64,000 bases of DNA, taken from contig JAJRTR010000011.1 of assembly GCA_024278215.1 (NCBI GenBank), positions 25,583 to 89,582 of the forward strand. The letters are read 5' to 3'. The notes beneath the pieces were generated by a model. That model made no database searches. It saw nothing but the letters and a program-made list of their open reading frames with translations, and was not told the DNA's origin. The DNA comes from a bacterium (GTDB lineage Bacteria; UBP15; UBA6099; JAJRTR01). This document shows, piece after piece, positions 1 through 64,000 of the stretch. Numbering within the stretch: the stretch's first letter is position 1; every line of letters begins with the position of its first letter. Made by a program: the position numbers and the translations under genes.

Positions 1-389
1 ATGAGATTCGAGTGAGAAAATATGTCGGAAATCGCGTGTGAAGAACGCCCCAGCGTTCTGAATATTTTTTCCGGATCGGCAAGTGGATATTTTGCGTCAT
101 CCGCGACATCCATAATCCATTGTATGTGGTCGTGCCAGACGCCGAGCGCCTCGTCTTTGTTCATCTGGTCGAAGTGGTCGAGAGGCTTATACCAGTAATG
201 CGCGGCGGGGTAGAGAGGAAATATTTTATATTGCAGTATCTTCCACGCGATGACACCATAGAAGTCGACACCGAAGTTGTACCTGAAAACACGGTCTATG
301 CCGGCGGGCGTCATGTGTTTGCCGAGAGCATTTTTGAGTTCCGTAAAGTGGTAGTATGTTCGCATAGATAATCTCCGAAGTAGTTATCC

Positions 390-412
390 CCCGCATTTGT
401 GAAATATGCGGG
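390..412. repeat. REP-like palindrome CCCGCATTTGTGAAATATGCGGG (copy 1)
   Basis: 7-bp stem with a 9-nt loop, immediately 3' of the cheB stop. Further copies at 1765-1787, 19610-19632, 28231-28253 and 58510-58532, with variants at 29487-29505 and 33310-33338. Confidence 0.75.
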
Positions 413-427
413 TTATGAGACACCCAT

Positions 428-1564
428 TTAAGTTTTAGGCGACTCGAACATGTGGCGGTAAATCTCAGAAGCTATTCTTTTGAGCGGCACAACATGGTCG
501 ATAAGTTGCGCGTCCACAGCAGCGCGCGCCATGCCGTATATAGCGCTCGAGTGTTTGTCCTGCGCGATTGTTGTTCCCCCTGCTTCTTTTATGCGACGAA
601 GCCCCTTGAGACCGTCCTGTCCCATACCTGTCATCATTACGGCGAGGCTGCGGGATTTGCAGGTGGCCGAGATCGTTTCGAAGAGAATGTCGGCGCTCGG
701 GCGGTATAGAACATTATCAGGCTTGTCGTCGAGTTCCGCACACAGGCGACCGTTTATCCAAGCCGCTTTCAGGTGAAACTTATCGGGCGAGAAATATACA
801 GTGCCGCTTGCGAGGGGCTCCCCGTCTTCGGCTATTTTTACATTCACGGCACAAGTGCTGTCGAGTCGTTGCGCGATGCCGCTGATGAAACCGGGTATGA
901 TGTGCTGCACCACCAGCATCGGTGCGGGGAACTCCTCGGGCAACTGAGGTACGAATTGGCTCAGAGCGCTGGGACCGCCTGTCGATATGGCGACGCCCAC
1001 GATGTCGAAACTTCTGCCCAGCGTGTTTCTTACGTCGCTGTTGTTTTCCCCGGCTGATTGGATTATCTCTGTTTCAATCTGCTGATCCGGCGATCTTTCC
1101 CGCAGAACGGCGAGAATGTCTTTGAGGGAAACGGGAGCGGTCTTTTTAATGGAGCCTGCACTGACAAGTCTTTTCAGTCTTTGTTCCCTGATGCTGTTTG
1201 TGCCGTTCGATGTTTCGGGAATCTCGATAAGGTCGAGTGCGCCGAGTTTTATACCTTTTTCAATAATATCCTCACAACTTTCGGGCCTTGCGGAAACAAG
1301 GAGAACAGGGATTCTGTACCTGACAAGCAACCTGCAAAGTGTAACGAGCGGGGCGGTTTCCGTGGTGTCGACCGAGAGAAGAATGATATGCGGAGACAGC
1401 CGTGAAACCGTGTCCGCAGCTTTATCCGCCGACCTTTCGTGATGGAGGTCGAAATCAGGGTCGCTGAACAGCGCATCAAAGAACGAAATGATTTTTTCGC
1501 TCTTTGACACCAGTAAAATTATTATCTGTTCCCTGACGTTCAACTTTTCCTCACTGTATTTCAC
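428..1564 (-). CDS. cheB: Chemotaxis response regulator protein-glutamate methylesterase CheB (REC + methylesterase)
   Basis: N-terminal receiver domain; C-terminal methylesterase motifs (ISTGGPSAL, VVQHIIPGF, MTGMGQDG). 378 aa. Confidence 0.85.
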   Translation of the reverse strand: MKYSEEKLNVREQIIILLVSKSEKIISFFDALFSDPDFDLHHERSADKAADTVSRLSPHIILLSVDTTETAPLVTLCRLLVRYRIPVLLVSARPESCEDIIEKGIKLGALDLIEIPETSNGTNSIREQRLKRLVSAGSIKKTAPVSLKDILAVLRERSPDQQIETEIIQSAGENNSDVRNTLGRSFDIVGVAISTGGPSALSQFVPQLPEEFPAPMLVVQHIIPGFISGIAQRLDSTCAVNVKIAEDGEPLASGTVYFSPDKFHLKAAWINGRLCAELDDKPDNVLYRPSADILFETISATCKSRSLAVMMTGMGQDGLKGLRRIKEAGGTTIAQDKHSSAIYGMARAAVDAQLIDHVVPLKRIASEIYRHMFESPKT

Positions 1565-1764
1565 TCTATATATAACGAACTTTTCGCCCGGGTTGCTTCA
1601 CAAAGAAATCCGGGAAATCGTGATAACGTCCATTCTACTTCCGTTGCGGCGGTGGCTCGGGACCGGTCTCCTGAGAATTCAGCTCGACCTCGCCACGAAC
1701 ATAATTTGTAATTGGCTCAACTGAGAAAAGCGGGATTGGTGATTTCCCGCCAGCCACTATTTAG

Positions 1765-1787
1765 CCCGTATTTGTGAGATATGCGGG
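1765..1787. repeat. REP-like palindrome (copy 2)
   Basis: cccgtatttgtgagatatgcggg, between the MCP stop and the cheB start. Confidence 0.7.
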
Positions 1788-1878
1788 TCAGCGCTATATC
1801 CCGGAGCCCCCATGTGGCCGCACTGATGCGGCATACGAAATGCTGGATGCGGCATCGTTAAATAAACATGCGGTGTTA

Positions 1879-4428
1879 TCAGTCCTCTTCGACGAGCGAA
1901 AGCCCTTTCGACGCCGGAACAGTTGTTTCTGTGACGGTAAACTGGTCTATCATGGTTTCCAGAGCGCCGACTGTCTCGCCAAGATGAGTCGCGTTCTGGT
2001 TCACAAGTTCCGAAACAGTGGAGGTCTCTTCAGTGATCTTGGAGATATTGTTCATCTTTTCGACGATCCTGTGACTGGACTGCGACTGGAGCAGTGTAGA
2101 GTCGGTGACCTTCTGGGTGAGTTCTTTCATTTTGCCGATCTGTTCTTTGACCCGGTCGCCCTCGTTCTTTTGTTTGCTTGTAGCGTCCTGAATCTCGTGG
2201 GCAAGGACATTTATATTTTCCATGGCGAGTTCCATCTGGTTGCTGCCCTTATCCTGTTCGCTGGTGGCGGAAGTGAGTTGAGTGGAGATGCCGTTGAGGG
2301 TTTCAATGGCCTGCGATATCTGATTTCCGGCTTTACTCTGTTCTATAGTCGAGTTCTTCACCTGCTGAGCTATTTCGCTGAGCTGGTCGAAAGCTCCCTT
2401 GACTCTACTGATGCCTTCCTGCTGGTTCCTGGTGATGACAGTGACCTGGTCGGCGACATCCTTAAGCGAAGTCATGGTTTGTTTGACGGAGTCGCTGCTT
2501 GCAGTCTGTTTGTCGGTCGCGACGGAAATCTGCTGCATGTAAGTGCCGGTCTTATCAACGCTGGAGACAATGCCGAGAAGAGCGGAGCCCGCCTGGTCGG
2601 CAAGGTGAGTGCCTTTTTCGACTTCCTTGACGCCTTCGTCCATCGCGAGGACGGCCTTCTCGGTTTCCTTCTGGATGTTCCTGATGAGGCGCTCGATTTC
2701 CTTGGTCGCTTCGGTAGACCTTTCCGCGAGTTTTTTAATAGAGGCGGCTACTACGTTGAAGCCGCGCCCTTCTTCGCCCGCACGTGCGGCCTCGATTGCC
2801 GCGTTGAGGGCGAGAAGGTTGGTCTGGTCCGCGATCTCCCGGATGACATTTATAATGTCGCCGATTTGCGCCGAGCTTTCGCCCAGTTCACGGATCTTTC
2901 TTGCTGTATCGCTGACGGTGGTTTTGATGCTCTTCATCCCTTCTATGCTCTGCTGGATGAGTTTACCCCCTGATTTCGCGACTTTGGATGTTTCTTCCGA
3001 CGACTGGAATGCTTCTTTCGCATCGTGTGCCACTTCGGACACGGATTCGATGAGTTCTTCGATGTTTTCCGAAGCGCCCTGCATCGAGTCGTTCATCGTA
3101 TCGATGCTTGTAGACATGTGGCCGATGGAGGTGAGCATTTCATCGACAATGGACGATGCGTCGGAGGCGGACGTCGCCATTTCTTTGGCGTTGAGAGAAA
3201 CCTCTTCAATGGAGGCGAGCATTTCCTGGATGGTGGATGAAGTTTCCTGGACCGCTTCGGACATGACGGTGGAACTGTTGTGGACCTGCGCGGTGGAGGC
3301 GGACATTTGCGCGATAACGGCAGTTGTGTTGGAGACCTGGCTTGTCAGGTCGGCGACTGATTCGTCGATTTTATAGATCGAACTGATCATGGTGTCGACT
3401 GAGCTCGCTGTGTTGAAAACTGATTCGTTCATGACTTTGGAGTTTTCGGCGATCGAGTCGATGGCCTGGGTAAGTTGCTGGACGCTGTTGGAGGCGTCGT
3501 CGATGGAATGAGCCTGTTCTCTCGAACCGTCGAGGATATTCCTGCTGCTGGATTCGATTTCGTTGGCGCAGTTGTTTACATGCGACGCCGACGAGTTTAC
3601 CTGGCTGATCATGGTGTTGAGATTGGAAGCCATAACTTCGAGAGTAGCGCACAGATGTCCGATCTCGCTGTTTTTGCCGACCATCCTGTTGGGCTTGAAG
3701 TTGAGCTTGCGCGTGAGGTCGCCATCGGCCATGGCGCGTGCAAAGTTCACACACTGGAAGAGCGGTTTGCTCACGCTGCTGGTAATGTATGTAATCAGCA
3801 AAATGGTGAGAACAAGTACCGCGACAATGGTGAGGGCTGTAATCATCACAATAAATGTTTTGCTTTCACGGCGTTCACGGTTAAGAGTCTGCTCGTCTAC
3901 CATGTTGTTTTTCTGGATAGTGGTGAGCAACTCCTGTATTTTGCCAAGGTCGTTGGAAAAACCGCTTTTTTCGTTAAATTCGGAAGCCTCGTCCGTTTTC
4001 CCCTTATCCTTCAGAGCGAGGATATTATCGCCCTTACTTTTATACTGGTTAAAAAGCGTCGTGAGTTTTGTCGCCAGCACTTTGTCTTTATCGCTTTGCA
4101 GCGCGGCCAGGAGGATAGAGAGTTGTTTCTCGAAATCGTTTCTGGCGGCGATATACTCTTCGGGCGCATCCTCTGGAACCCCGACATAATCGACGAAAGT
4201 TTTATCAAGCGAAAGGATAACCGGCCCCTGTTTACTCTCGAGTTCGTCTTTCGCCCTTTCCGCATCCTTTGCCTTGCTGACCGCGAGGGCCTTGTACAGC
4301 TTGGCAGTTATGCTTTCGACATTCCTGCTGTTCATTATTCCGCTGATCACAATAACTCCGGTAATCAGGAAGATGAGACCGAGAAACCAGAACATCATTT
4401 TCCTTCGAAGGCTCTGTCTCCTGTCCAT
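1879..4428 (-). CDS. Methyl-accepting chemotaxis protein, long class, with two TM segments and a HAMP domain
   Basis: N-terminal TM, ~170-aa periplasmic region, second TM. Highly conserved MCP signalling core ([34 protein letters not shown]). 849 aa. Confidence 0.85.
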
Positions 4429-4526
4429 GTGTTGTCCTCCTCATTTTCTTTAACTGTTTTGTTTATATTCCCTTAAAATAAAAGGCGGAAACAACCTGTT
4501 GCGTAGCCAGGGGAGCTTAACGTCCC

Positions 4527-5045
4527 CTACGCATATTTTTGAACCATTTCCCTTGCGATCTGTATTACTCGTACCATGTCGACAACGATCAGTACGTTCG
4601 ATGCTGTTTTGTGCATACCGACGACATATTCAGCGCCCAGCCCCGACAGGGACGGGGGAGGGTCCTGAAGCGAGGAAAAATCTATGTCCAGAACTTCGTT
4701 GACTTTATCCACGATGATGCCCACGTCGATATTATCCAGTTCGGGAACATGCAGTACGACAATCATGTAGCTTTCGTCTTCATTGCGCGGCATCTGGAAC
4801 ATCTGCTTGAGATCGATAATAGGAATGATCGTGCCGCGCAGATTCAAAATACCATGTACGAAACGGGGAACATTCGGCATCGGCGTTATCGTGAATTCGT
4901 CGATTACGGTTTTGACTTCGTCGACTTTTATCGCGTACTGTTCCGACCCGAGCGTGAACCACAGGACACTCTGAAGATTGAAGTCGGTGTAAATCTGGTC
5001 GTCGCTGTCAGTGCTGAAACCTACATTGAAAAGGTTAACATTCAT
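4527..5045 (-). CDS. cheW: Chemotaxis coupling protein CheW
   Basis: 172 aa with a CheW-like domain (GILNLRGTIIPIIDL). Confidence 0.8.
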   Translation of the reverse strand: MNVNLFNVGFSTDSDDQIYTDFNLQSVLWFTLGSEQYAIKVDEVKTVIDEFTITPMPNVPRFVHGILNLRGTIIPIIDLKQMFQMPRNEDESYMIVVLHVPELDNIDVGIIVDKVNEVLDIDFSSLQDPPPSLSGLGAEYVVGMHKTASNVLIVVDMVRVIQIAREMVQKYA

Positions 5046-5064
5046 ATTGCCGGCGCCTCATTTC

Positions 5065-8000
5065 TTAAAATACCCTGAGGTGTTTATCAATAGCGGTTCT
5101 CAAGTCGTCTTCAGAAAACGGTTTTGCCAGGAATTCATTTATGCCGACCTCGAACGCTTTGTTCCTGTCGGCGCTTTTAACATCCGATGTCACCATGATT
5201 ATAGGTATCCTGCTGGTGTCGGGTTTTGATCTGACTTTCTGTGTAAACTCATAGCCGTCCATGCGCGGCATGTTTATGTCAGTGACGATTACGTCGAATT
5301 TTCTTTCGGTAAGTTTCGTCAGCGCCTGCATCCCCGAGGAGGCGACATCTACGAAGTATCCGATTCGCTCGAGCATCTCGCGCTGTGCGATACGGCCCGA
5401 AAGGGAGTCGTCGACAAGCAGCACCTGTTTTGCTTCGGACATGGCGTCGAAGGCACCCCTGTCTTCCACCTTTTTCGATATATATGGTATTGAAGATACG
5501 ATGCCGGCCACATCAAGTATGAGAGCGATCGAGCCGTCACCGAATATCGTGGCACCGGACATGTGCTTTACGTCCCCGAGAAACGAGCCAAGGTTCTTGA
5601 TTACCACCTGCTGTTTTTCCAATACTTCGTCTACAATCAGCCCGAACTTCTTCTCCGCCTGGCCGAGTATTACGACGGGGAACGACCCTGTGCGTTTTTC
5701 CAGTTCGGGAAGGTCGTAGACATCACGCAGGTGCACGAGAGGTATCACCATTTCCTGGTGACGGTAGACCTCCTTGCCCTCGACGAAGGAAAGCTCATAT
5801 CTCGATACCTGCGCGGTGGATTCGATCGGGTCCATGGGGATGACGAATTTCTGGTTGTTGCATTTAACAATCATGGCCTGGATAATGGCAAGAGTCAGCG
5901 GCAGTTTGAGTTTGAGAGTCGATCCCATGCCGACTTCGGATAGTATATCGACAGTGCCTTTTAGTTTCGTGATGCTGTTTTTGACAACGTCCATACCGAC
6001 CCCCCGGCCCGAGAGGTCGGAAACCTTGTCTGTGGTGCTGAAGCCGGGTATGAATATCAGGTTCATCTTGTCGCGCGGCCCCATCGCGTCTGCCTCTTCC
6101 TGCGAGATCAATCTTTTTTCTATACATTTGCGGGCTATCATTTCAGGGTCTATACCCTTGCCGTCGTCCTGCACTTCGATCACGACGGAGTTGCCTTCGT
6201 GGTAGGCGCGCGCCCATATCGTTCCGTTTTCCTTTTTGCCGGACTCGCGGCGCCGTTCGCGTGTCTCTATGCCGTGGTCCACCGCATTTCGTATTATGTG
6301 CAGAAGCGGCTCTTCGATCTCTTCGATAAGTGTTTTGTCCAGCTCGGTGTCTTCGCCCTCGATGATAAAGTCGATTCGTTTTCCGAGGCTTTTCGCGATG
6401 TCCCTGACCCTGCGTGGAAATTTACTGAAAACGCCTGAAATCGGGAGCATCCGCAGCCGCATCGTTTCTTCCTGCAACTCTTCTATCATTCTTCCGATAT
6501 TCAGGGCATCGTCCTGGAACTCCGTGCTGAGGTGTTCGAACTCGGCTTTGAGTAAACTTACTTTTGTGAGCATATCCTTCAGGAGCGATTCCTGCTCGAG
6601 TTCCATATCAAAAAGCTGCGTGGTATTCTCGCGGATGATGCGAAGTTCCTTCATGTTCTCGAGAGTGCTTCGCTCGATGGCGCCCGCGCCGAGGTCGATC
6701 ATTTCCGGTTGCAGCGTCTGGAACGGTTTCATAATATCTTCGCGCGTGAGATTCCTCTCCTCGAGACCGGTGGACTTACTGCTGAACTTGAGATTGTCGT
6801 ACATTTCTCCCACGAGATTGACACCCTGTTTGAGTCTTTTTGTTTCCTGTTCCAGCTTATTGTGGTTGATGACGAGTTCGGCGATAAGGTTTACCAGCAC
6901 ATCGAGTTTTTCGGTGTCGACCCTTACGGTGGAGCGGGGAGCGGCCTTATCGGCTTTTTTCCGGGGCCTGCGCCCAGGCTTTCCCTGCGTCTGCCCCTGC
7001 GAAACTGCCGGATGTTCTTCTTCCGGCGCTTCAGCTTCAAGCGCAAGTTCGATTTCTTCGAATTCGACATCGCCGATTTTGAAAAGGTAAGAATACTTTT
7101 TATGGAATTCGTCGAAAGAAAGTTCCGTGGCGAACAGCAGGAAAAAGTCGTAGGCTGTAGCTTTTTTGCCCTTCTCGCCGAGTGCGATGATAAGAGCGGA
7201 AAGGTATTCGCCTTCTTCGGTGAGCGGTTTGAAGAATTCCGACATACTGGCAATGTCGCTCAGCTCGTTGAGTTTGTAAGCCATCTTGATCTGGAACACA
7301 TTTTTCGAATCGATGAGTGATTTTGCCAGAGTGCGTTTTTCATAGGGGGTGAAGAATTCGCCGGCCTCGTGATCGACGCTGAGATGTTTGAATATCTCGA
7401 CGGCGGCCTCCGCCGAGACATAATCTTTTTGTTTTCTCAGCGGCGCCATTATCGTATGGATTTTTTTCAGCAGTGAGTTTATGTCGGGCGGAGGCCCCGA
7501 TTTTCCGCGTGTGAGCCTGTATTCTATCAGGATTCCGGCATGTGACACGCTTTTGAAAATGCAATCGAGTGTGTCCATGTTTTGTTGGATCAGGCCCTCG
7601 CGCATTGCGTCGCGCAGGACGAGTATCCGGGTGAGTATCTCATTTACCGCCGGTTCGCCGTAACAGGTCAGTGTCCGGTGCAGGTAGGTAATGGAATCGA
7701 AGAGTTTATTTATGAAATTTTCGTTGTCCACGTTTTCGTCGGCAAGAATATATTTGCCGTCGATATCGTTAAAAATCTTGTGGCAGCGTTCGAGAGCAGT
7801 GCGGAGTTCTTCGCCGACTATTTCAAACAGGTTTGCTCTTGTGCCGGCGTCTGGAACTGCGATATTGGGGCCAGTGGGTTTTTCTTTCTTTTTCTCATGT
7901 TTTTTCGCGAATTTTTTTTCGGGTTTTTTGACCGTTACGTTTTGAGTTTCCGCCGCAGTGTCGTCTGCCGCGTCTTTTGCCTCGACGGGTTCAGGGGCGG

Positions 8001-8493
8001 ATTCTTCGGAGGGCGGTGGTTCCTGCGCGGGAGTGGGAGTGGGAGTGGGAGGTTCCTGCGCGGAAGGCTCTACGACCGGCTCGGGTTTTTCCGCATTTGG
8101 GGCGGGTTTCTGTTTTTGCGCTGCCGATATTGCGCCGGGCACGTAGGAGTCGTTCTCGATGCTGTCGAGAATAGCCTTAATGACATCGGCAAGGTCGAAA
8201 AACTGGTCCAGCAGGTCGCTGTCGATCTCCGGGAGTTTGTTTTTGAATTCCTCGAATATATCTTCTATGTGGTGGGCTATTTCGCTGATGTCCATGAATT
8301 CGACCATAGCCGACGAGCCCTTGATAGTGTGTACGTTTCGGGATATCCGGTTGAGAATCTCCTCGTCTGCTTCTCCCTGTTCGAGTGAGACGAGGTCCTG
8401 GTCAAGACTATCCATATATTCCTTGCATTCATCAAGGAACAGTTTGACGATTTTCGCGGTTTTGAACGATTTAGCCATTGTTTTCGCTGTCAC
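5065..8493 (-). CDS. cheA: Hybrid chemotaxis histidine kinase CheA with C-terminal receiver domain (WspE-like)
   Basis: HPt motif HTIKGSSAM; dimerisation domain; HATPase (IIRNAVDHGIE, DDGKGID); CheW-like P5; C-terminal REC (LLVDDSL...DINMPRMDGYEF). 1142 aa with a low-complexity P/T/K-rich linker. Confidence 0.85.
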   Translation of the reverse strand: MTAKTMAKSFKTAKIVKLFLDECKEYMDSLDQDLVSLEQGEADEEILNRISRNVHTIKGSSAMVEFMDISEIAHHIEDIFEEFKNKLPEIDSDLLDQFFDLADVIKAILDSIENDSYVPGAISAAQKQKPAPNAEKPEPVVEPSAQEPPTPTPTPAQEPPPSEESAPEPVEAKDAADDTAAETQNVTVKKPEKKFAKKHEKKKEKPTGPNIAVPDAGTRANLFEIVGEELRTALERCHKIFNDIDGKYILADENVDNENFINKLFDSITYLHRTLTCYGEPAVNEILTRILVLRDAMREGLIQQNMDTLDCIFKSVSHAGILIEYRLTRGKSGPPPDINSLLKKIHTIMAPLRKQKDYVSAEAAVEIFKHLSVDHEAGEFFTPYEKRTLAKSLIDSKNVFQIKMAYKLNELSDIASMSEFFKPLTEEGEYLSALIIALGEKGKKATAYDFFLLFATELSFDEFHKKYSYLFKIGDVEFEEIELALEAEAPEEEHPAVSQGQTQGKPGRRPRKKADKAAPRSTVRVDTEKLDVLVNLIAELVINHNKLEQETKRLKQGVNLVGEMYDNLKFSSKSTGLEERNLTREDIMKPFQTLQPEMIDLGAGAIERSTLENMKELRIIRENTTQLFDMELEQESLLKDMLTKVSLLKAEFEHLSTEFQDDALNIGRMIEELQEETMRLRMLPISGVFSKFPRRVRDIAKSLGKRIDFIIEGEDTELDKTLIEEIEEPLLHIIRNAVDHGIETRERRRESGKKENGTIWARAYHEGNSVVIEVQDDGKGIDPEMIARKCIEKRLISQEEADAMGPRDKMNLIFIPGFSTTDKVSDLSGRGVGMDVVKNSITKLKGTVDILSEVGMGSTLKLKLPLTLAIIQAMIVKCNNQKFVIPMDPIESTAQVSRYELSFVEGKEVYRHQEMVIPLVHLRDVYDLPELEKRTGSFPVVILGQAEKKFGLIVDEVLEKQQVVIKNLGSFLGDVKHMSGATIFGDGSIALILDVAGIVSSIPYISKKVEDRGAFDAMSEAKQVLLVDDSLSGRIAQREMLERIGYFVDVASSGMQALTKLTERKFDVIVTDINMPRMDGYEFTQKVRSKPDTSRIPIIMVTSDVKSADRNKAFEVGINEFLAKPFSEDDLRTAIDKHLRVF

Positions 8494-9320
8494 CTCGGCA
8501 CTTTTTGAAATGCCACAGAATCCTTGAGTGTAATCATTTTGAAACCGTCGGTGAGTCCCCTGATCATCTCGGTGGGGCCGAGAAAGAGATAGCCGCCGTC
8601 TTTCAAAGAGTCGTAAAACCTGTTCAGGATATCCGCTTTGGTTTCATCCCTGAAATATATCATCACATTTCTGCAGAAAATAATGTCGAAGTCTTTCTGA
8701 AAATAAGAGTCGGTAAGATTCGAATACTCGAACTCGACATATTTTTTTATTGATTCCCTGATAGCATAGTTGCCGTCACTGGGGGTAAAGTATTTTTGCA
8801 GGTATTCTTCGGGCAGGTTTTCGACGGAGCGTTTGGAATAGATACCCTGGAAGGCTCGCGCGAGCACCTCCGTCGATATGTCGGTCGCAAGGATTTCGAT
8901 GTCCCATATCGAGTGAAACTTCAGTGTTTCGAGGACACATATTGCGAGTGTGTAAGGTTCTTCGCCGGTCGAGCAGCCCGCGCTCCATATATTGAGGTTC
9001 CGGTTGTTCTGCGCGACTTTTTTATCTGTTATCTCAGGGAGGATGATTTTTCTGAAGCTGTCCATTTGAGAGTTGCTTCGATAGAAATATGTTTCATTTG
9101 TGGTAACGAGATTTATGAGTGTCGACAGTTCCGACCTGTCGTCTTCCGAGGCGATAACCAGCAGGTATTTGCCCAGGTCCGATATCCCCGACTCTTTGAG
9201 GCGTGTGTTGATCCTGTTGGAGAGAATGGGCAGCTTCGATTCGTTGAACCACAATCCGCAGGCGCGGAAAATAACGTCTCTGACCTTCAATATCTGGGAT
9301 TGTTCGAGTTGCTGCATCAT
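8490..9320 (-). CDS. cheR: Chemotaxis protein methyltransferase CheR
   Basis: CheR N-terminal domain plus SAM-dependent methyltransferase domain. 4-nt overlap with cheA. Confidence 0.8.
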   Translation of the reverse strand: MMQQLEQSQILKVRDVIFRACGLWFNESKLPILSNRINTRLKESGISDLGKYLLVIASEDDRSELSTLINLVTTNETYFYRSNSQMDSFRKIILPEITDKKVAQNNRNLNIWSAGCSTGEEPYTLAICVLETLKFHSIWDIEILATDISTEVLARAFQGIYSKRSVENLPEEYLQKYFTPSDGNYAIRESIKKYVEFEYSNLTDSYFQKDFDIIFCRNVMIYFRDETKADILNRFYDSLKDGGYLFLGPTEMIRGLTDGFKMITLKDSVAFQKVPR

Positions 9321-9329
9321 TGTTTTGGT

Positions 9330-9698
9330 TTACAGGAACCTTTTTATGACTTCTTTGACTTTCTGGTAGTTGAAAGGCTTTGTCAGGTATTCGTTGGAGC
9401 CCGCCTTGAGTCCCCATATACGGTCGGTCTCCGCGCTTTTTGCCGTAAGCATGATAATCGGAATATGTTTATAATTGCTGTCTTTTTTAAGCAGTTTGCA
9501 GAGCTGATAGCCGTTCATCCTGGGCATATCGATGTCAAGAAGTATCAGGTCGACATGATGCCTTTTGATAACTTCCAGCGCCTCGATTCCGTCCGTGCCC
9601 ACCAGCACGGAGTAGCCGTCTCCGGTCAATGCTTCGCGGACGGCTTCGACTACAACCGGGCTGTCATCAACAACGAGAATAGTAGTGCCGCTCGCCAT
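9330..9698 (-). CDS. cheY: Single-domain response regulator CheY
   Basis: 122 aa REC domain (ILVVDDSPVV...DIDMPRMNGY...TKPF). Confidence 0.8.
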   Translation of the reverse strand: MASGTTILVVDDSPVVVEAVREALTGDGYSVLVGTDGIEALEVIKRHHVDLILLDIDMPRMNGYQLCKLLKKDSNYKHIPIIMLTAKSAETDRIWGLKAGSNEYLTKPFNYQKVKEVIKRFL

Positions 9699-11188
9699 CA
9701 GTACTCACTCCCTTCGGTCGAATAGAGGCAGACCTTATTGCGACCCTCGGCTTTTGCTTTGTACAGCGCCTCGTCGGCCTTTGCTATCAGGTCAAGTCTA
9801 TTTGCGATGTCGTCGTCAGGGTGCCCGGCGACTCCCAGGCTTGCCTTTACGTGCAGTATTTCGTCTTTGTGTTTAAACTCGAAGCTCTCCAGAGAACTCC
9901 TTATTCTTTCCGCGACAACAGTTGCGTTTTTCTTGGGTGTTTCAGGCAGGATCACGGCAAATTCCTCGCCGCCGTACCTTGCCGCCAGGTCGATGTCCCT
10001 TACACATCTTTTCAGTATAAGAGCGATACCTTTCAAAATCATGTCTCCCTGCTGGTGTCCATAAGTATCGTTGAAATTTTTAAAATGATCTATATCGAGC
10101 AGGATCAGCGAAAGCGAGAGGTTGAATCGCCTTGCGCGGCTGTACTCTTTTTCGAGTTGTTCCTGGAAATACCGGTGGTTATGCAGTCCGGTCAGGCCGT
10201 CGGCTATTGCGTATCTTTTTATTCTTTCATACATTCTCAAATTGTCGAGGACAATCTGCGACTGGCCTGTGATGATATTGCACATTTCGATTTCGTCGTC
10301 CGAGAAAGGCCCCTGTTTGCCGCGGGCCATGGTATACATGCCGTACTTCTCTCCCTGCGATTCCAGCATAGCCATCTTGAGTCCGCGTATGGTGGTGCTG
10401 CCGTCGTCTTTGAGCATGTTGTGGTCCGGGTCATTCACCTCCACCTCGACATTGTCCCATTGTATATTGGTGATGCCGGAATTCTTTTTGTATTCGTTGA
10501 TCATGCTTTTTCTTGCTTCTTTGAAAAACTCTCTTGCCAGGGGGTTCTTGATGAAAACGAAAAGTTTGATCCTGTCCTCGTCGGTGATCAGGAAAATAGC
10601 GAGGTCGAAGTCGATGACGGAGGCGTAGAGGTCCGCGAGATAGCCACAGGTCGTGGGCAGGTCGTCGCGTCCTATTGCTATCTGATGAATCCTGTTTATC
10701 AGAGACATTTTGAAGAGTTGCGTTTCCTGAAGTTCACCCGCTTTGAAAATGACATCTTTTTCCTCGTCCAGTTCGATTTCAGGTAACGGTTTCGCGGGTT
10801 TCGGCTTTATTACCGCCACTTTTTTCACGCTTTCGAGAAGTTCTTCAACTTTATCCAGCAGGTCGTCGGGGTCGAACGGTTTGGTGAGATACTCGGTGGC
10901 GCCTGTTTCCATGCCCCAGTACTGGTCTTTCTTCTGGTCCCTTGCCGTGAGCATGACAATAGGCAACTCGGCGAAGTTCGGATCATTGCGCAGCATGCGG
11001 CAGACCTGCAAACCGCTGAGGTTCGGCATGTCGATGTCGAGAAAAAGGAGATCAAAATCCTTTTCCCGTATGACCTCCAGCCCCTGCACTCCGTCCGGAG
11101 CCGTCGTCACGCTGTAGCCGGCGCTCACAAGCACTTCCTCGAGCGATTTTCTTATTACCGGACTGTCGTCAACTACCAGTATATTCAT
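9698..11188 (-). CDS. Response-regulator diguanylate cyclase (REC + GAF-like + GGDEF), WspR-like
   Basis: N-terminal REC (ILVVDDSPVIRK...DIDMPNLSG). C-terminal GGDEF domain with an intact active site (RYGGEEFAV). Central GAF-like region. Confidence 0.8.
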   Translation of the reverse strand: MNILVVDDSPVIRKSLEEVLVSAGYSVTTAPDGVQGLEVIREKDFDLLFLDIDMPNLSGLQVCRMLRNDPNFAELPIVMLTARDQKKDQYWGMETGATEYLTKPFDPDDLLDKVEELLESVKKVAVIKPKPAKPLPEIELDEEKDVIFKAGELQETQLFKMSLINRIHQIAIGRDDLPTTCGYLADLYASVIDFDLAIFLITDEDRIKLFVFIKNPLAREFFKEARKSMINEYKKNSGITNIQWDNVEVEVNDPDHNMLKDDGSTTIRGLKMAMLESQGEKYGMYTMARGKQGPFSDDEIEMCNIITGQSQIVLDNLRMYERIKRYAIADGLTGLHNHRYFQEQLEKEYSRARRFNLSLSLILLDIDHFKNFNDTYGHQQGDMILKGIALILKRCVRDIDLAARYGGEEFAVILPETPKKNATVVAERIRSSLESFEFKHKDEILHVKASLGVAGHPDDDIANRLDLIAKADEALYKAKAEGRNKVCLYSTEGSEY

Positions 11189-11294
11189 TTGTCCCCAATA
11201 TAATATCCAGTGATATTACAACCCCTGCGATGTATGCACGAAGAAAAATCATTTCTTCCTTCGCCCACATGCAGTTATTCCTGCTTGTGCGTAT

Positions 11295-11474
11295 GAGCCA
11301 ATTGCAAAATTCTGATTCGGCTGCGGTCGGCTGCAATTGTCCATAGCTGCGTTGTCGGCGCAAAATCATCCTCAACGTACTCCACGAGTACGCCTGCGGG
11401 GATTTTGCACTTCCGCCTTGCTTCTGAATAATTTCGTTCGACCTCGCTTCGAACATAATTTTGCAATTGGCTCG
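11295..11474 (-). mobile_element. MITE-like repeat, full copy A (~180 bp) with terminal inverted repeats GAGCCAATTGCAAAATT
   Basis: Near-identical to copies at 18101-18278 and 32940-33118, in opposite orientation. Flanked by a GTAT/GTAT direct repeat. Nested internal palindromes. Confidence 0.8.
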
Positions 11475-11507
11475 TATAAGTTCGCTTTTCGTTTGCTGTT
11501 TCCCCCA

Positions 11508-11780
11508 TCAATCCGCAGTTGCAGTCGCCTCTTCAGGTTCGATCGTATAGCCGCAATAGGGGCAGAACGGTTCATACTCACTGACGGGCTTTCCACATTT
11601 CACGCAGTCGAACTTTGCGATTTTTGTGGACTCGTGTTTCCCCTTTGCGTCGTCCACGCAGGTTCCGGATTCGTCTGCCGTATTCTCTCTCTTCGCTTTC
11701 AGATACCTGTTTGCCCCATAACCGATACCAAGAGCGGCGGCTGTTCCTGCGATGACAGCGAGCCAGGTGCGGTTCATCAT
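11508..11780 (-). CDS. Small membrane-anchored zinc-ribbon protein
   Basis: N-terminal hydrophobic segment; C4 ribbon CVKCGKPV...CPYCGY. ATGA overlap with the upstream TPR protein gene. Confidence 0.55.
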   Translation of the reverse strand: MMNRTWLAVIAGTAAALGIGYGANRYLKAKRENTADESGTCVDDAKGKHESTKIAKFDCVKCGKPVSEYEPFCPYCGYTIEPEEATATAD

Positions 11781-14700
11781 TCTCTCCTTCCCCTGCCCCG
11801 TTTGTTTTTAGCGCCCTGCATCAGCCTGCATTTTTCCCGGAGCACATTCCTTTTCGCCGCCGCCGCCTGGTAACTCGGGTCATGTTCAAGAATCCGCTCG
11901 AACTGCTTCATCGCCGAGCAATAGTCCTGCTTCTGTTCGAACGCCTGCCCGTATGAGAACAGGGCGTCCGTGTCGCTTGGTTTAATCACAAGCAGTTTCT
12001 CGAGATCACTTATCGCCTGGTTTATTTCCGATTCCGCTGTCTGCAGATCGTTCCTTTTCTCGGCGCGTTCCGAGTTCTGGATGTGTATGTTCGCCATCTT
12101 ATTGAGAATTCCAGGCCTTTCCGGGTCGACAGCGTGTGCTTTCATGCCGGCTTCGATAGCTTTTGCGTAATTGTTGTTGTTCTCATATTGTAATGCCTGC
12201 CGGTAGTACCACTGGTATATAACGATCTTATGTGTGAATATGTATAATATTCCCATGCCCATCAGAAATACTACGAGCAACCCGATTTTAATTATCTTGG
12301 GCATGAGTTGCTCCATTTCGACCATGGCCTTCTTTCCGACCTCTATCTCGAATGTTGGGATTGCATAAGGATTATCTTCTCCGTCATCAATATATGTCTC
12401 AATGTCTTCTTCATAAGTATCTTCAGCAGTGGTATTTTCAACAGCGTATTGATCGTCCGTCATGGTCTGATCGTCCATAGCTGCTCCTTCCTGTGAGTAG
12501 TCCGGCAGCGCTGCTTCAGGCTGGTAATCAGGCTGTTCCCCGGGCATAGGCGGCGGACCGTCCGGCTGCGTAGAATCCGGTTCCTCGAAAGCGGGAGCAG
12601 GCGCGACCGGCATTTGCGGCGCGAAGTCCTCGCCTGCCGTTGTATAGTCCGGCCCGGCGGCGGGAGGCGGCGCGAAATCGTCAGCAGGCATAGCAGGCGC
12701 TTCCGGATAATCCGCCGGTTCGGTATAGTCTCCCGCGGGCACCGGGGGCGGCGGTTCGTCGGGGCCGCCGCCTGTTTGACTCGCGAGAAACGCCTGCGGG
12801 TCCTCTATGCCGCCGGGCGCGGAGACATAGTCGTTGTCAACCGCCGGTGCGACAGGTTCCGTGTAGCTCTCTTCGCTGTATTCTTCCTGGTATTCCGGTG
12901 CCGGCTCTTCATATATTTCCGCCGGCTGATCGCCATACACCGCAGGGTCGGTATATTCAGGCTCGTAGTCCGCACCGGCATCCTGCGCATGCTGCGCCGC
13001 ATATCCGGCGGATGAATCTATTGTTGTCAGTATTGCTTTTCTGATAGAGAAATCTCCGACGTTTGGATTCGACGCCGTAATCGTTATCGAGTCGCCGATC
13101 GATGACGGCGCTGTATATGATGTCGTAACTTCTCCGTTATCGTCGCTAAGGGTCTGCGCCTGCTCGCCGAGTGCGCCGGGAGCGCCTGTGTATCCATCCA
13201 TCGAGATCGCAACGAATTCGCCGGGTACGGGATTATCGAATGTATCGGTTATTCTTGCAGCAATATCTATTGTTTCGCCGGGTTCGAGTTCGAGTTTCGG
13301 CGCGATTATTTCTATCATTTCGGGTGCGCCGGGCGCGACATTTATTGTTATACTGTCAGCGGTCGCGCCCGATGAAATATTTACCGTAAAGCTGCCGCAT
13401 GTGCCGGAGGTTTTTACATGTGCCACGGCTTCTCCCGAAAGATCGGGCTCGACATCCACGAAGCGTCCGCTTTCCACGCCGCCCGGCGCGAGCATGACTG
13501 CCGCCGCACCCGGGCCTATATCTTCGATCAGTTCAAACCTTACTATGTCCGACGACGGCGCTCCGTCACTGTGCTTCGCGGTTATTTTGATCGGTACTAC
13601 CTCTCCCGCACAGCAGGCAAGAGATTCATCGGGTTTTATGAAATATATATCGCCGCCCGTAGCCTGTACCTGCTCCTGCGGCGGAGAAAACATATCCGGT
13701 TCAGAATAGTCTTTTGTCGGCTCGAACGCCGGTTCCGAATCATCGGGCAGCGGGAATGAATTGTCGAATTGCGCGGTCGGCTGCGGTTCGTCGAATGAAG
13801 GTTCTTCAACTGCGGTTGAATATTGGTCTTCGCCGGGCTGTGTGTCGTCAGGGAGTACGAACAAGTCATCAGGCGCAGCATCGGCAACCGGTTCCGTATA
13901 GGTATTTGACGGGGCGGTCAGCTCATCCGCACCGGCATCAACAACGTCGAATTGATCCTGTGGCGGCGCAGCTTCCTCGTCGAGCATCGAGCCGAGCACA
14001 TCGAGAGTGCTGCCGCCGGGCACCGGTTCAGCATGTGCGGGAGGGGCGACAGGTGGAGACTCCGGAACGTCCGTATCGTCCGTATATGAGGACGCAGCGC
14101 CGGCGGCATCGTAGTCGAGGCTGTCGAACCCGCCTGCTTCTTCGTTTTCAGGCGCGAATTCATCGACAGTGGCGGGTTGGTCCGCGGGTGCGTAATCCTG
14201 CGAGGCGGTTTCTCCCGCCATATCCGGCAGTCCTGCGAGGCTGTCACCGCTCAGTTCCACATCGAGAAGATGTGGGTCGTGCGATGCGGGTGGCTCGTCG
14301 TCGAACTCACCGCCGAACTCGTCATATACGACTTCATCGGCTGTTTGCGAACTCTCTGCCCCGACTGTTTCCACACGGGACCGCGCTGTAATCGTTGCAG
14401 GCAGGTATTCGGACCGGGGCGCGAACACGGCGGTCGCCCCGGCAGTGCCGGGCGCTGTCACATTTACCGTAATTCCGCCGTCCATTCCCGTAGTTGCCGA
14501 AGATGCTTCTGAAAGCAGCCATTCGCCGCCACTGGATTCTTCTATTATGATCGTTGCCGGGACGCCGTCTATCGGGTTGTCGTACTCGTCTAGCAGTCTC
14601 ATCTTTATCGCGAATTGTTGTCCGGGCACAACCGTTGTTTCGGCAGGGATGAACATCGCAAAGTTCGCTTGTCCGGGTACAACATTGAATTCGACATTGT

Positions 14701-15781
14701 CTTCAAAACCGGTTGTTTTGCACGCTACTTCGAATCTGCACCTGGTGTGTCCGCGTGTCGGCATGCGGAATACGCGCGTGAGCCGGCCGGTACCGTCGGT
14801 TTTTATATTATCATTATCTACGACTTCCCACTCGGTCTTTGTCTGCATCTGCAACGACAACGCCAGTTCGGTATCCGCAACCGGATTATCGAATTCATCG
14901 TAAGCCTCGATGCGGAATTCGACTTCCTGCGCTGTCCGGTACTGGTTGCCGCGCGGTGAAATCTCCACCCTTGCAATATCCGCCGCGTGTGTATTGTCTT
15001 CGAAAAACTGAGGCGGAAGTTCATCGGTTTTTATTTCTATTTTGTTCGAGCCTGCAATCTTTGATCTTCTGAAGAATATCTTTGCTTTTCCGTCGTTGTC
15101 GGTTTTCAGGTGGAGTTCGTCGGGGCCCTGTTCGGCGTTCGCGCGCTCGGGAGTCAGGGCGATGAAGGCATCCTGAAGTCCCTGGTCGCAAACCAGTTTG
15201 AAGCATACAGTTGCCTGGGCGACGGGGATGTCCCTGTCGCCCAGAACAGTTGCGGACACGGAGTCATAGGACCATACACGTGAGGAAATGTTTTCCAGGG
15301 CAGGTTCGATGATAAGTTTTACAGGCTTAAGGCCGACCTGGCCGCGCGGCCTGTCGATGGCGGGCCTTGTGGCAAGGTCCACCGGGGAACCTTCCGCCGG
15401 TGCGGCTATTCCTGATGCGGCGGTGATTCCCGGGTCGAGATTCTGATCGTTGCCGGTGGCGCCGTCTTTGTCTGAAGCGGATTTCTTGTATTCCGCTACT
15501 GCCTTGCCCAGCGGTCCCGAAAGGAGCGAATCGAGTCCGGCATCAATATGTTGTGTCGCATAAGATGTGTTCAGTTCGATCGCTTTCTTGTACATCTGAT
15601 AAGCTTCGTCTTCGAGTTTTTTTTCTTCGAGGGTTTCAGCAAGATGATAATAGGCAGCCGAATACTCCGGCTCGAGGTTGATCGCCTTCCGGAAATTGGC
15701 TATAGCCTCGTTGTATTTCTGATCCTTGGTCAATGTGTTGCCAAGTGTGTGAAATTTTACTGCCCGTGGGTCAAGAGACAT
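11777..15781 (-). CDS. Giant TPR-repeat membrane protein with Ig-like (Big) domains and a ~400-aa acidic Pro/Tyr-rich disordered region
   Basis: 1334 aa. N- and C-terminal TPR motifs, several Big-like beta domains, a single TM near the C-terminal TPR block, and an extreme D/E/P/Y-rich low-complexity core. Confidence 0.7.
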   Translation of the reverse strand: MSLDPRAVKFHTLGNTLTKDQKYNEAIANFRKAINLEPEYSAAYYHLAETLEEKKLEDEAYQMYKKAIELNTSYATQHIDAGLDSLLSGPLGKAVAEYKKSASDKDGATGNDQNLDPGITAASGIAAPAEGSPVDLATRPAIDRPRGQVGLKPVKLIIEPALENISSRVWSYDSVSATVLGDRDIPVAQATVCFKLVCDQGLQDAFIALTPERANAEQGPDELHLKTDNDGKAKIFFRRSKIAGSNKIEIKTDELPPQFFEDNTHAADIARVEISPRGNQYRTAQEVEFRIEAYDEFDNPVADTELALSLQMQTKTEWEVVDNDNIKTDGTGRLTRVFRMPTRGHTRCRFEVACKTTGFEDNVEFNVVPGQANFAMFIPAETTVVPGQQFAIKMRLLDEYDNPIDGVPATIIIEESSGGEWLLSEASSATTGMDGGITVNVTAPGTAGATAVFAPRSEYLPATITARSRVETVGAESSQTADEVVYDEFGGEFDDEPPASHDPHLLDVELSGDSLAGLPDMAGETASQDYAPADQPATVDEFAPENEEAGGFDSLDYDAAGAASSYTDDTDVPESPPVAPPAHAEPVPGGSTLDVLGSMLDEEAAPPQDQFDVVDAGADELTAPSNTYTEPVADAAPDDLFVLPDDTQPGEDQYSTAVEEPSFDEPQPTAQFDNSFPLPDDSEPAFEPTKDYSEPDMFSPPQEQVQATGGDIYFIKPDESLACCAGEVVPIKITAKHSDGAPSSDIVRFELIEDIGPGAAAVMLAPGGVESGRFVDVEPDLSGEAVAHVKTSGTCGSFTVNISSGATADSITINVAPGAPEMIEIIAPKLELEPGETIDIAARITDTFDNPVPGEFVAISMDGYTGAPGALGEQAQTLSDDNGEVTTSYTAPSSIGDSITITASNPNVGDFSIRKAILTTIDSSAGYAAQHAQDAGADYEPEYTDPAVYGDQPAEIYEEPAPEYQEEYSEESYTEPVAPAVDNDYVSAPGGIEDPQAFLASQTGGGPDEPPPPVPAGDYTEPADYPEAPAMPADDFAPPPAAGPDYTTAGEDFAPQMPVAPAPAFEEPDSTQPDGPPPMPGEQPDYQPEAALPDYSQEGAAMDDQTMTDDQYAVENTTAEDTYEEDIETYIDDGEDNPYAIPTFEIEVGKKAMVEMEQLMPKIIKIGLLVVFLMGMGILYIFTHKIVIYQWYYRQALQYENNNNYAKAIEAGMKAHAVDPERPGILNKMANIHIQNSERAEKRNDLQTAESEINQAISDLEKLLVIKPSDTDALFSYGQAFEQKQDYCSAMKQFERILEHDPSYQAAAAKRNVLREKCRLMQGAKNKRGRGRRE

Positions 15782-15789
15782 GTTCTGTT

Positions 15790-17220
15790 TTACGCCCTCC
15801 TGCGTTCATACGATGATGGAATTCTCAGTTCTTCTCTGTACTTTGCGACAGTTCTTCGGGCAAGTTTGATGCCTTTCTCAAGCAAAATATCGCGTATGCG
15901 ATTATCTGAAATAGGCTTCTTCGCATCCTCGTTGAAGATGAGGTTTTTTATATATTCCTTAGGCCGGATGGAAGAGTCGAAAAAGAAATCGAAACTGAAT
16001 ATTTCGCCCGATGGAACCCGGATGAATTTTCCCGACATTGCCCTTGAAACCGTCGATTCGTGCAGTTCGATTTTTTCCGCGAGCCGTCCTTGCGTCAGTT
16101 CAGTATTGAAATTGGGTAATCCCTTAATGAGGAATTCCGCCTGCTCCTCACATATCGCTTTTGCTATTTTGTCGAGTGTCTGCTTCCTCTGCTCGATGCT
16201 GTCCTGGTAGAACTTTGCGCGCCTGAAATATTCTCGGACATGGCTCATGTCTTTTCGAGTTATCTCTGTATTGCCCTGCTTGTATGACCTGTACATGTCG
16301 AGATATGTGCTGTTTATCCTGAGCCTGAAATCCGCAAGTTCGAGAACTTCATAGCTGAGCGCCTTTCCGTCATACCGTATCTCTATCGCCGGTTTTGCCA
16401 GTTGCACAGCATCGGTGCTGCGGCCCATATAAGCACGGCCCGGATAAGGGTTCAGGTTTCTGCGTATGAAATCAAGTGTTTCCCTGACACGGCTGACGGG
16501 CACTTCAAGTTCCGTGGCGATTCTCTCATATCTATTTTTTCCGAGGTTTTCGAAGTGCTGATCGATTATCCTTTCCGCGAGTTCGCAGCCTTTTCCTTCC
16601 TCGGCCAGTACGTTCAACTGTATCAGAAGCGCTTCGCGTGCGTCGCGCGCCCCGACACCCGCAGGCTCCAGCGTCTGGATCACTTTCACCACTTCATCAA
16701 TCACCTCGGGCGTGGTCTCAAACATATCGGCAATTGCTGTTTCATCATACGTGAGGAACCCGTCTTCGCTGATCGAGTGCACCAGGAATTCGCCTAGTTC
16801 TTTTGTGCCTTCAGGATATTCGGACGCAAGGAAATTGAGTGTGAGATAATCTCTGAATGAAGTCTCGCGCGATGTGAAACTGGTAAAAGATGTCGCGTCT
16901 TCTCTCTCGCCGATCGGCCCCTCGTAGGGTGCGCTGTCGCCGTCATATTCCATAATTCTCTGCTGGATGAATTGCTCTGTCTGTTCCTCCTCCAGATTGT
17001 CTTTCCTTCCGCAATGTTCGCATCGTGTGCCGTTCATGGGTCTTCCGCAGTGAGGGCATGTAACGATATTTTCGATCTCGAGGGCCGGGTTCTCGCTCAG
17101 TTCCTTCTGTATCTCCTGCACAAGCTCGATTACCGGCATCTGCAAAAGCTGCTGCGATTGGATAAACTGCGGACTAAGGGTTTGTATCTGCTTAAGCGAT
17201 GTGACCAGCTTGATTTCCAA
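15790..17220 (-). CDS. rpoN: RNA polymerase sigma-54 factor RpoN
   Basis: Gln-rich region I; region III; C-terminal RpoN box ARRTVAKYRE. Contains an unusual C4 zinc-ribbon (CPHC...CEHC) in region II. Confidence 0.85.
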   Translation of the reverse strand: MEIKLVTSLKQIQTLSPQFIQSQQLLQMPVIELVQEIQKELSENPALEIENIVTCPHCGRPMNGTRCEHCGRKDNLEEEQTEQFIQQRIMEYDGDSAPYEGPIGEREDATSFTSFTSRETSFRDYLTLNFLASEYPEGTKELGEFLVHSISEDGFLTYDETAIADMFETTPEVIDEVVKVIQTLEPAGVGARDAREALLIQLNVLAEEGKGCELAERIIDQHFENLGKNRYERIATELEVPVSRVRETLDFIRRNLNPYPGRAYMGRSTDAVQLAKPAIEIRYDGKALSYEVLELADFRLRINSTYLDMYRSYKQGNTEITRKDMSHVREYFRRAKFYQDSIEQRKQTLDKIAKAICEEQAEFLIKGLPNFNTELTQGRLAEKIELHESTVSRAMSGKFIRVPSGEIFSFDFFFDSSIRPKEYIKNLIFNEDAKKPISDNRIRDILLEKGIKLARRTVAKYREELRIPSSYERRRA

Positions 17221-17512
17221 GACGCCTGCTCCGGTTCCCTTACATGCAAAACTAATTAAGTTTTATGAACTTAATCATTAGATATATATACACACATCAT
17301 GCTGTCGGCTAAACATAATTCTACAAAACACATGCCATCCGATCAAGCTTTATTATGATTTATACATACGGAATTACTGTATTTTCCCTGCATTCAGGAT
17401 GATCTTTCGTTATGTTACGTCGCCTCCGCGCTGTAATCCGGGAAATCATTTATACGAATCGGATTGCCCCGGTATCGGGAAAAAGATAAAATATATGTGA
17501 CACAATTGTCGA

Positions 17513-17558
17513 CAATTGCAGCCGACCGCAGCCGAATCAGAATATTGCAATCGGCTCA
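17513..17558 (+). mobile_element. Solo 3'-end fragment of the MITE-like repeat
   Basis: caattgcagccgaccgcagccgaatcagaatattgcaatcggctc matches the last ~45 bp of the full copies. Confidence 0.65.
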
Positions 17559-17578
17559 AGGAAAATGAGGCACGATCT

Positions 17579-17995
17579 ATGGATGGAGTTTCCAGGTTCA
17601 GCGTTTCAATACCGCATGATCTTCTCGGGAAGTTTGACATGTACCTGAAGGAAAAAAGGTATCAGACACGGTCCGAGGGCATCAGGGACCTGATGCGTAA
17701 TGCCCTGATTGCAGAAGAATGGGATGACCCCGCGGCGGAAGTAATGGGTACGATATCAATTGTATACGATCATCACACGAGAGAACTTGATGAAAAATTG
17801 AAAGAGATACAACACGCCCATTATGAAGGGATAATTTCCACGACGCATGTGCATGTGGATCATCATAACTGTTTCGAGGTCATGCTGGTTCGCGGCCGGG
17901 CGGATGCCATCCGCAAGATCGGCAATATGCTCATCAGCGCCAGGGGCGTCAAGGTGGGCAGGATCACACTTTTAAGCACTGGAAAGAACATTTAA
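17579..17995 (+). CDS. nikR: Nickel-responsive transcriptional regulator NikR (RHH + C-terminal metal-binding domain)
   Basis: RHH motif FSVSIPHDLLGKFD; C-terminal His/Cys motifs (HHTREL, HAHYEG, HVHVDHHNCFEV). The ORF-track start at 17516 lies inside the MITE fragment, so the start is more likely the Met at 17579. Confidence 0.75.
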   Translation: MDGVSRFSVSIPHDLLGKFDMYLKEKRYQTRSEGIRDLMRNALIAEEWDDPAAEVMGTISIVYDHHTRELDEKLKEIQHAHYEGIISTTHVHVDHHNCFEVMLVRGRADAIRKIGNMLISARGVKVGRITLLSTGKNI

Positions 17996-18100
17996 AGAGA
18001 AAAAATCTTCAAACACGTTAAAATAGCATACTTTAGCGCACAATAGGATATTTATTTTACTCGACTATTTCGAACTTTCATAGTATTATATAGTCTAATA

Positions 18101-18278
18101 GAGCCAGTTGCAAAATTATGTTCGTAGCGAGGTCGAGCGAAATTGTTCAGAGCAAGGCGGAGGTGCAAAATCCTCGCAGGCGTACTTGTAAAGTACGTCG
18201 AGGACGATTTTATGCCGACAACGCAGCTATGGACAATAGCAGCCGACCGCAGCAGAACCAGAATTTTGCAATTGGCTC
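18101..18278 (+). mobile_element. MITE-like repeat, full copy B
   Basis: Terminal inverted repeats GAGCCAGTTGCAAAATT ... AATTTTGCAATTGGCTC. Flanked by a TAATA/TAATA direct repeat. Confidence 0.8.
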
Positions 18279-18352
18279 TAATAATATGTAAGATTTGCAA
18301 TGTGCTCGAAAGTGTGATGTTTGAATTATACGTTTTTCCGGGAGGATTCGGC

Positions 18353-19300
18353 ATGAAGAGAAACATCTGTATATCAATATTGATTATTTCATTATTGCTG
18401 GTTTTCGGGGCAAAATCGGCCAGGGTGTGTGCGACGGAATTCGAGGTGGCCACGGCCCCGGTTTCCGTAGCGGTGATCGACACCCGGACAGCAGTCGAAG
18501 ATATCACAAGAGCAAAAACAATGATCGAGTCGGAAAACGCGGGAGCAGATGAATTGAAAATGCTCATCGGACATGCAATGCACGTCCTGAGAGGTCCGTT
18601 GCCCAATGGAAAGGGCTATCATCTCGCTACGGTCGATATGGGCGACGATGTCGAGAACACGAACCTTATGAGCGTAAAGATCGACGCAATATGGGAACTC
18701 GGACAGAAGAAAACCATAACTGCCGAGTTGTCTTCGGTATATAAATTTATTATTTATTCACCGCTTCACAGGGGATTCTTCAAGAATAACGGTAACTTCT
18801 ACCTGGACTCCTACACTGTGGAATATACGATAAATGGAATCACCGAATCGAAGACTGTCGAGTACAAGGACTGGATTACAAGAGACAGCACACTTGAGGT
18901 TCCGCTTCCGGGAATAGCGGAATGGGCGAAGCTCGAACTGGTAGTCGGTGTCGAACCGGCGGACGTAAACAACGCGATTTTACAGATTTATGCCAGACAG
19001 CCTGTCGTGGACGATGACCCCAAGAATCCATTTTCGTATTCCATTTCGATGCTTGCCGAAGCGAAAGATAGAATCGAGATCGGCAGACGCCTCAAAGAAA
19101 TCGAGAAATTTCTCGACGAAGCCCTGCTCGGCATAAAAGTCGCAAAGACTTATGCCGCAGATGCGTCTGTTGTCGCCGGGGGACGTGGAATCTCCGTGCA
19201 GGAACTCGAACGTATCCTCTACTTGCTTGAAGGCAACGCGCTCGAAAACGATGAAGGTGTAGAGGAATTAAAAACACTGCTTGAGAAACAAAAGAAGTAA
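18353..19300 (+). CDS. Secreted hypothetical protein (signal peptide)
   Basis: Met at 18353 preceded by a GGAGGA RBS; N-terminal MKRNICISILIISLLLVFGA signal sequence. No recognisable domain. The upstream ORF-track extension runs through the MITE. Confidence 0.55.
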   Translation: MKRNICISILIISLLLVFGAKSARVCATEFEVATAPVSVAVIDTRTAVEDITRAKTMIESENAGADELKMLIGHAMHVLRGPLPNGKGYHLATVDMGDDVENTNLMSVKIDAIWELGQKKTITAELSSVYKFIIYSPLHRGFFKNNGNFYLDSYTVEYTINGITESKTVEYKDWITRDSTLEVPLPGIAEWAKLELVVGVEPADVNNAILQIYARQPVVDDDPKNPFSYSISMLAEAKDRIEIGRRLKEIEKFLDEALLGIKVAKTYAADASVVAGGRGISVQELERILYLLEGNALENDEGVEELKTLLEKQKK

Positions 19301-19609
19301 GAGCGGATTGAAAAAAAATGGTTTCCGGAGCCGATCGCGGCGAAAACAGGATATTGCAGCCGGCTCACCGGTAATCTTTTTTCAGACAAAAAAAATCCTG
19401 CCTTGCTTTTACCCGGATAAGGCAGGAGGAAACCGCGCTCAAAATTGACGAACGCGACATATTTGACGGTTCTCCGGACAACATGCCCGGAGTCCCGGTC
19501 GACTCTATAAATTTCAGGTTTTAAAGTGTTTTTTTGTAGGCCGTACATTTATACTATCCACGCGTTCCGCAATTTTTTCACTTGTTTTAAAAAATCTTTT
19601 CACGCATAA

Positions 19610-19632
19610 CCCGCATATTTCACTAATGCGGG
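19610..19632. repeat. REP-like palindrome (copy 3, inverted orientation)
   Basis: cccgcatatttcactaatgcggg, just 3' of the enoyl-CoA hydratase stop. Confidence 0.7.
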
Positions 19633-19656
19633 CCAAAAAACCATTCGTTCAGCAAT

Positions 19657-20367
19657 TCAGCTCTTCGCGAGAAACTTTCTGAAGACGTCATCATGTTCTA
19701 CGGCAAATGAATCTTCAAAATTTTTATCGACATTTCCTGTCATATAGCTTTTTGTCGTCGCCAGTGTTTCGGACGGCGCCTGGAGAATAGTTTTGGCAAT
19801 ATCAACAGCTTTTCCGATCAATTTTTCAGGTTCTACAACATAGCTGACAAGGCCGATGCGGAGTGCTTCCGCGGCGTCTATTTTTCTTCCCGTCAGGCAC
19901 AAGTCGCGAGCTGTTCCGTGGCCTACGATCCAGCGCAGCGGCGTAAAGAGCGGCGGCCCGCCGAATTTTATTTCAGGATGCGCAAATACTGCTCCGGTCG
20001 CGCAGATACGGATGTCGCACAATACCGCGAGGTCGAAACCACCCCCCATTGCCGCGCCGCCTATCGCCGCGACAACAGGTTTCGGGAAGTTCCACAGGTC
20101 GCGGTGATAGCGTGCCGACGACTCGAACAATTCCTCGCGGCGGTCGGTCCGCCCGAACTCTGTAAGGTCGAAACCCGCGCAGAACACCTTTCCCTCGCCT
20201 GAGAATATGACAGCTTTCGCGTCCGCATTATCCCTGAGTTCGCCAAGTGCGTCGGAAATCTCCCTGCGCATCATTATCGACAGTGCGTTTCTCGCCTCCG
20301 GCCTGTCGAGGACGATCATCACTACTCCATCGGCTTTTTCTTCGATACGTATTGTCTTATATTCCAT
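19657..20367 (-). CDS. Enoyl-CoA hydratase/isomerase (crotonase family)
   Basis: Crotonase-fold signature AVIFSGEGKVFCAGFDL. 236 aa. Confidence 0.8.
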   Translation of the reverse strand: MEYKTIRIEEKADGVVMIVLDRPEARNALSIMMRREISDALGELRDNADAKAVIFSGEGKVFCAGFDLTEFGRTDRREELFESSARYHRDLWNFPKPVVAAIGGAAMGGGFDLAVLCDIRICATGAVFAHPEIKFGGPPLFTPLRWIVGHGTARDLCLTGRKIDAAEALRIGLVSYVVEPEKLIGKAVDIAKTILQAPSETLATTKSYMTGNVDKNFEDSFAVEHDDVFRKFLAKS

Positions 20368-20666
20368 ATTCGGCCCACTTCCTTTGTATGCGTATTTTTT
20401 CTTCTCAGCTGATCCCGGGGAAAATCACTTTGTTATCTGCAACGGTAAGCTTCTGCTCAATTGTATCAGATTATTCACAGCAGGAAACTTGTTCGCGCAA
20501 TTTCGATTTGCGGACCCTTCGCGGAAATTTGACTCTGATATGTCCCTGAACTAAACTGGATCAGCAAGCCGGTATTATATCGACGCAAAGTACAGGGTGG
20601 TGTCACCTCTTCAGGGCGAAGGCCCGGACGAGGCGCAGGATTTTATAATTAAATGAGGATACATTT

Positions 20667-23483
20667 ATGAGAAAAAATACATTTATTCCTATTATCGTGT
20701 CGCTTATCATCGGCGCTTTCATGGTCGGCACATGGCTCATCGGTATATGGACGGATTACCTGTGGTTCGACAACCTGGGCTATAATTCCGTCTTCCTGTC
20801 CATTATACAGACAAAGATAATTCTGGGATTACTTGTCGGCTCCGTATTCTTTGTTGTGCTGTATGCCAACTTCATTATCGCCGACCACCTGAGCAAGGTG
20901 GGTTATATCAAAACCGGCGACAATGCCATCGAACTGCCCGGACTTGAGACGCTGGGCGCAAATTCAAAGTTCATTTTTCTCGGCACGGCAGCCTTCTTCG
21001 CACTCATAATAGGACTCGACGCGTCAAGCAACTGGTCCGCTTTTCTCAAGTTTATGAATGCCGTCAAATTCGGCGCGAACGATCCTGTGTTCGGACTCGA
21101 CATTTCATTCTTTGTATTCCATCTTTCATTTCTTCAGAGCGCCTACCGATGGGTCCTTATGGGATTGATCTTCAGTATCGCAATCTCATTCTCCGTCTAT
21201 GTCACAAAGCGCGGCCTGATAATCACAGAGAATGGAATACATTACCGTGCGACATTGATTTCGCATCTTTCGGTTCTCGCGGCGGCGGCATTTGTGCTCA
21301 AGGCGGTCGGCTACAGGCTGACGGCCTACAGCCTGCTGGTGTCGTCGCGTGGTTTTGTCACAGGAGCGGGCTACACGGATGTTATAGTGCGGCTGCCTGT
21401 GTTGAACATTCTGTATCTTCTGTGTCTCGTGATCGCGGTGATTTTTCTCGCCAACGCATTCTTCAGAACGTGGAAAGTGCCTGTGGGTGCGCTGTTGTTT
21501 TTCGTGCTTGCCGCGGGGCTGGGCGCCGCATATCCCGAGCTGATACAGCGCCTGCGTGTCGAGCCCAACGAAATCTCGATGGAAACGCCCTACATCAAGC
21601 GGCAGATCGACTACACACGCGCGGCTTATGATCTCAACAATGTCACGGTGAAACAGTTCGAAGTCGATGAAAAACTCACTCCCGACGACATCGAGAACAA
21701 CGAACTGACTATTAAAAATGTACGGCTGTGGGACACGCGCCCCCTGTTGCTGACATTCCAGCAACTCCAGGAAATACGCACCTACTACAGCTTCGCGAGC
21801 GTGGACATCGACCGCTACTATATCAACGGCGAATATCGCCAGGTGATGCTGTCGCCGCGCGAGTTGTCCTATGCGCAGCTTCCGAGCAAAATCTGGATCA
21901 ACGAACACCTCTCTTTCACACACGGCTACGGTTTGGTGATGTCGCCTGTCAACAAATTTACACGCGAGGGCATGCCCGAGTTTTTTATCAAGGACATTCC
22001 GCCTGTGTTCGACACAAACATAAAAGTCGACAGGCCGCAGATTTATTACGGCGAACTTTCCAATGATTATGTTTTTACCAGAACAAAATCGGACGAATTC
22101 GACTATCCGCAGGGCGAGCAGAATGTTTTCGCCGACTACACAGGCAAGGGCGGCGTCAAGCTGGATTCCTTATTTAAAAAGGCGGCGTTCGCGCTGAAAT
22201 TCTCGTCGCTTGCTATCCTGCTCAACACAGACATCACGACAGACAGCAGGATAATGATAAACAGGCGGATAACCCCCGGCGCGGGGCGCAGCTCGCGCGC
22301 GGAACGCATTATGCCGCTGCTCGCTTATGACAGCGACCCATACATTGTCGTGGCCGATGGGAAACTCAAGTGGATGATCGACGCCTACACGCTCACTTCT
22401 GCTTATCCTTATTCAGAACATTACCCTCTCGGCGGCAACGGTTCCGGTTTCAACTATATCCGCAACTCGGTTAAAGTAATTATCGACGCCTACGACGGTT
22501 CGGTCGATTTCTATATCTACGATGAGGACGACCCGATTATAAAAACTTATGCGAAAATGTTTCCCACTCTTTTCAAGCCGCGCTCCGAGATGCCCGAAGC
22601 GTTCCGAAGCCATGTGCGATACCCGGATGACCTCTTCAGGGTGCAGACCGACGTCTACACTGTATACCAGATGATGGAACCACAGATTTTCTACAACAAG
22701 GAAGACCTCTGGACTTATCCGCGCGAGCTCTTCTACCAGGCCGAGCAGGAGATGTCGCCATACTATACGATCATGAGACTGCCGGGCGAAAAGAGAGAGG
22801 AGTTTATCCTCATGCTGCCCTTCACTCCAAAGAACAAGGACAACCTTTCAGCCTGGATGTGCGCGCGCAACGACGGCGACAACTACGGTCGCCTGATGGT
22901 CTACAAATTCCCGAAAAAGAAACTGATCTTCGGGCCGTTCCAGGTTGAAGCGCGGATCGACCAGGACCCGGAAATATCGAGACAATTTACGCTCTGGAGC
23001 CAGAAGGGTTCGCAGATAATCCGCGGCAACATGCTGGTGATTCCTATCAGCGATTCGCTGCTGTATGTCGAGCCTGTGTTCCTTAAATCTGATAAGGGCG
23101 AGATACCCGAACTTAAACGAGTGATCGTGTCCACAGGCAGCAGGGTCGTGATGGAACAAACGCTCGAACTCGCCCTCGAGGAACTCATCGGCGAATACAC
23201 AAGTGAGGTCGAAAGACTCGAAAAAGAAGAGGAAGTTAAGTCCGCCGCCGCGACGCCCGGAACGGCGAATAGATCCGATGCTGAACTCGTGAAGCGCAGC
23301 AGGGAATATCTCGATGCCGCGAAACAGAGCCTTCGACAACTCGACTGGCAGGGCTTCGGCGACAATCTCAACAATCTCGAAAAAACACTCGAAGCGCTCG
23401 AAGCGCAAACCGAACAGGAAACTGCGGAACCGCCAGCCGCCGCGCCGGCTGATGGCGAACCAGGCGCGGCATCGGGCAAATAG
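20667..23483 (+). CDS. UPF0182-family large polytopic membrane protein
   Basis: 938 aa; N-terminal multi-TM region (TWLIGIWTDYLWFDNLGY) followed by a large soluble region, characteristic of UPF0182. Confidence 0.65.
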   Translation: MRKNTFIPIIVSLIIGAFMVGTWLIGIWTDYLWFDNLGYNSVFLSIIQTKIILGLLVGSVFFVVLYANFIIADHLSKVGYIKTGDNAIELPGLETLGANSKFIFLGTAAFFALIIGLDASSNWSAFLKFMNAVKFGANDPVFGLDISFFVFHLSFLQSAYRWVLMGLIFSIAISFSVYVTKRGLIITENGIHYRATLISHLSVLAAAAFVLKAVGYRLTAYSLLVSSRGFVTGAGYTDVIVRLPVLNILYLLCLVIAVIFLANAFFRTWKVPVGALLFFVLAAGLGAAYPELIQRLRVEPNEISMETPYIKRQIDYTRAAYDLNNVTVKQFEVDEKLTPDDIENNELTIKNVRLWDTRPLLLTFQQLQEIRTYYSFASVDIDRYYINGEYRQVMLSPRELSYAQLPSKIWINEHLSFTHGYGLVMSPVNKFTREGMPEFFIKDIPPVFDTNIKVDRPQIYYGELSNDYVFTRTKSDEFDYPQGEQNVFADYTGKGGVKLDSLFKKAAFALKFSSLAILLNTDITTDSRIMINRRITPGAGRSSRAERIMPLLAYDSDPYIVVADGKLKWMIDAYTLTSAYPYSEHYPLGGNGSGFNYIRNSVKVIIDAYDGSVDFYIYDEDDPIIKTYAKMFPTLFKPRSEMPEAFRSHVRYPDDLFRVQTDVYTVYQMMEPQIFYNKEDLWTYPRELFYQAEQEMSPYYTIMRLPGEKREEFILMLPFTPKNKDNLSAWMCARNDGDNYGRLMVYKFPKKKLIFGPFQVEARIDQDPEISRQFTLWSQKGSQIIRGNMLVIPISDSLLYVEPVFLKSDKGEIPELKRVIVSTGSRVVMEQTLELALEELIGEYTSEVERLEKEEEVKSAAATPGTANRSDAELVKRSREYLDAAKQSLRQLDWQGFGDNLNNLEKTLEALEAQTEQETAEPPAAAPADGEPGAASGK

Positions 23484-23522
23484 ACTGCCGCCCCTGCGCA
23501 GAACAAAAGAAAGCGCCGGCTC

Positions 23523-24953
23523 ATGAACATTCTGCTCGTAAGGCCTCCCACGATAATGGGCGCGGAACACGCACACGCTTTCCAGCACCCGGTAAATCTG
23601 TGCCTGCTCGCCGCCTGCGCCGCCGCGGCCGGTTTCAAACCTTCCATAATAGATTATGAAATTTTCCCATACTCGCACAAAGCCTTCGGCGACACTGTCC
23701 GCGCAAAGAATCCATCGCTGATCGGCTACACCGCAATGACGCCGTCTATAGACTTCGCCGCCGAAATGGCCGCAACAGCGAAGCAGGCCGCGCCGGATGT
23801 GATAAATGTTGTCGGCGGCCCGCACACTTCCATTCTCCCCATAGAAACGCTGGAGCGATACCCGCAATTCGATGTGGCCGTGATGGGAGAAGGCGAGAAG
23901 GTTTTCGTCGATATATGCAGGACCGCCGAAGACGGCATGCTCGGTGCCGACGCCCTGCCCTCGGCTGTTATACGCAATGAAGACGGCGAACTTGTCGGCA
24001 GCGCCGGTTCGAGAATGACGCCGATGAACCTCGACGAATTGCCGTTCCCGGCTCGCGAACTGCTCGACCTTAAAAAATATCGTGGCGTCTCCACACCGGG
24101 TGTGCCGGGCGGCAGGGGCGGCGCGACCCAGTTGTTCACAGCGCGCGGCTGCCCCGGCAAATGCATCTTCTGCTGCTCGGAGCATGTTTTCGGTCGCAGG
24201 GTACGCTCGCGCAGCGTCGATCACGTCATGGCGGAAGTCGAGGACTGCATCGCGCGCTTCGGCTTCACTCATTTCACTATCGACAACGACACTTTCACAT
24301 ACCGGCGCGGCGACGTAATGGAATTCTGCGAGCGTATCGCCGCGCTCGGCGTCACATGGGACTGCGACACCCGCGTTGACCGGGTCGATGAAGAAATGAT
24401 ACACGCTATGGCACAGTCGGGTTGTCTCAAAATCGCCTTCGGCGTCGAAACCGGCAGTCCGGAGATTTTAAAACTCATAAAAAAGGGAATCACCATCGAG
24501 CAGATAAAAACGGCATTTGCGGCGGCCTCGAAAGCGGGGATGCTCACATGCGCGTTTCTCATGGTGGGCAATCATCCGGAAGAAACAGAATCGGACATCG
24601 AAATGACGGGAAAACTTGTGCGGGAAATAAGACCGGACCTGGTATCCGTCGCCATCGCGACACCCTATCCGGGCACACAGCTCGAAAGGCTGATGAAAGA
24701 AGAAGGGCTTCTCGAAAACAGCCTGCCCTGGCACGCCTGCGGCCAGTCGTTTCACGGAAAACCCATCACACGCACAAAAACAATATCGCCCACTCGCCTG
24801 CTCGAACTCCAGACCCGAATGTTGCGCTCCTTCTATCTCGACCCCGGCTACATCCTCCGCCGCCTCGCCCGGCTGCGCTCACCCGGTGAAATACGCTACT
24901 GGTTCGGCGCAGGCATCGAATTCGTCAAGTACCTTGCAGCAAGGAAAAAGTGA
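23523..24953 (+). CDS. B12-binding-domain radical SAM enzyme (class B)
   Basis: N-terminal cobalamin-binding-like domain; CxxxCxxC cluster motif CPGKCIFC; radical SAM core. Confidence 0.7.
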   Translation: MNILLVRPPTIMGAEHAHAFQHPVNLCLLAACAAAAGFKPSIIDYEIFPYSHKAFGDTVRAKNPSLIGYTAMTPSIDFAAEMAATAKQAAPDVINVVGGPHTSILPIETLERYPQFDVAVMGEGEKVFVDICRTAEDGMLGADALPSAVIRNEDGELVGSAGSRMTPMNLDELPFPARELLDLKKYRGVSTPGVPGGRGGATQLFTARGCPGKCIFCCSEHVFGRRVRSRSVDHVMAEVEDCIARFGFTHFTIDNDTFTYRRGDVMEFCERIAALGVTWDCDTRVDRVDEEMIHAMAQSGCLKIAFGVETGSPEILKLIKKGITIEQIKTAFAAASKAGMLTCAFLMVGNHPEETESDIEMTGKLVREIRPDLVSVAIATPYPGTQLERLMKEEGLLENSLPWHACGQSFHGKPITRTKTISPTRLLELQTRMLRSFYLDPGYILRRLARLRSPGEIRYWFGAGIEFVKYLAARKK

Positions 24954-25033
24954 ATTATACGGTTCTTCGCTGAATTGTGTGGGGAATCCGGATTTCTCAA
25001 AAAAAATCCTGAAAAGGGATCTCTTTCATCGAG

Positions 25034-26530
25034 TTATGAACTGAAGAGTGGCAGGATGCGGCCTTCACTGCCGAGTACGGGCAGGTCGTAGATGGCGGCG
25101 ATTGTGGGAACGACATCTATGATGCTGGACATGCCCGGCAGAGTGCCCTCCCTGATACCGGGCCCGGCGAACATGAGTGTTGTAAGAGAGTCTTCCCGGT
25201 GAAGCCCCCCGTGTTGCCCTTTATATTTGAAATCGGAGAAATGGAATCCTTCGTCACAATTCGAGAGAAGTATCAGGTCTGAGGAACGCTTGCTGCGCAG
25301 ATTGGCGATCCGGCCGGAAGCGCCGGGATATTTTTCCCGGTTGACCTGAAGCGAGAAGAATTCCTTTCTTCCATAAAGTTCGCCGTCTTTCATCACATTG
25401 TAGGTACTGTTTGCATAGTCATTTATGAGAATGAGGTCCAGCCAGCCCGGCGGCAGTGGCCCTCTCTGTCTTTTGCTGAGTTCCATGAGTTTTTCCGCAA
25501 TGTCCACAAGGTCTTCGCGCAAACGCGGTGGATCATACCAGCGTTCCGTACTGCGGTTTCTTATATAAATGTTGGCGCAATTGCCGTGCGCGAGAATGAC
25601 AGCGGAAGTTTTTTTTACTTTTTTGTGTTCGGCGGGATTGTAGCAAATGCAGCCGAAAGAATCGAAAATGGATTTGAGCCTGTTTTCGGTAATTCTCCTA
25701 TTGTCCATGGCGGAAACAGCCGTCTGGGCGTATGAAGATGTCAGTACAAAAAAGCACTCTTTTTCGCCATGGCGCTTATCTATCGCGTTGATAATATTCG
25801 ACAGGATATTATCCAGCGTATTAGTTAAATAGCCGGCCTGTGATGCCGGGCCGTGCAGATGTGAATGGCCGTCGCAACCCGGTAGATTAAAGAGAATCAC
25901 TCGCTGGAGATGTTCTTCATCTTCTATGAGATAGAGAATTTTTTTCAAAACAGCCTTGTCTAAAACGGAGAATGGCAGCTTGTTGGTTTGGCAGAGTTTA
26001 TATTTTATGAGGTCCGAGCGAGCAGGCCGCACCCACTCGTTGACACTGCGGCTGAAAGGATTAAAAACACAGGCAGTACGCACATTTCTTGCCTTCAGCG
26101 AATCGAAGAGAGTTTGTGTGGAACCACTGAGATCGGCCTCGCCGAGTGGGTGATCGTCCCTGTTCGGGAGAATCACGGTAGGCAGGCCATACGGCCTGTA
26201 GCCGAAGAGATGCAATCCGTCTTTAGGAGCTCTGTAGTCGCGAAACAGAGGAAATTTGCCGTAGCGGTCGAACCATGCGTCGGCAAAGATGAGATTGCCG
26301 GCGGGCATGGCCCCCGTGATAAGCGACGCCTGGCAGGGAATCGTCGAAGTGGGAAAGATGCTGACACATTTATCGGCGCGTCTCGCTTCGGAGAAAAGCC
26401 TGCTGAACCCCTCAAGCCGGCCGGAATCGAGCAGATTATAGAAAATATCGGGACGCAAACCATCTATATTGAACCATATAACGCGCGGCCTTTTCATCCC
26501 GTTATTCACCATTGTTCCTTTGACAATCAA
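25034..26530 (-). CDS. Alkaline-phosphatase superfamily protein (type I phosphodiesterase/nucleotide pyrophosphatase-like)
   Basis: The N-terminal motif NIDGLRPD and the ST...GxMP pattern are typical of the AlkP-core/NPP family. Confidence 0.55.
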   Translation of the reverse strand: MIVKGTMVNNGMKRPRVIWFNIDGLRPDIFYNLLDSGRLEGFSRLFSEARRADKCVSIFPTSTIPCQASLITGAMPAGNLIFADAWFDRYGKFPLFRDYRAPKDGLHLFGYRPYGLPTVILPNRDDHPLGEADLSGSTQTLFDSLKARNVRTACVFNPFSRSVNEWVRPARSDLIKYKLCQTNKLPFSVLDKAVLKKILYLIEDEEHLQRVILFNLPGCDGHSHLHGPASQAGYLTNTLDNILSNIINAIDKRHGEKECFFVLTSSYAQTAVSAMDNRRITENRLKSIFDSFGCICYNPAEHKKVKKTSAVILAHGNCANIYIRNRSTERWYDPPRLREDLVDIAEKLMELSKRQRGPLPPGWLDLILINDYANSTYNVMKDGELYGRKEFFSLQVNREKYPGASGRIANLRSKRSSDLILLSNCDEGFHFSDFKYKGQHGGLHREDSLTTLMFAGPGIREGTLPGMSSIIDVVPTIAAIYDLPVLGSEGRILPLFSS

Positions 26531-26803
26531 TTCCTTTTTTCAGCAATGCGATTTTGTCCCTGAATCGCACTTCAGAAACGAATTCCTCTGTAAGGATTCT
26601 AACAGTTTTACTTGATTATTAAAGTTGTTTCCGTTAAAAGTACTACAAAGGCGACTATATTCGTTTGGAATTCGGCGCTATCGCGATTTCCTCAAATGGA
26701 TAATCCGGGAAAGATTATATTTTTCCTTATTATAAGTGAAAGGTTGAAGACAAAAACACAGTTGATAATAAAGCGGGAAAATGAGAAAATTAAGGAGCGG
26801 AAA

Positions 26804-27844
26804 ATGAGAAATGTAAAAGAACAGATTCTTGCGGCAATAATAATTGTGGCTTTGCTTACGATTGCACATACGGCGTGGGCGGAGATAATTCCGGGCCAGA
26901 GTGTGGGCAAGCTTGTCGTGGAAAGCGCGAGCGGCGAAGAGGTGAATCTTGGAGATTACGGTAAACCTTTTATCCTCGCTTTTTTTGTGCCGAATAAGGA
27001 GGAAGACACGAAGCAGATGAAAGCGCTCAAAGAAATTCTTGTCAAGAAGAAACATAATAAATATACCGTTTTTGCAATCACGCGGGGAAAAAACGATGCT
27101 GAGAAGGCGGTTGCGGTAAACTTCATGAAACAGAACGGGCTTGATTTCGAGTTGCTGTTCGACTCTCGCGCAAAGGCCGCGCGAAAGTTTGAAAACAGGG
27201 TCTTTCCCACGTTCTATGTTTTTGACGAAAGAGGTATCATGAAGGCTGCTTCTTTGAATACTGTTACAGAACCCAACCGAAGACTGACGTTCGAGGACTT
27301 CCTTGATTATGTGACCGAAGGCCGTGAAATACCGTTTGTCGATTTCATACCGTACCCGCCGGAAAACCGCCGGAGCAAGACCGCTCACGGACTGCTGGGA
27401 AAAACCGCTCCGGATTTTACTCTGCCGGACACCTATGGACGTATGCACGCGCTGTCTGATTACAGGGGTGAGAAGAATGTCATACTTATCTTCTGGAGCA
27501 CGACCTGCCCGCACTGTCTGAAAGAGTTGCCGCTGGTCCAGAGTTTCTACCTGACTCACAGGCTGAAAGACAATTTCGAGGTTCTCGCCGTGACAACTGT
27601 CAAGGGCGAGAGCGGACTAAAAAAGCTGAAATCCCTGATAAAGAAAAATATGTTTACTTTTATCACGCTCAACGACGAACAGAATGTGTCGGAAATGTAC
27701 GGAGTACGCTATGTGCCGATGGCTTTTTTCATAAACAAGGATGGCGTAATAGTGGATTACCTGTCGGGAGAGAACAAGTATTTCGGGCAGGTTTACAACT
27801 CTATATTCGCGGACCCCAACAGGCTCGGCGAGAAAAAAAAGTGA
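26804..27844 (+). CDS. Exported tandem thioredoxin-like (TlpA/redoxin) protein
   Basis: Start at 26804 (RBS AAGGAG). Signal peptide. Two redoxin-like domains; the second carries CPHC, the first lacks a CxxC. Confidence 0.65.
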   Translation: MRNVKEQILAAIIIVALLTIAHTAWAEIIPGQSVGKLVVESASGEEVNLGDYGKPFILAFFVPNKEEDTKQMKALKEILVKKKHNKYTVFAITRGKNDAEKAVAVNFMKQNGLDFELLFDSRAKAARKFENRVFPTFYVFDERGIMKAASLNTVTEPNRRLTFEDFLDYVTEGREIPFVDFIPYPPENRRSKTAHGLLGKTAPDFTLPDTYGRMHALSDYRGEKNVILIFWSTTCPHCLKELPLVQSFYLTHRLKDNFEVLAVTTVKGESGLKKLKSLIKKNMFTFITLNDEQNVSEMYGVRYVPMAFFINKDGVIVDYLSGENKYFGQVYNSIFADPNRLGEKKK

Positions 27845-27873
27845 AGAATAGTGATTTGTAAGGGAGAAAGATA

Positions 27874-28170
27874 TTGAGAAGCTTTAAAATAGTTTTTTAT
27901 AAATCCGAGAGTGGAGAACTCGTCAAGATGAAGGAGTTTTTTCGGGAAGTCGACGGTCTCCAGGAACTGATTGCAGACCCCCCGGATGAATTTTTCGAGA
28001 TGCTCGGCTCATTCTTCCCAGTGCATGGCTGGGCGGAAATGGACAGGGAGCGGTCTACGGTGTTCGTGGTCTTCGCGCCGCGAGAGAGTGATCTGGACGA
28101 GATAGATAACGACGAGTTCAAAGACTGGCTGAACAGCGTAAGTCCCGGCGACATAAAAGACTTCCTCTGA
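27874..28170 (+). CDS. Hypothetical small acidic protein
   Basis: 98-aa ORF with a TTG start and an AGGGAG RBS. No recognisable domain. Confidence 0.35.
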   Translation: MRSFKIVFYKSESGELVKMKEFFREVDGLQELIADPPDEFFEMLGSFFPVHGWAEMDRERSTVFVVFAPRESDLDEIDNDEFKDWLNSVSPGDIKDFL

Positions 28171-28230
28171 TTCTTCAAATGCGATTCCAACACGGAGATT
28201 GTGTATTCCCGACGCGCAAAGGATTTTCGG

Positions 28231-28253
28231 CCCGCACTTGTGAAATATGCGGG
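28231..28253. repeat. REP-like palindrome (copy 4)
   Basis: cccgcacttgtgaaatatgcggg, just 3' of the stop of the MetE-like gene. Confidence 0.75.
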
Positions 28254-28263
28254 CTACCCCATC

Positions 28264-29313
28264 TTACGTCTTTTCTTTGTTGCCTCTCAACACCCTTGAA
28301 AGCCGCGCCGTCAGGTCCAGCATCTTAACCGCCTGTCCGGGTGTCAGCGAGCCGGCCCCGCAGGTTGGTGTGATAAGCGCCTGCTCGAGAATCACATTCT
28401 CTTTTATGCCCTTCTTTTCAAGCAGTCTGACTCCATCCTTGAAAATGCCGGTCAGTTTGTTTATGTCCTGCGAATCTATCGCAACGGTGCTGGGCACAAC
28501 ACCCCAGGCCAGCAGGCCGCCGCGTTCGAGATAATCGAATATCTGCTTTGCATAAAGAGACAGCGATTCAGCATATTCGAAAGCGTCGAAATTTATTATG
28601 TCGACATTCGTGGACGCGATCAGCGACCAGTCCGTGTTCCCGCAGCAATGGATACCGGCGGAAGCGCCGGCGGCGTGAATATCGGCGATAACTTCATCGA
28701 GGCTTTTCACGACATCGTCGTACAGCAGCGGCACAGTAGCCGAACCGAAACTCTGCAAGTAGGGCTCGTCGATGAAAATAATAACTTCCGGGTTAAGTCG
28801 CTTCAGGAGCTGAGCCTGACGCCGCGCCTTGCGTCCGAGCCCCTTGACGACTCCATCCTTGAGCATATCGTCGTAGTATGACGCCCTGCCGTTCTGGTCG
28901 CACACGGTAAGACCGAAAGTTATGGGACCTGTGACATGTCCTTTAACAGCAAAATAATCTGTTCCCTTTTCCTTATATTGTCTAATGAATTCATAAAATC
29001 CCGGCGCGTAATCTTCGGATATGTCGAACGGTTCGAGCGCTTCAGACATATAAGTTTCGTAGAACTTTTCCATCACCCCCGGCAGCGCGTCGCCGGTGTC
29101 GGAACTGATCTTCTCATTTTTCGTATCCACTTTCACTGCCGGGATTCCCTCGCTGTACTGCGGGCACATCCCTTCGACAAAAGCGCGCGCCGGAAGCTGC
29201 GGCCACACGGGTATATCCACGAGGCACCTGAAGATATCTTCGAGTGCTTCTCCAGGTGTTTTATAAGGGAAGCTGCCTATAGCAGTCGCTCTGCAAGCGG
29301 GTTGAATATTCAT
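28264..29313 (-). CDS. Cobalamin-independent methionine synthase-like (MetE C-terminal/URO-D-like) protein
   Basis: 349 aa with the N-terminal AIGSFPY motif and the HCCGNTD zinc-binding motif typical of the MetE-like family. Confidence 0.5.
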   Translation of the reverse strand: MNIQPACRATAIGSFPYKTPGEALEDIFRCLVDIPVWPQLPARAFVEGMCPQYSEGIPAVKVDTKNEKISSDTGDALPGVMEKFYETYMSEALEPFDISEDYAPGFYEFIRQYKEKGTDYFAVKGHVTGPITFGLTVCDQNGRASYYDDMLKDGVVKGLGRKARRQAQLLKRLNPEVIIFIDEPYLQSFGSATVPLLYDDVVKSLDEVIADIHAAGASAGIHCCGNTDWSLIASTNVDIINFDAFEYAESLSLYAKQIFDYLERGGLLAWGVVPSTVAIDSQDINKLTGIFKDGVRLLEKKGIKENVILEQALITPTCGAGSLTPGQAVKMLDLTARLSRVLRGNKEKT

Positions 29314-29534
29314 TGCCGTTTGTTCCGTTCTCGTGTTTCAGATCGATTCGATCACAACAAAAAGCGGCTTGCAAAATCGCAGCGTACCGCTCGATTACAT
29401 TTTATTCAGGGTACATGAAAATACAAACAACTATTGGTTGATCGGTTTAAACTTTGTGGTATGAACACTGCAAAATACAGATAGCACGCATATTTAACAG
29501 ATGCGGGTGAAAAATAGAAAGTCAGATGCCGGAT

Positions 29535-30671
29535 TTATTGTTTCTCGATTGTTATCTTGTTCATTTCATCGAGTGCGTCATTGACCGCTTCCTGTCCGGA
29601 CAGGGGGGAGAGTTCTTTTTCCGGGGAAAATGTACGGTGGCCTCCGATGCCGCGCGCACCGGCCCAGAGGTTCAGCAACTGGTTGAGTGTTGCCGCCTGG
29701 ATTTCCACGCCTGTATATCCGCTGCCTCGGTATGTTTTGTGTAGATCGTTCAGTGAGTTATCTGTTGGCCCGATGAGCACTATCTTTCCTTCGAAATACT
29801 CACGCATCCTTTTCCTGTGTTCTTCCATCTTCCCGGTCTTGAACGAGTCCTCCACATAGACGACGTCGAGAAAAGAATAGTGTTTGAACACTTTTCTCTG
29901 CGGAGGAAGCACGAGCGGCAGCGAATCCCCGGCGGCGAGTTTTATCTGGAGTCCGCGAATCTTCATATAGCGCGCTCCGTATCCGGAAACAGTGATCTCG
30001 CCGGGAGAGACGCCCGCGGCTTTCATGAAAATCTGCATCGGGAACGAGGGCAGCACATAGCGGTCGTATTTCGTGAGCAGAAGCCCGCGCCGCACGATGC
30101 CGTCGGTGTCGGTGAGTATCTTCATGCAGCCGATGCGCGCGCCCGAGCCGACGAGTTCCGCATAGGGCAATGCGAGAGCGGCTGCTTTCGGAGCGAGTGT
30201 CGAGGTGGTCGTGATATTGGGAAAAGTGAACTGCCTGAGGTTTATCGCCTGCTTGTCTTTTTGTGGTCTCGGTATCATCTCGAAGCCGAAAACAATCGGT
30301 GGCGGGCCGGCCGCGACTGTTTTCGCCACGGTAATATCTTCAGTGGTGGGAGGCACCCTGGCCGTCAGCAGAAGGTCCACGGCGATTGTGTGCGCCTTCG
30401 CCTCGCGCAGTACGTTTATCACTTTCGAATACCATACGCGCGGAATCGGGAAATTGCCCGTGTAAGCATAATTCGCCATTGGATTTCTGCCGATGTAGTA
30501 GAGCGTATCGGAATCGATACCCACAATGACGACATCCGCGATCGGGTTCATCGTCGCGGGCCATTCGACATTCTCGCTACGCACCGGCTGCGCCCACAAA
30601 CAGCACAGGGCCAGCGCGGCAAGCAGGACAATTGCATTATTCGATAACTTCATCATTAAGCATTTCCTCAT
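29535..30671 (-). CDS. Secreted standalone CHASE2-domain protein
   Basis: Signal peptide. CHASE2 pattern (VVIVGIDSDTL...IAVDLLL). No TM or output domain follows. Confidence 0.5.
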   Translation of the reverse strand: MRKCLMMKLSNNAIVLLAALALCCLWAQPVRSENVEWPATMNPIADVVIVGIDSDTLYYIGRNPMANYAYTGNFPIPRVWYSKVINVLREAKAHTIAVDLLLTARVPPTTEDITVAKTVAAGPPPIVFGFEMIPRPQKDKQAINLRQFTFPNITTTSTLAPKAAALALPYAELVGSGARIGCMKILTDTDGIVRRGLLLTKYDRYVLPSFPMQIFMKAAGVSPGEITVSGYGARYMKIRGLQIKLAAGDSLPLVLPPQRKVFKHYSFLDVVYVEDSFKTGKMEEHRKRMREYFEGKIVLIGPTDNSLNDLHKTYRGSGYTGVEIQAATLNQLLNLWAGARGIGGHRTFSPEKELSPLSGQEAVNDALDEMNKITIEKQ

Positions 30672-30987
30672 TTATTGAATGGCGTATGTTGACGTTATCT
30701 TACCCCAGCAGACGAAAAACTGTCAAAGGAAATGAAGACGGAGCATAAAACCGGGCGGTGATGGATTCCCGCATTGCCATGTGGAACGCACTGTTGATTT
30801 CAAGCAGGATTATTTCGGTCATGATGAAAAAATCGTTGGAATGCAAGCCGCGTGAGTAGAAATAATCTTGAAACTGGAGATCAAATACTTAAGAATTAAG
30901 GATATAATTGTTAAGATGTGAAGAAACCTACAGGAAGAACTGAAGAAGACATGCCGATATAAGGCGGCAGCGGTGGAGGTGCAGGAC

Positions 30988-31740
30988 ATGTCCGGCCATT
31001 CGAAATGGAGTACGATCAAACGCAAGAAAGGCGCGGCCGACCAGAAACGCGGGAAAGAGTTTTCCAAACTGATCCGTGTTATAACCCAGGCTGCGAAAGA
31101 AGGCGGAGGCGATCCCGAACAGAACGCACAATTGAGGTCTGTTCTCGATAAGGCCAAGTCCATCAACATGCCCAAGGACACAATCCAGAACGCCATCAAA
31201 CGCGGCACGGGCGAGATCGAGGGCGCGGACTATATCGAGTTGACTTACGAGGGCTACGGACCCGGCGGCATTGCGTTTGTCGTCGAGACTGTGACGGATA
31301 ACAAGAACCGCACAACCGCCGACATCCGCTATGTGCTTTCGCGGCACGGCGGCACACTCGGCGAATCGAATTGCGTGCAGTGGATGTTCGACAGAGTTGG
31401 CCTTGTGCTGGTGCCGTCGGAGGGTATCGACGAGGACGACATCATGGAAGTAGGCATCGAGGCGGGAGCTGAAGAAGTCGTCGAGGACGGCGGTTTCTAC
31501 AGGATAACATGCAGTCCCCAGGATTTTGAGAACCTGAAAAAAGCGATAGCGGACGCCGGATATACTATAGATACGGCAGAGCTGTCGATGGAGCCGCAGA
31601 CAACAGTCGAGGTGGATGAAAAAAAGGTCGGCTCGGTGCTCAAACTCATCGGACTGCTCGAAGAGCTCGACGACGTGCAGAACGTCTACTCGAATTTCGA
31701 CATATCCGACGAAATACTTGAGAAACTTGCCGCCGAATGA
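30988..31740 (+). CDS. yebC: YebC/PmpR-family transcriptional regulator
   Basis: MSGHSKWSTIKRKKGAADQKRGKEFSKL canonical YebC N-terminus. Confidence 0.85.
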   Translation: MSGHSKWSTIKRKKGAADQKRGKEFSKLIRVITQAAKEGGGDPEQNAQLRSVLDKAKSINMPKDTIQNAIKRGTGEIEGADYIELTYEGYGPGGIAFVVETVTDNKNRTTADIRYVLSRHGGTLGESNCVQWMFDRVGLVLVPSEGIDEDDIMEVGIEAGAEEVVEDGGFYRITCSPQDFENLKKAIADAGYTIDTAELSMEPQTTVEVDEKKVGSVLKLIGLLEELDDVQNVYSNFDISDEILEKLAAE

Positions 31741-31765
31741 CATCATATCAGTTCGGAGATTTTAA

Positions 31766-32290
31766 GTGCGAATAATAGGAGTTGATCCCGGACTTGCCAA
31801 CTCGGGAATCGGAATTGTCGAACAGGACGGCGGCGGCATCACGCTGGTCGGATCGAAATGTATCACCACGCAACCTTCAACATCTTTCCCGGAAAGGCTC
31901 ATGAGCATATACGGCGAGTTAGAGGACGCGCTCGACGAGTATCAGCCCGAGGCGTGCGCAATCGAATCGATATTCTTTGCGAAAAACGCGAAGAGCGCGT
32001 TCCAGGTGGGACACGCACGCGGGGTCTTCATCCTTTCGGCGGGCATTCGCGGCATACCGGTCTTCGAGTACACACCGCCGCAGATAAAGAAAGCGCTGGT
32101 GGGCAAAGGCCGCGCGGATAAATCACAGGTGCAGTACATGACAAAAATGATCCTGAACCTGCCGGAGATACCGAAACCCGACCATGTCGCCGACGCGCTT
32201 GCCGCCGCCATCTGCCATTTGAACTCCATCAAGTTCATGAGTCTCACCGGCTCCGAACAGCTGGTATATAAAAGGAAACGGAAACGCTGA
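31766..32290 (+). CDS. ruvC: Holliday junction resolvase RuvC
   Basis: MRIIGVDPGLANSGIGIVE; RNase H-like fold, 174 aa. Confidence 0.85.
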   Translation: MRIIGVDPGLANSGIGIVEQDGGGITLVGSKCITTQPSTSFPERLMSIYGELEDALDEYQPEACAIESIFFAKNAKSAFQVGHARGVFILSAGIRGIPVFEYTPPQIKKALVGKGRADKSQVQYMTKMILNLPEIPKPDHVADALAAAICHLNSIKFMSLTGSEQLVYKRKRKR

Positions 32291-32292
32291 AA

Positions 32293-32895
32293 ATGATATC
32301 TTTCGTCAGGGGCGATATAACAGAAGTGTCGGAGAACAGCACGGTAGTGGATGTCGGGGGCGTCGGCTATCTCGTCTATATCCCCACGTCGCTTGCGGCA
32401 TCGCTCGAACTCTACGCGAAGGATGTTACAATCCACACATTATTGATTCCGGGCGACGACAAAATGAGCTTGTATGGATTTGCGACACCCGACGACAGAG
32501 CCGTGTTCGAGCTTCTTATCTCAGTGTCGGGGATAGGCCCCAAGGCCGCGGTGAAATTGCTGTCGATGCCGCGCGAACGGCTGACCGACGCCATAGCGGG
32601 CGGAGATGTCGCCGTACTGACGACTGTGCCGGGTGTCGGGCCGAAAACCGCAAAAAGGGTGATACTCGAATTGAAGGACAAAGTCGGCAAACTATACGGT
32701 GGAAGCAAAAGTTATGTGACGTTGCCTGAGACTGCCGGCGGAGAGGCCGAAGCGGCGGTGCAGGGGCTCCAGGCGCTTGGCTACACCGCTTCCGAGATAC
32801 GCGCCATGATGAAAGCGCTCGGCACTGAAGACCTGAAGACAAAGAGCGCGTCCGAACTAATCGGGCTCTGCCTCAAACATAAAAAGGGCGGTTGA
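32293..32895 (+). CDS. ruvA: Holliday junction branch-migration protein RuvA
   Basis: MISFVRGDI...GVGYLVYIP...GIGPKAAVKLLS HhH motifs. No ruvB follows. Confidence 0.85.
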   Translation: MISFVRGDITEVSENSTVVDVGGVGYLVYIPTSLAASLELYAKDVTIHTLLIPGDDKMSLYGFATPDDRAVFELLISVSGIGPKAAVKLLSMPRERLTDAIAGGDVAVLTTVPGVGPKTAKRVILELKDKVGKLYGGSKSYVTLPETAGGEAEAAVQGLQALGYTASEIRAMMKALGTEDLKTKSASELIGLCLKHKKGG

Positions 32896-32939
32896 CTTCG
32901 TCAATAAAACGCCACTCCCGCGAAAGCGGAAGTCTATTT

Positions 32940-33118
32940 GAGCCAGTTGCAAAATTATGTTGGAAGTGAGGTCGAGCGAAATTGGTCTAAAGCAAGGCGG
33001 AGGTGCAAAATCCCCGCAGACGTACTTGTAGAGTACGTCGAGGAAGATTTTGCGCCGACAACGAAGCTGTTAACAATTGCAGCCGACCGCAGCCGAATCA
33101 GAATTTTGCAATTGGCTC
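32940..33118 (+). mobile_element. MITE-like repeat, full copy C
   Basis: Same terminal inverted repeats; flanked by an ATTT/ATTT direct repeat. Internal palindrome CGTACTTGTAGAGTACG. Confidence 0.8.
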
Positions 33119-33309
33119 ATTTAAATATCCCGGTTTTCTTTTTTAGTATCTTACGACTGAAATGCTACGCAGGATGGTAAAGAAATGCTGAAAAGAGATC
33201 GGGGAAAGCTGGAGCTTCCAGTAACAGGCGTTTCCAAGGTAAACCTTGGAAACGATGAAACTCTGTGTGCCGTGCTCAAACCGTAGACCGTGCGTGTGCC
33301 GTGCTCAAA

Positions 33310-33338
33310 CCGCATTTGTTTGGGCACGAAAATGCGGC
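33310..33338. repeat. REP-related palindrome variant with a longer loop
   Basis: ccgcatttgtTTGGGCACGAaaatgcgg upstream of argG; same stem as the REP family. Preceded by two 19-bp direct repeats gtgtgccgtgctcaaaccg (33265-33283 and 33294-33312). Confidence 0.5.
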
Positions 33339-33415
33339 CTGTTTGGTTCCGGCTACGCCGGGTTAGGTACTGATCAAGTAGATATTAACATAATCAGAGA
33401 AGGAGCAGCAATACC

Positions 33416-34621
33416 ATGAAAAAAGACAAAGTTGTTCTGGCATATTCAGGCGGAGTCGACACATCTGTCGGAGTCAGGTGGCTGCAGGAGGAAAAAGGGC
33501 TGGATGTTATCGCGCTTACAGTGGACATCGGGCAGGGCGCGGAGCTTGCGGCCATCAAGAAAAAAGCGGACAGGCTCGGCGCGGTGAAGAGCCTGGTCGT
33601 GGACGCTAAAGACAAGTTCTGCAACGAATATCTCTCGAAAGCTATCAAAGCTAACGCCATGTATGAGGGAAGATATGTGCATTCGACATCGCTGAACAGG
33701 CCGTGCATTGTCGAGATAATGGTCGATGTAGCACGCAAAGAAGGCGCGAAATACATCGCCCACGGCTCGACCGGCAAAGGAAACGACCAAGTACGTTTCG
33801 AAGTGTCGGCAATGGCGCTCGCGCCCGAACTCGAGACAATAGCCTTCGCCCGCGAGTGGGGAATGACGCGCGACGAAGAAATCGAGTACGCGAAAAAGCA
33901 TAATATCCCCATTCCCGTGACGGCCGAAAACCCTTACAGCATCGACCTCGCCGTATGGGGCAAAAGCACGGAATGCGGCATTCTCGAAGACCCGTGGGCC
34001 GAGCCGCCCGAAGACGCTCACACATGGGTGACGCCGCTACATAAAACGCCCGACGAACCTGAATATATCGTGTTGACATTCAAACTCGGTGTTCCCGTGG
34101 CGCTTGACGGTCGCCGCATGAAACTGTTCACAATAATCAGTAAACTGAACGACGTCGCCGCCAGACACGGTATAGGACTGACCGACATGGTGGAAAACAG
34201 GCTTGTCGGCATAAAAAGCAGGGAAACTTACGAAGCGCCCGCGGCCGCCGTCATTCTCAGGGCGCACTCCGATCTCGAATCACTCGTTCTTACTCGCGAC
34301 GCCGCACACTACAAAAGGCTCATCGAAGAAAGATACTCGGAACTGATCTATGACGGACTCTGGTTCTCCGAACTTCGCGAATATCTCGACGCTTTTATCG
34401 ACGCCTCACAGGAAAAAGTGAACGGCAAAGTGCGGATGAAATTGTTTAAAGGCAATGCTGTCGTCGTAGGCCGGAAATCCCCGCAGGCTCTCTACAGCCA
34501 CGGGCTGGCGACCTACGACAGGGGCGATGAGTTCGACCACACCGCAGCGAAAGGCTTCATTTCTATCTGGGGACTGCCTCATAAAGTAGACGCCGTGGTG
34601 CGCGGAAAGAAGAGAAAATAA
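33416..34621 (+). CDS. argG: Argininosuccinate synthase
   Basis: VVLAYSGGVDTSV PP-loop; full-length ArgG similarity. Confidence 0.9.
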   Translation: MKKDKVVLAYSGGVDTSVGVRWLQEEKGLDVIALTVDIGQGAELAAIKKKADRLGAVKSLVVDAKDKFCNEYLSKAIKANAMYEGRYVHSTSLNRPCIVEIMVDVARKEGAKYIAHGSTGKGNDQVRFEVSAMALAPELETIAFAREWGMTRDEEIEYAKKHNIPIPVTAENPYSIDLAVWGKSTECGILEDPWAEPPEDAHTWVTPLHKTPDEPEYIVLTFKLGVPVALDGRRMKLFTIISKLNDVAARHGIGLTDMVENRLVGIKSRETYEAPAAAVILRAHSDLESLVLTRDAAHYKRLIEERYSELIYDGLWFSELREYLDAFIDASQEKVNGKVRMKLFKGNAVVVGRKSPQALYSHGLATYDRGDEFDHTAAKGFISIWGLPHKVDAVVRGKKRK

Positions 34622-34863
34622 TCGTTCACAGGCGCATTGTAATCGGCGTAAGCAGCTTCGAGCGCCGGGAGTTTTCTGTTGCTTGAACATATTTCTTATA
34701 GAACTTGTGCGATTTTATAAAAGGTAGTGCCATGTCAACAAAGAAAAGATGTAAGATGGGGTAGCGTAAAAACTGTAAAAGTGTAGAGCGGGGTCACCCT
34801 GCACGTTCGTGCGACATTACATGCCTGACGTGACAGTAGTAGAATTTATGGCGACACGATCCG

Positions 34864-35178
34864 GAACAAAAGGTCAAATTTCAGTCATGCCGAACTTCTT
34901 CAACACCTTAAGGAGTGTCTCTTTGACTTGTATGGCGGTCGGTTCCGCAGGCTGGTGCTGTACGGCAGCGTGGCGCATACCCCCTCATGATAGAGGCTAA
35001 AAAAGAGGGAGCCCGGTCTGACTCTATGGAACAATCGAGCACGCGGAACATGAGGAGGCGGAAGACGATGTCGGAGCTTCCGGAAGAATACTCCGAGCCA
35101 TTCACAAAGCACATACGGATATTTTTCCTCTGGATGCGTTGGCGGTCGAAAGCGACAAAAGCGAATAAAAAAACATAA
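34864..35178 (+). pseudogene. Possible degraded nucleotidyltransferase (MNT-type antitoxin-like) remnant
   Basis: One frame reads AELLQHLKECLFDLYGGRFRRLVLYGSVAHTPS* (LFGS-like NTase motif) and continues out of frame. No intact ORF. Confidence 0.25.
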
Positions 35179-35304
35179 ATTTCATTTCTTCAGAAATATT
35201 CTTTACCCTGACATTGATATTATTAGTACTGGAATTCTGTGCGGGATATTTGTTGCGTTTTTTCAAGTGCCGAACATTCGCACAGAACTTGAAAAGGAAC
35301 AGGG

Positions 35305-36729
35305 ATGTCGAAAAAAAAGACGGACAACAGAAAAACCGGCGAATCAACAAAACTATGGGGCGGTCGCTTCGAGGAATCGACAAACCGCGCCGTGGAGGCC
35401 TTCTCGGCATCGGTGCATTTCGACTGTGAACTCGCTCTCTTCGACATAATGCAGTCTAAAGCGCACGCGACGATGCTGTGCGAGTGCGGCCTGATAAACA
35501 AGACGGAACTGAAGTCGATTCTGAAAGGACTCGACACGATCCGGGCCGACATCGACAGCGGCGAGTTCGTGTTCTCGCCCGCACTCGAGGATGTGCACAT
35601 GAACATCGAGTCGAGGCTCGCGCAGATTGCGGGCCCGGCCGCGGGCAAGCTCCACACCGCCCGCAGCCGCAACGACCAGGTTGTCACCGACCTGAAGATG
35701 TATATAAAACACGCTGTGGAAAAAATAATCGGCGGTGTGAGGGATGTGCAGGCGGCGCTTGTCGAGCAGGCGCGGCGCCACGAGTCGACGGTGATGCCCG
35801 GATACACGCATTTGCAGAGGGCGCAGGCTGTGCCGCTGGGTCATCACCTGATGGCGTATTTCTGGATGCTGGAGCGTGACGCCGGCAGGTTCGCCGATTG
35901 CGCGGTGCGGATGGACACCCTGCCGCTGGGCGCGTGTGCGCTGGCAGGCTCGGCCCTGAAGACGGACCCGGGAATTGTCGCGCGCGAACTCGGCTTCAAA
36001 TCCATCGCCGAGAACAGTATGGACGCAGTCGCCGACCGCGACTTCCTCGTCGAATATCTCTCGGCTTGCGCGATCCTGATGATACACCTGGGCAGGAGTT
36101 GCGAGGAATTTATTATCTGGATGAGCACGGAATTCGATTTCGTGACTTTCCCCGATTCGCTCTGCACCGGCAGCAGCATCATGCCGCAGAAAAAGAACCC
36201 GGATGTTGCCGAACTCATCAGGGGCAGGAACGGTCGTGTGACCGGCGCGCTCGTATCACTGCTGACAACGCTCAAGGGGCTGCCGCTCACTTACAACAGG
36301 GACCTTCAGGAAGACAAGGAGCCTGCGTTCGACGCGACAAAAACAATATTGACATCGCTGGAAGTCTACGCGCTGCTCGTGCGCGGCGCGGCGTTCAATA
36401 CCGCGCGACTCGCGGAATCTACGGCGGACGGTTTTCTCAATGCCGTGGACATAACCGATTATCTCGTGAAAAAAGGGATGCCGTTCAGGGAAACGCATCA
36501 TGTGGTGGGACGGCTCGTAAAGAGGGCGACGGATGCCGGGCGCAGGAATTTCAATGATTTTACACTGAAAGATTTCCGGGCCGAGTCGGATAAGTTCGAT
36601 GAAGATGTTTTTAAAATTCTCGATCCCGCCAAAGGCGTCAAAAGCAGACGCGGTCGCGGCGCGGCGAGCCCGGCGGATGTTCGCAGGCAGATAAAAAAAG
36701 CGGAAAAGATACTGGCACGGAATAAATGA
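35305..36729 (+). CDS. argH: Argininosuccinate lyase
   Basis: TKLWGGRF...; fumarase/aspartase-family signature region. 474 aa. Confidence 0.9.
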   Translation: MSKKKTDNRKTGESTKLWGGRFEESTNRAVEAFSASVHFDCELALFDIMQSKAHATMLCECGLINKTELKSILKGLDTIRADIDSGEFVFSPALEDVHMNIESRLAQIAGPAAGKLHTARSRNDQVVTDLKMYIKHAVEKIIGGVRDVQAALVEQARRHESTVMPGYTHLQRAQAVPLGHHLMAYFWMLERDAGRFADCAVRMDTLPLGACALAGSALKTDPGIVARELGFKSIAENSMDAVADRDFLVEYLSACAILMIHLGRSCEEFIIWMSTEFDFVTFPDSLCTGSSIMPQKKNPDVAELIRGRNGRVTGALVSLLTTLKGLPLTYNRDLQEDKEPAFDATKTILTSLEVYALLVRGAAFNTARLAESTADGFLNAVDITDYLVKKGMPFRETHHVVGRLVKRATDAGRRNFNDFTLKDFRAESDKFDEDVFKILDPAKGVKSRRGRGAASPADVRRQIKKAEKILARNK

Positions 36730-37559
36730 TTGATTTTACAAATCTCATAAGTTTCTTTGAAAACTTCACCGTCTGGGACGGCGTGCGCTCTGTTATCGAG
36801 ATCACGATCATCAGCCTCGGCATATACTACCTTCTGCTGTTCCTTCAGAGGACGCGCGCCGTGGCGATCTTAAGAGGACTCGCGCTGCTGTTCCTTTTCG
36901 CCGCGGCGTCTTATGTCCTGCAACTCAACACGATTTTTTTCATCCTGAAGGGACTCGGCGCGGTCACGATCATCATCCTTCCGATTATATTCCAGCCCGA
37001 ACTTCGCCGCGGCCTCGAACAGATGGGCCAGCGCGGCCTGTGGCAGCGCAGGTTCGGCGGACTCGAAAAGGAACAGATAATAAAACTTATTCATTCGCTC
37101 GTGCTTACGCTCGAGGACCTTTCGATTGTGAAAATGGGTGCGCTGATTGTGCTCGAACAGGAATCGAAACTCGATGAATATTCGCGTTCGGGTACAAAAC
37201 TCGACGCCCTGCTTACGCCGGAACTTCTGAAAACAATCTTCTTCCCGCACACGTTCCTTCACGATGGGGCCGTGCTGGTGCGGGGCGACCGTGTGATGGC
37301 CGCCGGTTGTTTCCTGCCTCTGTCGGAGAATCCGAATCTGCCACAGGATGTAGGCTCGCGACACAGGGCCGCGCTCGGCATATCGGAAGTGACCGATGCC
37401 GTCGCGCTCACTGTTTCCGAGGAGACCGGCCGCATCTCTCTATCCCACAACGGGAAACTCATCCAGGACATCAAACCCGATGCCCTGCGCGAACTGCTTT
37501 ATTCGATTTGCTTCCCGCAGGGAACGACATTTTCTTCGCCCATTGGGAGTGACGATTGA
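36726..37559 (+). CDS. cdaA: Diadenylate cyclase CdaA (DAC domain, membrane-anchored)
   Basis: 3 N-terminal TMs; DAC motifs LHDGAVLVRGD, GSRHRAALGISEVTDA, VSEETGRIS. ATGA overlap with argH. Confidence 0.85.
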   Translation: MIDFTNLISFFENFTVWDGVRSVIEITIISLGIYYLLLFLQRTRAVAILRGLALLFLFAAASYVLQLNTIFFILKGLGAVTIIILPIIFQPELRRGLEQMGQRGLWQRRFGGLEKEQIIKLIHSLVLTLEDLSIVKMGALIVLEQESKLDEYSRSGTKLDALLTPELLKTIFFPHTFLHDGAVLVRGDRVMAAGCFLPLSENPNLPQDVGSRHRAALGISEVTDAVALTVSEETGRISLSHNGKLIQDIKPDALRELLYSICFPQGTTFSSPIGSDD

Positions 37560-38746
37560 GAAAAAAGATACTGAACAACTGGCGCTACAAAGTTTCCGCA
37601 ATAGTGATATCCACATTGCTGTGGCTCTTCATATATTCCGAACATCAGCCCCGCTTCAGGGCGGATTATCCCGTGAATATTCAATATCTGAACCTGCCGA
37701 TTTCGCTCCGGCTCGTCGACAGGGAAGACGTATTGAGAATAAGACTTCAGGGTGAACCGGCAGCACTCAATAACGTGAATAATGAAACCCTGAAAGCCAC
37801 TGTCGACCTGGCCGGGCTGGGCGAGGGAATCCACCGCGTGCAGGTCAAAGTCTTCAACAGCACCGGCGCGCGGCTCGTTCGTCGAAACCATAATGTGCAG
37901 GTCGAACTCGAAAAGCTCAACAGCATCGAAATGCCTGTCAAACTGGGCTTCTTCGGCTCTCTTCCGGTAGGCATGCGGCTCGGCCACGTTACCTTTACTC
38001 CTGAAAAAGTCGTCATCTACGGCCAGACCGACGAACTGGCGCTTGTCCATCTCGTTGTCGCGAATATCGACCTGACGGAAAAGCAAAAGACTTTTCGTGT
38101 TAATGTGCGCCTGTCGGCGGTCGACGACCAGGGCGTTCCGCTCGACGATACTGTGAAGATCGATCCTGAAAGGATTACCGCCGTTGTTCCGGTGAAAAAA
38201 GAATTCGTCAAGGTTGTGCCCATTACGCCCAGGTTTAAAAAGGGGTCCGGGAAAGGCGGGTTCTCGGAGGCGGATTTCTACCCGACTGTCGTCAATCTCG
38301 TCGGCAACGAAGACGCGCTACGGGATATTAAAACTATAGAGACCGAAGAGTTCGACCTTTCGCGCTGCGAAGAGGGCGGCGTCTTCCCGCTCAGGCTGGA
38401 TACACCCAGAAATGTATTCGCAAATGTCGATCGTGTTACTCTCTCATGCAGGTCCGGTCAGGAAATAACACTATCCTTCCTCGTGAATATAAAAGTACTC
38501 AATCTGTGCGAAAACTGCACGTATCAATTAATTCCGAAAAAAATGAAAGTGACTATTACGGGACCTGACAACAAAGTTAATCAGATAAATATCTCGCAGA
38601 TATCCGCGGTTGTCGATGCGCTGGGACTCAAAGAGGGCACACACGACGTGCGATTGCATGTGGAACTCTCGCCGGGTGTCGAAAACGCACAGCTCGACTT
38701 CAATCGGGATAAAGTGAAACTGGTGATTTCGAAGAAAGAGGAATAG
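37556..38746 (+). CDS. cdaR: CdaA regulatory protein CdaR (YbbR-like repeats)
   Basis: N-terminal TM plus repeated YbbR-like beta domains; conserved position between cdaA and glmM. Confidence 0.75.
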   Translation: MRKKILNNWRYKVSAIVISTLLWLFIYSEHQPRFRADYPVNIQYLNLPISLRLVDREDVLRIRLQGEPAALNNVNNETLKATVDLAGLGEGIHRVQVKVFNSTGARLVRRNHNVQVELEKLNSIEMPVKLGFFGSLPVGMRLGHVTFTPEKVVIYGQTDELALVHLVVANIDLTEKQKTFRVNVRLSAVDDQGVPLDDTVKIDPERITAVVPVKKEFVKVVPITPRFKKGSGKGGFSEADFYPTVVNLVGNEDALRDIKTIETEEFDLSRCEEGGVFPLRLDTPRNVFANVDRVTLSCRSGQEITLSFLVNIKVLNLCENCTYQLIPKKMKVTITGPDNKVNQINISQISAVVDALGLKEGTHDVRLHVELSPGVENAQLDFNRDKVKLVISKKEE

Positions 38747-38751
38747 CATCA

Positions 38752-40113
38752 ATGGGAAATGGTAAAACCCGCAAGAAGATATGTTTCGGCACGGACGGCA
38801 TAAGAGGAGTAGCCAACAGCGAACTCACGCCGGAAGTGGCCCTGCTGATAGGAAAATGCACGGCGCACCAGTTGTGCAATGGCGCGGAGGGCCGCGTGAT
38901 GGTGGCAAAAGACACACGTGTTTCCGGCGACATGCTCGAAGCCGCGCTCGTCGCCGGTATCCTCTCCACCGGCGCGGATGTCTGGCGCATCGGCATCGCC
39001 CCCACCCCGGCACTTGCCTATCTCACAAACATTCGCAATTGTGATTGCGGGCTCATGATCTCCGCCTCTCACAATCCCGTCGAAGACAACGGCATAAAAG
39101 TTTTTTCAGGGAAAGGCTACAAGCTCGATCAATCCGTCGAAGACTGCATCGAGTCGCTTATGTGTGATTGCGGTGCCTCGTGCCGCGCGGTCGGCGGCGA
39201 CGGTGTCGGATATTCGATCAATAAATCTAATATCACCGGAGAATATGTCGACTTTGTGCGCGGTCTGCTCGAAGGTGTCCATTTCGACAAACCTGTTGTT
39301 GTCGATTGCGCCTATGGCGCCGCGTCGCGCTCAGCAAAACGTATCTTTAAAAATGTTTCCGCTGAAATGATTTTCATGCACAGCGATGAAGACGGAAAGA
39401 AAATAAATGTCGATTGCGGCTCGACCCGGCCCGGGTCGCTACAGAAGAAAGTGCTCAAACACGGCGCGGCGCTCGGTTTCGCGTTCGACGGCGACGGCGA
39501 CAGGGTGATTTTCGTAAACGAAAAGGGAGAAGTCGTCGACGGCGACCAGGTCATGCTCCTGTGCGGACGCAAGTTCATCAAAGACGGGAGGCTCAAGGGC
39601 AACACCGTCGTCTCAACCGTAATGAGCAACATGTCGCTTGAAAAAGAGATAGCAAAACTCGGCGGAAAAATGCTGCGCACTCCTGTGGGCGACAAATATG
39701 TCCTGAGGGAAATGAAAAGAAATGGCTATATACTCGGCGGCGAGCAGTCGGGCCACATAATTTTTCTCGACCGCTCGACCACCGGCGACGGGCTTCTCAC
39801 TGCCGCCGAAGTCCTCAAAATCGTCACAGAAGACGGTCGCCCTTTCTCCGAGCAGACACTGCTCGAACGCTCGGCGCAGTTCCTGAAAAATGTCCGTGTG
39901 CCCGACAAAGAATCATTCTATGAAAGCAAAGTTATCTCCGCGAAAGTCAGCGAAATCGAGAACCGGCTTGGAGAAAGCGGCAGGGTGGTTGTCCGCCCTT
40001 CGGGCACCGAACCGCTGATTCGCGTCATGGTCGAGTCATGGGACAAAACCGTCGCGGAAGCATACACCGACGAAATAATTGATACAGTAAAAAACGTGTT
40101 TGAATTGAGTTGA
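38752..40113 (+). CDS. glmM: Phosphoglucosamine mutase GlmM
   Basis: GTDGIRG; active-site loop SASHNPVEDNGIK. 453 aa. Confidence 0.9.
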   Translation: MGNGKTRKKICFGTDGIRGVANSELTPEVALLIGKCTAHQLCNGAEGRVMVAKDTRVSGDMLEAALVAGILSTGADVWRIGIAPTPALAYLTNIRNCDCGLMISASHNPVEDNGIKVFSGKGYKLDQSVEDCIESLMCDCGASCRAVGGDGVGYSINKSNITGEYVDFVRGLLEGVHFDKPVVVDCAYGAASRSAKRIFKNVSAEMIFMHSDEDGKKINVDCGSTRPGSLQKKVLKHGAALGFAFDGDGDRVIFVNEKGEVVDGDQVMLLCGRKFIKDGRLKGNTVVSTVMSNMSLEKEIAKLGGKMLRTPVGDKYVLREMKRNGYILGGEQSGHIIFLDRSTTGDGLLTAAEVLKIVTEDGRPFSEQTLLERSAQFLKNVRVPDKESFYESKVISAKVSEIENRLGESGRVVVRPSGTEPLIRVMVESWDKTVAEAYTDEIIDTVKNVFELS

Positions 40114-40171
40114 ATCGAAGGTATTGACGGCGACCGGCTGAAGCGCCATGGAATCCGCGATGTCGTAACAA

Positions 40172-41095
40172 TCACTTTTGTGCAAAATCAATTATCGCTT
40201 CAGCAGTTTTTTCAGGTTTCTGCATCGGGAACATGTGACCGACATTCTTAAATTCAACGAACTCGGCTTCCGGTCGTATCTTCTTGAGCAAACGCCATGA
40301 TTTATCAGTCACGACATCGGAGTGCTCGCCTCTCACGATAAGTGTCGGCGTTTTTATCTTCTTTATCCATTTCCATATATCCGTCGGTACCGACTCGAAC
40401 AGCACCGCCTCGATTTCCGGTGGGCAGGAAAGTTCCACACCGCCGGGAACATCAGCCAGATCGTAGTCTATATAGCTGCGCAGCATCGTTTCCGACCAGC
40501 CTCTGAACAACTTCTTGTCATGAAAATACGCGAATGCCTCGTCGCGCGACTTCCATCCGTTACACCGTTTGCGGGCTCCGGCGGAGAGGGGGAACCTGTG
40601 TTTCTGTCCCGCCAATGTCGCAACTTTTATCAACGCGATAGTTTTCGGTTCGAGAAATACCGGGTCCAGAAGTATAAGCTTCCTGAAAAGCGCCGGTCTC
40701 TTCACCGATGCGATCGCCGCCAGGGCACCGCCCATCGAATGGCCCACTCCGACTACCGGTTCCCTGACCACCACTTCCAGGAACTCTATCAGTTCGTCTA
40801 CAAGCTGGAACCAGTTTTTTATCTCCGGTTTGTTCAATCCACAATCGTAGCGGCACCGCGAAAGATGACAGGCGTTCAAGCCGAATGTGTGGAAACGATC
40901 GCCGAGAAGATTGAATATGTATTGATAAGTTCCGGCTCCGAACCCGTTTGCATGGCCGAAGTGCAGCCGAGCGCCACTGCCGGTTTCGATATAGTTGAGG
41001 CAGGTATTGCCTGTCTGAAATTTCTTCAGTTCCATCGTTATGCTTACACACAGATGCAACGACACAGTCGTTGCATTCCAGGTATTTTCAAACAC
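40172..41095 (-). CDS. Alpha/beta-fold hydrolase
   Basis: Nucleophile elbow GHSMGG; 307 aa. Confidence 0.7.
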   Translation of the reverse strand: MFENTWNATTVSLHLCVSITMELKKFQTGNTCLNYIETGSGARLHFGHANGFGAGTYQYIFNLLGDRFHTFGLNACHLSRCRYDCGLNKPEIKNWFQLVDELIEFLEVVVREPVVGVGHSMGGALAAIASVKRPALFRKLILLDPVFLEPKTIALIKVATLAGQKHRFPLSAGARKRCNGWKSRDEAFAYFHDKKLFRGWSETMLRSYIDYDLADVPGGVELSCPPEIEAVLFESVPTDIWKWIKKIKTPTLIVRGEHSDVVTDKSWRLLKKIRPEAEFVEFKNVGHMFPMQKPEKTAEAIIDFAQK

Positions 41096-41135
41096 CTTAT
41101 TTAAATACTCTCCAGTGAACGGTGATAAATAAGGG

Positions 41136-41282
41136 TGTTAGCGTCAATACTGTTTACTTAAGGTCACGCCCGGCCACAGGCGGGACGCCTGTGCTACTGT
41201 ATCTCACAGCATCGCAGCAGTACGACAGGCGTCTCGCCTGTCGTAAAAAGCATTAAGTAAACGGTATTGGTGTTAGCGTACA
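41136..41282. ncRNA. Candidate structured element: long closing inverted repeat enclosing two similar GC-rich hairpins
   Basis: AATACTGTTTACTTAAG (41146-41162) pairs with CTTAAGTAAACGGTATT (41255-41271). Internal hairpins acaggcgGGACgcctgt and gacaggcgTCTCgcctgtc. Direct repeat GGTGTTAGCGT at both ends. Confidence 0.35.
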
Positions 41283-41395
41283 AAACAACAAAAAAGACGC
41301 TGGAATCCGTGTCTTAACTTTTTTTGCAATCAAACTTTTCAAAAAACAGTTTTCACTTAATTTGGACACTACCAAAATAAATCCTTGAACGATGA

Positions 41396-42043
41396 TCACC
41401 GGAGGATACCGATTCTACCCGGTGGCCAGAAACGGAAGAAGGCCTTTGCCTGTATATTTTTCTCCGGCAGCAAACCCCATATACGGCTGTCCAGACTGTT
41501 GTTCCTGTTGTCTCCCATCATGAAAAGATACCCCTTGGGAATCTTTCTCATCGGATAGTCCCTGCGAGGCGGCGCTTTTATATACGGCTCGTCCAGCGGC
41601 ACTCCGTTCAAAATCACTTTCCCGTCTTTTACGGCAATCGTATCACCGCCGACCGCCACCACTCTTTTGAGAAACGAAGTTATTTTACCGTGTTCGCTTT
41701 CCGCGACCACATCCGGCGGCCTGAAAGCAATAATGTCACCGTGCTTCGGCTCATGCAGCCTGTACACGAATCTGTTGCCGAACACCCTGTCGCGCGGTAT
41801 TATCGTCGGCTCCATCGAGCCTGTCGGGATCATGTATGCCTGTATGAAAAACGACTTTATTATCAGCGCCAGTATCAGCGCGATGACAATAGATTTCACC
41901 CACTCGATTATTTCGTCGACCATTCCCGGTTTTTCTTTGCCGCTTTTCGCGGCGGGCGCCGCACCCGGCCCGCCGACCGGTTCTTCGCTTCCGCCGAATC
42001 CGGTATTCTCTGTTTCGTTAATGTCCAACTCGCTTGCCTCCAT
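41396..42043 (-). CDS. lepB: Signal peptidase I
   Basis: Catalytic-Ser box IPTGSMEPT; motifs GDNRNNSLDSR and GDIIAF. N-terminal G/P/A-rich extension and a TM. Confidence 0.85.
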   Translation of the reverse strand: MEASELDINETENTGFGGSEEPVGGPGAAPAAKSGKEKPGMVDEIIEWVKSIVIALILALIIKSFFIQAYMIPTGSMEPTIIPRDRVFGNRFVYRLHEPKHGDIIAFRPPDVVAESEHGKITSFLKRVVAVGGDTIAVKDGKVILNGVPLDEPYIKAPPRRDYPMRKIPKGYLFMMGDNRNNSLDSRIWGLLPEKNIQAKAFFRFWPPGRIGILR

Positions 42044-42131
42044 TCGACTGTCTCGATATCGCTTACGGCCTCATCCTATCGCTCGGATTACATTCGTTTC
42101 GACAGACGACTACAGATTTTATATCACATAA

Positions 42132-42190
42132 GAGCCAATTGCAAAATTCCGGTTCCGCCGCGGCAGGCGGCAATTGTCCCTGGCCCCGTT
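42132..42190 (-). mobile_element. MITE-like repeat end fragment
   Basis: gagccaattgcaaaattccggttccgccgcggcaggcggcaattgtcc matches the terminal inverted repeat plus subterminal region of copy A. Confidence 0.6.
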
Positions 42191-42270
42191 GCCGGTAAGA
42201 TTACATCGCCTGAAGTGATTATCCATAACCTGATCGCGGGATGCCGCTTTTGCATATAATGTAAAAATAT

Positions 42271-43374
42271 GTGTGTTATCCTTTATATTATAATATGATG
42301 GTAGATCTCGCTGTCAGGTCATTGAGCTACAGGCTCTTCTACTACACGGGCATGCCGCCGCTGCTGCCTGTGACGCTTGCGGTCAGTGTCACCCGAAGAT
42401 GCAACGCGCGATGCAGGACATGCCGGGTTTACACACGCAAAAGCGAAGAATTAACGATCGGTGAATACGAAAAAATATTCGAATCGCTTTCAAGGGTTCC
42501 GCGGTGGATCACTTTTACAGGCGGCGAACCGTTCATGCGCAAAGACCTCTGCGGTATCATAGACGCCGCGGCCCGATATATACGACCCGACGCTATTACA
42601 ATTCCCACAAATGGCTGGTATACGGAACGAGTTCTGAAATTCGTGGGCGACACAGTGAAAAAAAATCCCGGGATAAAATTCATAATAAATATTTCACTCG
42701 ATGGGATCGGTGCGGCGCATGATGCCAACAGAGGACTTGAGGGCTGTTTTGAACATGTGCGCGAGACTTTTTTCGAGTTGCGGGAACTGAACGATGTGCC
42801 GAACCTGCACCTCGGAATAAACACTGTAATATCAAGGTATAACATTGACGGAATCCCGGACCTGATTAAATATGTGGGTACAATGGAACCGGACACACAT
42901 ATTTTTGAACCCGCCCAGCAGCGCAAAGAACTTCGCGTCAACACGCTGGACCTCGAACCTCCACTCGACAAATACACAAAGCTGTTGCCGTTGCTGTCAG
43001 AAGCCGGACAGCCCGGCAACAACAACCGTTTCACACAGGCAATCGGCAGCTTCAGACGTGAATATTACAGGCTGAGCCTGAAGATAATGAAACGCAGCGA
43101 GCAGGTCATTCCCTGTTTCGCGGGAATAGTCTCAGCGCACATATCGCCGGGCGGGAACGTGTGGCCTTGCTGCACACTCGCGAGTCCCATGGGCAATCTG
43201 CGCGACAATCGATACCGGTTCGACCGTGTGTGGGACAGCAGGGAAGCCTCACAAATCAGGAAATACATCAGGGCGAGACGCTGCTACTGCGCAATGGCCA
43301 ATGCTTCATACTCCAACATCGCTATGAATTTCGCTTCGATGCTGCGCATAGCCGCACGTTTTGCTGTTGGATAA
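42271..43374 (+). CDS. Radical SAM enzyme with C-terminal SPASM-like Cys-rich domain
   Basis: Cluster motif CNARCRTC (CxxxCxxC). C-terminal CFAG...GNVWPCC...C...C auxiliary-cluster cysteines. Confidence 0.7.
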   Translation: MCYPLYYNMMVDLAVRSLSYRLFYYTGMPPLLPVTLAVSVTRRCNARCRTCRVYTRKSEELTIGEYEKIFESLSRVPRWITFTGGEPFMRKDLCGIIDAAARYIRPDAITIPTNGWYTERVLKFVGDTVKKNPGIKFIINISLDGIGAAHDANRGLEGCFEHVRETFFELRELNDVPNLHLGINTVISRYNIDGIPDLIKYVGTMEPDTHIFEPAQQRKELRVNTLDLEPPLDKYTKLLPLLSEAGQPGNNNRFTQAIGSFRREYYRLSLKIMKRSEQVIPCFAGIVSAHISPGGNVWPCCTLASPMGNLRDNRYRFDRVWDSREASQIRKYIRARRCYCAMANASYSNIAMNFASMLRIAARFAVG

Positions 43375-43393
43375 ACAGCGCCGGAAGTCATTT

Positions 43394-43456
43394 GAGCCAT
43401 TTGCAACATTCTGATTCCGCTGCGGCCTCGCTACGAACATAATTTTGCAATCGGCT
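43394..43456 (-). mobile_element. Internally deleted mini-copy of the MITE-like repeat (both ends retained, ~63 bp)
   Basis: gagccatttgcaacattctgattccgctgcgg joined to cctcgctacgaacataattttgcaatcggctc; this matches the 5' and 3' ends of copy A. Confidence 0.6.
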
Positions 43457-43565
43457 CGTATATTGAAATCGCAATGAAGTAACTATATAATTTACGCGAT
43501 CCCTGCTCAGAACAATGACATAAACATAATATTGCAGGAAATCCAACATACAGACGTGGTGCTAT

Positions 43566-44534
43566 ATGGCAAAGCGGAAATTTTATGTAATACTGAATGG
43601 GAAAGCCGGCAGGCGAGGGCTCGATTTCTCGAAGGCCGAGATCGAGAAATACTTCAAGAAGCACGACCCGGAGGCGGATGTGGAGTTCGGGGTGACCGAG
43701 CGCCCGATGCACGCCGCCGAACTGGCCCGGCAGGCTGCGCAGAGGGGCGGCTATTACGCCGTTGTCGCTGTCGGCGGCGACGGCACAGTCAACGAAGTCG
43801 TCAACGGCATGGCCGATACCGGCGTCACGATGGGCGTGATACCGAACGGGAGTACAAACATTTTCTGCACGACGGAAATGAAGATGTCTGCTGATTTCGA
43901 CGAGGCCATCAAGCTGCTGATCGAAGGGATACCGGTGAAGATCGACGCGGGCAAAGTAGGCGACAGGTATTTTATATGGATGCTCGGTGTGGGCCTCGAG
44001 GCGAAAATCGCAAACGAAGTCAACCCGAAGATAAAGAAGTATTTCGGTGTCCTTTCGTATGTCCTCGCCGCGCTCAAGCAGCTTCCCAACATAGGTTTCC
44101 AGGTGATGAAAATAGTCATGGATGACGAAAAGCAACTGACGTTTTCATCTTTGAATACGATAATCGGGAACGCTACAAGTTTCGAGGGCATATTCGGCAT
44201 CAAATCCCGGTTCAGCATCAAGGACGGTTTTCTCGACATTTGCGTGTTCCAGCGATGGACGATAATAGGAGTGATCCAGCTAATAAAGAATTTTATTATG
44301 GGGCGCCGGGACTACTATCGTTTCACCGACAGGTTCGGCGCGGCGCATGTAAGGACGAAAAGGCTTACATTGGATACAGTACCGAATGCCTGGTACCACG
44401 TGGACGGCGAAGTCATGGGGCAGACGCCGATAGAAGTGCACGTCTGCGAGAAGGCGATAACAATGATTGTCCCCGAGAAAGTTGCCGGTAAAAAGGCAAC
44501 GGAGAAATGGCGGAACGAAGGGGTTATTATTTGA
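43566..44534 (+). CDS. Diacylglycerol kinase-family lipid kinase (YegS/DagK-like)
   Basis: DAGK catalytic motif VAVGGDGTVNEVVNGM; 322 aa. Confidence 0.8.
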   Translation: MAKRKFYVILNGKAGRRGLDFSKAEIEKYFKKHDPEADVEFGVTERPMHAAELARQAAQRGGYYAVVAVGGDGTVNEVVNGMADTGVTMGVIPNGSTNIFCTTEMKMSADFDEAIKLLIEGIPVKIDAGKVGDRYFIWMLGVGLEAKIANEVNPKIKKYFGVLSYVLAALKQLPNIGFQVMKIVMDDEKQLTFSSLNTIIGNATSFEGIFGIKSRFSIKDGFLDICVFQRWTIIGVIQLIKNFIMGRRDYYRFTDRFGAAHVRTKRLTLDTVPNAWYHVDGEVMGQTPIEVHVCEKAITMIVPEKVAGKKATEKWRNEGVII

Positions 44535-44698
44535 GCGGAAGGCCGGTTCCTGCGCATTACACTTGAAAGCGGGGGGGCTGATAGTTCAGAATACTGTGGC
44601 CGCGGGCGGAGAACGCGAGACGGGCGGCAGGAATTATTTTGATTATTATGTTTTGAATGAAAGTACACGTGGTACAAACACAGAGAGGATGAAGAGGA

Positions 44699-45001
44699 AT
44701 GGATATTTCTGTTAAAAAAGAGGGGTCGGTTGTGTATATCACACCGGAAGAGGAAATCCACTTCGATAATTATAAACAACTCGAAGAAGAGATTCTCAAG
44801 GAGATAGAAGAAGGTGCCAGGGAGATAGTGCTGGATTTGACCAACGTGGAAACCCTTTACAGCATGACGCTTGGGATGTTCAACAACATAGCAACGCTGA
44901 TAGCGAGGAAGGGCGGGGATTTCGCGCTGACCAACATAAATAAAGACATTAGAAAAGTCATGAAAGCCACGAGGCTTGATAAGATTATTACTGTAAAATA
45001 A
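44699..45001 (+). CDS. STAS-domain anti-sigma-factor antagonist (SpoIIAA/RsbV-like)
   Basis: 100 aa with STAS fold features, including a conserved Ser/Thr region (TLYSMTLG). Confidence 0.65.
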   Translation: MDISVKKEGSVVYITPEEEIHFDNYKQLEEEILKEIEEGAREIVLDLTNVETLYSMTLGMFNNIATLIARKGGDFALTNINKDIRKVMKATRLDKIITVK

Positions 45002-45092
45002 TATTCAAAACCGGACTCTAATTGCATACCGACCCGAAAATTTCTGTTGCGATATATAAACGGCAATCGACTTTTCTGAAAGACAGGAAAAA

Positions 45093-46010
45093 ATGGGATT
45101 GAAAAAGTATCACATTCTGGTAGCCGACGATTCGCGTTCGGTTCGCGCATTTTTCGAGGATGTTTTCGCAAAGAAGGATAACTACGAATCGCAGTTTGCG
45201 GCTTCGGGAGAGGAAGCTGTCGAAATCTTCAGAAAAAGCATCAGCGGCGAGATAAAACCTTTCGATTTCGTTCTTTCCGACATCAGCATGCCCGGCATGA
45301 ATGGATTTGAAACACTCGAAGAGATAAAGAAACTCGATCCCAACGTCAAGACAGGAATGATCACAGGATTCAATGTCGATGATTACATAAAAATGGCGCT
45401 CGACAAGGGCGTATATAATATTATTTGCAAGATGGACAGTCCGGCGGAGATTGTCAGAACTGTAGACAATCTCATCACAGGCGAGAACTTGATGGGAATT
45501 GAAAATTACCTCGCACCCGGAACAGAAATTAAAAAAGTCAAGGTAAACCATACCTCTGAATTGAAAGTTGTGGTAGGTGAAATACTGGATTTCTGCAGCG
45601 ACATGCTTGACGAAGAAAAACAGTACGGGCTCAAGACCGGCCTTGTCGAAATGGGCACAAACGCTATTTATCATGCCTACGGTTACGAAAAAGGCTCCCA
45701 GGTGGAGCTGAAGTCTACAGAGGAAGTATATATCCAGTACGGCGCGGACGACGACTGCCTGGTTGTCGTGATTGCCGACACGAGCGGAACACTGACCAGG
45801 GAAAAAGTGTTGTCGCAACTCAACAAGTGCATAAATCCGAGTCAGGAAGACCTTGTCGCATCCGGCGGAAGGGGCCTGTACCTGACCCGCTATCTTTGCG
45901 ACAAAGTCATTGTCAACCTCGAAAAGAAAAAACGTACCGAAATGGTTCTGATCATGAATTTTAATAACGACCAGATCGAAAACAAGCCTCTTCTTGTCAA
46001 TCAGTTCTGA
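45093..46010 (+). CDS. Response regulator fused to an anti-sigma regulatory factor-type Ser kinase (REC + HATPase_c_2, RsbW/SpoIIAB-like)
   Basis: REC (ILVADDSRSV...DISMPGMNGF). The C-terminal GHKL region (EMGTNAIYHAY...VVIADTSG...GGRGLYL) resembles RsbW-type kinases. Confidence 0.6.
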   Translation: MGLKKYHILVADDSRSVRAFFEDVFAKKDNYESQFAASGEEAVEIFRKSISGEIKPFDFVLSDISMPGMNGFETLEEIKKLDPNVKTGMITGFNVDDYIKMALDKGVYNIICKMDSPAEIVRTVDNLITGENLMGIENYLAPGTEIKKVKVNHTSELKVVVGEILDFCSDMLDEEKQYGLKTGLVEMGTNAIYHAYGYEKGSQVELKSTEEVYIQYGADDDCLVVVIADTSGTLTREKVLSQLNKCINPSQEDLVASGGRGLYLTRYLCDKVIVNLEKKKRTEMVLIMNFNNDQIENKPLLVNQF

Positions 46011-46086
46011 TTCCACTCCCCACTCAGTTTCGGACACTGTGTTTCATTGCATCGTGTTTTTATTGCGTTGAATATACAACAGAGTT

Positions 46087-48252
46087 ATGATTGTGTTGGA
46101 TACCGTGCGGCGGCGGATGGCGACAATGAGCACAAGACATTTTATTCGCATTGTTATTATCACCGTATTTGCGGTGTCTATATGCCGGTGCGCGAAAAGC
46201 ATCGTCACCAACGAACCGCGTCCGGAGATATACTGGGAATTCTCAGACAGGAATAATCCTGTTGCCATCGAGAAAGTAATAGTGCGTTTTGACGGCGAAG
46301 ATGTAAGCGAGTACGCGGACACGGAATCGTGGCGGATAAGCTACAGGCCACTCGAACCGCTCGCGCCGGGCGAACACGATGCGGTAATCGTGATCTACGA
46401 CAACTTCGGGAAGAGAGCGGAGCGAGCGTGGAAGATCGTGGTCGATCCCGATGCGCCGGACACCATCAGTCCTCGCGTTGAATTCGTCGAACCGTCCCCG
46501 GCATACGGCGCTGTGCTGAATTCCGGGAGCGGTATTGCCATAGCCGCTGAAATAACGGACATGGGCGGCAGCGGGGTGGTCGAAGACACTGTTTCCATCA
46601 GAACATTTAAAGACGGTTATCTTAATAAAGAAATATGCAATTTCCCGAGGTATCTCGACGGGAAGATAAGTTGCAGCCTGTGTCGCCTGCACACGGGAAT
46701 ATACAGGATTTTCATATCCGCCCGTGATCATGCCGGCAACAAATCGGCTGAAAAAGAACTCTTTTTCTCCGTAGATTCCACAAAGCCTTCGATGGTCGAC
46801 TTTAAGCTTGAACCGGAAACGGTGGGACCCGATGACGAGATCGTCGTTGCCGCGAATCTTTATGACATACCCCCTGAAAATCTGTCGCAGTGGTTTGTTC
46901 GTGTTCTGAACCCGGAAGGTAAGACGGTGAAAGAATTCGGCGCGCCCGCAATAGAAGGGGAAAACACCCTTCGGTTCAGAGGTTTCGAGATAGAGGATAA
47001 TCCGCGCGGATCGTACAGGATAAAGGCTTATGTCGAGGACAGCGCGGGCAACATGACCGAATCCCCTTTTACGGCTGATATTGTCGTCCGGCCGGGAGAT
47101 GTTGCCGATAAGCATCCCACCGGTGCCGGCGCGGACAAAACGGGACCGGAAGCCATAGTGCCGGTGCCGCCTGATATGCCGGGCCCGCTGCCCGAACCGA
47201 ATATTGAACCTTATGCAGGCAGTGAACATGCCGCCGCCGGTATTTTCCCCGATCCGACATCCTGGGCCGGTGATACCGGTGATTCAAATAAACTGCCCGA
47301 AGACGACAAATCCAAATACAAGACCGAAAAGGAGATCGTGATCCTGCGCACGGACGCCGCACTGCCGGAATCGTCACATGAACCGTCGAACGATACCGCG
47401 CCGCCTTCGATAATTTCCATTTCTCCCCGGGACGGACTTACCACCGACAACATGTCGCCGGACATATCGTTCGGGTTCGAGGACATCGGCGGCGCGGGAG
47501 TAGACATTGCTTCTGTCCGGCTGGTGCTCGACGGAGAAGATCATTCTGAAGAAATCGAGATTAAAAAGAACAGTGCGATATACCGTCCGCCGGAACCGCT
47601 TGCGCCGGGGAGGCATATTGCCGAAGCCGGTGTCTCGGATTCCATCGGTAATGTCGCCTCAAAGAAATGGTCGTTCACCATAGCGCCCCGGTCAATAGTG
47701 GACTTATCGCCGCCTTCGGTTTCCTTCGTCTACCCGCCTCAAAATTTCATTACGAACAACAGGGTGGTGATGCTCAAGGCTGATCTGCGGGATAATGTTT
47801 CCGTGGATATGGACAGCATCACACTGACATTGGATATGAAAGATGTGTCTGTGGACGGGTTGTGCGTCGTAGACAAAAAAAACAAACTTATATGCCGTCT
47901 TGTGCTCGATGAAGGGAAACACAGGGTGTCGGTCTCGTGCTCGGACGATGAAGGCAACAGAAGCTCGGCGGCGCTCGCGCTTACTGTGGATGTCACAGCG
48001 CCCGAGACGATCATCACCAGCCATTTCGAGGGGCAGAAAGTTGCCGGGGATAAGATCGAACTTTCGGGCCGCATCTACGATATGTACGGTCATCCCGTGA
48101 AGGTCACAGTGGACGGACTGCCCGCGGAAGTCGACGCTAATTACTGGACCGTCGACAAACTGCCGATCAAACCGGGAGTGAATAATATTCAGATAATATC
48201 GAAAGATTCCGCGGGCAATATCGGCGAATCATCTATCACCCTTTATCACTAG
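46087..48252 (+). CDS. Exported multi-domain Ig-like (Big/cadherin-like) repeat protein
   Basis: N-terminal hydrophobic/lipoprotein-like segment ending in Cys; 721 aa of repeated beta-sandwich-like modules (motif ...RDHAGN / SDSIGN / KDSAGN repeated). Confidence 0.5.
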   Translation: MIVLDTVRRRMATMSTRHFIRIVIITVFAVSICRCAKSIVTNEPRPEIYWEFSDRNNPVAIEKVIVRFDGEDVSEYADTESWRISYRPLEPLAPGEHDAVIVIYDNFGKRAERAWKIVVDPDAPDTISPRVEFVEPSPAYGAVLNSGSGIAIAAEITDMGGSGVVEDTVSIRTFKDGYLNKEICNFPRYLDGKISCSLCRLHTGIYRIFISARDHAGNKSAEKELFFSVDSTKPSMVDFKLEPETVGPDDEIVVAANLYDIPPENLSQWFVRVLNPEGKTVKEFGAPAIEGENTLRFRGFEIEDNPRGSYRIKAYVEDSAGNMTESPFTADIVVRPGDVADKHPTGAGADKTGPEAIVPVPPDMPGPLPEPNIEPYAGSEHAAAGIFPDPTSWAGDTGDSNKLPEDDKSKYKTEKEIVILRTDAALPESSHEPSNDTAPPSIISISPRDGLTTDNMSPDISFGFEDIGGAGVDIASVRLVLDGEDHSEEIEIKKNSAIYRPPEPLAPGRHIAEAGVSDSIGNVASKKWSFTIAPRSIVDLSPPSVSFVYPPQNFITNNRVVMLKADLRDNVSVDMDSITLTLDMKDVSVDGLCVVDKKNKLICRLVLDEGKHRVSVSCSDDEGNRSSAALALTVDVTAPETIITSHFEGQKVAGDKIELSGRIYDMYGHPVKVTVDGLPAEVDANYWTVDKLPIKPGVNNIQIISKDSAGNIGESSITLYH

Positions 48253-48465
48253 CCCGCGTGAAAACATGACGTTTCACCTCCACTCTTTGCCATTTTCATG
48301 TGCTGAATATAGAATGTATTTCTCGAAACATAACGGTATGCGCATGTTTTGTTGCAATACCGGGAAATGTTCGCGGAGAGCGGCCTCCGGTCCGTGTCGC
48401 AAGGGAAACTGCCTCGCGGGATCACAGCCGGTCCCGCCTGTGGAAACAATTACGCGAAAGCTGGA

Positions 48466-49143
48466 ATGAACATGGTAGACCTTTTCATAAAAGGCGGCTT
48501 CATGATGTACCCGATAGTCGCCTGTTCGCTGATCGCCCTGACGATAACCTTCGAGAGAATATTTTACATCATTAGCGCCACGTCGAAAAACAATAAATTC
48601 ATCGACGAAGCGCGCCGCATAAGTGACGACGATCCGGACCGTCTGACGAAAATAAGGGAAATCGCCGGGCGCGTACAGTGCCCGGTGTCCATGCTCGTCG
48701 CGGCGGCAATAGACAACAGGTGCGAACCGGAAGGTAAAAGAAACACAATCCTGTGGCGTGTCGGCTCGAACCTGAGGCGCGACCTCGAACGTTTCGTCAA
48801 CACGCTCGGCATCATCGCGCATATCACCCCGCTGATGGGACTTCTCGGCACGGTAATCGGCATGATACGCGCTTTCATGATTATACAGGCGCTCGGCGGC
48901 CAGGTGGACGCTTCCGATCTCGCGGGCGGCATCTCCGAGGCGCTCATCACCACCGCCGCGGGGCTCGCGGTAGCGATTCCCGCTATGATCTTCTACCACT
49001 TTGTCGATGGCCGTGTTGATAAAATCGAAGCGACCATGAAGGATTCGGCAGTAATATTCCCGGAAATAATGGGCTACTATTCCGTCGGCGGCGGGGACGA
49101 TAAAAACAGGGCGAAACAGGATAAGGACAGCAGCGCGAACTGA
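48466..49143 (+). CDS. exbB: MotA/TolQ/ExbB proton-channel protein
   Basis: 3-TM MotA/TolQ/ExbB pattern (GLLGTVIGMIRAF...AGGISEALITTAAGLAVAIPA). Start taken at the internal Met at 48466. Confidence 0.8.
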   Translation: MNMVDLFIKGGFMMYPIVACSLIALTITFERIFYIISATSKNNKFIDEARRISDDDPDRLTKIREIAGRVQCPVSMLVAAAIDNRCEPEGKRNTILWRVGSNLRRDLERFVNTLGIIAHITPLMGLLGTVIGMIRAFMIIQALGGQVDASDLAGGISEALITTAAGLAVAIPAMIFYHFVDGRVDKIEATMKDSAVIFPEIMGYYSVGGGDDKNRAKQDKDSSAN

Positions 49144-49562
49144 TGGAATTCGAAGGCAGAAAAAAAATTGATATGCACGTCGACATCGCGCCTCTTGTCG
49201 ACATAGTTTTCCTGTTGCTGCTTTTCTTCCTGCTAACATCGAAGTTCATCAAGCAGCCGGGCATGAAGATAGACCTGCCCAGGGCACAGGCGGCACGACA
49301 ACAGGACAGGCAGGACATCATCGTTTCCATCACCCGCGACGAAAGATATTTTCTCAACGGCGCACCGCTCGATGTGATGGATGTACGCTCCGCACTGTGC
49401 GAAAAGATAAAGGCAAACGAGCGAAAGATCGTCATTATAAAAGCGGACAAAAAAACACCGCTTCAGCCTGTGGTGTCGGTGATGGATTACTCGAAGCAGT
49501 GCAGCGCGAACGGAGTCACTATTTCCACAAAACTTAATTCCGGCGCTGCTCCTGGTCCATGA
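49143..49562 (+). CDS. exbD: Biopolymer transport protein ExbD/TolR
   Basis: 139 aa with an N-terminal TM (VDIAPLVDIVFLLLLFFLL) and an ExbD periplasmic domain. Confidence 0.8.
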   Translation: MEFEGRKKIDMHVDIAPLVDIVFLLLLFFLLTSKFIKQPGMKIDLPRAQAARQQDRQDIIVSITRDERYFLNGAPLDVMDVRSALCEKIKANERKIVIIKADKKTPLQPVVSVMDYSKQCSANGVTISTKLNSGAAPGP

Positions 49563-49584
49563 TGCCGTGATGGATGTGAGTTGA

Positions 49585-50472
49585 TTGAAAGAATATCTCC
49601 CCAGAAAAAGTTTCCTGACGAAATCCGGTGTTGTCCTTTCCATCGTTTTGCATATTCTCGTGTTCTCGATCCCGGTAGCGCTTGTCGTCAGGCCGCCCGA
49701 CCCGAATAAGGAGAGAAAAGTCGAACTCATCTTCGAAAAACCCCGGCAACAGGCACCAAAACCAAAGCCCGCGCCTCCGAAACCAAAGCCAAAACCGAAA
49801 CCCGTGCGAAAAATCAAACCGCGACCAAAACCGCCGCCTGAGCCGCCTGAGCCGAAACAGCAAGCCGCCGAGCCGAAATCGCCCATCGAGGCCGCTGTAG
49901 CCGACGCAGGCGGCATCGACATCCCCACCGGACCCGCTTATGAAGAAGTGTATGTGCCGCCGCCTTATGTTCCCGCATGTGGAAACGGCGTGCTCGACGA
50001 CGGCGAAGAATGCGACGATGGCAACACCACAGACGGCGACGGCTGCGCTGCCGGGTGCGCACTGGAATATACCCCCGGTTGCGGCAACGGTGTGCTGGAC
50101 GCGGGCGAAGAATGCGACGACGGCAACAACGCAGACGGCGATGGCTGCTCCGCCGGGTGCCTCGATGAAGTCTATAGGCAAAACCTGCTTGCCGAATATC
50201 AGAAAAGCATACTTCTGACAATTGAACGGAATAAGAAATACCCGCCGGCGGCGCGGCGGCGCGGCATACAGGGAGCGGCGAAAGTTAGATTCGACATCGC
50301 GGCAGACGGAGCAGTCAGCGGCGTCGCGCTCGACAAAACTTCCGGGTACGACATACTCGATCGTGAAGCCCTCGCCACCATCACTCGCATAGGCCGCTTC
50401 GCCCCCATTCCCGAACCGCTCGATATGCCGCGGATGGAGATTTCCGTTGCCATCGTTTTCCGGCTCCAGTAA
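49585..50472 (+). CDS. tonB: TonB-like energy transducer with two inserted cysteine-rich ([16 protein letters not shown]..DGDGC) repeats
   Basis: N-terminal TM; Pro/Lys-rich spacer; C-terminal TonB domain ([22 protein letters not shown]...). Between them, two tandem ~31-aa Cys-rich repeats. Confidence 0.7.
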
Positions 50473-50653
50473 GATATAATTATCCTGAGGGTGCCATGTA
50501 CAAAATTCTTTTTCCGGCAATGACAAATGGCTGCCGAATAGGTGATGGAAATTGTGTTTTTCAGGATTTTATGGTATCCTGAATTCTTGTGAAACAACAA
50601 AAACGACACTGTGAATAATACCTGATGACAACTTATATAATGGGGGCTTGTAA

Positions 50654-53227
50654 ATGAGTGTAAAACCTGTGAATGTGCTATACGTTTCGCCTTCGCTGCC
50701 TGATAAGCTTAAGCCTGCGCTGGAGATAGCGATGAATATGCGCTGGTGCTGGAGTCACGAGGCTACGGACCTGTTCCGAAGGCTCGACCGGGAGTTGTGG
50801 GATAAAGTGAACAAGAATCCTGTGTTTATGCTGGGGCAGATAAAACAGGAGCGGCTAAACGAGATTCTCGACGACGACGCTATCATGGCGCATCTGGATC
50901 GTGTGTATGAAGACCTGCAGGAGTATCTCAATGATAAGAAGACCTGGTACGACGAAGAGATCAAGCCGAAACACATATTAAAGGTGGCGTATTTTTCGCT
51001 GGAGTTCGGACTGAACGAGACGATACCGATATATTCCGGCGGTCTGGGGATGCTGGCGGGCGACCATCTCAAGTCCGCGAGCGACCTGGGTATTCCGCTC
51101 ACGGGCGTCGGCCTGCTATACCAGGAAGGCTATTTCAGGCAGTATCTCAATGCCGACGGCTGGCAGCAGGAAGAGTATATCGGAAACGATTTTTACAATA
51201 TGCCTATCGAGCAGGTGCGCGGCGAGGACGGCAACCAGTTGTCGGTGACTGTCGAGTATCCCACCGGGCCTGTGAAGGCAATGATATGGAAAGTCACAGT
51301 GGGCAGGATCACACTCTACCTGCTGGACACGAATACGCAGGACAACAGTCCCGAGGACCGGGACATTACATCCGCGCTGTACGGCGGCGGCCTGGACATG
51401 AGGATACGCCAGGAGATGCTGCTGGGCATCGGCGGAGTGCGTTTGCTGAAGGCTCTCGACATCAATCCGAATGTCTACCACATGAACGAAGGCCACTCGG
51501 CGTTCCTGGCGCTCGAGCGCAGCAGGCAGTACATGGAGCGGCAGGGGCTCAGTTTCTGGGAAGGGCACTCACTTGTGAGGTCCAGCAATGTGTTTACGAC
51601 ACATACGCCTGTCCCCGCGGGCAACGACGTTTTTCCGCCGGATATGGTGCTGAATTATTTTTCGCCGTATCTTGACCAATACGGCCTGAGTCCGAAAGAT
51701 TTCCTTGGCCTGGGACGCCAGAACCCGGCTGACGATAACGAAGGATTCTGTATGACGGTGCTGGCGATCAAGGAGGCGGCTTTTATCAACGGCGTGAGCC
51801 GCCTGCACGGAGAGGTGTCGCGCAAGATGTGGCGAAATATATGGGAGTCGGTGCCGCTCGAGGAGATTCCCATAGATCATGTGACGAACGGAGTGCATCT
51901 CACATCGTGGGTTTCAAAAGAGATGTCGGACCTGCTGAGCCGATACCTGGGACCGCGCTGGATGCGTGACCCGTCGAATGTCGAGTTGTGGGAACGCATA
52001 GAGAAAATGCCGGCGGAGGAACTGTGGCAGACACACGAGCGGCGCAGGGAACGGCTTGTGGCTTTCGCGCGGCGCAGGCTGGCCGAGCAGTTCCGCAGCC
52101 GCGGCGCGGCGGAGGTGGATGTGCGGCGGGCGGAGGAGGTGCTCAACCCGGAGGCGCTCACTATCGGATTCGCGCGCAGATTCGCCACCTACAAACGCGG
52201 CACGCTCCTTTTTAAAAATCTCGAACGACTTGTGAATATTATAGACAACAAGGACCGGCCTGTGCAGATTATTTTTGCCGGGAAAGCGCATCCGCGCGAC
52301 AACTCGGGCAAGGAACTTATCAGGCAGATAGTCCACTTCGGCCGCAAGCCGCGGCTCAGAAGCCATATCGTGTTCATGGAAAACTACGACATGCACCTTG
52401 CAAGATACATGCTGCAGGGCGTCGATGTCTGGCTGAACACACCGAGGCGTCCCCTCGAGGCCAGCGGCACAAGCGGTATGAAAGCAAGCGCCAACGGTGT
52501 CATCAACCTGAGCATACTCGACGGCTGGTGGTGTGAGGCCTTCGAGAGCAATTCCAATGTCGGATGGGCGATCGGTCACGGCGAGGAATATGAAGACACC
52601 GAATACCAGGACGACATCGAAGCGGATTCGCTCTACGATCTGCTCGAGAAGGAAGTGGTCCCGCTGTTCTATGACCGCGGCAGCGACAATCTACCTCGCG
52701 GCTGGATCAAATACATGAAAGAAAACATGCACGAGATATGCCCGCAGTTCAACACCAACAGAATGGTGAAGGAGTACACAAAGAAAGCTTATGCGCCCTG
52801 CATGGAACGGCACAATTTCATGTCGCTCGAAGACTGCGAAGAGGCGAAGATATTTACCGACTGGAAACAATACGTGCGGCGAGTATGGAAGGATGTCAGG
52901 ATCACCAACATTGATTGTTCATCATGTGACAATGCTAAGGTGGGAGAGGAGATCGTCATACAGGCTGCGATAAATATGGCCGGTCTGACGCCTGAAGATG
53001 TTGTTGTGCAGATAGTGCATGGCCCGCTGGACTCCGGGGGCGGAATAATAGAACCCGAGGCGGTAGAGATGGCGCCCGTCGTTACAAACAGCGACGGAGA
53101 TATGTTGTTCAAGGGCTCGTTCGTGCTCACAAGCAGCGGGCGGCGCGGCCAGACAGTGCGGGTCATGCCGCGCAATCCCATGCTTGACGATCCGTTCAAG
53201 ATGGGCCTCATTAAATGGGGCGCGTAA
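50654..53227 (+). CDS. glgP: Alpha-glucan (glycogen/maltodextrin) phosphorylase, GT35 family
   Basis: LEFGLNETIPIYSGGLGMLAGDHLKSASDLG signature of the alpha-glucan phosphorylase subfamily; 857 aa. Confidence 0.85.
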   Translation: MSVKPVNVLYVSPSLPDKLKPALEIAMNMRWCWSHEATDLFRRLDRELWDKVNKNPVFMLGQIKQERLNEILDDDAIMAHLDRVYEDLQEYLNDKKTWYDEEIKPKHILKVAYFSLEFGLNETIPIYSGGLGMLAGDHLKSASDLGIPLTGVGLLYQEGYFRQYLNADGWQQEEYIGNDFYNMPIEQVRGEDGNQLSVTVEYPTGPVKAMIWKVTVGRITLYLLDTNTQDNSPEDRDITSALYGGGLDMRIRQEMLLGIGGVRLLKALDINPNVYHMNEGHSAFLALERSRQYMERQGLSFWEGHSLVRSSNVFTTHTPVPAGNDVFPPDMVLNYFSPYLDQYGLSPKDFLGLGRQNPADDNEGFCMTVLAIKEAAFINGVSRLHGEVSRKMWRNIWESVPLEEIPIDHVTNGVHLTSWVSKEMSDLLSRYLGPRWMRDPSNVELWERIEKMPAEELWQTHERRRERLVAFARRRLAEQFRSRGAAEVDVRRAEEVLNPEALTIGFARRFATYKRGTLLFKNLERLVNIIDNKDRPVQIIFAGKAHPRDNSGKELIRQIVHFGRKPRLRSHIVFMENYDMHLARYMLQGVDVWLNTPRRPLEASGTSGMKASANGVINLSILDGWWCEAFESNSNVGWAIGHGEEYEDTEYQDDIEADSLYDLLEKEVVPLFYDRGSDNLPRGWIKYMKENMHEICPQFNTNRMVKEYTKKAYAPCMERHNFMSLEDCEEAKIFTDWKQYVRRVWKDVRITNIDCSSCDNAKVGEEIVIQAAINMAGLTPEDVVVQIVHGPLDSGGGIIEPEAVEMAPVVTNSDGDMLFKGSFVLTSSGRRGQTVRVMPRNPMLDDPFKMGLIKWGA

Positions 53228-53274
53228 GGGATTCGGATTGAACCGTAACTTGTGCGAAACTCGAAAGCAATAAC

Positions 53275-53745
53275 ATGTTGAACGGTTGCGTATCAGCGAT
53301 GGACTACGACCAGAGGGAAGACAACGAAAAACGATTCGACGGGCGACCTGTCGGCAGGATAAAACCTGTACAGAAGATTAATCGCACCCGCGGGGCAGCG
53401 CCGGCCTCAGGCTGCGACCGTGAAGACATGCGCATCAAAGCATGGGACGCGCAACGGTCGGCACAGCTTGGCCGCAAGTGGAATTACAAACTAACACGGC
53501 AGATGTTGTACAGCACTGTGGCGGAGATCGACCTCGAAATGGCGGCGACCGGCTCACCATACGCGCTTAAAGTACGCGAGGGTGAGGACGGCGTTTTTAT
53601 CGAGTTGAGCATGGTGGAAGGCGGTGCCGCCACCCGCAGGTCCGAAAAATTGCAACTCCGGGGAATCACACACGACGGAATAGATGATATTATTAAAGAG
53701 TTCCTCAAAAAACACGGTGTCAGGCTCCCAAGCACAAAGGAATGA
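53275..53745 (+). CDS. Hypothetical protein
   Basis: 156-aa ORF in an otherwise unassigned gap. No recognisable domain. Confidence 0.3.
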   Translation: MLNGCVSAMDYDQREDNEKRFDGRPVGRIKPVQKINRTRGAAPASGCDREDMRIKAWDAQRSAQLGRKWNYKLTRQMLYSTVAEIDLEMAATGSPYALKVREGEDGVFIELSMVEGGAATRRSEKLQLRGITHDGIDDIIKEFLKKHGVRLPSTKE

Positions 53746-53797
53746 AAGGAAAAACACGTGTCTTTCTCAATATATAGAAAAACGCACGAGTTTAGTT

Positions 53798-54865
53798 ATG
53801 AAAACAGATAAGCCGTATAGAATCGTCATGACATTCGCCATACTGTTCATCACAGTATTCGCATCAGTCATTTCAGCTTTCGGCGCAGAAGAAAAACCAT
53901 ATTTCGCCGCGGAAAACATCTTCGCAAGAAACGCAGATGAACACCCTCAGAACCATGCGTCAAGCATAGCCGAGTTGCCGAACGGCGACTTGCTCGTATC
54001 GTGGTTCGGCGGTTCGCGCGAGGGCATGCCCGATGTGGCCGTGTGGGTAAGCAGGCGTCCCGCAGGGTCGAGAGAATGGGCCAGACCGGAAAAACTCGTC
54101 GACGATCCTGATTATGCGGCCGGCAACTCGATTGTTTTCGCCGACTCGTCGGGCAAAGTGTGGTTATTTTATCTTATTAAATATGCCGAACGATGGGATG
54201 CCTGGGAAGAATGCAAAGTATTCGCCGTCACTTCGGACGACAATGGGAAAACATGGTCGGAACCTCGAGTGATACAGGACGGGAAGGGCTGGGTAATAAG
54301 GAATAATCCTGTCGAGATTGAACCGGGTAGAATCCTGTTGCCGGTCTATACCGAAGACCCGCCTGACTCGTGGATGTGGATAAGCGACGATGGTTTCAAA
54401 ACAAAAGAGGTCGTCGAGGTCCCCGCCGTCGCGCCCGGCCACTACCAGCCCGCGGTCGCGCCTCTGGGAGGCGACAAAATGATAATGCTGGCACGCCATT
54501 ACACTGTGCCGGGTAAAATATGGGTTTCAATTTCAAAAGATAAAGGCCGTTCGTGGTTCAAACCAAAACTGACTGGCCTGCCGAACCCGGACAGCGGTAT
54601 CAGCCTCATCATGCTCGAATCCGGCGCGCTGCTTCTCGCGTACAACAACAGCAAATGGGTGCGCACACCCCTGACAGTAGCGATTTCCGACAACGGAGGC
54701 AGGTCCTGGCCCTGGAAGAAAAACCTCGAAACCGCATCCGCCGAATTCTCCTATCCCTATCTTATTCAGGACAGAAACGGGATCATCCATATTACGTATA
54801 CAAGCGACAGCCGCAAATATATAAAACATGCCGAATTCAATGAAGCATGGCTGCGAAGCAAGTAG
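53798..54865 (+). CDS. Exported BNR-repeat (sialidase-fold) protein
   Basis: Start at 53798 with a signal peptide. Three SxDxGxTW-like BNR motifs (SDDNGKTW, SKDKGRSW, SDNGGRSW). Confidence 0.6.
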   Translation: MKTDKPYRIVMTFAILFITVFASVISAFGAEEKPYFAAENIFARNADEHPQNHASSIAELPNGDLLVSWFGGSREGMPDVAVWVSRRPAGSREWARPEKLVDDPDYAAGNSIVFADSSGKVWLFYLIKYAERWDAWEECKVFAVTSDDNGKTWSEPRVIQDGKGWVIRNNPVEIEPGRILLPVYTEDPPDSWMWISDDGFKTKEVVEVPAVAPGHYQPAVAPLGGDKMIMLARHYTVPGKIWVSISKDKGRSWFKPKLTGLPNPDSGISLIMLESGALLLAYNNSKWVRTPLTVAISDNGGRSWPWKKNLETASAEFSYPYLIQDRNGIIHITYTSDSRKYIKHAEFNEAWLRSK

Positions 54866-55042
54866 TCATTTCAAGGCAGTATAACTTATCCCGGATTGGT
54901 AATATATGCAGACTAATGGCAATAGCGTTAAGTTAAGGATGCGAAGATTACAAATATCTGTAACTGTTCACAGCGCTGTGAAGGGAAACACATCCTGTGA
55001 ACAGTTACGATAATATGTTGCTGCCGACAATGCGATAAGGTG

Positions 55043-56314
55043 CTACTCGTAGACTTTTTCATCTGTCAAGTCGGCATTGACGGCGTCGTCCTCGATGTCG
55101 CGGCCCGCCGGGCCGTTCTTCTCGAGTTCTTTATAGTATTCATGCTGTATCAGTGCGTTCATTATCTGGTTTGTGCCGGTCCATATCATGGAAAGCCGCA
55201 TGTCGCGCAGCATTTTCTCGACCGGGTAAACGTCCGTGTAGCCGATGCCGCCCATGATCTGCATCGCATTGTTGACGGCCATCCAGGCGGCTTCCGTACT
55301 TTTCTTCTTTGCCTCGGAGACCAGCCTTCGCGCGTCTTCGCCCGCATCCTGTTTCCGGGCAGCGGCGTACACCAGTCCGCGTGCGGCGTCGAGTTCCGTG
55401 AGCGCGTCGGCCACCATGAAGTTGACCGCCTGGAACTTGCGAATCTTTCTGCCGAAAGCTTTGCGCCGGTTCGAGTAGCGCGCCGCCACCTCGAGCGCCA
55501 CCCGGCCGCTGCCCACCGCGCCCGCCGCGCTCGTCAATCGCTCGGGCACCATCATCGTGTTGAATATCATGCCACCGCCGTTGAGCGGCCCCACAAGGTT
55601 GCTCTCCGGCACTTTCACATCGCGGAACACCAGCCTGCCCGTGCCGCCGCCGCGTGTGCCCATCAGCCCGTATACCTCCTGCACTTCCACGCCCATGTCG
55701 CGCTCGACTATGAACACACTGATCGAGTTGCGCGGGTCGCCGTCGAAGCCCGTGCGCACGTATACGAGAAAATAGTCCGCGCCTTCCGCGCCGACGATGA
55801 ATCGCTTCTGGCCGTTGAGAATAAAATAGTCGCCCTGCTTCTCGGCCTTTGTCGTCGCACCGAAAAAGTCGGACCCGCCGCGTGGTTCCGTCAGCGCCTC
55901 GGCGCATTTCAACTTACCCTGCAACATCGGCTTAAGGTATTTCTCCTTCTGCGCGTCTGTGCCGAAACTGTTTATCGCCTCGCCGATGATCGACGGTAGC
56001 GAGTAGAGGCACGCGAGCGCCCCGCCGAGCGAGCCGATCTCTTCGAGGGCCACAACTTCGGAGCTCCAGTCGAGGCCGCGCCCACCCCATTCTTTCGGAA
56101 ACCGCAATCCAATCAGGTTCTTTTCTGCAAGCTCCTCGACATATTCGTGGGGATATTTAACTTCTTCCCTGTCCATTTTCCGCAGGAGTTCTTTCGGTAC
56201 GCCCCTGACAAATTCTATGATTTCTTTCCTCAGCTCTTTTTGCTCTTCTGTAAGCATGAATTCAAACATGACTGGTACCCCTTTGTTTTGGCATTTACCA
56301 TTATTCTCGTTCAT
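55043..56314 (-). CDS. Acyl-CoA dehydrogenase
   Basis: ACAD N-terminal, middle and C-terminal domain pattern; 423 aa. Confidence 0.8.
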
Positions 56315-56491
56315 TATACATTATCGCTGCACTTTGTAAAAGTTGCTGCACAGCATTTTTGTATGCGATTTACAGGTCTGAATATTCCGAAAAATATTTG
56401 CTTATCGAGTGGGTCGTCAATAAAGTTATGTGTTTGTGGTTTCAGGAGATGGGAGGTTTCGGTTCCGGCGGTACCGGGCAGGAAAAATAAA

Positions 56492-58495
56492 TTGATAAAT
56501 TTCAACGCGTTGAACAGAGAACAGAGGGACGCTGTCAGGTGCGTAAAAGGCCCGGTGGTGGTCGTGGCGGGCGCGGGCACCGGCAAGACACGCACAATCG
56601 CCTATCGCACGGCACACATGCTCGAGGTCGGCATCGAGCCGGGCGCGATTCTCGCCATTACATTCACAAACAAAGCAGCCCGTGAGATGCGCGAGCGCAT
56701 ATCTGCGATGGTCGGCTTCGATACCTGCACAGATATAACGATTTCGACAATCCACTCGCTCTGTGCCCGCATCCTTCGCGACGACATAGATAAAGTCGGG
56801 CGCGACACAAGCTTCACGATATTCGACACTTCCGACCAGGTCGGTATTATCAGAAAAGCACTCGCCAAACATGGATTCGACCCCCGCAAGAATGAACCGC
56901 GCGCGCTTCAGTTCGGTATCAGTACGTTAAAAAATATTTATCCGCCGGTGGATGTCGACGACATTGCGGACCCGGTGATGAGCCGTGTGTTCCCGACCTA
57001 CAACAAAATGCTCGAGGACAATAACGCGCTGGATTTCGACGATCTTCTCCTTTTCGCGATACGCGTGCTGGACATACCCGAGTGTCGCGACAGGTACCGC
57101 GAGCGGTTCCGGTATGTGATGGTCGATGAGTTTCAGGACATAAACGACATCCAGTACGGTATCGTGCGCCGTCTTGTGGGCAAGCGGAGCAACATATATG
57201 TGGTGGGCGACGATGACCAGAGCATATACGGCTGGCGGGGCGCAGTGGTGGACAACTTTCTGAATTTCGAGGAGGACTTCGCCGGAGCCCGCGAGGTCAA
57301 GCTCGAACGCAATTACCGCTCGACCGGCGTAATACTCGAAGCATCGGGCGCGGTGATAGAAAACAACGAGAAGCGCCGCAGGAAGAAACTCTGGACGTCC
57401 GGCAAAGCAGGCGACCCTATCGGCATGATCGAAGCCCTGGACGAGCAGGACGAGGCAACTCTCGTCATCGACTGCATCGTAGGCGACAAGCAGCGGCTGA
57501 ACATGAAGTACGGCGACTTCGCTATCCTGTACCGCACAAACGCGCAGTCGCGGGTTTTTGAAGAGAAGCTGGTGCGAATGGGCATATCTTATATCCTCAT
57601 CGGCGGCACTCGCTTCTTCGAGCGCAAAGAGATCAAGGACATGACGGCGTTCCTGCGTGTGATGCACAATCCGGAGGACGAGACGGCGCTGCTGCGCGTG
57701 ATAAATTATCCGCCGCGCGGCATCGGCGCGACATCGCTGGACCGCATCCGTGACGCAGCCCTCGAAGCGCGCCGACCGTTGTTCCACTGTCTCGAATATG
57801 CCGTCCACAGTGACAATATACCGAAAAAAGCGCGAAAAGGCGTCGCCCGTTTCCTCGAAGTCATAGAGGCGGCAAGGCAGAAACTTAAGGCGGGCGGCCT
57901 CGCCACTGCCGGAAAGTTTATCGTCGACGAACTCGACATCGAGAATGCCGTCCGGAAATCGTATTCCGACCGCAACGAGGCGGACAGGCGTTTCATGAAC
58001 GTCGAGGAATGGATCAACTCGCTCATTGAATACGAATCCAACGAGCCGAAACCGACAATCGAAGGGTACCTCGAGAACGTGGCGCTCATGACCGACGAGC
58101 AGGAAGTCGACACGGAACTTAAGGAAGACTCGATCACGATGATGACCGTGCACAGCGCGAAAGGGCTCGAGTTCCACACAGTGTTCATCGTCGGCGCGGA
58201 AGAAAAGCTGCTGCCGCATGAGAAATCCATTCAGGACGGCAGCATCGACGAAGAACGCCGCCTGTTCTATGTGGCCATGACGCGCGCGCGCCGCAAACTC
58301 TATATCAGCTATGCCGCCGAGCGCAGAAGATACGGCGAGACGCAGCCGCGCATCACATCGCGCTTCGTCGGCGAGATACCGGAAGAACTTTTCTCGTATC
58401 AAAGCGTTAAGGATATCGAAGAGCGCAGACTCGAGTCCGGCAAAAAACTTGCATCCACTTCGCTCAAACGAATAGCCATGATGCTGGAAGACTGA
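56492..58495 (+). CDS. uvrD: ATP-dependent DNA helicase UvrD/PcrA family
   Basis: LNREQRDAV; Walker A AGAGTGKTRT; helicase motifs through VHSAKGLEF and YVAMTRAR. The ORF-track start at 56147 overlaps the ACAD gene, so an in-frame TTG at 56492 is the more plausible start. Confidence 0.75.
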   Translation: MINFNALNREQRDAVRCVKGPVVVVAGAGTGKTRTIAYRTAHMLEVGIEPGAILAITFTNKAAREMRERISAMVGFDTCTDITISTIHSLCARILRDDIDKVGRDTSFTIFDTSDQVGIIRKALAKHGFDPRKNEPRALQFGISTLKNIYPPVDVDDIADPVMSRVFPTYNKMLEDNNALDFDDLLLFAIRVLDIPECRDRYRERFRYVMVDEFQDINDIQYGIVRRLVGKRSNIYVVGDDDQSIYGWRGAVVDNFLNFEEDFAGAREVKLERNYRSTGVILEASGAVIENNEKRRRKKLWTSGKAGDPIGMIEALDEQDEATLVIDCIVGDKQRLNMKYGDFAILYRTNAQSRVFEEKLVRMGISYILIGGTRFFERKEIKDMTAFLRVMHNPEDETALLRVINYPPRGIGATSLDRIRDAALEARRPLFHCLEYAVHSDNIPKKARKGVARFLEVIEAARQKLKAGGLATAGKFIVDELDIENAVRKSYSDRNEADRRFMNVEEWINSLIEYESNEPKPTIEGYLENVALMTDEQEVDTELKEDSITMMTVHSAKGLEFHTVFIVGAEEKLLPHEKSIQDGSIDEERRLFYVAMTRARRKLYISYAAERRRYGETQPRITSRFVGEIPEELFSYQSVKDIEERRLESGKKLASTSLKRIAMMLED

Positions 58496-58509
58496 CATCA
58501 TGCTGTTAG

Positions 58510-58532
58510 CCCGCATTGGTGAAATATACGGG
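58510..58532. repeat. REP-like palindrome (copy 5)
   Basis: cccgcattggtgaaatatacggg, 15 bp after the uvrD stop. Confidence 0.7.
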
Positions 58533-58737
58533 TTATCAGGCCCTTAAGAATAAAATCCCGCGCAAGGCGTCCCAGGAAATACCGGCAAAAAAACACATGG
58601 ACAAATATTCCAATTGGAATATTTGTGTGTTATAATCACAGTAGAAATAAATTGTCGGGAACTTCAATTCGCATATGTCAATATTTGATATATACAAAAT
58701 CACTACAGACTGAATCAAAGAAAGGGGATTATTTATT

Positions 58738-59337
58738 ATGGCAAGAAGACAGAAAATCAGAATCCTTATCGTTGACGACAACAAGCCGTTCACCAACGTA
58801 GCCCAGTCGTTTCTGGAACAGAAGAATCACATTGTGAAAGTTCTGAACCATCCTGGGAAAGCGCTGGATATGCTGAAAAAGGAAAACTTCCACATCCTGC
58901 TTCTCGACCTTAAGATGCCTGACCAGAGCGGCGAGGAACTCCTCGATAAAATCCGCAAGCAGGATCCACACCTGTGTGTGATCGTTGTCACCGGATATCC
59001 TTCTGTTGAATCCGCACTGTCAACAATGAAACTGAAGGCGTTCGATTATCTACAGAAACCGTTCGACATGAACGTCCTGGCGGAAGTGATCGACAAGGCG
59101 GTCTACGAACTGGGCATATACACGGACCCGGAAGAAGAGTTGAAGAGAGCGATCGGCACAAAGCTGAGGCAACTTCGCAAAGATGCCAGCTACACGTTAA
59201 AGAACCTGTCCACAAAAACCAGTCTTTCACAGAGCCTGATCTCGAAGATCGAACTGGGGAACACCTCGGCTTCAATCGCCACACTGCTCAAGCTGGCCAA
59301 TGCGCTCAATGTGCCAATCAAAGTTTTCTTCGAGTAA
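58738..59337 (+). CDS. Response regulator with C-terminal XRE-family helix-turn-helix (REC + HTH_XRE)
   Basis: REC ([10 protein letters not shown]...DLKMPDQSG...QKPF). Cro/C1-type HTH ([37 protein letters not shown]). Confidence 0.7.
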
Positions 59338-59360
59338 TAACCGAGCGGGTTTTATATCGC

Positions 59361-59394
59361 CGACAAACCCACAAACCTGTTTGTGGGTTTGTCG
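59361..59394. terminator. Bidirectional intrinsic-terminator-like hairpin between convergent genes
   Basis: Perfect 16-bp inverted repeat cgacaaacccacaaac / gtttgtgggtttgtcg with flanking T/A runs. Confidence 0.6.
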
Positions 59395-59397
59395 CAA

Positions 59398-60945
59398 TTA
59401 TGAAGCGCGGTCGGCCTGCCGCCGGCCGGTTGCGCATGACATGATCTTTTCCTGGGTGGCGTCCTCGCGTGAGAATTCGCCGGTTATCGTGCCCTCGTGC
59501 ATGACGAGTATACGGTCGCTCATGCCCAGCACTTCGGGCAAGTCGGATGAAATCATAATGATGCAGACACCCTGCTCGACAAGCTTGTTCATTATCTGGT
59601 ATATCTCGAACCTCGCGCCTACATCCACGCCGCGAGTGGGTTCGTCGAGTATCAGGATTTTCGGTTTGTTGGCGAGCCATTTGCTTATAACGACCTTCTG
59701 CTGATTGCCCCCGCTGAGCGTATTGACAATCACGTTCTGCCCGCTGGTTTTTATATTCAGTTCGTGTATATATTTGTCGACGAGTTTTTTTTCCTCTCCG
59801 GGTTTTATTATTTGCGAAGCGGAGACTTTGTCGAGCGCGGCGAGCGATGTGTTCTCTTTCACGCTCATAATGAGAACGAGCCCGAAGCGCTTGCGGTCTT
59901 CCGTGACGAGTCCGATGCCGCTTCTGATGGCATGTTGCGGATTTTTTATGTCGACCTGTTTCCCCTCGATAAAAAGCTTGCCTGCCGTGTTTGCGGGGAA
60001 AGCGCCGAACATGGCGGTCACAATCTCCGAGCGGCCCGACCCCATGAGGCCGGCCATGCCGAGTATCTCACCTTTGTGTGCTGTGAACGATACATTCTCG
60101 ACGATCTTTTCGCCGGGAAGGAACGGATTCGCGACATACATGTTTTCGACCCGGACGGCCTCTTCGCCGATTTCGGCATTTCTGTCGGGATAAAGTTGTG
60201 TGAGTTCGCGCCCGACCATGAGCGAAACAAGTCGGTCGTTGTCCAGTTCGCTCACTGGTAATGTCGCGACCGTTTCTCCATCGCGCAGCACAGTGGCGCT
60301 GTCGCATATCTCGAAAATCTCGTCGAGTTTGTGGGAGATATAGATCATGGTGACACCGCGTTTTTTCAAGTCGCGGATAATTTCAAAAAGGGTCTTGATC
60401 TCCATTTCCGTCAGGGCGCTGGTGGGTTCGTCGAGCACAAGTATGTCCGAGCTCACCGAGAGAGCTTTTGCGATCTCGACCATCTGCTGCCTGCCCACCG
60501 AAAGATCTTTTATGAGCGCGGAGGTCGAAATATCTATGTTAAAGGAAGAGATGAGTCCGGCTGCTTCCTCGTTCATTTTTTTTCTGTCGATGAAGCTGAG
60601 CGGTGGTTTTACCGGTTCACGACCAAGGAAAATATTTTCCGCGACAGTGAGTTCCGGTATCAGGTTTAGTTCCTGGTGGATGATCGAAACGCCTGCTTTC
60701 TCTGCTTCGCGTGTGCCGGAAAAGCGGCGTAGTTCGCCTTTGATTATCAGTTCGCCATCATAAGACGGGTACGGATGCACGCCGGAGAGCACTTTCATAA
60801 GAGTGGATTTGCCTGCGCCGTTTTCGCCCACGAGCGCGTGCACCTCGGCTTTCACCGCGCTGAAAGTCACATTTTTCAGCGCGATCACACCCGGAAACTT
60901 TTTCACAATTCCCTTCATTTCGAGAACTGTATCCTGCTGTGCCAT
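59398..60945 (-). CDS. Sugar-type (CUT2-like) ABC transporter ATP-binding protein with duplicated NBDs
   Basis: Two nucleotide-binding domains (GENGAGKST Walker A; LSGGNQQK signature). 515 aa. No permease or binding-protein gene adjacent in the window. Confidence 0.75.
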
Positions 60946-60973
60946 TTTCCCTCCGTGTAAAACGGTGTCGAAT

Positions 60974-61402
60974 TCAGGGTTTAAAATTGGGGCTTGTGCC
61001 CACCTGCTCCTGGACGATTTGATATATGTCCGCGATCAGGCCGCCGATGAGCGGGAGGTTGACCATGTGTGCCAGAAGGTACATTGTGAGTCCGAGCAGC
61101 ACTGTCATACCGAGCCCGAAACCCAGCCCGCGCGCCAGGCCCCACAGAAAGTTAGTGTACCATATACGGCCCGGCCGGGTCACCATATCGAGATATTCGA
61201 CAAACCGCATTCTTTCCATCATCATCGCCAGTTTGTGCAGGTTGCGCACAGTGTCTGTGTCGAGTTGTACAATCTCCCGGGGCTCCGGAATGGAAAAAGT
61301 GCGTGTCTCGGTGTTCTGGTTTCTATCGCTGTTGTCCGGTATGTGATCAGACAAAAAAATCATCTCCATGCTGAATATATAGTGAACCGGTTGCAAAATC
61401 AA
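60974..61402 (-). CDS. Small hypothetical membrane protein
   Basis: 142 aa with a hydrophobic C-terminal half containing NFLWGLARGLGFGLG. TTG start overlapping the stop of the upstream gene. Confidence 0.4.
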   Translation of the reverse strand: MILQPVHYIFSMEMIFLSDHIPDNSDRNQNTETRTFSIPEPREIVQLDTDTVRNLHKLAMMMERMRFVEYLDMVTRPGRIWYTNFLWGLARGLGFGLGMTVLLGLTMYLLAHMVNLPLIGGLIADIYQIVQEQVGTSPNFKP

Positions 61403-63993
61403 AATATTCCGTGTCCGTTCATAACAGCAGTATATTTCTTATCAACAACCAGGGTGTGGTTGACAAGCCAGTCTTTGAGGAAATCCAGGAACTCCATGCC
61501 GGTAACCGCTGTCCCGGATGAGAACCTTTTCCCGAAACTGTCAATATCCTGCATAAGCCTTTTGTGTTCTTTCGCGTGATAATCCAGGTCGTGGTAGCCG
61601 CATTTTTTCATGAGCGTTTCTTCCCTGCTGAAAAGGAAGCCGGCATATTCGGTGAGTTCGCCGAGCTTACCTATAAAAAAAGACTTGTCGCTCAGGTGTG
61701 TGAAAGCCTCACAGAGATTGTTTACCATCTCGAACAGAACTTTGTGCTGTTCGTCGAGTTCACGGACATTTACACTGTAATCTTTTTTCCAGGCAAAAGC
61801 GAAATGTGCGCCGAAAGCACGCATCCTTTTTTCGAAAGTCTCGAAAAGCTTCCACTGAATATTCGGTATCTCGGCGAGCGCCTCACCGGGAATCCTGAAG
61901 CAGGCGGAGTCCTGCGTTGCCCTGGCCTTGAAAAAACTCGCTGTATCGAAGAGCACACTCTCCTCGCCGACAAAACCGCCGCGGCCAAGTGTTTCGATAA
62001 TCTTGTTTTCGGAATAAACCTGTATCTCACCTTCAGCGATCAGGATCAGTTCCGCGCCGTTGCCGTCGGGCAGCAACTCGCCTTCGCGGAAAACAGTTTT
62101 CTCCATCAGGCGGGCGATCCGGTTCTGCATCGGGTAGGAAACCATTTCGCCGAAGAGCCAGGTGCCGAGCAGGAAGCGCCTGTTCTCGTGTGCCCTCATG
62201 ATGTCGTAGTACATATTGTTGCGCTTCACGAATTCCAGGTAGATGTCGCGCGGTATCTCGATAGCCTGGACATAGCTGTCCGCGCGGAAAGTGCCGCCGG
62301 ACTTATCGCCTCTCATGCCTGAAATTTCACCGGCGAGTGTGCCCGCGGAGAGCATGTTTTTTATAGTTGTCTCCGATTCGATGTACTCGACAACACCCGT
62401 GAGAATAAGATAAATGCGTTTATTGACGGCACCGCGTTTGAGAAGAATCGTGCCGGGATTGAGGTTTATTATCGGGAAGTTAAGGATCGTTCTCAGCTCG
62501 TGGTCGGGCGCTGTGGGGAAGTATGAACGCAGGAAACGAAAAGCAGCCTGCATCTTGTAGTCCTGCCGGGCGGCAATGAGGACATCCTGCGTGCCGAAAG
62601 ATGTGCTCGATCCGATTTCCTTTTCCCTGTCGGTGAGTTCGCGCGCAGTGTGGCTCAACAAGATTTTACCCGATGTATCGTCGATAAAATCTTCGGCCGC
62701 GCCGTGCACAAGACCGCCGCCGATGTCAATCTTCTTGAGGTCGACCGGTACAAGGTACTGCTCTTTGACGCTGTCGAAATATTCCTGCGTTATCCCGCTT
62801 TCGGAGTCATCGCCCGTGATCATGTCGCCAAGTACTTTAAATGAAGCGATGTCGGCCATGTGCGCATAAGTTTTATATCCGTTCTCCCAGAACGAGCGGA
62901 AAAAGAAAATGTTGGTTTCAACAGGATGGGGCGAAAGAACGGGTTTCACTTCGAGCCCGTCGATGTTGTTCCAGACGTCGAACTCCAGGTCGTGTATCTC
63001 GAAATACCTCGAGAAGCGTTCTTCGCTCATGGACATGAGCGCTGATAGCTTTTTAGCAACGGATTCGCGAACAAGCGGAGTAGCGAAATATTTTATCATG
63101 TGGTCGGAACGAACAATCGAAGTGAGACTGGCGAAATGGTCGTCGTGGCAATGGGTATGAAATATGCCGTCGATCTCGCTGACACTGATACCGAGAGCCG
63201 TGAGGCTGTGCATGATATTCGGGCCTGCGTCTATAAGATAAAGCTTTCCCTGAAACGAAATTATACTGCCCATGCAAGGACGTGTGAAGTCCCAGCCGTT
63301 GCCCTCTCCAATGTGTATTACCGAAAAGTACTCTTTTCGTATTTTGTGAAACCCGAGAATGTATGCGGATTCGTATCGCTCACCGCGGGCAAGGTTGAGG
63401 TCCACGGTCATGGACCTGTTGCCGTAATATATTTCGTATACGTTGAACCTTCTTCTGCGTATGAACGCGCCGTCCCTGAGTTCCACTTTTTCTTTGTCTA
63501 CGATTCTCACGTCGAGCAGGTCTTCAGTGCGGCTGATCCTGTCGAATGCAAACTTGATCTTTATGCGCATCATGTCGCGAGCGGCAGGCTCGTGTATGCC
63601 GGTCTTCATTATTTCATCTTTGGAAGTAAGGCCGTAGTTGCCGCGAAAGATGTAAGTGCTCTGCGCTTCGACCTGGTTTTTAATGCCGATCAGCATCGGT
63701 TTGCGGCCCGTGTTATTGGGATGATCCGGAATTATCAACCCCTGCCTGTAGAACATCTGGAGAACCGGGAATTCAGCGAGATTGGAGAAATCGCCTTTCT
63801 GCACCGACACATCCGACAGCAGTATTGCGTTGGGACCTGTTTCGAAGCTGGTGCCGTCTTTTTCTTTCCCCGTGATCAGCCCGCGTTTCATCATATGCTT
63901 CACTATATCCGCCGGGCAACCGCACAGCACAAAAAGATCGATCTCCGGGATGCCGATCCAGTATACACCTGCTGTAAGTTTTATCTTTTCCAT
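61399..63993 (-). CDS. Multi-domain sensor: metallo-beta-lactamase fold + two cyclic-nucleotide-binding domains + C-terminal hemerythrin-like domain
   Basis: MBL motif HTHCHDDH; two cNMP-binding-like segments (one with LAGEISGM, one with GGFVGEESVL); hemerythrin HHE-type His/Glu motifs (DEQHKVLFE, HAKEHKRL). The N-terminus lies at the window edge. Confidence 0.6.
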   Translation of the reverse strand: MEKIKLTAGVYWIGIPEIDLFVLCGCPADIVKHMMKRGLITGKEKDGTSFETGPNAILLSDVSVQKGDFSNLAEFPVLQMFYRQGLIIPDHPNNTGRKPMLIGIKNQVEAQSTYIFRGNYGLTSKDEIMKTGIHEPAARDMMRIKIKFAFDRISRTEDLLDVRIVDKEKVELRDGAFIRRRRFNVYEIYYGNRSMTVDLNLARGERYESAYILGFHKIRKEYFSVIHIGEGNGWDFTRPCMGSIISFQGKLYLIDAGPNIMHSLTALGISVSEIDGIFHTHCHDDHFASLTSIVRSDHMIKYFATPLVRESVAKKLSALMSMSEERFSRYFEIHDLEFDVWNNIDGLEVKPVLSPHPVETNIFFFRSFWENGYKTYAHMADIASFKVLGDMITGDDSESGITQEYFDSVKEQYLVPVDLKKIDIGGGLVHGAAEDFIDDTSGKILLSHTARELTDREKEIGSSTSFGTQDVLIAARQDYKMQAAFRFLRSYFPTAPDHELRTILNFPIINLNPGTILLKRGAVNKRIYLILTGVVEYIESETTIKNMLSAGTLAGEISGMRGDKSGGTFRADSYVQAIEIPRDIYLEFVKRNNMYYDIMRAHENRRFLLGTWLFGEMVSYPMQNRIARLMEKTVFREGELLPDGNGAELILIAEGEIQVYSENKIIETLGRGGFVGEESVLFDTASFFKARATQDSACFRIPGEALAEIPNIQWKLFETFEKRMRAFGAHFAFAWKKDYSVNVRELDEQHKVLFEMVNNLCEAFTHLSDKSFFIGKLGELTEYAGFLFSREETLMKKCGYHDLDYHAKEHKRLMQDIDSFGKRFSSGTAVTGMEFLDFLKDWLVNHTLVVDKKYTAVMNGHGIF

Positions 63994-64000
63994 ATCTGCC

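Follow-up and report, generated by a model that had tools for sequence, protein, structure and literature searches.

Six copies of a short hairpin-forming repeat, CCCGCATTTGTGAAATATGCGGG, lie within the 64-kb window (the whole stretch of bacterial DNA analysed here), and they probably belong to a family of REP-type miniature repeats confined to one lineage, a form of non-autonomous mobile DNA. The repeat is real and cleanly defined, and is of an ordinary, well-known kind of selfish DNA, the REP and miniature-transposon type. In metagenomic DNA the same hairpin closes off one side of a 174-bp element that is present in several copies.

The repeat unit and its six copies

Counting matches with three mismatches or fewer, we found six copies of CCCGCATTTGTGAAATATGCGGG in the window (0–3 mismatches each), against 0.00 expected from 100 dinucleotide shuffles, and an unfiltered search with a covariance model built on the 35-nt unit returned exactly the same six copies with E-values of at most about 5e-13 (Table 1). 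They span positions 390 to 58532, a density of one per 10.7 kb over the 64 kb covered; REPs are by general definition dispersed over a genome in tens to hundreds of copies. The core of 23 nt is a 7-bp stem with a 9-nt loop, stem and loop both being conserved. An initial annotation of the window had described the same stem and loop and had placed this hairpin at 390, 1765, 19610, 28231 and 58510, and all five positions were recovered with 0–2 mismatches. Of the two looser variants it named, the one at 29487 is a true member (29485–29507), whereas the site at 33310–33337 has only the CCGCAT/ATGCGG stem in common with the family (E = 0.46) and was rejected. The single arm CCCGCAT occurs 13 times (8 expected), nearly always inside the six copies.

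The conserved unit is longer than the core and asymmetric, TTTYNR-hairpin-YTA (~32 nt), and both flanks, TTTYNR and YTA, are kept across 11 solo copies. Read in the sense with the loop ATTTCACAA, it has the form 5'-TAR, CCCGCAT-ATTTCACMA-ATGCGGG, YNRAAA-3'. The resulting tag is NTAR: among 17 unique copies it reads TAA in eight, TAG in four, TGA in two and otherwise in three, and its first position is G in 2 of the 17. In the window each copy is a lone end, with no more than ~10 nt of the 174-bp element's inner sequence attached, and no target-site duplication was found at solo copies.

Table 1. Copies of the repeat in the window and features next to them. Stop, distance (nt) to the nearest stop codon; fold energies in kcal/mol.
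Feature	Position	Strand	Hairpin	Mismatches	Tag	Score	Stop	Remarks
W1	384–415	+	390–412	0	TTA	49.1 bits, E = 2e-15	15	T-rich side; 62-nt spacer from cheB stop (428) to start of next minus-strand ORF (365); reverse complement in mRNA sense; fold -11.4/-11.9
W2	1759–1790	+	1765–1787	2	TCA	covariance model E = 5.5e-13	91	3'UTR of minus-strand MCP gene; decayed in mRNA sense, fold -4.3
W3	19607–19638	-	19610–19632	1	TTA	50.9 bits	24	convergent spacer, past stop of enoyl-CoA hydratase gene 19657–20367(-); stem extended to 10 bp, fold -14.4
W4	28225–28256	+	28231–28253	1	CTA	47.3 bits	10	convergent spacer, past stop of URO-D/MetE-like gene 28264–29313(-)
W5	29482–29513	-	29485–29507	3	CTA	43.5 bits	27	past stop of CHASE2 gene 29535–30671(-); most decayed copy, broken stem, fold -3.9/-5.4, z ~ -1
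W6	58504–58535	+	58510–58532	2	TTA	47.6 bits	14	past uvrD/pcrA stop (58495)
Candidate decayed hairpin A (CCCGGGTTGCTTCACAAAGAAATCCGGG + AAATCGTGATAACG)	1587–1628	+				nhmmer, composite-element profile, E = 0.0076; weak		
Intrinsic terminator of MCP gene	1724–1751	-						GGCGGGA-loop-TCCCGC, then TTTTCTC
30-nt stretch abutting W4	28253–28282	-						last five codons (NKEKT), stop and spacer of URO-D/MetE-like gene

Placement relative to genes

All six copies are intergenic in a window of which 10.6% is intergenic; four occupy unidirectional spacers, two convergent and none divergent ones. Given that they are intergenic, the chance that at least five of the six fall within 30 nt of a 3' end is 0.0003, which upholds the bias towards stop codons noted in the initial annotation. 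The narrower range proposed there, ~5–25 bp from a 3' end, describes about five copies (10–27 nt) and fails for W2. Relative to the nearest upstream gene, three copies point one way and three the other, as had also been claimed. At one further locus, L008, the neighbouring gene uses the tag TGA as its stop codon. The inverted copies W4 and W5 bracket a URO-D/MetE-like enzyme gene, not a transposase gene.

The hairpins are not terminators, because no U-tract follows any of the six on either strand, W2 precedes a genuine terminator (13 nt upstream of that of the MCP gene), and W1 is intercistronic, lying between co-directional genes. The ORF beyond W1, 3–365(-), is gene-like (codon score 0.29), and the MCP terminator is conserved, being kept in a relative without the repeat when the intergenic region is aligned with L096/L097. 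None of the six copies was picked up by a terminator scan of the window. Rho-independent terminators likewise are GC-rich stem-loops that follow soon after a stop codon, but the present repeats differ from them also in their conserved loop sequence and in occurring in both orientations.

The 174-bp element and its distribution

In a related population, sampled in the metagenome Ga0265297, a 174-bp element terminates on one side in the same hairpin (B), folded back on itself, and on the other in a second hairpin (A) with a 12-bp stem. The two ends, CCTGGATTTTTCACCAG and CCCGCATATTTCACCAA, are identical at 13 of 17 positions and, read inward, make up imperfect terminal inverted repeats, CCyGsATwTTTCACCA; each end runs on into its own complement and, after that, into AAATCGnAAAAAGG, with which the likeness extends to ~45 nt. 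There are five full copies, 93–95% identical, and one cut by a contig end, and the element folds far better than shuffled sequences (z ~ -6). The 4-nt flanks of the five copies are TTAA/TTAA (twice), CTAA/CTAA, CTAA/CTGA and TCAA/TTAA, which as direct repeats (YTAA) match at 18 of 20 positions. Since TTAA is its own reverse complement, three of the five copies are uninformative as to repeat direction; the two informative ones, L013 (CTAA/CTAA) and L003 (CTAA/CTGA), both favour direct over inverted repeats.

The intact doublet was seen only in Ga0265297, where the dominant loop variant, TTGGTG, is the one carried by W6, and a diverged right half of the element is present in a third population (L006/L012, E = 3e-8). 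The window holds singlets, with the exception of one weak possible pair formed by W2 and the candidate hairpin A at 1587, which is inverted relative to W2 and lies 150 nt from it. This weakly identified site matches hairpin A and its inner flank at 31 of 42 positions (~74%) and carries one compensatory change, T-A to C-G.

The motif was found on 12 metagenome contigs, eight of them from Ga0265297, and had no match in the 185,579 species genomes searched; no similarity was found in plasmid and phage collections. The closest relative (73–81% protein identity) lacks it at four orthologous sites, among them the 47 nt that follow the uvrD stop in the 81%-identical L001, and it is likewise missing from the 56 kb of more distant relatives that were examined. 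On these sequence comparisons the family is lineage-restricted, and from the absence of the motif in the 73–81% identical relative we infer that the copies were gained by insertion.

The window also contains a second, unrelated MITE family, a classical one with 35-nt terminal repeats (GAGCCAATTGCAAAATT...), 4-nt direct-repeat flanks and several solitary ends, so that solo ends are a normal fate in this genome.

Origin of the repeats and rival explanations

The initial annotation had interpreted the hairpins as a dispersed REP-like family rather than as independent terminators, for which a downstream U-tract and a freely varying loop would be the marks. Neither was seen in the six copies, and the REP-like interpretation is further borne out by the uncompensated stem mutations, by the absence of the repeat at orthologous sites of the nearest relative, by its recurrence within the 174-bp element in other metagenomic populations, and by a position and a stop-codon-like tag that agree with published REP behaviour (PMC3733652). 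REPs are 20–40 bp long with stems of 6–13 bp, lie between convergent or unidirectional genes, in many cases <20 bp past a 3' end, frequently provide a stop codon through their end tag and form head-to-head dimers 20–100 bp apart (PMC3733652). The present repeats conform in size, stem-loop structure, extragenic location, spacer type and 3'-end proximity. Like the GTAG-tagged REPs (Di Nocera, De Gregorio and Rocco 2013, PMC3733652), exemplified by E. coli REP/BIME and the Pseudomonas REPs, they are short extragenic palindromes in which just one foot bears a conserved, unpaired tag able to supply a stop codon; they occur as singletons and as head-to-head dimers with the tags outward, in convergent or unidirectional spacers near the 3' end of the upstream ORF; and families of both are species- or lineage-specific. 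They differ in the tag, which is TAR (TAA > TAG > TGA) with a variable first base instead of GTAG or its degenerate forms GYAG and GTRG, so that NTAR is related but beyond the published degeneracy. Further differences are the strongly conserved 9-nt loop (most REP loops have 2–3 nt, although those of the GTAG-15 family have 9–15 nt; PMC3733652), a dimer that joins two unlike hairpins ~100 nt apart and measures 174 bp end to end, and a host from a deep-branching, uncultured lineage.

The doublet resembles REPINs (Bertels and Rainey 2011, PMC3116915) in combining two inverted hairpins and a spacer into one foldable unit of ~170–190 nt, and in being multi-copy and more homogeneous than the singlets, which look like decaying remnants. 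It departs from them in that its two arms are not the same REP, its flanks resemble a 4-nt target duplication and the intact form was seen only in another population. Bacterial MITEs of the Correia, RUP and ERIC type are likewise non-coding, ~170–200 bp long, intergenic and multi-copy, with terminal inverted repeats, short direct-repeat flanks and strong predicted secondary structure, but here each terminus is itself a self-complementary hairpin, and the commonest form in the window is an isolated 23–32-nt terminus rather than a whole element.

As a family of miniature mobile repeats, the hairpins would be folded-back termini of a larger parent element, and a transposase whose gene lies in another part of the genome would have spread element-like units in trans. 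The singlets would derive from the doublet, or represent its minimal form, and would now be in neutral decay. Copies would be retained, or would land, in 3'UTRs and between cistrons, a short way past a stop codon that the tag can itself supply or abut. With an intact copy the upstream message would gain a hairpin of -9 to -15 kcal/mol at its 3' end, which may incidentally protect that message or hinder ribosomes as they reach the stop codon, without terminating transcription.

The ends and flanks point to a DDE transposase as much as, or more than, to a RAYT. In one enzymatic form of the preferred explanation, which we regard as a fair contender short of an even chance, the 174-bp element is a conventional MITE: a DDE transposase would recognise CCyGsATwTTTCACCA and duplicate 4 bp, YTAA, and the 23-nt hairpins would be lone termini, folded back on themselves, that remained after a deletion or an aborted event. 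The imperfect inverted termini and the direct-repeat flanks, including those of L013 and L003, are consistent with such an origin, as are the solitary ends of the window's other MITE family. Ends of the IS1380 family begin with CC and are accompanied by duplications of 4–5 bp, and the left inverted repeat (IRL) of ISEcp1, CCTAGATTCTACGT, bears a tentative resemblance to CCTGGATTTTTCAC, at 9 of 14 positions. Against this stand the small sample of five complete copies, three of them with uninformative TTAA flanks, the lack of any duplication at solo copies, and the fact that no autonomous insertion sequence with the same ends was seen among the fetched loci.

Somewhat less likely is a strict REP/REPIN system, the reading to which the initial annotation had pointed, in which single-stranded hairpins are moved by a single-copy RAYT that is itself flanked by hairpins and encoded elsewhere in the genome. 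RAYTs are HUH Y1 transposases related to IS200/IS605. The extragenic hairpins, the unpaired TAR tag at one foot, close to the TAG of GTAG, the placement typical of GTAG REPs and a lineage restriction of the kind seen in vertically inherited REPIN-RAYT systems all suit such an enzyme, and a doublet of two inverted hairpins with outward tags and a folding spacer matches both REPINs (PMC3116915) and head-to-head dimers (PMC3733652). However, neither a Y1/IS200-like transposase (Y1_Tnp, PF01797/RAYT) nor any other was found among the ~48 ORFs of the window, and ORF listings of the inspected motif-bearing metagenome contigs contained no transposase; a G at the first tag position is rare; and the doublet ends are different hairpins that have a 16-nt sequence in common rather than a structure. 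Imperfect terminal inverted repeats and 4-nt direct repeats, as in L013 and L003, are traces of a DDE transposase and not of an HUH enzyme, whose transposition leaves no such flanks.

We consider it improbable that the hairpin is a selected host 3'UTR RNA element, one that would terminate transcription, block 3'-exonucleases or be bound by a protein recognising its loop, so that function and not mobility would underlie its spread and conservation. E. coli REPs do stabilise upstream mRNA, and REPs within ~15 nt of the stop codon reportedly lower translation. That copies cluster so tightly, within ~30 nt of stop codons, could also stem from some function for the host, and in co-directional spacers the copy is always closer to the upstream stop than to the downstream start. 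Hairpin B is far better conserved than anything adjacent, which could indicate that the hairpin is itself under selection; G-U-compatible extensions of the stem are found when the loop is read as TTKGTGAAA, and the window has no excess of consensus hairpin-plus-U-tract sites (26, vs 22.8 expected from shuffled sequence). The balanced orientation, however, means that the RNA would present two different loops, and to the lack of a U-tract and the siting of W1 and W2 must be added that W2 and W5 are essentially unfolded in the mRNA sense (-4.3 and -3.9 kcal/mol, compared with -9 to -15 in intact copies). Stem mutations among the six copies are uncompensated, that of W2 weakening its hairpin in the transcribed sense, and on this basis there is no selection on the hairpin structure. 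The hairpin has no match in Rfam, is missing at the orthologous sites of the close relative and is, in sequence, the end of a multi-copy element.

Still more doubtful is a 3'UTR module co-opted from the mobile element, whose insertions beside or into stop codons would supply new stops and short C-terminal tails and through whose conserved loop a dedicated protein would control how stable mRNA 3' ends are or how efficiently translation terminates; if so, a cheB shortened by 8–11 residues and the URO-D-like gene, with its NKEKT* tail, would be examples. A DNA-level site, either an operator at which a dimeric regulator binds a 7-N9-7 inverted repeat or a DNA-uptake sequence in paired form, would account for perfectly inverted arms at a fixed spacing but is very unlikely, given that the copies lie behind genes and never in divergent or promoter spacers, are too dense for a regulon, have conserved yet asymmetric spacer and flanks, and that CCCGCAT arms are not over-represented outside the hairpins.

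The 30-nt stretch abutting W4 is duplicated (29/30 identical) at 34736–34765(+), where no hairpin follows it, and homologues of the URO-D/MetE-like protein terminate at ...LRG, exactly where this 30-nt repeat begins. The cheB product next to W1 is 8–11 residues shorter than its homologues.

Hairpin family and its placement

The 23-mer CCCGCATTTGTGAAATATGCGGG has six matches in the window at up to three mismatches (W1–W6), where dinucleotide shuffles led us to expect none. The core of the repeat is a 7-bp stem, CCCGCAT/ATGCGGG, enclosing a 9-nt loop, TTKGTGAAA. A covariance model of a 35-nt unit, built on an alignment of 15 unique sequences of window and metagenomic origin and run with the filters off, recovered exactly these six copies in the whole window (E ≤ 5e-13) and no further significant match. 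Six of the sites listed in the initial annotation were therefore correct, whereas the site at 33310 was not: the hairpin at 33310–33337 scored E = 0.46 and is unsupported as a diverged family member. A near-match at 54890, another candidate for such a member, was not detected by the model and is likewise unsupported.

Copies of the hairpin repeat, metagenome matches and a second repeat family
Feature	Location	Strand	Remark
W1 hairpin	390-412	+	23-mer match
W2 hairpin	1765-1787	+	23-mer match
W3 hairpin	19610-19632	-	23-mer match
W4 hairpin	28231-28253	+	23-mer match
W5 hairpin	29485-29507	-	23-mer match
W6 hairpin	58510-58532	+	23-mer match
L002 motif match	2325-2347 (WNFV01092242.1)		CCCGCATTGGTGAGATATGCGGG, 2 mismatches to window consensus
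L007 motif match	3272-3294 (WNFZ01062155.1)		CCCGCATTGGTGAGATATGCGGG, same match
MITE-like family, full copies	11293-11478, 18092-18297, 32931-33128
MITE-like family, partial copies	1676-1724, 17500-17567, 42113-42195, 43423-43462

Conservation beyond the stem is asymmetric, with TTTYNR in the six bases upstream and YTA in the three bases downstream of 11 solo copies. The opposite strand thus reads TAR-hairpin-YNRAAA, so that the tag, an unpaired triplet at one hairpin foot, corresponds to a stop codon; among 17 copies it is TAA in eight, TAG in four and TGA in two. The possibility that the tag provides the in-frame stop of a neighbouring gene was rejected for the window, as it is in frame twice, both times downstream of the real stop. 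In the metagenome locus L008, the TGA tag is the stop codon of a flanking gene. The convergent genes there are only 26 nt apart and their spacer consists essentially of the hairpin alone (1636–1667): one foot directly adjoins the TGA stop, which belongs to a radical-SAM-like gene with B12 binding (the B12 assignment was made by eye), and 3 nt separate the other foot from the TAG stop of the gene opposite.

The approximately 48 ORFs annotated in the window include a chemotaxis cluster (cheA, cheW, MCP, cheB, cheR) as well as rpoN, ruvCA, argGH, cdaA-ybbR-glmM, lepB and uvrD/pcrA, among others, and no transposase of any kind. All six hairpins are intergenic, although intergenic DNA accounts for only 10.6% of the window; four are found in unidirectional spacers, two in convergent and none in divergent ones. 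W1 to W6 lie 15, 91, 24, 10, 27 and 14 nt, respectively, from the nearest stop codon, and given the intergenic location, the probability of at least five out of six copies lying within 30 nt of a stop is 0.0003. The copies split evenly, three and three, between the two orientations with respect to the closest gene upstream. W4 and W5 do not flank a transposase; the gene between them codes for a URO-D/MetE-like enzyme with hundreds of homologues.

Phylogenetic distribution and the 174-bp element

The window derives from an uncultured MAG. The nearest relative (Logan SRR28370467) shares 73–81% protein identity with the window and named relatives share only about 45%, and a UvrD scan of species genomes returned only generic PcrA matches (38–44% identity). 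In the nearest relative, no hairpin is found in the 47 nt after the uvrD stop or on either side of the URO-D/MetE-like orthologue, and the MCP–cheB spacer is alignable and retains its terminator but has no hairpin. In 56 kb of sequence from more distant relatives (49–59% identity), the covariance model detected no copy, and a degenerate motif scan yielded no matches in 185,579 species genomes or in the viral collection. Searches of Rfam with the window and the motif-bearing loci found nothing except one tRNA, a tRNA search of the window found none, and a literature search for the repeat sequence found no paper.

In metagenomes, the motif was found on 12 contigs, eight of them from a single sample, Ga0265297. 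One match, shared by the L002 and L007 loci, lies in frame within a HipA-like kinase ORF (...LITRIGEICGLN...) and its flanks show no similarity to the family. Since a database of this size should yield about one match by chance, we treat it as probably fortuitous; alternatively, it may represent an intragenic insertion.

In six of the nine Ga0265297 copies, the hairpin makes up the final 23 nt of a conserved element, with five elements complete and the sixth interrupted by the contig end. The element is 174 bp long, its copies are 93–95% identical, and it consists of hairpin A (CCTGGATTTTTC-ACNA-GAAAAATCCAGG), a long imperfect central palindrome and hairpin B, which is the 23-nt repeat. It is predicted to fold strongly on both strands (z about −6), matches no Rfam family and shows no similarity to sequences in the plasmid or phage collections. 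Read inward, the termini are imperfect inverted repeats (CCTGGATTTTTCACCAG vs CCCGCATATTTCACCAA, 13/17), and after each come its own complement and AAATCGnAAAAAGG, in that order; the part common to both ends is thus a sequence of ~16 nt that forms the stem in hairpin A and the loop in hairpin B. This shared sequence looks like a putative protein recognition site. The flanks of the five complete copies are TTAA/TTAA, TTAA/TTAA, CTAA/CTAA, CTAA/CTGA and TCAA/TTAA, and the informative ones (L013 and L003) are direct rather than inverted repeats. Solo copies retain no more than ~10 nt of the inner sequence of the element before diverging (e.g. CCGAAAATCC in W4 and TGGAAAC in the metagenome locus L004) and behave like isolated termini.

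A profile of the element also matched a diverged copy of its right half in L006/L012, a third population (E = 3e-8). In the window it gave a weak match (E = 0.008) to an A-type-like hairpin at 1587–1628, which lies 150 nt from W2 in inverted orientation. The idea that W2 is the end of a decayed full-length composite is weakened by the presence, in the interval, of a terminator that is conserved in the repeat-free relative. Because of this terminator, the hairpin at 1587, a weak candidate, and W2 would be at most two separate ends rather than a single intact element.

Origin of the repeats

The restricted distribution of the hairpins, the orthologous sites that lack them, the near-identity of their loops (not a requirement of structure alone) and the absence of compensatory stem changes favour mobile DNA that dispersed and then decayed neutrally over independently evolved or selected RNA structures. 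Stem substitutions are all single and all uncompensated, and predicted RNA folding energies of −9 to −15 kcal/mol for intact copies drop to about −4 kcal/mol in the decayed W5 and in the mRNA-sense strand of W2.

With respect to the enzyme, the initial annotation had mentioned RAYT transposases as mobilizers of such elements in other bacteria. A DDE transposase would leave terminal repeats and 4-nt direct-repeat flanks of this kind, and a conventional MITE mechanism is at least as likely as RAYT mobilization. The ends of the IS1380 family, which start with CC... and are bordered by 4–5 bp duplications, may offer a lead for the enzyme. The hairpins carry no GTAG tag in the strict sense. They closely match published REPs in size and stem length, and share with them a tag that stays unpaired at one foot, head-to-head dimers whose tags point outward and a preference for convergent or unidirectional spacers near 3′ ends; the L008 TGA parallels published REP tags that provide stop codons (PMC3733652). 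The 174-bp doublet parallels REPINs (PMC3116915). The repeats constitute a new family, although of a known kind and not one to surprise a specialist, and extend REP-type repeats to an obscure uncultured lineage. Here, a REP-like hairpin also serves as the terminal repeat, folded back on itself, of a MITE-like element, which bears on the unsettled relationship between REPs and MITEs and on which enzymes move them. The 23-mer is also a specific marker for following this population in metagenomes.

The view in the initial annotation that these palindromes are REP-like and not terminators was supported: none of the six copies is followed by a T-run on either strand, and none of the hairpins is called by a terminator scan, which covered the 20 kb at 18001–38000 and revealed consensus hairpin-plus-U-tract sites at no excess (26 vs 22.8 expected from shuffled sequence). 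One clear conserved terminator, at 1724–1751 (−), reads GGCGGGA...TCCCGC followed by TTTTCTC. W2 lies in the 3′UTR, 13 nt upstream of it, and since the hairpin-free relative conserves this terminator, W2 is not the terminator. W1 occupies a 62-nt spacer between cheB and a same-strand downstream ORF with gene-like codon usage, where a terminator would be unwelcome. Accordingly, the hairpins should not be annotated as terminators. A role as uptake sequences was rejected, since single arms show no enrichment beyond the hairpins themselves.

Host gene ends and other repeats in the window

W4, W6 and W1 lie 10–15 nt behind stop codons and are predicted to provide the 3′ end of the transcript with a stable hairpin. 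In Escherichia coli, a stable hairpin close behind the stop codon can stabilize the upstream mRNA and impede terminating ribosomes. The product of cheB (428–1564, −) ends in ...MFESPKT*, ~8–11 residues short of all recovered homologues (e.g. ...MFDSSGAGDATVSYTERHK), and 15 nt further on there is another in-frame TAA, which directly adjoins W1. In the URO-D/MetE-like protein, five residues (NKEKT) form a tail past the end point of all its homologues. For both genes, the stop codon and the few codons before it may be element-derived. The last five codons, stop and spacer of the URO-D/MetE-like gene, up to the foot of W4, belong to a 30-nt duplication (29/30 identical; 28253–28282 (−) and 34736–34765 (+)), whose second copy lies in the argG–argH spacer, has no hairpin and would read as a 10-codon mini-ORF (MSTKKRCKMG*). 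The second copy was rejected as an empty site of the W4 insertion, as homology across the site is not significant and stops at the repeat end.

The window also holds an unrelated MITE-like family of about 190–200 bp, with ~35-nt terminal inverted repeats (GAGCCAATTGCAAAATTnTGnTCG...), 4-nt direct-repeat flanks (ATAC, AATA and ATTT) and no transposase nearby. Four further sites have only one terminal repeat, so that reduction to a lone terminus is nothing unusual in this genome.

Upstream of argG, the spacer (33230–33337) is densely structured and has no Rfam match. It contains a perfect 10-bp hairpin at 33230–33253 (GTTTCCAAGG-TAAA-CCTTGGAAAC), a 17-nt direct repeat, GTGCCGTGCTCAAACCG, at 33267 and 33296, and the 33310–33337 hairpin, which has an 8-bp stem. 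A large inverted repeat at 59341–59414, with 36-nt arms that are 78% complementary and 2 nt apart, is found between the convergent genes for a response regulator (end 59337) and an ABC ATPase (end 59398) and may be a bidirectional terminator. Finally, two tandem 87-nt units at 49972–50160 (102-nt spacing, 84% identical) encode a Cys/Asp/Gly-rich repeat (...DGDGC...); as the minus-strand ORFs called there score as non-coding in codon usage, the true gene probably lies on the plus strand.

Follow-up and report, generated by a model that had tools for sequence, protein, structure and literature searches.

The window analysed here, a stretch of 64,000 nucleotides, contains three full copies of a repeat of ~179 bp with pairwise identities of 88.8–90.5% (mean column identity 91%), together with derivative loci in which parts of the same element are kept. 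Copy A is oriented opposite to copies B and C. The loci, their flanks and their neighbouring genes are as follows.

11295–11473, minus strand: full copy A, 179 bp, flanked by GTAT (11291–11294) and GTAT (11474–11477); the stop codon of a small zinc-ribbon gene lies 34 nt before it and the start of a GGDEF response-regulator gene 106 nt beyond it
18101–18278, plus strand: full copy B, 178 bp, flanked by TAATA (18096–18100) and TAATA (18279–18283); the nikR stop (17995) is on one side, and the gene on the other (18353–19300) has a product with an apparent signal peptide
32940–33118, plus strand: full copy C, 179 bp, flanked by ATTT (32936–32939) and ATTT (33119–33122); the ruvA stop (32895) is on one side and the argG start (33416) on the other
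43394–43457, minus strand: internally deleted mini copy, 64 bp, with ~32 nt of each end left; between a radical-SAM stop and a DAG-kinase start
17503–17557, plus strand: solo right end, 55 nt, terminating exactly at GGCTC (profile search); the nikR start codon (17579) follows after ~20 nt
42132–42200, minus strand: solo right end, 69 nt, whose terminal repeat is perfect (profile search); inside the spacer that separates the divergent lepB and radical-SAM genes
1672–1718, minus strand: solo left end, ~47 nt, with a degenerate terminal repeat (3 mismatches; profile search E=1.4e-5); between cheB and the upstream MCP gene
19327–19365, no strand assigned: doubtful 39-bp relic, GAGCCGATCGC...ATATTGCAGCCGGCTC, which looks like both ends joined

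Apart from the relic, all seven loci are intergenic and lie among unrelated housekeeping genes in both orientations, at a density of seven per 64 kb, or one per ~9 kb. Their boundaries are sharp, with similarity ending exactly at GAGCC or GGCTC in seven of seven loci, solo ends included. An initial annotation of this DNA had described three full copies, ~90% identical and with A inverted, and they lie where it had placed them; its ends are exact for B and C, but copy A ends at 11473 and not at 11474, which is the first base of the GTAT flank. The mini copy does keep both ends, as claimed, and covers 43394–43457 (64 bp) rather than 43394–43456 (~63 bp). The two solo right ends are also real, with limits that the profile search shifted from 17513–17558 and 42132–42190 to those given above. 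The estimate of six or more copies per 64 kb holds for the seven loci counted here, among them the left end at 1672–1718 that had been left out. The possible ~40-bp relic at 19326–19365 falls away: nhmmer gives it E=0.18 and it is absent from blastn at E≤1, so it is without statistical support.

Both ends of all three full copies carry the same perfect 17-nt terminal inverted repeat, GAGCCARTTGCAAAATT. With up to three mismatches allowed, this sequence is found 12 times in the window against 0.5 matches expected, a count reached by none of 100 shuffles, which upholds the terminal inverted repeats of the initial annotation. Among the three full copies, 1 of 34 columns is variable in the terminal repeat versus 26 of 145 in the interior (Fisher p=0.03), the pattern that would be expected if copies with intact ends were favoured. 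The terminal repeats of the mini copy have two and one mismatches.

Direct repeats of 4 bp border each full copy, with a different sequence every time (GTAT, AATA and ATTT), and the flanking 4-mers are AT-rich. Two identical 4-mers at that spacing occur by chance with a frequency of 0.5–0.6% per copy in this window, and the duplication evidence comprises the three window copies and one element elsewhere (L007, described below). The target-site-like repeats first reported as GTAT, TAATA and ATTT are therefore present, with a length of 4 bp rather than 4–5 bp, the fifth matching base at copy B being most simply put down to chance. No duplication borders the mini copy, where ATTT at one end faces GTAT at the other, as expected for a degenerate, old copy. 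Its flank on one side and the left flank of copy C have 12 nt in common, CGGAAGTC(T)ATTT, which could be target preference or chance. The flank motif CGGAAGTCTATTT was considered as a repeat family and rejected, showing no enrichment in the window.

Between its termini the element forms an imperfect palindrome, so that either strand can fold into a long hairpin. RNA folding of each full copy gives a single long hairpin of −76 to −81 kcal/mol (z −7.4 to −9.7), just as the initial annotation had proposed. The element is non-coding: the reading frames of the three full copies disagree owing to indels, and their concatenated six-frame peptides gave zero matches against 5.8 billion proteins. Rfam returned nothing at the gathering threshold across the window and nothing at E≤1 for copy C. 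A sigma-54 promoter within the terminal repeat was rejected on visual inspection, the GG and GC elements fitting neither in spacing nor in order. At 42132–42200, TTGCAA in the terminal repeat and TAAAAT in the flank, 17 nt away, resemble an outward promoter toward lepB, a pair that is promoter-like as a consensus match only; conceivably, an outward TTGCAA of this kind gives rise to hybrid promoters, with lepB as one example. The window also holds a 23-nt palindrome family that is truly REP-like and separate from the element described here.

Relatives and database searches

The nearest relative is syntenic and has an RpoN 84% identical to that of the window; no closer one is present in the databases. 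At its syntenic sites copy A is absent (spacer of 105 bp versus ~320 bp in the window) and so is the mini copy (126 bp versus 191 bp). In the mini-copy spacer of both the window and this relative, 20 nt separate the stop codon from G(C/T)ATATTG. The syntenic spacer of the relative L039 is without the mini copy. As to the empty sites to which the initial annotation had looked, there are two syntenic spacers without the element but no base-exact site, given that the spacers of the nearest relative are ~60–70% identical to the window and too diverged for nucleotide-exact placement. In a more distant relative, at 65% identity, a single solo right end occurs, and its terminal repeat is perfect. The element is abundant in the window and nearly absent from its relatives.

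The solo right end at 17503–17557 lies past the conserved rpoN promoter, at a synteny break with the relatives. In two genomes, solo ends sit exactly where synteny breaks off ahead of rpoN, which would fit a conceivable rearrangement by recombination between copies.

On an unrelated metagenome contig of another organism, with 43.9% GC (L007), we found a 166-bp element that has the same terminal repeats and an unrelated interior, and that is flanked by a 4-bp duplication of its own, AAAT/AAAT.

The statement of the initial annotation that no transposase gene is present holds for the ~50 main ORFs of the window scanned against Pfam, among which no transposase, Y1 or other, was found; three ORFs without a Pfam match look unlike transposases, and one of them begins with an apparent secretion signal peptide. 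The ~154 kb of DNA from the relatives likewise contained neither a transposase nor a complete IS bounded by these termini. Viral contigs gave 31 single matches to the terminal repeat, about the estimated chance number, and an inverted partner for none of the 31; one viral candidate (L031) was rejected, its match falling inside an apparent coding sequence. Copy C, the L007 element and the 45-nt left end, used as blastn queries against the plasmid collection, returned nothing or chance-level matches. A 20-mer of the terminal repeat matched at least four loci in the genome collection and, among the matches listed, the similarity was the 20-mer itself only, as by chance. A string search of the literature for the terminal repeat matched no paper.

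Larger units bounded by the repeats were also considered. nikR as a MITE-flanked composite, formed by the fragment at 17503 and copy B, was rejected because copy B carries its own duplication on both sides. The segment 42132–43457 (terminal repeat, radical-SAM gene, terminal repeat) was rejected as an IS-like unit because the radical-SAM/SPASM gene is genuine and conserved in syntenic relatives free of the repeat, and because a flanking duplication is absent.

Elements of the IS5 superfamily (IS427, IS5 and IS1031 groups) and ISAzo13 have ends that begin with GAG or Ga/g and duplications of 2–4 bp. They are candidate parents of the window family, whose termini begin with GAGCC and whose duplication is 4 bp, a lead that follows from the ISfinder family table. 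The IS5 group prefers YTAR as target; the duplication length fits this group, but GTAT, AATA, ATTT and AAAT are not YTAR.

Discussion

We consider it very probable that the repeats are a previously uncatalogued MITE family, presumably moved in trans by a DDE transposase. MITEs are shorter than 500 bp and have terminal inverted repeats of ~4–30 bp (PMC10969869, section 2.1). Also typical of them are flanking direct repeats in younger copies, a lack of transposase coding capacity, multiple intergenic copies in AT-rich targets and a stable stem-loop. The defining features of the class (PMC10969869, sections 2.1–2.2) match the window element, of which the full copies (178–179 bp) and the mini copy (64 bp) all lie below the 500-bp limit. 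The MITE-like reading of the initial annotation has stood up in length, repeats, duplications, non-coding character, intergenic copies and derivatives. Independent support comes from the L007 element, which differs inside but has the same termini and its own 4-bp duplication, and, though without a base-exact empty site, from the syntenic spacers of the nearest relative that lack the element.

In the mechanism that we propose, a transposase of the DDE type, whose gene would lie in another part of the genome or has since been lost, would bind the 17-nt terminal repeat, excise or copy the element and integrate it via a 4-bp staggered cut in AT-rich intergenic DNA, and repair of that cut would leave the 4-bp flanking duplication. 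Older copies would then have decayed into the 64-bp mini copy and the solo ends via internal and one-sided deletions.

It is improbable, in our judgement, that the repeats are instead a host-selected RNA or DNA hairpin (an mRNA stabiliser, terminator, processing site or small-RNA gene) with a similarity kept by function and not by transposition. The predicted folds are very stable (z −7 to −10) and several copies lie shortly after stop codons or in 5' leaders, but Rfam matches are absent even at E≤1, and the 68 predicted pairs contain 1 two-sided change against ~9 one-sided changes that keep pairing and ~12 pairs broken in one copy. Even though one pair in the central stem is compensatory (C-G, U-A or U-G), the covariation term is unfavourable (+1.46). 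A host-selected hairpin would also leave unexplained the 4-bp duplications, the exact termini and the same-end element with an unrelated interior, and the syntenic sites of the closest relative are without the element. Neither covariation nor Rfam speaks for selection on the hairpin in this analysis, and selection for its RNA structure is unlikely. For a MITE, the hairpin would most likely be a remnant of its origin, either from the inverted duplication of one IS end or from two similar IS ends brought together by internal deletion.

A REP/BIME-type palindrome mobilised by a single-strand transposase of the RAYT (IS200/IS605-like) type, or an element of this family that is associated with palindromes, would also be palindromic, intergenic and multi-copy, and a separate REP-like 23-nt palindrome family does occur in the window. 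REP and IS200/IS605-derived elements are not known to have duplication-bounded terminal inverted repeats and insert beside a fixed tetra- or pentanucleotide. Here, by contrast, the flanking 4-mers are duplicated and different at each copy, the element measures ~179 bp as opposed to 20–40 bp, and a Y1 transposase is absent among the window ORFs, which makes this origin very improbable. A conserved regulatory region of paralogous genes, or an assembly or chance artefact, is effectively refuted, given that it would account for the repetition itself and nothing more, whereas the neighbours (a GGDEF regulator, nikR, ruvA/argG, lepB, the radical-SAM gene and cheB) are unrelated, the copies point both ways and lie 5' of some genes and 3' of others, a duplicated assembly is ruled out because the copies diverge by ~10%, and none of 100 shuffles reached the observed terminal-repeat count.

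Read as a MITE family, the repeats can be compared with several known bacterial elements. ERIC is likewise an imperfect palindrome (~127 bp), intergenic and very variable in copy number between related genomes. It is not known to have clear target duplications or a transposase, and the window family differs from it in having sharply defined terminal repeats and duplications. In Correia elements the repeats are 26 bp long and the duplication is TA, and their density is of the same order as one per ~9 kb. Unlike them, the window family has 17-nt repeats of unrelated sequence, a variable 4-bp duplication and a different host lineage. The Correia elements (NEMIS) of Neisseria otherwise resemble it: they are ~100–200 bp long, encode no protein, have terminal inverted repeats at their borders, occur between genes at high density, form a long stem-loop and can have promoter-like hexamers in the repeats (PMC10969869). 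QMITE2 of Coxiella burnetii and Chunjie of Geobacter uraniireducens, at ~180–235 bp, also mix full-length, truncated and end-less copies, lie in intergenic or 3' untranslated positions and have terminal and direct repeats that are conserved in younger copies (PMC10969869, section 2.2). However, the terminal repeats of QMITE2 are 23–29 bp and its direct repeats 7–9 bp, and neither QMITE2 nor Chunjie has sequence similarity to the window family or shares its host lineage.

The finding adds a MITE family from an uncultivated bacterial lineage and is otherwise an ordinary example of a well-known class: MITEs are common, the family itself had no earlier description, and it opens no long-standing question. 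If seven loci per 64 kb is typical genome-wide, the genome may hold hundreds of copies. Such numbers would affect MAG assembly, because repeats break contigs, and also annotation, where ORF finders place start codons inside the element (for example, the ORFs at 18143 and 17516). The conserved 17-nt terminus is a direct handle on the cognate transposase. More speculatively, and we regard this as conceivable though unlikely, the 17-nt terminus GAGCCRATTGCAAAATT may mark an uncatalogued IS or transposase lineage that is active across distant bacteria and is the parent of unrelated MITE families, those of the window and of L007, and the copies may also affect the host through rearrangements and hybrid promoters.

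Results

A profile of the three full copies (A, B and C) of the MITE-like element, run over the window with nhmmer, gave seven loci.

Copies and derivatives of the element in the window (nhmmer profile)
1672-1718, solo left end
11295-11473, minus orientation, full copy A
17503-17557, solo right end
18101-18278, full copy B
32940-33118, full copy C
42132-42200, solo right end
43394-43457, mini copy, 64 bp, internally deleted and retaining ~32 nt from each end

The alignment of A, B and C spans 178-179 bp, with a mean column identity of 91% and pairwise identities of 88.8-90.5%, and A runs in the opposite orientation to B and C, in agreement with the initial annotation, which had described three full copies of ~90% identity with A inverted. 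Its full-copy positions stand, with corrected end points for A (11473) and the mini copy (43457). The mini copy and two solo ends that it named are recovered by nhmmer; its list of derivatives had left out 1672-1718 and had included a possible ~40-bp relic (19327-19366) that is unsupported (nhmmer E = 0.18, no blastn match). Seven loci in 64 kb, or 1 per ~9 kb, is the high density that had been claimed, as judged from this single 64-kb sample.

The terminal sequence GAGCCARTTGCAAAATT has 12 matches in the window at ≤3 mismatches versus 0.5 expected, a number reached in 0 of 100 shuffles. The terminal inverted repeats proposed earlier are a perfect 17 nt at both ends of A, B and C, with position 7 (A/G) as the sole variable position, and the copies differ at just 1 of the 34 columns of these repeats and at 26 of 145 in the interior (Fisher p = 0.03). 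Similarity ends exactly at the GAGCC/GGCTC terminus in all loci, the three solo ends included. Each full copy is flanked by a direct repeat (GTAT on both sides of A, TAATA of B and ATTT of C). Two 4-mers at that spacing are identical by chance in 0.5-0.6% of cases in the window, AT-rich contexts included, and the duplication at three of three full copies is therefore not chance. A length of 4-5 bp had been suggested; the 4-bp repeats hold at all three copies, and, most simply, the duplication is 4 bp long and the fifth matching base in B is coincidental. Mismatches in its terminal repeats and the lack of a duplication are consistent with the mini copy being old and decayed.

Between the terminal repeats, the left half matches the right half, read as its reverse complement, at ~54-62% identity (ungapped, B and C), making the whole element an imperfect palindrome. 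As had been anticipated from the sequence, the predicted fold is one long hairpin (-76 to -81 kcal/mol, z -7.4 to -9.7). This hairpin does not look to be under selection: its 68 predicted pairs include one two-sided change, ~9 pairing-preserving one-sided changes and ~12 pairs that one copy breaks, covariation scores unfavourably, and Rfam gives no match to the element even at E ≤ 1. The palindrome is, in our reading, a by-product of how the element arose. The element encodes no protein; indels put A, B and C into different reading frames, and a search of all their open frames against 5.8 billion proteins gave no match and hence no further copies by peptide.

By Pfam scans of its ~50 main ORFs, the window is an ordinary chromosomal region, with a chemotaxis operon (cheB, MCP, cheW, cheA, cheR, cheY), a GGDEF response regulator, a giant TPR/Ig protein, rpoN, nikR, ruvC, ruvA, argG, argH, a dacA, ybbR and glmM group, lepB, a radical-SAM/SPASM enzyme, DAG kinase, uvrD and others. 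Pfam finds neither a transposase nor an integrase nor a Y1 enzyme among these ORFs, which bears out the earlier statement that the window holds no transposase gene. All seven loci are intergenic and both orientations occur; A, C and the mini copy lie downstream of stop codons, and three loci lie in 5' regions (17503, before nikR; 42132, in the lepB/radical-SAM spacer; 1672, before cheB). A shared regulatory region of paralogues is ruled out, since the genes adjoining the loci are mutually unrelated. Two mechanical ORF calls, 17516-17995 and 18143-19300, begin within MITE sequence (TTG at 17516 and TTG at 18143), and the true starts are likely ATG 17579 (nikR) and ATG 18353 (a gene with an apparent signal peptide on its product); the element is thus able to mislead gene callers.

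The window also holds other repeats. An unrelated 23-nt near-perfect palindrome, CCCGCATATTTCACAAATGCGGG, occurs in six copies (390-412, 1765-1787, 19610-19632, 28231-28253, 29485-29507 and 58510-58532) where chance predicts 0. All six follow a stop codon at a distance of ~10-90 nt (those of cheB, MCP, enoyl-CoA hydratase, an unknown ORF, a CHASE2 protein and uvrD), and the family has the look of a REP-like element or of a common terminator hairpin. A 30-nt inverted repeat pair, GCTACCCCATCTTACGTCTTTTCTTTGTTG (28253-28282 and 34736-34765, 97% complementary, 6.4 kb apart), has one arm adjoining a copy of this palindrome. The gene at 49585-50472 contains two 87-nt direct repeats in tandem (49972-50160; 84% identity, spaced 102 nt apart), which code for DUF4215 repeats rich in Cys, Asp and Gly that precede a TonB C-terminal domain.

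The nearest relative (Logan sample SRR28370467) has an RpoN 84% identical to that of the window, and the databases hold none above this identity. Synteny with the window is seen on two of its contigs, L005 (rpoN, TPR giant, zinc-ribbon gene, GGDEF regulator) and L039 (argG to response regulator), and neither has any trace of the element. The spacer holding A is ~320 bp in the window versus 105 bp in L005, and the radical-SAM/DAG kinase spacer is 191 bp versus 126 bp in L039. At the latter, both genomes have a stop codon, 20 nt and then G(C/T)ATATTG, with the window's 64-bp mini copy exactly between. The search for empty sites proposed in the initial annotation thus shows presence versus absence at two syntenic spacers and no precise excision footprint, the remaining spacer sequence being too diverged for a base-exact empty site. 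A contig of a more distant relative (L042; RpoN 65% identical, JGI sample 3300033148) carries one solo right end (9549-9606) with a perfect 17-nt terminus, and six more loci from relatives carry no element. The relatives' total is one fragment in ~154 kb, part of it redundant, so the expansion of the element family is specific to the window's genome.

Metagenome contigs were scanned once for a pair of inverted terminal repeats with 130-160 nt between them, and the single match was L007, a contig of an unrelated organism (GC 43.9%). Its 166-bp element, located after a CN-hydrolase gene, has the terminal repeats of the window's element, a wholly unrelated interior and its own AAAT/AAAT duplication. 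Having only terminal repeats in common, the two elements conform to the pattern of type II MITEs (PMC10969869), which shows that the 17-nt terminus with its 4-bp duplication is recognised as a unit whatever the interior. Immediately outside the element, 12 nt are common to the left flank of C (32927-32939, CGGAAGTCTATTT) and one mini-copy flank (43382-43393, CGGAAGTC-ATTT), and the left flanks of B (AGTCTAATA) and the L007 element (AGTTAAAT) loosely resemble them. This motif has no further enrichment within the window and may be an extended target-site preference or coincidence.

Two possible effects of the element are no more than suggested. The terminal repeat contains TTGCAA, 7 nt from the element end, which together with flank hexamers gives putative outward promoter-like sites, by sigma-70-like consensus match only: TTGCAA-17-TAAAAT facing lepB (42116-42145, minus strand, TAAAAT in the flank) and TTGCAA-17-TATAAT at the left end of B (18085-18114, minus strand), antisense to nikR. 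Upstream of rpoN, ~130 bp (TTGAT.GGATGG...TTTTGTAGAATTATGTTT) are conserved in three genomes (window 17221-17600, L042 9480-10000, L005 170-540), past which the neighbour is not the same gene in each: it is nikR, apbA or the end of an ORF of unidentified function. Solo MITE ends lie at this breakpoint, just past the conserved stretch, in two of the three genomes (window and L042), which would fit, and does not prove, rearrangement by recombination between copies.

Discussion

The structure of the element is classic for cut-and-paste or copy-out DNA transposition. A transposase would bind the terminal repeats and insert the element into a 4-bp staggered cut, which here falls in intergenic, AT-rich DNA, and would have to act in trans because the elements encode nothing. 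We infer both the existence of this enzyme and its type; the piece missing from the MITE picture is the parent IS with its transposase. GAG ends with 2-4-bp duplications presumably point, in the ISfinder family table, to the IS5-superfamily groups IS427 and IS5 or to ISAzo13. The IS5 group targets YTAR, which the duplicated 4-mers do not match, and we place the element in no IS family. A genome-collection scan for the terminal repeat gave chance matches alone among the matches listed.

Prokaryotic MITEs are <500 bp, have terminal repeats of 4-30 bp, occur in several copies at AT-rich intergenic targets, form a stable stem-loop, show direct repeats where a copy is younger and often have truncated derivatives (PMC10969869), and every one of these structural features is found here. 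In size and decay pattern the element is like QMITE2, Chunjie, Correia and ERIC, and its density in this one 64-kb sample (1 per ~9 kb) is comparable to that of the richest examples given in that review, such as Photorhabdus with 711 ERIC copies (PMC10969869). Rfam, plasmids, viral contigs and literature strings hold nothing similar in sequence. The initial description and its interpretation as a MITE were both essentially right, and the element is a genuine MITE family of an uncultivated lineage, undescribed within the sources searched.

Follow-up and report, generated by a model that had tools for sequence, protein, structure and literature searches.

A conserved rpoN-giant gene arrangement next to a chemosensory cluster in uncultured UBP15 bacteria

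Gene content of the rpoN locus

All coordinates given here are positions in the window, the 64,000-nt stretch of DNA that was analyzed. [quoted passage not shown] Between the rpoN TAA and the ATG of the giant ORF we counted 8 nt (AACAGAAC), not 9 bp as had been reported, while the overlap of the giant TGA with the ATG of the 90-aa ORF, as ATGA, was as described. Pfam content of the neighbors also agreed that this is not the canonical lptB-rpoN-hpf-ptsN neighborhood. The trio did not, however, hold as a unit. Seven further co-oriented genes follow, for a PleD/WspR-like diguanylate cyclase, a CheY-like REC protein, CheR, a hybrid CheA, CheW, an MCP, and CheB, and the conserved unit is a co-oriented cluster of ~10 genes, mostly a Wsp/PleD-type chemosensory pathway that had been missed.

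Table 1. Features of the rpoN locus and their positions in the window
Feature	Position	Strand	Basis or detail
Promoter island upstream of rpoN	17318..17346	-	sigma-70-like TTGATC-17nt-TAGAAT
Sigma-54-like -24/-12 motif TGGCATGTGTTTTGT	17323-17337	-	inside spacer of the sigma-70-like promoter
rpoN (sigma-54), 476 aa, TTG start	15790..17220	-	Pfam Sigma54 AID, CBD, DBD
C4 zinc ribbon CPHCGRPMNGTRCEHC in RpoN, aa 55-70	17011-17058	-	immediately after Region I
Giant protein gene, 1334 aa	11777-15781	-	
Giant: N-terminal TPR head, aa 1-106	15464..15781	-	Pfam TPR_11, TPR_2, others
Giant: disordered linker, aa 107-145, and three tandem Ig-like beta-sandwiches, aa ~150-472	14357..15463	-	AF2 m25ef53212edd
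Giant: acidic IDR1, aa 476-705	13667..14356	-	net -59, 0.4% K+R
Giant: two further Ig-like domains, aa ~712-920	12977..13666	-	AF2 md5489bff72ca; one is Big_1
Giant: acidic Pro/Tyr-rich IDR2, aa 936-1140	12362..12976	-	net -53, no K/R, 18% P, 8% Y
Giant: conserved pre-TM motif DNPYAIPTFEIEVGKK and single TM helix, aa ~1160-1185	12227..12361	-	hydropathy
Giant: C-terminal TPR, aa ~1186-1327	11777..12226	-	AF2; TPR helices aa 1205-1327
90-aa bitopic zinc-ribbon protein	11508..11780	-	overlaps giant gene by ATGA
Genome-specific spacer, zinc-ribbon gene to cyclase gene	11189..11507	-	319 bp, three TTGCAAAAT-like motif copies
Response-regulator diguanylate cyclase	9698..11188	-	Pfam REC, unassigned middle domain, GGDEF
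Remainder of chemosensory cluster, six genes after cyclase	428..9698	-	Pfam
CheY-like REC	9330-9698	-	Pfam
CheR	8490-9320	-	Pfam
Hybrid CheA-CheW-REC	5065-8493	-	Pfam
CheW	4527-5045	-	Pfam
MCP	1879-4428	-	Pfam
CheB	428-1564	-	Pfam

RpoN exceeds the cut-off of the NCBIfam equivalog TIGR02395 (305 bits vs 277). Its internal zinc ribbon is kept in all orthologues and recurs in 117 of the 120 top-scoring RpoN matches, Chloroflexota and Armatimonadota among them; judging by these matches, RpoN proteins of other phyla commonly carry such a ribbon. Upstream of the gene, the pattern TGGCAY-N5-TTGW occurs once in the window and once each in the related lineages L003, L007-L010, L011, and L012, always on the coding strand and 33-161 nt ahead of rpoN, with no other site in ~140 kb of non-redundant loci. 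The closest relative, L017, keeps the promoter island, where the motif reads TGGTAC.

The 90-aa protein consists of an N-terminal hydrophobic anchor, a basic stretch, and a CxxC-x13-CxxC ribbon recognized by Pfam Zn_Ribbon_1 (29.7 bits vs a cut-off of 25), which bears out its earlier identification as a small membrane-anchored C4 zinc-ribbon protein. The ribbon is predicted to be cytoplasmic. Pfam did not place the protein in DUF164/PF02591.

The best NCBIfam match of the cyclase is the PleD family, below cut-off; its GGEEF active site and RxxD I-site are intact, and from these motifs it looks catalytically competent. As read from its genes, the cluster is a complete Wsp/PleD-type chemosensory pathway with c-di-GMP as its output. 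Its gene content resembles that of Pseudomonas Wsp and PleD-type cyclases (MCP, CheW, CheR, hybrid CheA-REC, CheB, and REC-GGDEF with intact GGEEF and I-site, co-oriented), but it differs from Wsp in an extra stand-alone CheY-like REC and a single stand-alone CheW, and from both in the 200-aa unassigned middle domain of the cyclase. Unlike Wsp, the cluster in the window is also preceded by rpoN, the giant gene, and the zinc-ribbon gene, and we know of no described Wsp locus that is.

Architecture and predicted topology of the giant protein

The architecture of the giant was derived from Pfam, composition, and two AlphaFold models (AF2 m25ef53212edd, pLDDT 84.9, and md5489bff72ca, pLDDT 72.8). 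The TPR head, whose helices span residues 5-106 at pLDDT >90, is the best-conserved part of the protein, with the invariant alignment motif HI-x2-GL-x2-L-x2-GPLG-x-AV. The first three Ig-like domains gave Foldseek matches to invasin (1cwv), FdeC (4e9l), and complement/A2M MG domains, and a sub-threshold Pfam match to Invasin_D3; the second pair matched InvE, FdeC, and SbsC, and includes a Pfam Big_1 domain (44.3 bits; cut-off 34.9). Short motifs within IDR1 (LAGLPD, FDSLD, LDVLGSMLD, and LPDD) are conserved in the family. A long helix (1154-1201 in md5489bff72ca) spans the TM segment, and the C-terminal domain, for which Pfam TPR_14, TPR_9, and TPR_CcmH_CycH were all sub-threshold, matched the idealized TPR 1na0 in Foldseek and carries a cysteine pair (C1288/C1318) and a basic RGRGRRE tail. 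The TPR, Ig-like/Big domains, acidic disorder, TM, and C-terminal TPR of the preliminary description thus all stand, but its single disordered segment of ~400 aa is in fact two acidic blocks of ~230 and ~205 aa with two Ig-like domains between them. The acidic Tyr-rich disorder it reported is present in IDR2, though both Tyr-richness and IDR2 length are subclade-specific. An assembly artefact was ruled out, as at least 12 independent assemblies encode full-length orthologues whose domains follow the same order; one, of 1357 aa, is 61% identical and has both long IDRs.

We found no signal peptide or hydrophobic segment at the N terminus, and an upstream start is impossible because the ORF begins 8 nt past the rpoN stop and the N terminus is conserved. 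Lysines and arginines flanking the TM number 3-5 on the N-side and 0-3 on the C-side, with an N-side excess in all 15 family members. C1288 and C1318 are jointly present in 12 members and jointly absent in the other members examined, and probably form a disulfide in the outer TPR. Because of the missing signal peptide, the positive-inside rule, and this co-varying pair, the N-terminal 1150-aa TPR-Ig-IDR arm is predicted to be cytoplasmic, with the C-terminal TPR alone outside. The preliminary description had suggested that the trio may form a novel envelope-associated complex; the bulk of the giant is predicted to be a cytoplasmic arm tethered to the membrane and not a structure that spans the envelope.

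Ig-like domains of the Big_1/invasin type are usually extracytoplasmic, and a cytoplasmic array is an unusual placement, inferred here from sequence rules alone. The inverse orientation would make the giant a surface or envelope-spanning adhesin-like protein, its TPR-Ig arm exported and its TM and C-terminal TPR on the cytoplasmic side, where the TM-TPR and the small TM-zinc ribbon could together resemble a split LapB-like TPR-plus-rubredoxin unit. Such Ig arrays, like acidic linkers rich in Pro, are typical of surface proteins, the basic tail suits the cytoplasmic side, and there are weak LapB-like TPR matches, though LapB itself scores 22 bits against an NCBIfam cut-off of 363. We regard this orientation as very improbable: export of a signal-less 1150-aa N-terminal tail with a net charge near -160 would be mechanistically implausible, the closed upstream space and conserved N terminus leave no place for a signal, the K/R bias favors N-in, and the co-varying cysteines suggest an oxidizing site for the C-terminal TPR. 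Invasin, intimin, and FdeC, which share tandem Ig-like (Big_1, Invasin_D3) domains with the giant and give its best structural matches, carry a signal peptide plus an outer-membrane beta-barrel and are surface-displayed, whereas the giant has neither and its array is predicted to be cytoplasmic.

Conservation across related lineages

Thirteen related lineages were recovered, all of them unclassified MAGs, the single one with a named lineage being UBP15. The preliminary description had named conservation of synteny in relatives as its deciding test, and in 13 of 13 the giant gene comes next after rpoN, the two genes either overlapping or lying 8 nt apart. The claimed rpoN-TPR-zinc-ribbon order stands for this invariant first pair but not throughout, since the zinc-ribbon gene was found in 8 of the 10 lineages with visible downstream DNA and not in L015 or L016. 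Its orthologues, with the motif C-x2-CG-x2-V-x-EYEFFCP-x-CG, occupy the same position in L001, L003, L004, L005, L007, L009/L010, and L017. The chemosensory cluster lies downstream in 9 of the same 10 lineages, and its gene order in the window is repeated in L001, L003, L004, L005, L007, L009/L010, and L015, with gltX inserted in L015. In MAG263 (L014/L016) an ApbA gene follows the giant gene and the cluster is absent. The zinc-ribbon and cyclase genes, 319 bp apart in the window, are separated by ~7 bp in L001 and by 105 bp in L017. At the closest outgroup rpoN loci, the giant gene was not found.

The giant family is small and uncharacterized, comprising ~16 proteins among 5.8 billion, and among 1.84 billion representatives the full giant profile was matched by family members alone. 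Across the family, IDR2 is as short as 50 aa and as long as 236 aa, and in the distant member P0157 a Lys-rich linker replaces it. Collectively, the rpoN-giant arrangement in UBP15 is real, conserved, and uncharacterized, and by sequence the locus is probably a lineage-specific operon of an uncultured UBP15 clade.

These data bear on whether the neighbors share a mechanism. The giant and the zinc-ribbon protein may instead have a separate function at the membrane or envelope and merely share a transcript with rpoN and the chemosensory genes, as hpf and ptsN accompany rpoN in Proteobacteria; the giant could then be, for example, a periplasmic TPR chaperone or anchor that is held by its TM and carries a cytoplasmic spacer. 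TPR, Ig, and zinc-ribbon folds are all generic, and Foldseek searches with the AF2 models of the giant returned solely generic Ig and TPR folds, with no specific functional match. Insertions and losses in the cluster (gltX, ApbA, and the spacer in the window) fit this explanation, as does the much faster divergence of the giant (33-61% identity among relatives) and the zinc-ribbon protein (~35%) than of the signaling proteins (55-79%). We nonetheless consider it somewhat unlikely, as the gene order persists where giants share only 33-40% identity and reaches as far as the very distant P0157 lineage, the genes are joined by an 8-nt gap or a stop/start overlap, and the linkage is missing from outgroups.

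Possible roles in sigma-54 control or signaling

The rpoN-giant pair, the sole invariant adjacency, raises the question of sigma-54 itself. The cytoplasmic TPR head could hold or stabilize sigma-54 at the membrane as a tether, chaperone, or anti-sigma-like module, perhaps helped by the membrane zinc ribbon, until a periplasmic-TPR or c-di-GMP signal releases it. The genes are laid out like an ECF sigma/anti-sigma pair: the sigma gene leads, its membrane partner follows within 8 nt or overlaps, a site of the sigma factor's own type lies upstream (in 6-7 lineages here), and the partner is inferred to sit in the membrane as membrane anti-sigma factors do, N-in, crossing once, with its C-terminal domain extracytoplasmic. 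In Helicobacter, the zinc-ribbon protein FlgZ/HP0958 protects RpoN from turnover (PMC3372290), a precedent for a small C4 zinc ribbon functionally tied to RpoN stability. FlgZ is, however, soluble, with a coiled coil and a DUF164 ribbon, whereas the 90-aa protein is membrane-anchored, lacks a coiled coil, and has no PF02591 match, and its gene is absent in two lineages. Sigma-54 also belongs to a different protein family from ECF factors and needs enhancer-binding activators; its control normally runs through AAA+ activators, not sequestration, and conserved neighbors such as hpf and ptsN in the canonical operon need not bind it. Pfam and NCBIfam found no anti-sigma domain (zf-HC2, RskA, or similar) in the locus, and the 1150-aa arm, more than 10 times larger than the cytoplasmic part of an ECF anti-sigma factor, far exceeds any known anti-sigma domain. 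A sigma-54 tether seems to us improbable.

From architecture and neighborhood, we tentatively propose that the giant may work as PodJ, HubP, or FimV do, as a multivalent scaffold tethered to the membrane, here for the c-di-GMP chemosensory module and co-expressed with sigma-54. Like the giant, HubP and FimV are large proteins that cross the membrane once and have TPR-like modules and cytoplasmic regions that are repeat-rich and extremely acidic; they organize chemotaxis arrays, pili or flagella, and cyclic-nucleotide signaling. Their order (N-terminal periplasmic LysM, TM, acidic cytoplasmic region) is reversed, however, they have no Ig domains, and Pfam and NCBIfam found no LysM or FimV C-terminal motif in the giant. 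PodJ, the Caulobacter polar scaffold, combines a cytoplasmic oligomerizing region, an IDR that binds its client kinase, a TM, and a periplasmic TPR, and recruits and regulates signaling proteins via its IDR (PMC8980812). Like the giant, it is bitopic, with a large cytoplasmic N-terminal region containing a charged IDR, a single TM, and a periplasmic TPR; it differs in having coiled coils in place of the TPR head and the five Ig-like domains of the giant, and a peptidoglycan-binding domain that the giant lacks. The giant has no sequence homology to PodJ, HubP, or FimV, which counts against a scaffold. PodJ also has, to our knowledge, no link to rpoN. The tightest linkage, moreover, is to rpoN and not to the chemosensory genes, as MAG263 illustrates. 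On the other side stand the tight spacing, the synteny and its absence from outgroups, the intact cyclase motifs, and the architectural precedent of PodJ.

As such a scaffold, the giant would extend a conserved TPR head on five Ig-like spacers and two acidic disordered linkers, a head-on-tether picture suggested by a conserved head and a few conserved IDR1 motifs alongside linkers that drift in length and composition. The outer TPR domain could fix or sense envelope position, and the flexible acidic arm and TPR head could recruit cytoplasmic partners, the likeliest of them from the adjacent module: the cyclase, CheA, or the CheY-like REC, which is very conserved. The conserved acidic-hydrophobic IDR1 motifs, which may resemble CheY-binding peptides, could be docking sites. 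Transcription would apparently start at the sigma-70-like promoter bearing the sigma-54-type site, and the amount of the apparatus would follow the level of sigma-54 through co-transcription with rpoN.

Gene order around rpoN

Orthologues of every gene in the window were located in the fetched loci of relatives using tblastn together with called genes. In 13 of 13 lineages, rpoN lies directly 5′ of the gene for the giant protein, an acidic single-pass membrane protein, with an 8-nt gap or an overlap between the two, so the synteny on which the preliminary description had staked its proposal holds in relatives. Within the window, the three minus-strand ORFs described there were found at the same coordinates. 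The TAA stop of rpoN is followed by 8 nt, rather than the 9 bp first counted, and then by the ATG of the giant gene, whose TGA overlaps the ATG of the small-protein gene as ATGA, as had been noted. The small protein combines a TM segment with a C4 zinc ribbon (conserved motif C-x2-CG-x2-V-x-EYEFFCP-x-CG), and its gene follows the giant gene in 8 of the 10 lineages with downstream DNA visible, being missing from loci L015 and L016. A seven-gene block then encodes, in order, a REC-GGDEF cyclase, a CheY-like REC protein, CheR, a hybrid CheA-CheW-REC protein, CheW, an MCP, and CheB, with the order kept in nine of these 10 lineages. The proposed trio of rpoN, giant, and zinc-ribbon genes is therefore genuine to the extent of these counts but forms only the head of a 10-gene cluster, the chemosensory genes having been overlooked. 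Of this cluster, rpoN and the giant gene make up the invariant core, the full set of 10 genes being the usual unit.

Features of the rpoN/giant/chemosensory cluster. Nucleotide positions count from the start of the window unless a relative's locus (L-number) is named; P-numbers are related proteins.
Feature	Position	Strand	Remarks
Seven chemosensory genes	428-11188	minus	co-oriented
Small zinc-ribbon protein gene	11508-11780	minus	90-aa ORF
Giant gene	11777-15781	minus	1334-aa ORF
Giant, TPR head	aa 1-106		most conserved part
Giant, disordered linker	aa 107-145
Giant, three Ig-like sandwiches	aa ~150-472
Giant, IDR1	aa 476-705		net charge -59; 0.4% K+R
Giant, two Ig-like sandwiches	aa ~712-920		one is Big_1, above Pfam cut-off
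Giant, IDR2	aa 936-1140		net charge -53; no K/R; 18% Pro; 8% Tyr
Giant, pre-TM motif and single TM helix	TM aa ~1160-1185
Giant, C-terminal TPR helices	up to aa 1327
Giant, basic tail	C-terminus		RGRGRRE
rpoN	15790-17220	minus	TTG start; three sigma-54 domains
C4 zinc ribbon in RpoN	aa 55-70; 17011-17058	minus	C-x2-C-x8-10-C-x2-C, directly after Region I
Long RpoN variants	L003 8118-10013; L011 2456-4381		also P0049, P0052, P0053
Sigma-70-like promoter and sigma-54-like motif	17318-17346	minus	overlapping in the window
TGGCAY-N5-TTGW motif	17323-17337	minus	117 nt upstream of rpoN
TGGCAY-N5-TTGW in relatives	L003 7957-7971; L007 7604-7618; L011 2299-2313; L012 562-576

The rpoN neighborhood is noncanonical, as had been claimed. 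The gene set of the canonical operon (lptB-rpoN-hpf-ptsN-rapZ) was not matched at the window locus, where the giant, zinc-ribbon, and che genes lie downstream instead, and the relatives are arranged alike. No giant-like gene was found at the three nearest outgroup rpoN loci, one of them from Ktedonobacterales. The gene order is also kept in the lineage of P0157 (locus L015), although its giant-like protein has neither the second Ig module nor the acidic disordered blocks, its linker being Lys-rich rather than acidic. Here an inserted gltX, encoding glutamyl-tRNA synthetase (L015 5501-6952), separates the giant-like and cyclase genes, and the zinc-ribbon gene is missing. In MAG263, ApbA follows the giant gene in place of the cluster.

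A suspicion that the giant ORF might be a fusion artifact of assembly is dispelled, because independent assemblies agree on its domain order. In one locus only (L003, 10001-13679, on a 3.17-Mb long-read contig), the gene is split inside its second acidic block into ORFs of 835 and 359 aa, either through a long-read assembly frameshift or as a genuine split. The window itself has a 319-bp spacer between the zinc-ribbon and cyclase genes (11189-11507), in which a TTGCAAAAT-like motif occurs three times, in both direct and inverted orientation; L001 has ~7 bp at this position, and L017, the closest relative, has 105 bp. The spacer may have arisen by insertion of a regulatory region or may be what is left of a small element, and a repeat search bearing on a MITE origin gave short repeats only.

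The cluster contains the domain set of a Wsp-type chemosensory pathway with c-di-GMP output: MCP, CheW, CheR, hybrid CheA-REC, CheB, and REC-GGDEF. Wsp orthologues would show two CheW-like proteins (WspB and WspD) and a WspR of REC-coiled coil-GGDEF layout; the window encodes one stand-alone CheW, and the model libraries used include no Wsp-specific model. The cyclase has an intact GGEEF motif and RxxD I-site, and its best NCBIfam match, the PleD family, falls below the cut-off (276 versus 474). Between its REC and GGDEF domains, the cyclase (9698-11188, minus strand) carries a domain of ~200 aa (aa 130-325) in which no family was recognized, and which is neither a recognizable second REC, as in PleD, nor a short coiled coil, as in WspR. 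The rpoN/giant/chemosensory cluster is real and conserved, and we found no description of it; its components are all of known types: sigma-54, a Wsp/PleD-like pathway, and modules of the TPR, Ig, and zinc-ribbon kinds.

Elsewhere in the window, cdaA (DisA_N/DAC), ybbR, and glmM form a standard c-di-AMP synthase operon (36726-40113, plus strand), so the organism has c-di-AMP as well as c-di-GMP signaling. An 864-aa protein (61399-63993, minus strand) joins a metallo-beta-lactamase fold, cyclic-nucleotide-binding domains, and a C-terminal hemerythrin in an unusual sensor-like architecture.

Architecture and predicted topology of the giant protein

The layout of the giant protein was drawn from Pfam, composition, and two AlphaFold models that used the family alignment as input, one of aa 1-480 (pLDDT 84.9) and one of aa 691-1334 (pLDDT 72.8). 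The TPR, Ig-like, TM, and C-terminal TPR parts of the preliminary description stand, but its single ~400-aa disordered segment is in fact two acidic blocks, IDR1 and IDR2, with Ig domains between them. The Big_1 domain scored 44.3 bits against a cut-off of 34.9. Foldseek returned only generic tandem-Ig matches (invasin, FdeC, InvE, SbsC, and complement/A2M MG domains) and idealized TPRs; as modeled, the Ig and TPR folds are confirmed and indicate no specific function.

Across the family, the TPR head carries an invariant motif, HI-x2-GL-x2-L-x2-GPLG-x-AV, and IDR1 keeps the acidic-hydrophobic motifs L[SA]GLPD, LEGLD, LDxLxSMLD, and LPDD, while linker lengths drift (144-247 aa for IDR1 and 50-236 aa for IDR2). 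Tyr-rich disorder, emphasized previously, was rejected as a defining feature of the family and is a subclade trait, because a Tyr content of at least 7% is confined to P0001-P0004, one subclade of the giant. What is conserved in the linkers is their acidic, Pro-rich, flexible character.

Of 5.8 billion clustered proteins, only 16 match the giant protein beyond its TPRs. When a profile of its non-TPR part (aa 72-478) was searched exhaustively with HMMER against 1.84 billion representatives, full-length matches came from the giant family only, plus a few fragments and the compact, distant P0157 (742 aa). The other matches, considered as possible remote homologues, were discarded as generic multi-Big adhesins that aligned by one Ig domain only. 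This is a small, uncharacterized family. Every member comes from an unclassified "bacterium" MAG, recovered from a digester, wastewater, or groundwater; one such MAG is titled UBP15_UBA6099. UBP15 is a candidate phylum with few genomes, of 2.6-4.6 Mb and 51-60% GC (PMC11382960), and the GC content of the window (~51%) fits this range.

The N-terminus of the giant protein is conserved from residue 1, and no upstream extension of the ORF is possible. There is no hydrophobic N-terminal segment (maximum Kyte-Doolittle score in the first 60 aa ≤0.66), and in 15 members, the TM helix is flanked by 3-5 K/R residues on its N-side and 0-3 on its C-side. Two Cys residues of the C-terminal TPR, C1288 and C1318, are both present in 12 members and both missing in the other members examined, a pattern that a disulfide in an oxidizing compartment would give. 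Because of the missing N-terminal hydrophobic segment, the K/R bias, and the co-varying Cys pair, the 1150-aa acidic arm is probably cytoplasmic, with only the last ~150 aa outside. An exported, adhesin-like arm is very unlikely in view of the missing signal peptide; with the inverse autotransporters (invasin/intimin), the giant protein shares Big_1 only, and neither signal peptide nor beta-barrel was found. The zinc ribbon of the small protein is likewise predicted to be cytoplasmic, because a strongly basic stretch follows the anchor in every orthologue. If the cytoplasmic placement of the arm is right, the giant protein would have its invasin-type Ig array at work in the cytoplasm, where such arrays are rare.

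The RpoN zinc ribbon and the region upstream of rpoN

The window RpoN has the activator-interacting Region I, the core-binding domain, and the DNA-binding domain with its RpoN box (ARRTVAKYR). PF00309, PF04963, and PF04552 each exceed their Pfam cut-offs, and the NCBIfam equivalog TIGR02395 scores 305.2 bits (cut-off 277.35). It also contains an internal C4 zinc ribbon, for which no description was found in the literature searched and which matched the FlgZ-type ribbon PF02591 only weakly and below threshold (E = 0.0013). The ribbon is kept in all orthologues. It was rejected as a feature specific to the operon, because it also occurs in 117 of the 120 best RpoN matches (P0057-P0146 among them), across several phyla, and because the outgroup loci have no giant; its bearers include Ktedonobacterales, Anaerolineae, other Chloroflexota, and Armatimonadota. 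These relatives were gathered with a full-length query, the first 130 aa alone having given nothing usable. In one subclade, RpoN reaches 631-646 aa through a ~150-aa insertion between the acidic Region II and the core-binding domain.

Upstream of rpoN lie a divergent NikR gene and uncharacterized ORFs; the stretch from nikR to an enoyl-CoA hydratase gene (17996-19656) is lower in GC (0.46), with ORFs of 385, 184, and 109 aa that have no Pfam match. A sigma-54-type -24/-12 motif is confined to the rpoN upstream region in the window and six related lineages. In its relaxed form, TGGCAY-N5-TTGW, it occurs once in the 64-kb window (chance expectation 0.42) and once each in L003, L007-L010, L011, and L012, on the coding strand 33-161 nt 5′ of rpoN, and nowhere else in ~140 kb of non-redundant loci. 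In L005, a full TGGCATTCCGATTGC lies about 243 nt before rpoN (-243). The canonical consensus TGGCAC-N5-TTGCW, with two mismatches allowed, gave 14 matches versus 27.6 expected by chance, so a genome-wide sigma-54 promoter signal cannot be claimed, and the relaxed motif upstream of rpoN is the only putative sigma-54-type site that stands out.

A sigma-54 reading alone is insufficient, since every lineage also has a good sigma-70-like promoter upstream of rpoN, frequently one whose -10 is extended. The spacer of TTGAT(C/A)-17-TAGAAT contains the sigma-54-like motif in both the window and L017. The simplest reading, a housekeeping promoter together with a putative sigma-54 binding site, suggests autoregulation of rpoN, either positive or negative; for other taxa, rpoN autoregulation is on record as a prediction or as a documented case (PMC12316311). 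The window encodes no enhancer-binding protein.

Possible roles of the giant protein

With a conserved head on a long, flexible acidic arm, a TM anchor, and a small TPR outside, the giant protein would have the layout of bacterial hub scaffolds. HubP and FimV are acidic single-pass hubs that organize chemotaxis arrays and cyclic-nucleotide signaling. PodJ has a cytoplasmic oligomerizing region, a charged IDR that binds and regulates a client kinase, a TM segment, and a periplasmic TPR (PMC8980812). With Pfam and NCBIfam, the coiled coils and PG-binding domain of PodJ and the LysM and C-terminal motif of FimV/HubP all went undetected in the giant protein, and the resemblance is architectural only. 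LapB/YciM, which unites an N-terminal TM segment, cytoplasmic TPRs, and a C-terminal rubredoxin in one protein, differs in domain order and polypeptide organization (22.5 bits against NCBIfam LapB, cut-off 363).

Given the near-constant neighborhood, we tentatively propose that the giant protein may act as a scaffold that is tethered to the membrane, serves the neighboring chemosensory/c-di-GMP module, and is co-expressed with sigma-54. To our knowledge, Wsp-type pathways need no dedicated scaffold. It is somewhat unlikely that the genes are conserved neighbors with no shared mechanism.

Control of sigma-54 is thought to run almost entirely through AAA+ activators, and we know of no earlier anti-sigma-like partner for an enhancer-dependent sigma factor. 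That the giant protein is a sigma-54 tether, chaperone, or anti-sigma-like module is unlikely. The gene logic does mimic that of ECF sigma/anti-sigma pairs, in that the gene comes next after a sigma gene and encodes a single TM with a predicted N-in topology, but no N-terminal anti-sigma domain of the kind found in membrane anti-sigma factors such as ZAS, RskA, and RseA (e.g., zf-HC2, HxxxCxxC) was matched by the giant or small protein in Pfam or NCBIfam. Precedent comes from FlgZ, a zinc-ribbon protein that protects RpoN (PMC3372290), yet the small protein lies outside DUF164/FlgZ (HP0958), defined by a coiled-coil hairpin and PF02591; it matches PF13240 and PF13248 and has a TM segment instead of the coiled coil. 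Quite improbably, the giant protein, alone or together with the membrane zinc-ribbon protein, might act as a membrane-anchored regulator that sequesters or stabilizes sigma-54, linking an envelope or chemosensory c-di-GMP signal to sigma-54 availability. If so, it would be the first anti-sigma-like partner of sigma-54, built on ECF sigma/anti-sigma gene logic.

Practical value is limited, as these uncultured organisms are known from few genomes, with every functional statement here reached by inference. The clade-wide association of rpoN with a membrane-tethered TPR/Ig/IDR protein and a c-di-GMP chemosensory pathway points either to a novel coupling of sigma-54 and c-di-GMP signaling, in space or amount, or to a new type of bacterial hub protein.

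Follow-up and report, generated by a model that had tools for sequence, protein, structure and literature searches.

A conserved gene trio of lipid kinase, STAS protein and receiver–RsbW-class kinase: a possible, hitherto undescribed partner switch with a lipid enzyme in place of a sigma factor as its candidate output

Introduction

Response regulators that join a receiver (REC) domain to an RsbW-like Bergerat domain are already known as the LvrC/TciR class. LvrC (LIC11110) of Leptospira interrogans, described in 2026, governs virulence gene expression, is a substrate of its histidine kinase, which phosphorylates it, and was crystallised as an ADP-Mg-bound dimer (PDB 9qih) in which the receiver of one subunit packs onto the Bergerat domain of its partner (PMC13269768). 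It was proposed to sequester "a yet unknown sigma factor", and the same paper reports neither a STAS partner nor a lipid kinase (PMC13269768). TciR of Vogesella indigofera, described in 2025, controls pigment production and combines REC with an RsbW-like domain whose kinase residues are conserved; it adjoins the histidine kinase TciK in an organism that has no RsbV/STAS homolog (PMC12826045). That study regards the class as widespread and uncharacterised, with about 100 proteins by CDART, and points to Galperin's 2006 census as having noted it (PMC12826045). Both published members lack a known downstream partner, the sigma factor of LvrC being unnamed and the organism of TciR being devoid of an RsbV homolog.

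Receiver-controlled RsbW-like serine kinases also occur beside single-domain STAS proteins. SypE/SypA and HsbR/HsbA, with which CrsR/CrsA of Shewanella is grouped, pair such a kinase with an adjoining STAS protein that carries a conserved serine (Ser56), and a co-encoded sigma factor is either no part of their output or only one part of it. Both SypE and HsbR include a PP2C domain and are bifunctional, and neither pair has a link to a lipid kinase. In BtrW/BtrV of Bordetella and RsbW/RsbV of Chlamydia, the kinases carry no receiver fusion and the system includes a PP2C protein (BtrU or RsbU). Bacillus RsbW and SpoIIAB are likewise free of a receiver domain, and their operons hold the sigma factor and, for sigB, PP2C phosphatases. 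A partner-switch-like module that acts directly on an enzyme has a precedent in HenR/All4160 of Anabaena. The DgkB/YegS/BmrU lipid kinases have no member known to be linked to a STAS/RsbW module; soluble DgkB requires a protein partner for recruitment to the membrane (PMC11962490).

Results

Gene organisation

The window, by which we mean the whole 64-kb stretch of DNA that was analysed, contains three adjacent genes on its forward strand. A first-pass annotation had described a STAS antagonist followed by a REC plus RsbW-type kinase at 44699–46010, and both ORFs are present there on the + strand: a 100-residue single-domain STAS protein of the RsbV/SpoIIAA-like anti-sigma-factor-antagonist type (44699–45001), and a 305-residue response regulator (45093–46010), here called REC-kinase, whose C-terminal half is a Bergerat-fold domain of the RsbW/SpoIIAB class, like those of serine kinases and anti-sigma factors. 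This span is correct for the pair but omits the gene 5' of it (43566–44534, + strand), which belongs to the conserved unit and encodes a 322-residue lipid kinase of the YegS/Rv2252/BmrU/DgkB family. The start codons are backed by homologs that align from residues 1–4, and every STAS ortholog measures exactly 100 residues. A longer antisense ORF (45018–46037, 339 aa) lacks family support and was set aside as a shadow ORF.

No terminator-like site was found on the + strand between the trio genes. A sigma-70-type promoter-like site (TTGAAA-17-TATAAT, 11/12 matches) lies 5' of the lipid-kinase gene at 43463–43491 on the + strand and is a possible promoter of a trio operon; the evidence for it is weak because it consists of a consensus match, and seven such sites occur in the region against 4.1 ± 1.9 in shuffled sequence. 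A sigma-54 promoter 5' of the trio was rejected, the only candidates being loose, unconvincing GG-N10-GC cores, and an Rfam search of the window matched no RNA element.

The STAS protein

The STAS ORF matches Pfam PF01740 with E = 6.5e-17 and 61.7 bits (cut-off 22.6) and the NCBIfam anti-sigma factor antagonist model TIGR00377 above its cut-off (E = 2.2e-16). Its matches in the PDB are TM1081 (E = 3.2e-10), TM1442 (E = 1.7e-5), and RsbV (E = 5.8e-3). Ser55 (codon AGC, 44861–44863, + strand), in the motif TLY-S55-MTLGMFN, is the predicted phospho-acceptor: HMMER alignments place it on the serine that is phosphorylated in RsbV, TM1442, and SpoIIAA, and it is invariant among eight STAS orthologs. 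The preceding residue is a tyrosine here and an aspartate in characterised STAS substrates. The orthologs form 39 clusters, all at least 51% identical, with nothing further out.

The REC-kinase

The N-terminal half of the REC-kinase is a receiver domain (res. 8–124, 45114–45464, + strand; PF00072, E = 1.2e-19) with an intact phosphorylation pocket, in which the phospho-acceptor Asp63 (codon 45279–45281) is present in 45/45 family members and D12, D13, T91, and K113 in 44/45. The C-terminal half (res. 170–282, 45600–45938, + strand) matches HATPase_c_2 (PF13581) with E = 4.1e-11 and 43.4 bits, above the curated cut-off of 27.4, as the RsbW-type assignment in the first-pass annotation had implied, and PF13581 is present in every member of the family. 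The Pfam scores for the STAS, REC, and HATPase_c_2 domains are far above chance.

The annotation had tied its RsbW-type assignment to two features, a missing HisKA domain and the presence of the N- and G-box residues. HisKA is indeed absent, with neither it nor the generic HATPase_c (PF02518) matched by Pfam in the REC-kinase at E ≤ 0.1. The N-box residues E186, N190, and H194 (45648–45674, + strand) are invariant in all 45 members and align with the N-boxes of RsbW and LvrC. The same holds for the G2 box (G258-G-R-G261-L-Y-L, 45864–45884, + strand), whose G259-R260-G261 core is invariant in 45/45 and aligns with GGLGLYL of RsbW. The G1 box deviates. It follows the pattern D229-x-S-G232-x-L (45777–45794, + strand) and reads D229-T-S-G232-T-L rather than DxGxG, with D229, G232, and L234 invariant and the glycine moved to position D+3; the corresponding segments are DEGD in RsbW and DRGAG in LvrC. 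Motif residues of this half are almost invariant in 85 distant representatives as well. The REC-kinase is a likely active kinase, although the departure of G1 from DxGxG means that activity is not assured.

When the kinase half was searched in isolation against the PDB, the sole match was Bacillus subtilis RsbW (6m36_A, E = 6.9e-6). An AF2 model of the REC-kinase (pLDDT 87.6, pTM 0.83) places a strand (res. 146–151) and a helix (res. 155–167) before the N-box helix (res. 174–196) and contains no DHp hairpin; the resulting β1-α1-α2 order ahead of the N-box is the topology of RsbW and LvrC, in whose class the β1-α1 part is the dimerisation element. The linker between the two domains has no conserved histidine, G135 being its sole invariant residue. 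By sequence profile and predicted fold, the kinase half belongs to the RsbW/SpoIIAB class of GHKL domains (HATPase_c_2).

Over its full length, the REC-kinase is related to LvrC. A profile of the family searched against the PDB gave LvrC as its best match (9qih_A, E = 2e-20), with profile positions 7–276 aligned to chain residues 4–282. Foldseek returned 9qih at ranks 1 and 2 (best E = 2.3e-13), with a global TM-score of ~0.37 that is low because the domains are arranged differently in the monomer model and in the crystal dimer. [quoted passage not shown] The likeness to TciR is drawn from its published architecture. A rare or unique fusion was considered and rejected: a word-indexed search recovered ~46 clusters, an exhaustive profile search recovered ~100 end-to-end cluster representatives of ~300 aa, and two papers describe the class.

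The lipid kinase

The product of the first gene matches DAGK_cat (E = 8.7e-26) and YegS_C (E = 2.7e-13) in Pfam, and TIGR00147 with 144.4 bits (cut-off 118.65). Its nearest solved structure is Staphylococcus aureus DgkB (2qv7, E = 2.1e-22), and the catalytic, nucleotide-binding GGDGT motif is intact, within an invariant GGDGTVNEV segment. These profile and structure matches identify it as a soluble lipid kinase of the DgkB/YegS family. It differs from DgkB, YegS, and BmrU in belonging to a distinct subfamily, 35–40% identical or less to the other homologs found: ~30 clusters are at least 50% identical, after which identity drops to 40% and then to 35% or below. The gene of the sole intermediate lipid kinase (P0135, 40%) lies in a polysaccharide cluster with neither a STAS nor a REC-kinase gene. 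Clade-specific segments, such as G-[RK]-R-D-Y-Y-R-F, may reflect mere close kinship and are not counted as evidence.

Conservation of the trio

The order lipid kinase, STAS, REC-kinase on a single strand holds for the window and likewise for each of the 19 related loci with enough upstream DNA. The trio loci are L001, L002, L081, L084–L089, L090–L096, L098, and L109; in L095 the lipid-kinase gene is visible at its 3' end alone, and L002 ends within the REC-kinase gene. Two further loci (L097 and L099) retain the STAS gene at a contig edge. The intergenic gaps of the trio measure 14–164 nt, and the genes that flank it are unrelated between independent contexts, both upstream and downstream. No locus with a REC-kinase at least 60% identical and with enough upstream DNA was found to lack the STAS or the lipid-kinase gene.

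The REC-kinase clade comprises ~40 clusters at 58% identity or more, and many of the STAS, lipid-kinase, and REC-kinase clusters sit on the same contigs. Members of the STAS family and of the lipid-kinase subfamily were seen solely alongside this clade; neither turned up beside the distant REC-kinases at L082, L083, L101, L104, and L108, where tblastn, a STAS HMM built for the purpose, and Pfam tables were used. The L110 locus is too short to count in this comparison. A further distant relative by tblastn (L016, Dechloromonas) proved to be a REC-GGDEF protein and was excluded. The trio loci, 57–90% identical, all come from one uncultured clade, and strict as their linkage is, it therefore counts as one evolutionary origin. 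The genes at 43566–46010 are best explained as a three-gene operon, and what is new is this trio context, not the REC-RsbW fusion.

Linked phosphatase, sigma factor, and histidine kinase

A cognate PP2C phosphatase, which the first-pass annotation had raised as a possible component, was not found: a Pfam scan (including PF07228) of ORFs of at least 80 aa across the 64-kb window yielded no PP2C gene, and the gene tables of the 7–10 kb flanks of trio loci list none. With no linked PP2C, the reversibility of a switch is unexplained. The same scan of the window detected no sigma-70-family gene, and none occurs in the 7–10 kb flanks of L081, L084–L087, L088–L089, L090, L091–L092, and L109. The sole sigma factor in the window is the sigma-54 gene rpoN (15790–17220), 28 kb from the pair, in agreement with the earlier statement that no sigma factor is adjacent. 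HisKA kinases are also absent from the window (Pfam, ORFs of at least 80 aa), where the only gene of a histidine-kinase type encodes a CheA-type hybrid (5065–8493), 37 kb away.

Discussion

The observed basis for a functional reading consists of the domain identities, the conserved catalytic and acceptor residues, the homology to LvrC, the strict linkage, and the lack of linked PP2C, sigma-70, and HisKA genes. From these we infer that the REC-kinase acts on the co-encoded STAS protein, that the output is something other than a sigma factor, and that the lipid kinase is the target. Taken as a whole, the best explanation is a STAS kinase under two-component control whose output is most likely the co-encoded lipid kinase, to which we assign a probability of about 45%. 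The lipid kinase is favoured as the output on two grounds: a linked sigma factor is lacking, and the pair is invariably accompanied by an enzyme of a dedicated lipid-kinase subfamily.

In such a switch, an unlinked histidine kinase would phosphorylate Asp63 of the receiver, which would alter how REC packs on the dimeric Bergerat domain. The altered packing would in turn switch the ATP-dependent activity or binding of that domain. The REC-kinase would phosphorylate the STAS protein at Ser55, and the phosphorylation state of this serine would set the STAS binding partner, as in other partner switches. The activity of the lipid kinase, or its recruitment to the membrane, might then be controlled by the unphosphorylated STAS protein or by the REC-kinase acting as an "anti-enzyme". 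This last element, a membrane-lipid enzyme as the client that the STAS protein or the REC-kinase switches in response to a two-component signal, is tentative and, taken alone, somewhat doubtful; the lipid kinase could be a mere co-transcribed gene. The variant G1 box, the tyrosine ahead of Ser55, the lack of a linked PP2C gene, and the single origin of the linkage also weigh against the switch.

Among described systems, the trio kinase resembles SypE and HsbR on the kinase side but is not a member of that bifunctional type, since its 305 residues hold only REC and HATPase_c_2 and no PP2C domain. The first-pass annotation had turned to BtrW and Chlamydia RsbW for comparison. A non-sigma or debated output would be shared with these, but SypE, HsbR, and LvrC are the closer analogues, SypE/SypA and HsbR/HsbA because they are receiver-controlled STAS kinases. 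Against the Bacillus modules RsbW-RsbV and SpoIIAB-SpoIIAA, the kinase half is nearest to RsbW and the STAS protein aligns with its phospho-serine kept, but the trio has neither the sigma factor nor the PP2C phosphatases. TciR presents the opposite arrangement, in that a STAS gene adjoins the kinase here and a histidine-kinase gene does not. LvrC differs in turn, as the trio kinase is strictly co-encoded with both a STAS protein and a lipid kinase.

The trio therefore points to a partner switch of a kind not described before, with a lipid enzyme as its possible client in place of a sigma factor. The clade amounts to a natural experiment, in which the REC-kinase comes physically linked to two candidate partners, one a STAS protein whose phospho-serine is conserved, the other a dedicated lipid kinase. 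The target of the Bergerat output is narrowed to a short list, and the three small soluble proteins can be tested in vitro. If the reading is true, no earlier partner switch would have had a lipid kinase as its output, and the LvrC/TciR class, otherwise an orphan, would gain its first partners by genetic linkage. With the lipid kinase as client, partner switching would extend beyond sigma factors, secretion, and biofilm to the direct control of membrane-lipid phosphorylation; should it not be the client, the locus would still offer a clean, minimal two-component-gated STAS kinase without the PP2C half of SypE and HsbR.

An LvrC-like, receiver-regulated anti-sigma factor is the alternative that survives best, though we consider it unlikely. 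The Bergerat domain would sequester an unlinked sigma-70-family factor, with the STAS protein as an RsbV-like antagonist and the lipid kinase as a regulon member or passenger. The full-length homology to LvrC, for which sigma sequestration has been proposed, the proximity of the kinase half to RsbW, and the STAS score above the cut-off of an anti-sigma antagonist model are all consistent with it; a sigma factor whose gene lies in another part of the genome would escape a single window, and a sigma-70 gene is located 3 kb from the distant relative at L082, on the opposite strand. The classical sigB and sigF modules, however, carry their sigma factor in the same operon, and neither the 64 kb nor the tabulated 7–10 kb trio flanks hold a sigma-70-family gene. 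The strict co-occurrence of a dedicated lipid-kinase subfamily would be left unexplained, and the sigma factor of LvrC itself has yet to be named (PMC13269768).

Less probable still is an arrangement like that of SypA or HsbA, with the STAS protein as effector on an unlinked target (a diguanylate cyclase, an FlgM-like anti-sigma factor, or a protein of secretion or biofilm formation), the REC-kinase switching it off through Ser55, and the lipid kinase unrelated. SypE phosphorylates SypA at Ser56 in Vibrio fischeri, as HsbR (PA3346) does HsbA (PA3347) at Ser56 in P. aeruginosa, and in both cases the STAS protein acts on other targets. GGDEF genes do lie close to the trio in L084 and L091, but they are not conserved neighbours, the lipid kinase being the only one, and the PP2C domain that SypE and HsbR possess is missing from the trio kinase.

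That the kinase half is a degenerate CA domain, left over from a hybrid histidine kinase and adjacent to a STAS gene by coincidence, is effectively refuted and very improbable: the Bergerat fold common to histidine-kinase and RsbW GHKL domains and the atypical G1 box speak for it, but there is no HisKA, DHp, or PF02518 match at E ≤ 0.1, the linker has no conserved histidine (G135 alone is invariant), RsbW is the only PDB sequence match of the isolated half, the AF2 β1-α1 topology is RsbW/LvrC-like, and a STAS gene adjoins in all 19 related loci and in the two truncated at contig edges.

A defence-system reading was also discarded, PADLOC matching none of the three trio proteins. Base composition was judged uninformative about horizontal transfer, the lipid-kinase gene being unshifted. 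The GC fraction is 0.42 in the STAS gene and 0.46 in the REC-kinase gene against 0.515, a mild shift towards AT.

A receiver-fused RsbW-type kinase and its adjacent STAS protein

Both ORFs proposed in the first-pass annotation were recovered on the plus strand at exactly the stated positions. The first (44699–45001) encodes a 100-residue STAS protein (Pfam STAS, E = 6.5e-17) that also scores above the cut-off of NCBIfam TIGR00377, an anti-sigma-factor-antagonist model. The second (45093–46010) encodes a 305-residue protein, hereafter the REC-kinase, with a receiver domain (Response_reg, res. 8–124, E = 1.2e-19) and a C-terminal ATPase domain whose proposed RsbW/SpoIIAB type was borne out by the HATPase_c_2 profile (res. 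170–282, E = 4.1e-11, above the gathering score); Pfam gave neither a HisKA nor a generic HATPase_c match in this protein. An antisense ORF (45018–46037, minus strand, 339 residues) was rejected as a shadow ORF without family support; it is longer than the true gene, and a greedy longest-ORF caller chooses the wrong strand here. Compared with the window (GC 0.515) and the adjoining lipid-kinase gene (GC 0.525, GC3 0.684), both the STAS gene (GC 0.416, GC3 0.535) and the REC-kinase gene (GC 0.456, GC3 0.565) lean toward AT, a shift that amino-acid composition or a separate history could explain.

When the C-terminal half of the REC-kinase was compared by itself with every PDB sequence, it matched only B. 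subtilis RsbW (6m36_A, E = 6.9e-6), with the N-box and G2 box aligned. Across 45 aligned family members, the receiver acceptor Asp63, the N-box residues E186, N190, and H194, as well as D229, G232, L234, and G259-R260-G261 are invariant, and D12, D13, T91, and K113 are kept in all but one. The G1 box reads D-x-S-G-x-L rather than DxGxG, a real but conserved departure. A confident AlphaFold2 model (pLDDT 87.6, pTM 0.83) places the receiver ahead of a strand (res. 146–151), a helix (res. 155–167), and the N-box helix (res. 174–196), a predicted topology that is RsbW-type and not a DHp hairpin. The STAS protein aligns with TM1081, TM1442, RsbV, and SpoIIAA, whose phospho-serine coincides with its Ser55 (codon 44861–44863); across eight orthologs, neither Ser55 nor the motif TLYSMTLGMFN varies.

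A lipid kinase gene is strictly linked to the pair

Immediately 5′ of the STAS gene, on the same strand, lies a gene for a soluble 322-residue lipid kinase (43566–44534, DAGK_cat and YegS_C) that exceeds the cut-off of TIGR00147 (YegS/Rv2252/BmrU family), retains the GGDGT motif, and has S. aureus DgkB as its nearest solved structure (2.1e-22). We assembled 19 related loci with a REC-kinase of at least 60% identity and enough upstream DNA (L001, L002, L081, L084–L089, L090–L096, L098, and L109), some of them near-duplicates of one another. The order lipid kinase, STAS, REC-kinase on one strand holds in every one, with gaps of 14–164 nt; in L095 a contig edge removes all of the lipid-kinase gene but its 3′ end, and the L002 contig stops within the REC-kinase gene. 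Two further loci (L097 and L099) keep the STAS gene at a contig edge. The linkage of the three genes is thus strict. The window has no plus-strand terminator-like site between them, and the best promoter-like site in the region (11/12) lies upstream of the lipid-kinase gene, which is weakly suggestive of an operon.

The flanks of the unit are unrelated among independent contexts. Upstream and downstream, respectively, we found a radical-SAM and an Ig-domain (Big_13) protein in the window, TetR and DUF2505 and an IS110 transposase (L081), EPSP synthase and ProRS (L084), an ABC transporter and a 1402-residue protein (L088), an amine oxidase and MaoC dehydratases (L090), a CxxCxxCC protein and GGDEF (L091), and REC-CBS and CheB (L109). 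The Big_13 protein (46087–48252, plus strand, 721 residues, four Big_13 Ig-like domains and a glucodextranase-B-like domain) begins 76 nt past the REC-kinase stop and was rejected as a part of the module because it is not conserved beside the unit elsewhere.

The STAS and lipid-kinase distributions match the REC-kinase clade. A search from the STAS protein returned 39 clusters, none below 51% identity, and nothing beyond; the lipid kinase gave ~30 clusters at 50% or above, then one at 40%, then generic homologs at 35% or below, as bit scores dropped from 346 to 157. Many of these clusters share contigs with REC-kinase clusters. The single 40% lipid kinase sits in a polysaccharide cluster containing neither STAS nor REC-kinase, and the distant REC-kinases (24–42% identity; L082, L083, L101, L104, and L108) have no STAS or lipid kinase nearby. 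Among these, P0043, the paralog-like REC-RsbW protein of L082 (1238–10411; 40% identity, same sample as the L081 unit), stands alone, with a full-length sigma-70-family gene 3 kb off on the opposite strand and, downstream, a Ser/Thr kinase of the Hanks type. P0043 may represent a more LvrC-like, sigma-directed version.

The fusion belongs to a recently recognized class

A Foldseek search with the REC-kinase model returned as best match PDB 9qih, ‘response regulator LvrC from Leptospira’ (E = 2.3e-13), and the family profile searched against PDB sequences again ranked a 9qih chain first (E = 2e-20), pairing profile positions 7–276 with LvrC residues 4–282 across receiver, linker, N-box, G1, and G2. 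LvrC, in which an RsbW-like Bergerat domain follows a receiver, forms an ADP-Mg-bound homodimer; its receiver docks on the Bergerat domain and accepts phosphate from the histidine kinase LvrB. Its authors, whose paper does not mention STAS, suggest that LvrC acts under receiver control as an anti-sigma factor against ‘a yet unknown sigma factor’ (PMC13269768). TciR of Vogesella indigofera, a species without an RsbV homolog, has the same architecture, for which ~100 proteins were counted by CDART and no functionally characterized member had been reported until then; Galperin’s 2006 census is cited there as mentioning the architecture (PMC12826045). Our exhaustive profile search of 1.84 billion representatives yielded 421 proteins at E ≤ 1e-30. 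Among the best 150 of these, ~100 are ~300-residue proteins matching end to end at 20–41% identity to the window REC-kinase and retaining the N-box, the G1 D/G/L residues, and the G2 G-R-G. The REC-kinase therefore belongs to a broad class that has been recognized only recently and is not an independent invention, and the fusion itself is no surprise to a specialist.

Two features are undescribed: a minimal REC-kinase and STAS pair that lacks PP2C, and the obligatory association of this pair with a dedicated lipid-kinase subfamily. SypE and HsbR, receiver-containing RsbW-like kinases that phosphorylate Ser56 of the adjacent STAS proteins SypA and HsbA, carry a PP2C domain, whereas the window REC-kinase does not. 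Receiver phosphotransfer was shown experimentally for LvrC. The locus supplies the LvrC/TciR class with concrete candidate downstream partners that can be tested.

A candidate partner switch and its possible client

We consider a functional receiver-gated kinase/STAS pair probable (roughly 0.8). By analogy with LvrC, SypE/SypA, HsbR/HsbA, and RsbW/RsbV, an unlinked histidine kinase would phosphorylate Asp63, re-setting the Bergerat dimer, which would in turn phosphorylate STAS Ser55, and the phosphorylation state of STAS would pick its binding partner. A Pfam scan of window ORFs of at least 80 residues and the locus gene tables showed no HisKA-type kinase; the scan turned up only a CheA-type hybrid (5065–8493, minus strand).

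The lipid kinase is the best client candidate because it is the sole conserved third component and the unit lacks a linked sigma factor. The first-pass remark that none is adjacent extends to the full 64 kb, where the same scan of ORFs of at least 80 residues showed no sigma-70-family gene and only rpoN (15790–17220, minus strand), and to the locus gene tables. Precedents exist for both halves of the idea: Anabaena HenR/All4160, a partner-switch-like module acting directly on an enzyme, and soluble S. aureus DgkB, which needs a protein partner for membrane recruitment (PMC11962490). Our literature search found no paper tying STAS or a partner switch to a DgkB/YegS kinase. Weighing against the favored reading as a whole are the single evolutionary origin of the unit in one uncultured clade, the non-canonical G1 box, a Tyr in place of the usual Asp before the STAS phospho-serine, and the missing phosphatase, as a Pfam scan of ORFs of at least 80 residues across the 64 kb and the locus gene tables showed no PP2C/SpoIIE protein. 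We regard the lipid kinase as a possible rather than a probable output.

The REC-kinase could instead work as proposed for LvrC, binding a sigma factor encoded elsewhere; STAS would then be the antagonist and the lipid kinase a passenger. LvrC homology favors this, strict three-gene linkage does not, and we regard it as unlikely. More doubtful still is a SypA/HsbA-like STAS effector acting on an unlinked target, in which case the lipid kinase would be functionally unrelated. A degenerate histidine-kinase CA domain is effectively refuted: the first-pass annotation would have abandoned the RsbW-type reading for a generic histidine kinase with HisKA or for lost N/G-box residues, and the RsbW-type reading survives, with no HisKA match, no DHp hairpin predicted, the N-box and G2 residues invariant, and G1 a conserved variant.

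Other genes in the window

None of the three proteins matched anti-phage defence models, and Rfam gave no match in the window. The uncultured host is probably diderm, given TonB/ExbBD in the window and LpxC in a relative. The ExbB-ExbD-TonB set (48349–50472, plus strand) includes a TonB (49585–50472) with two cysteine-rich DUF4215 repeats between its proline-rich linker and TonB_C. A Che/Wsp-like chemosensory cluster with c-di-GMP output (428–11188, minus strand) comprises CheB methylesterase (428–1564), an MCP with HAMP (1879–4428), the CheA-CheW-REC hybrid kinase (5065–8493), and REC-GGDEF (9698–11188); neither CheR nor a separate CheW was recognized in it, and ORFs 4539–5078 and 8796–9725 had no Pfam match. 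Directly adjoining rpoN on the same strand is a 1334-residue TPR and Big_1/invasin-like protein (11777–15781), beside a 90-residue zinc-ribbon ORF (11508–11780). The plus strand also carries the conserved operon cdaA (c-di-AMP synthase)–ybbR/cdaR–glmM (36726–40113) and a REC-HTH_3 response regulator with the less common Xre-type output (58738–59337). Finally, an 864-residue protein (61399–63993, minus strand) combines two cNMP-binding domains, a metallo-beta-lactamase fold, and a C-terminal hemerythrin, an unusual, sensor-like domain set.
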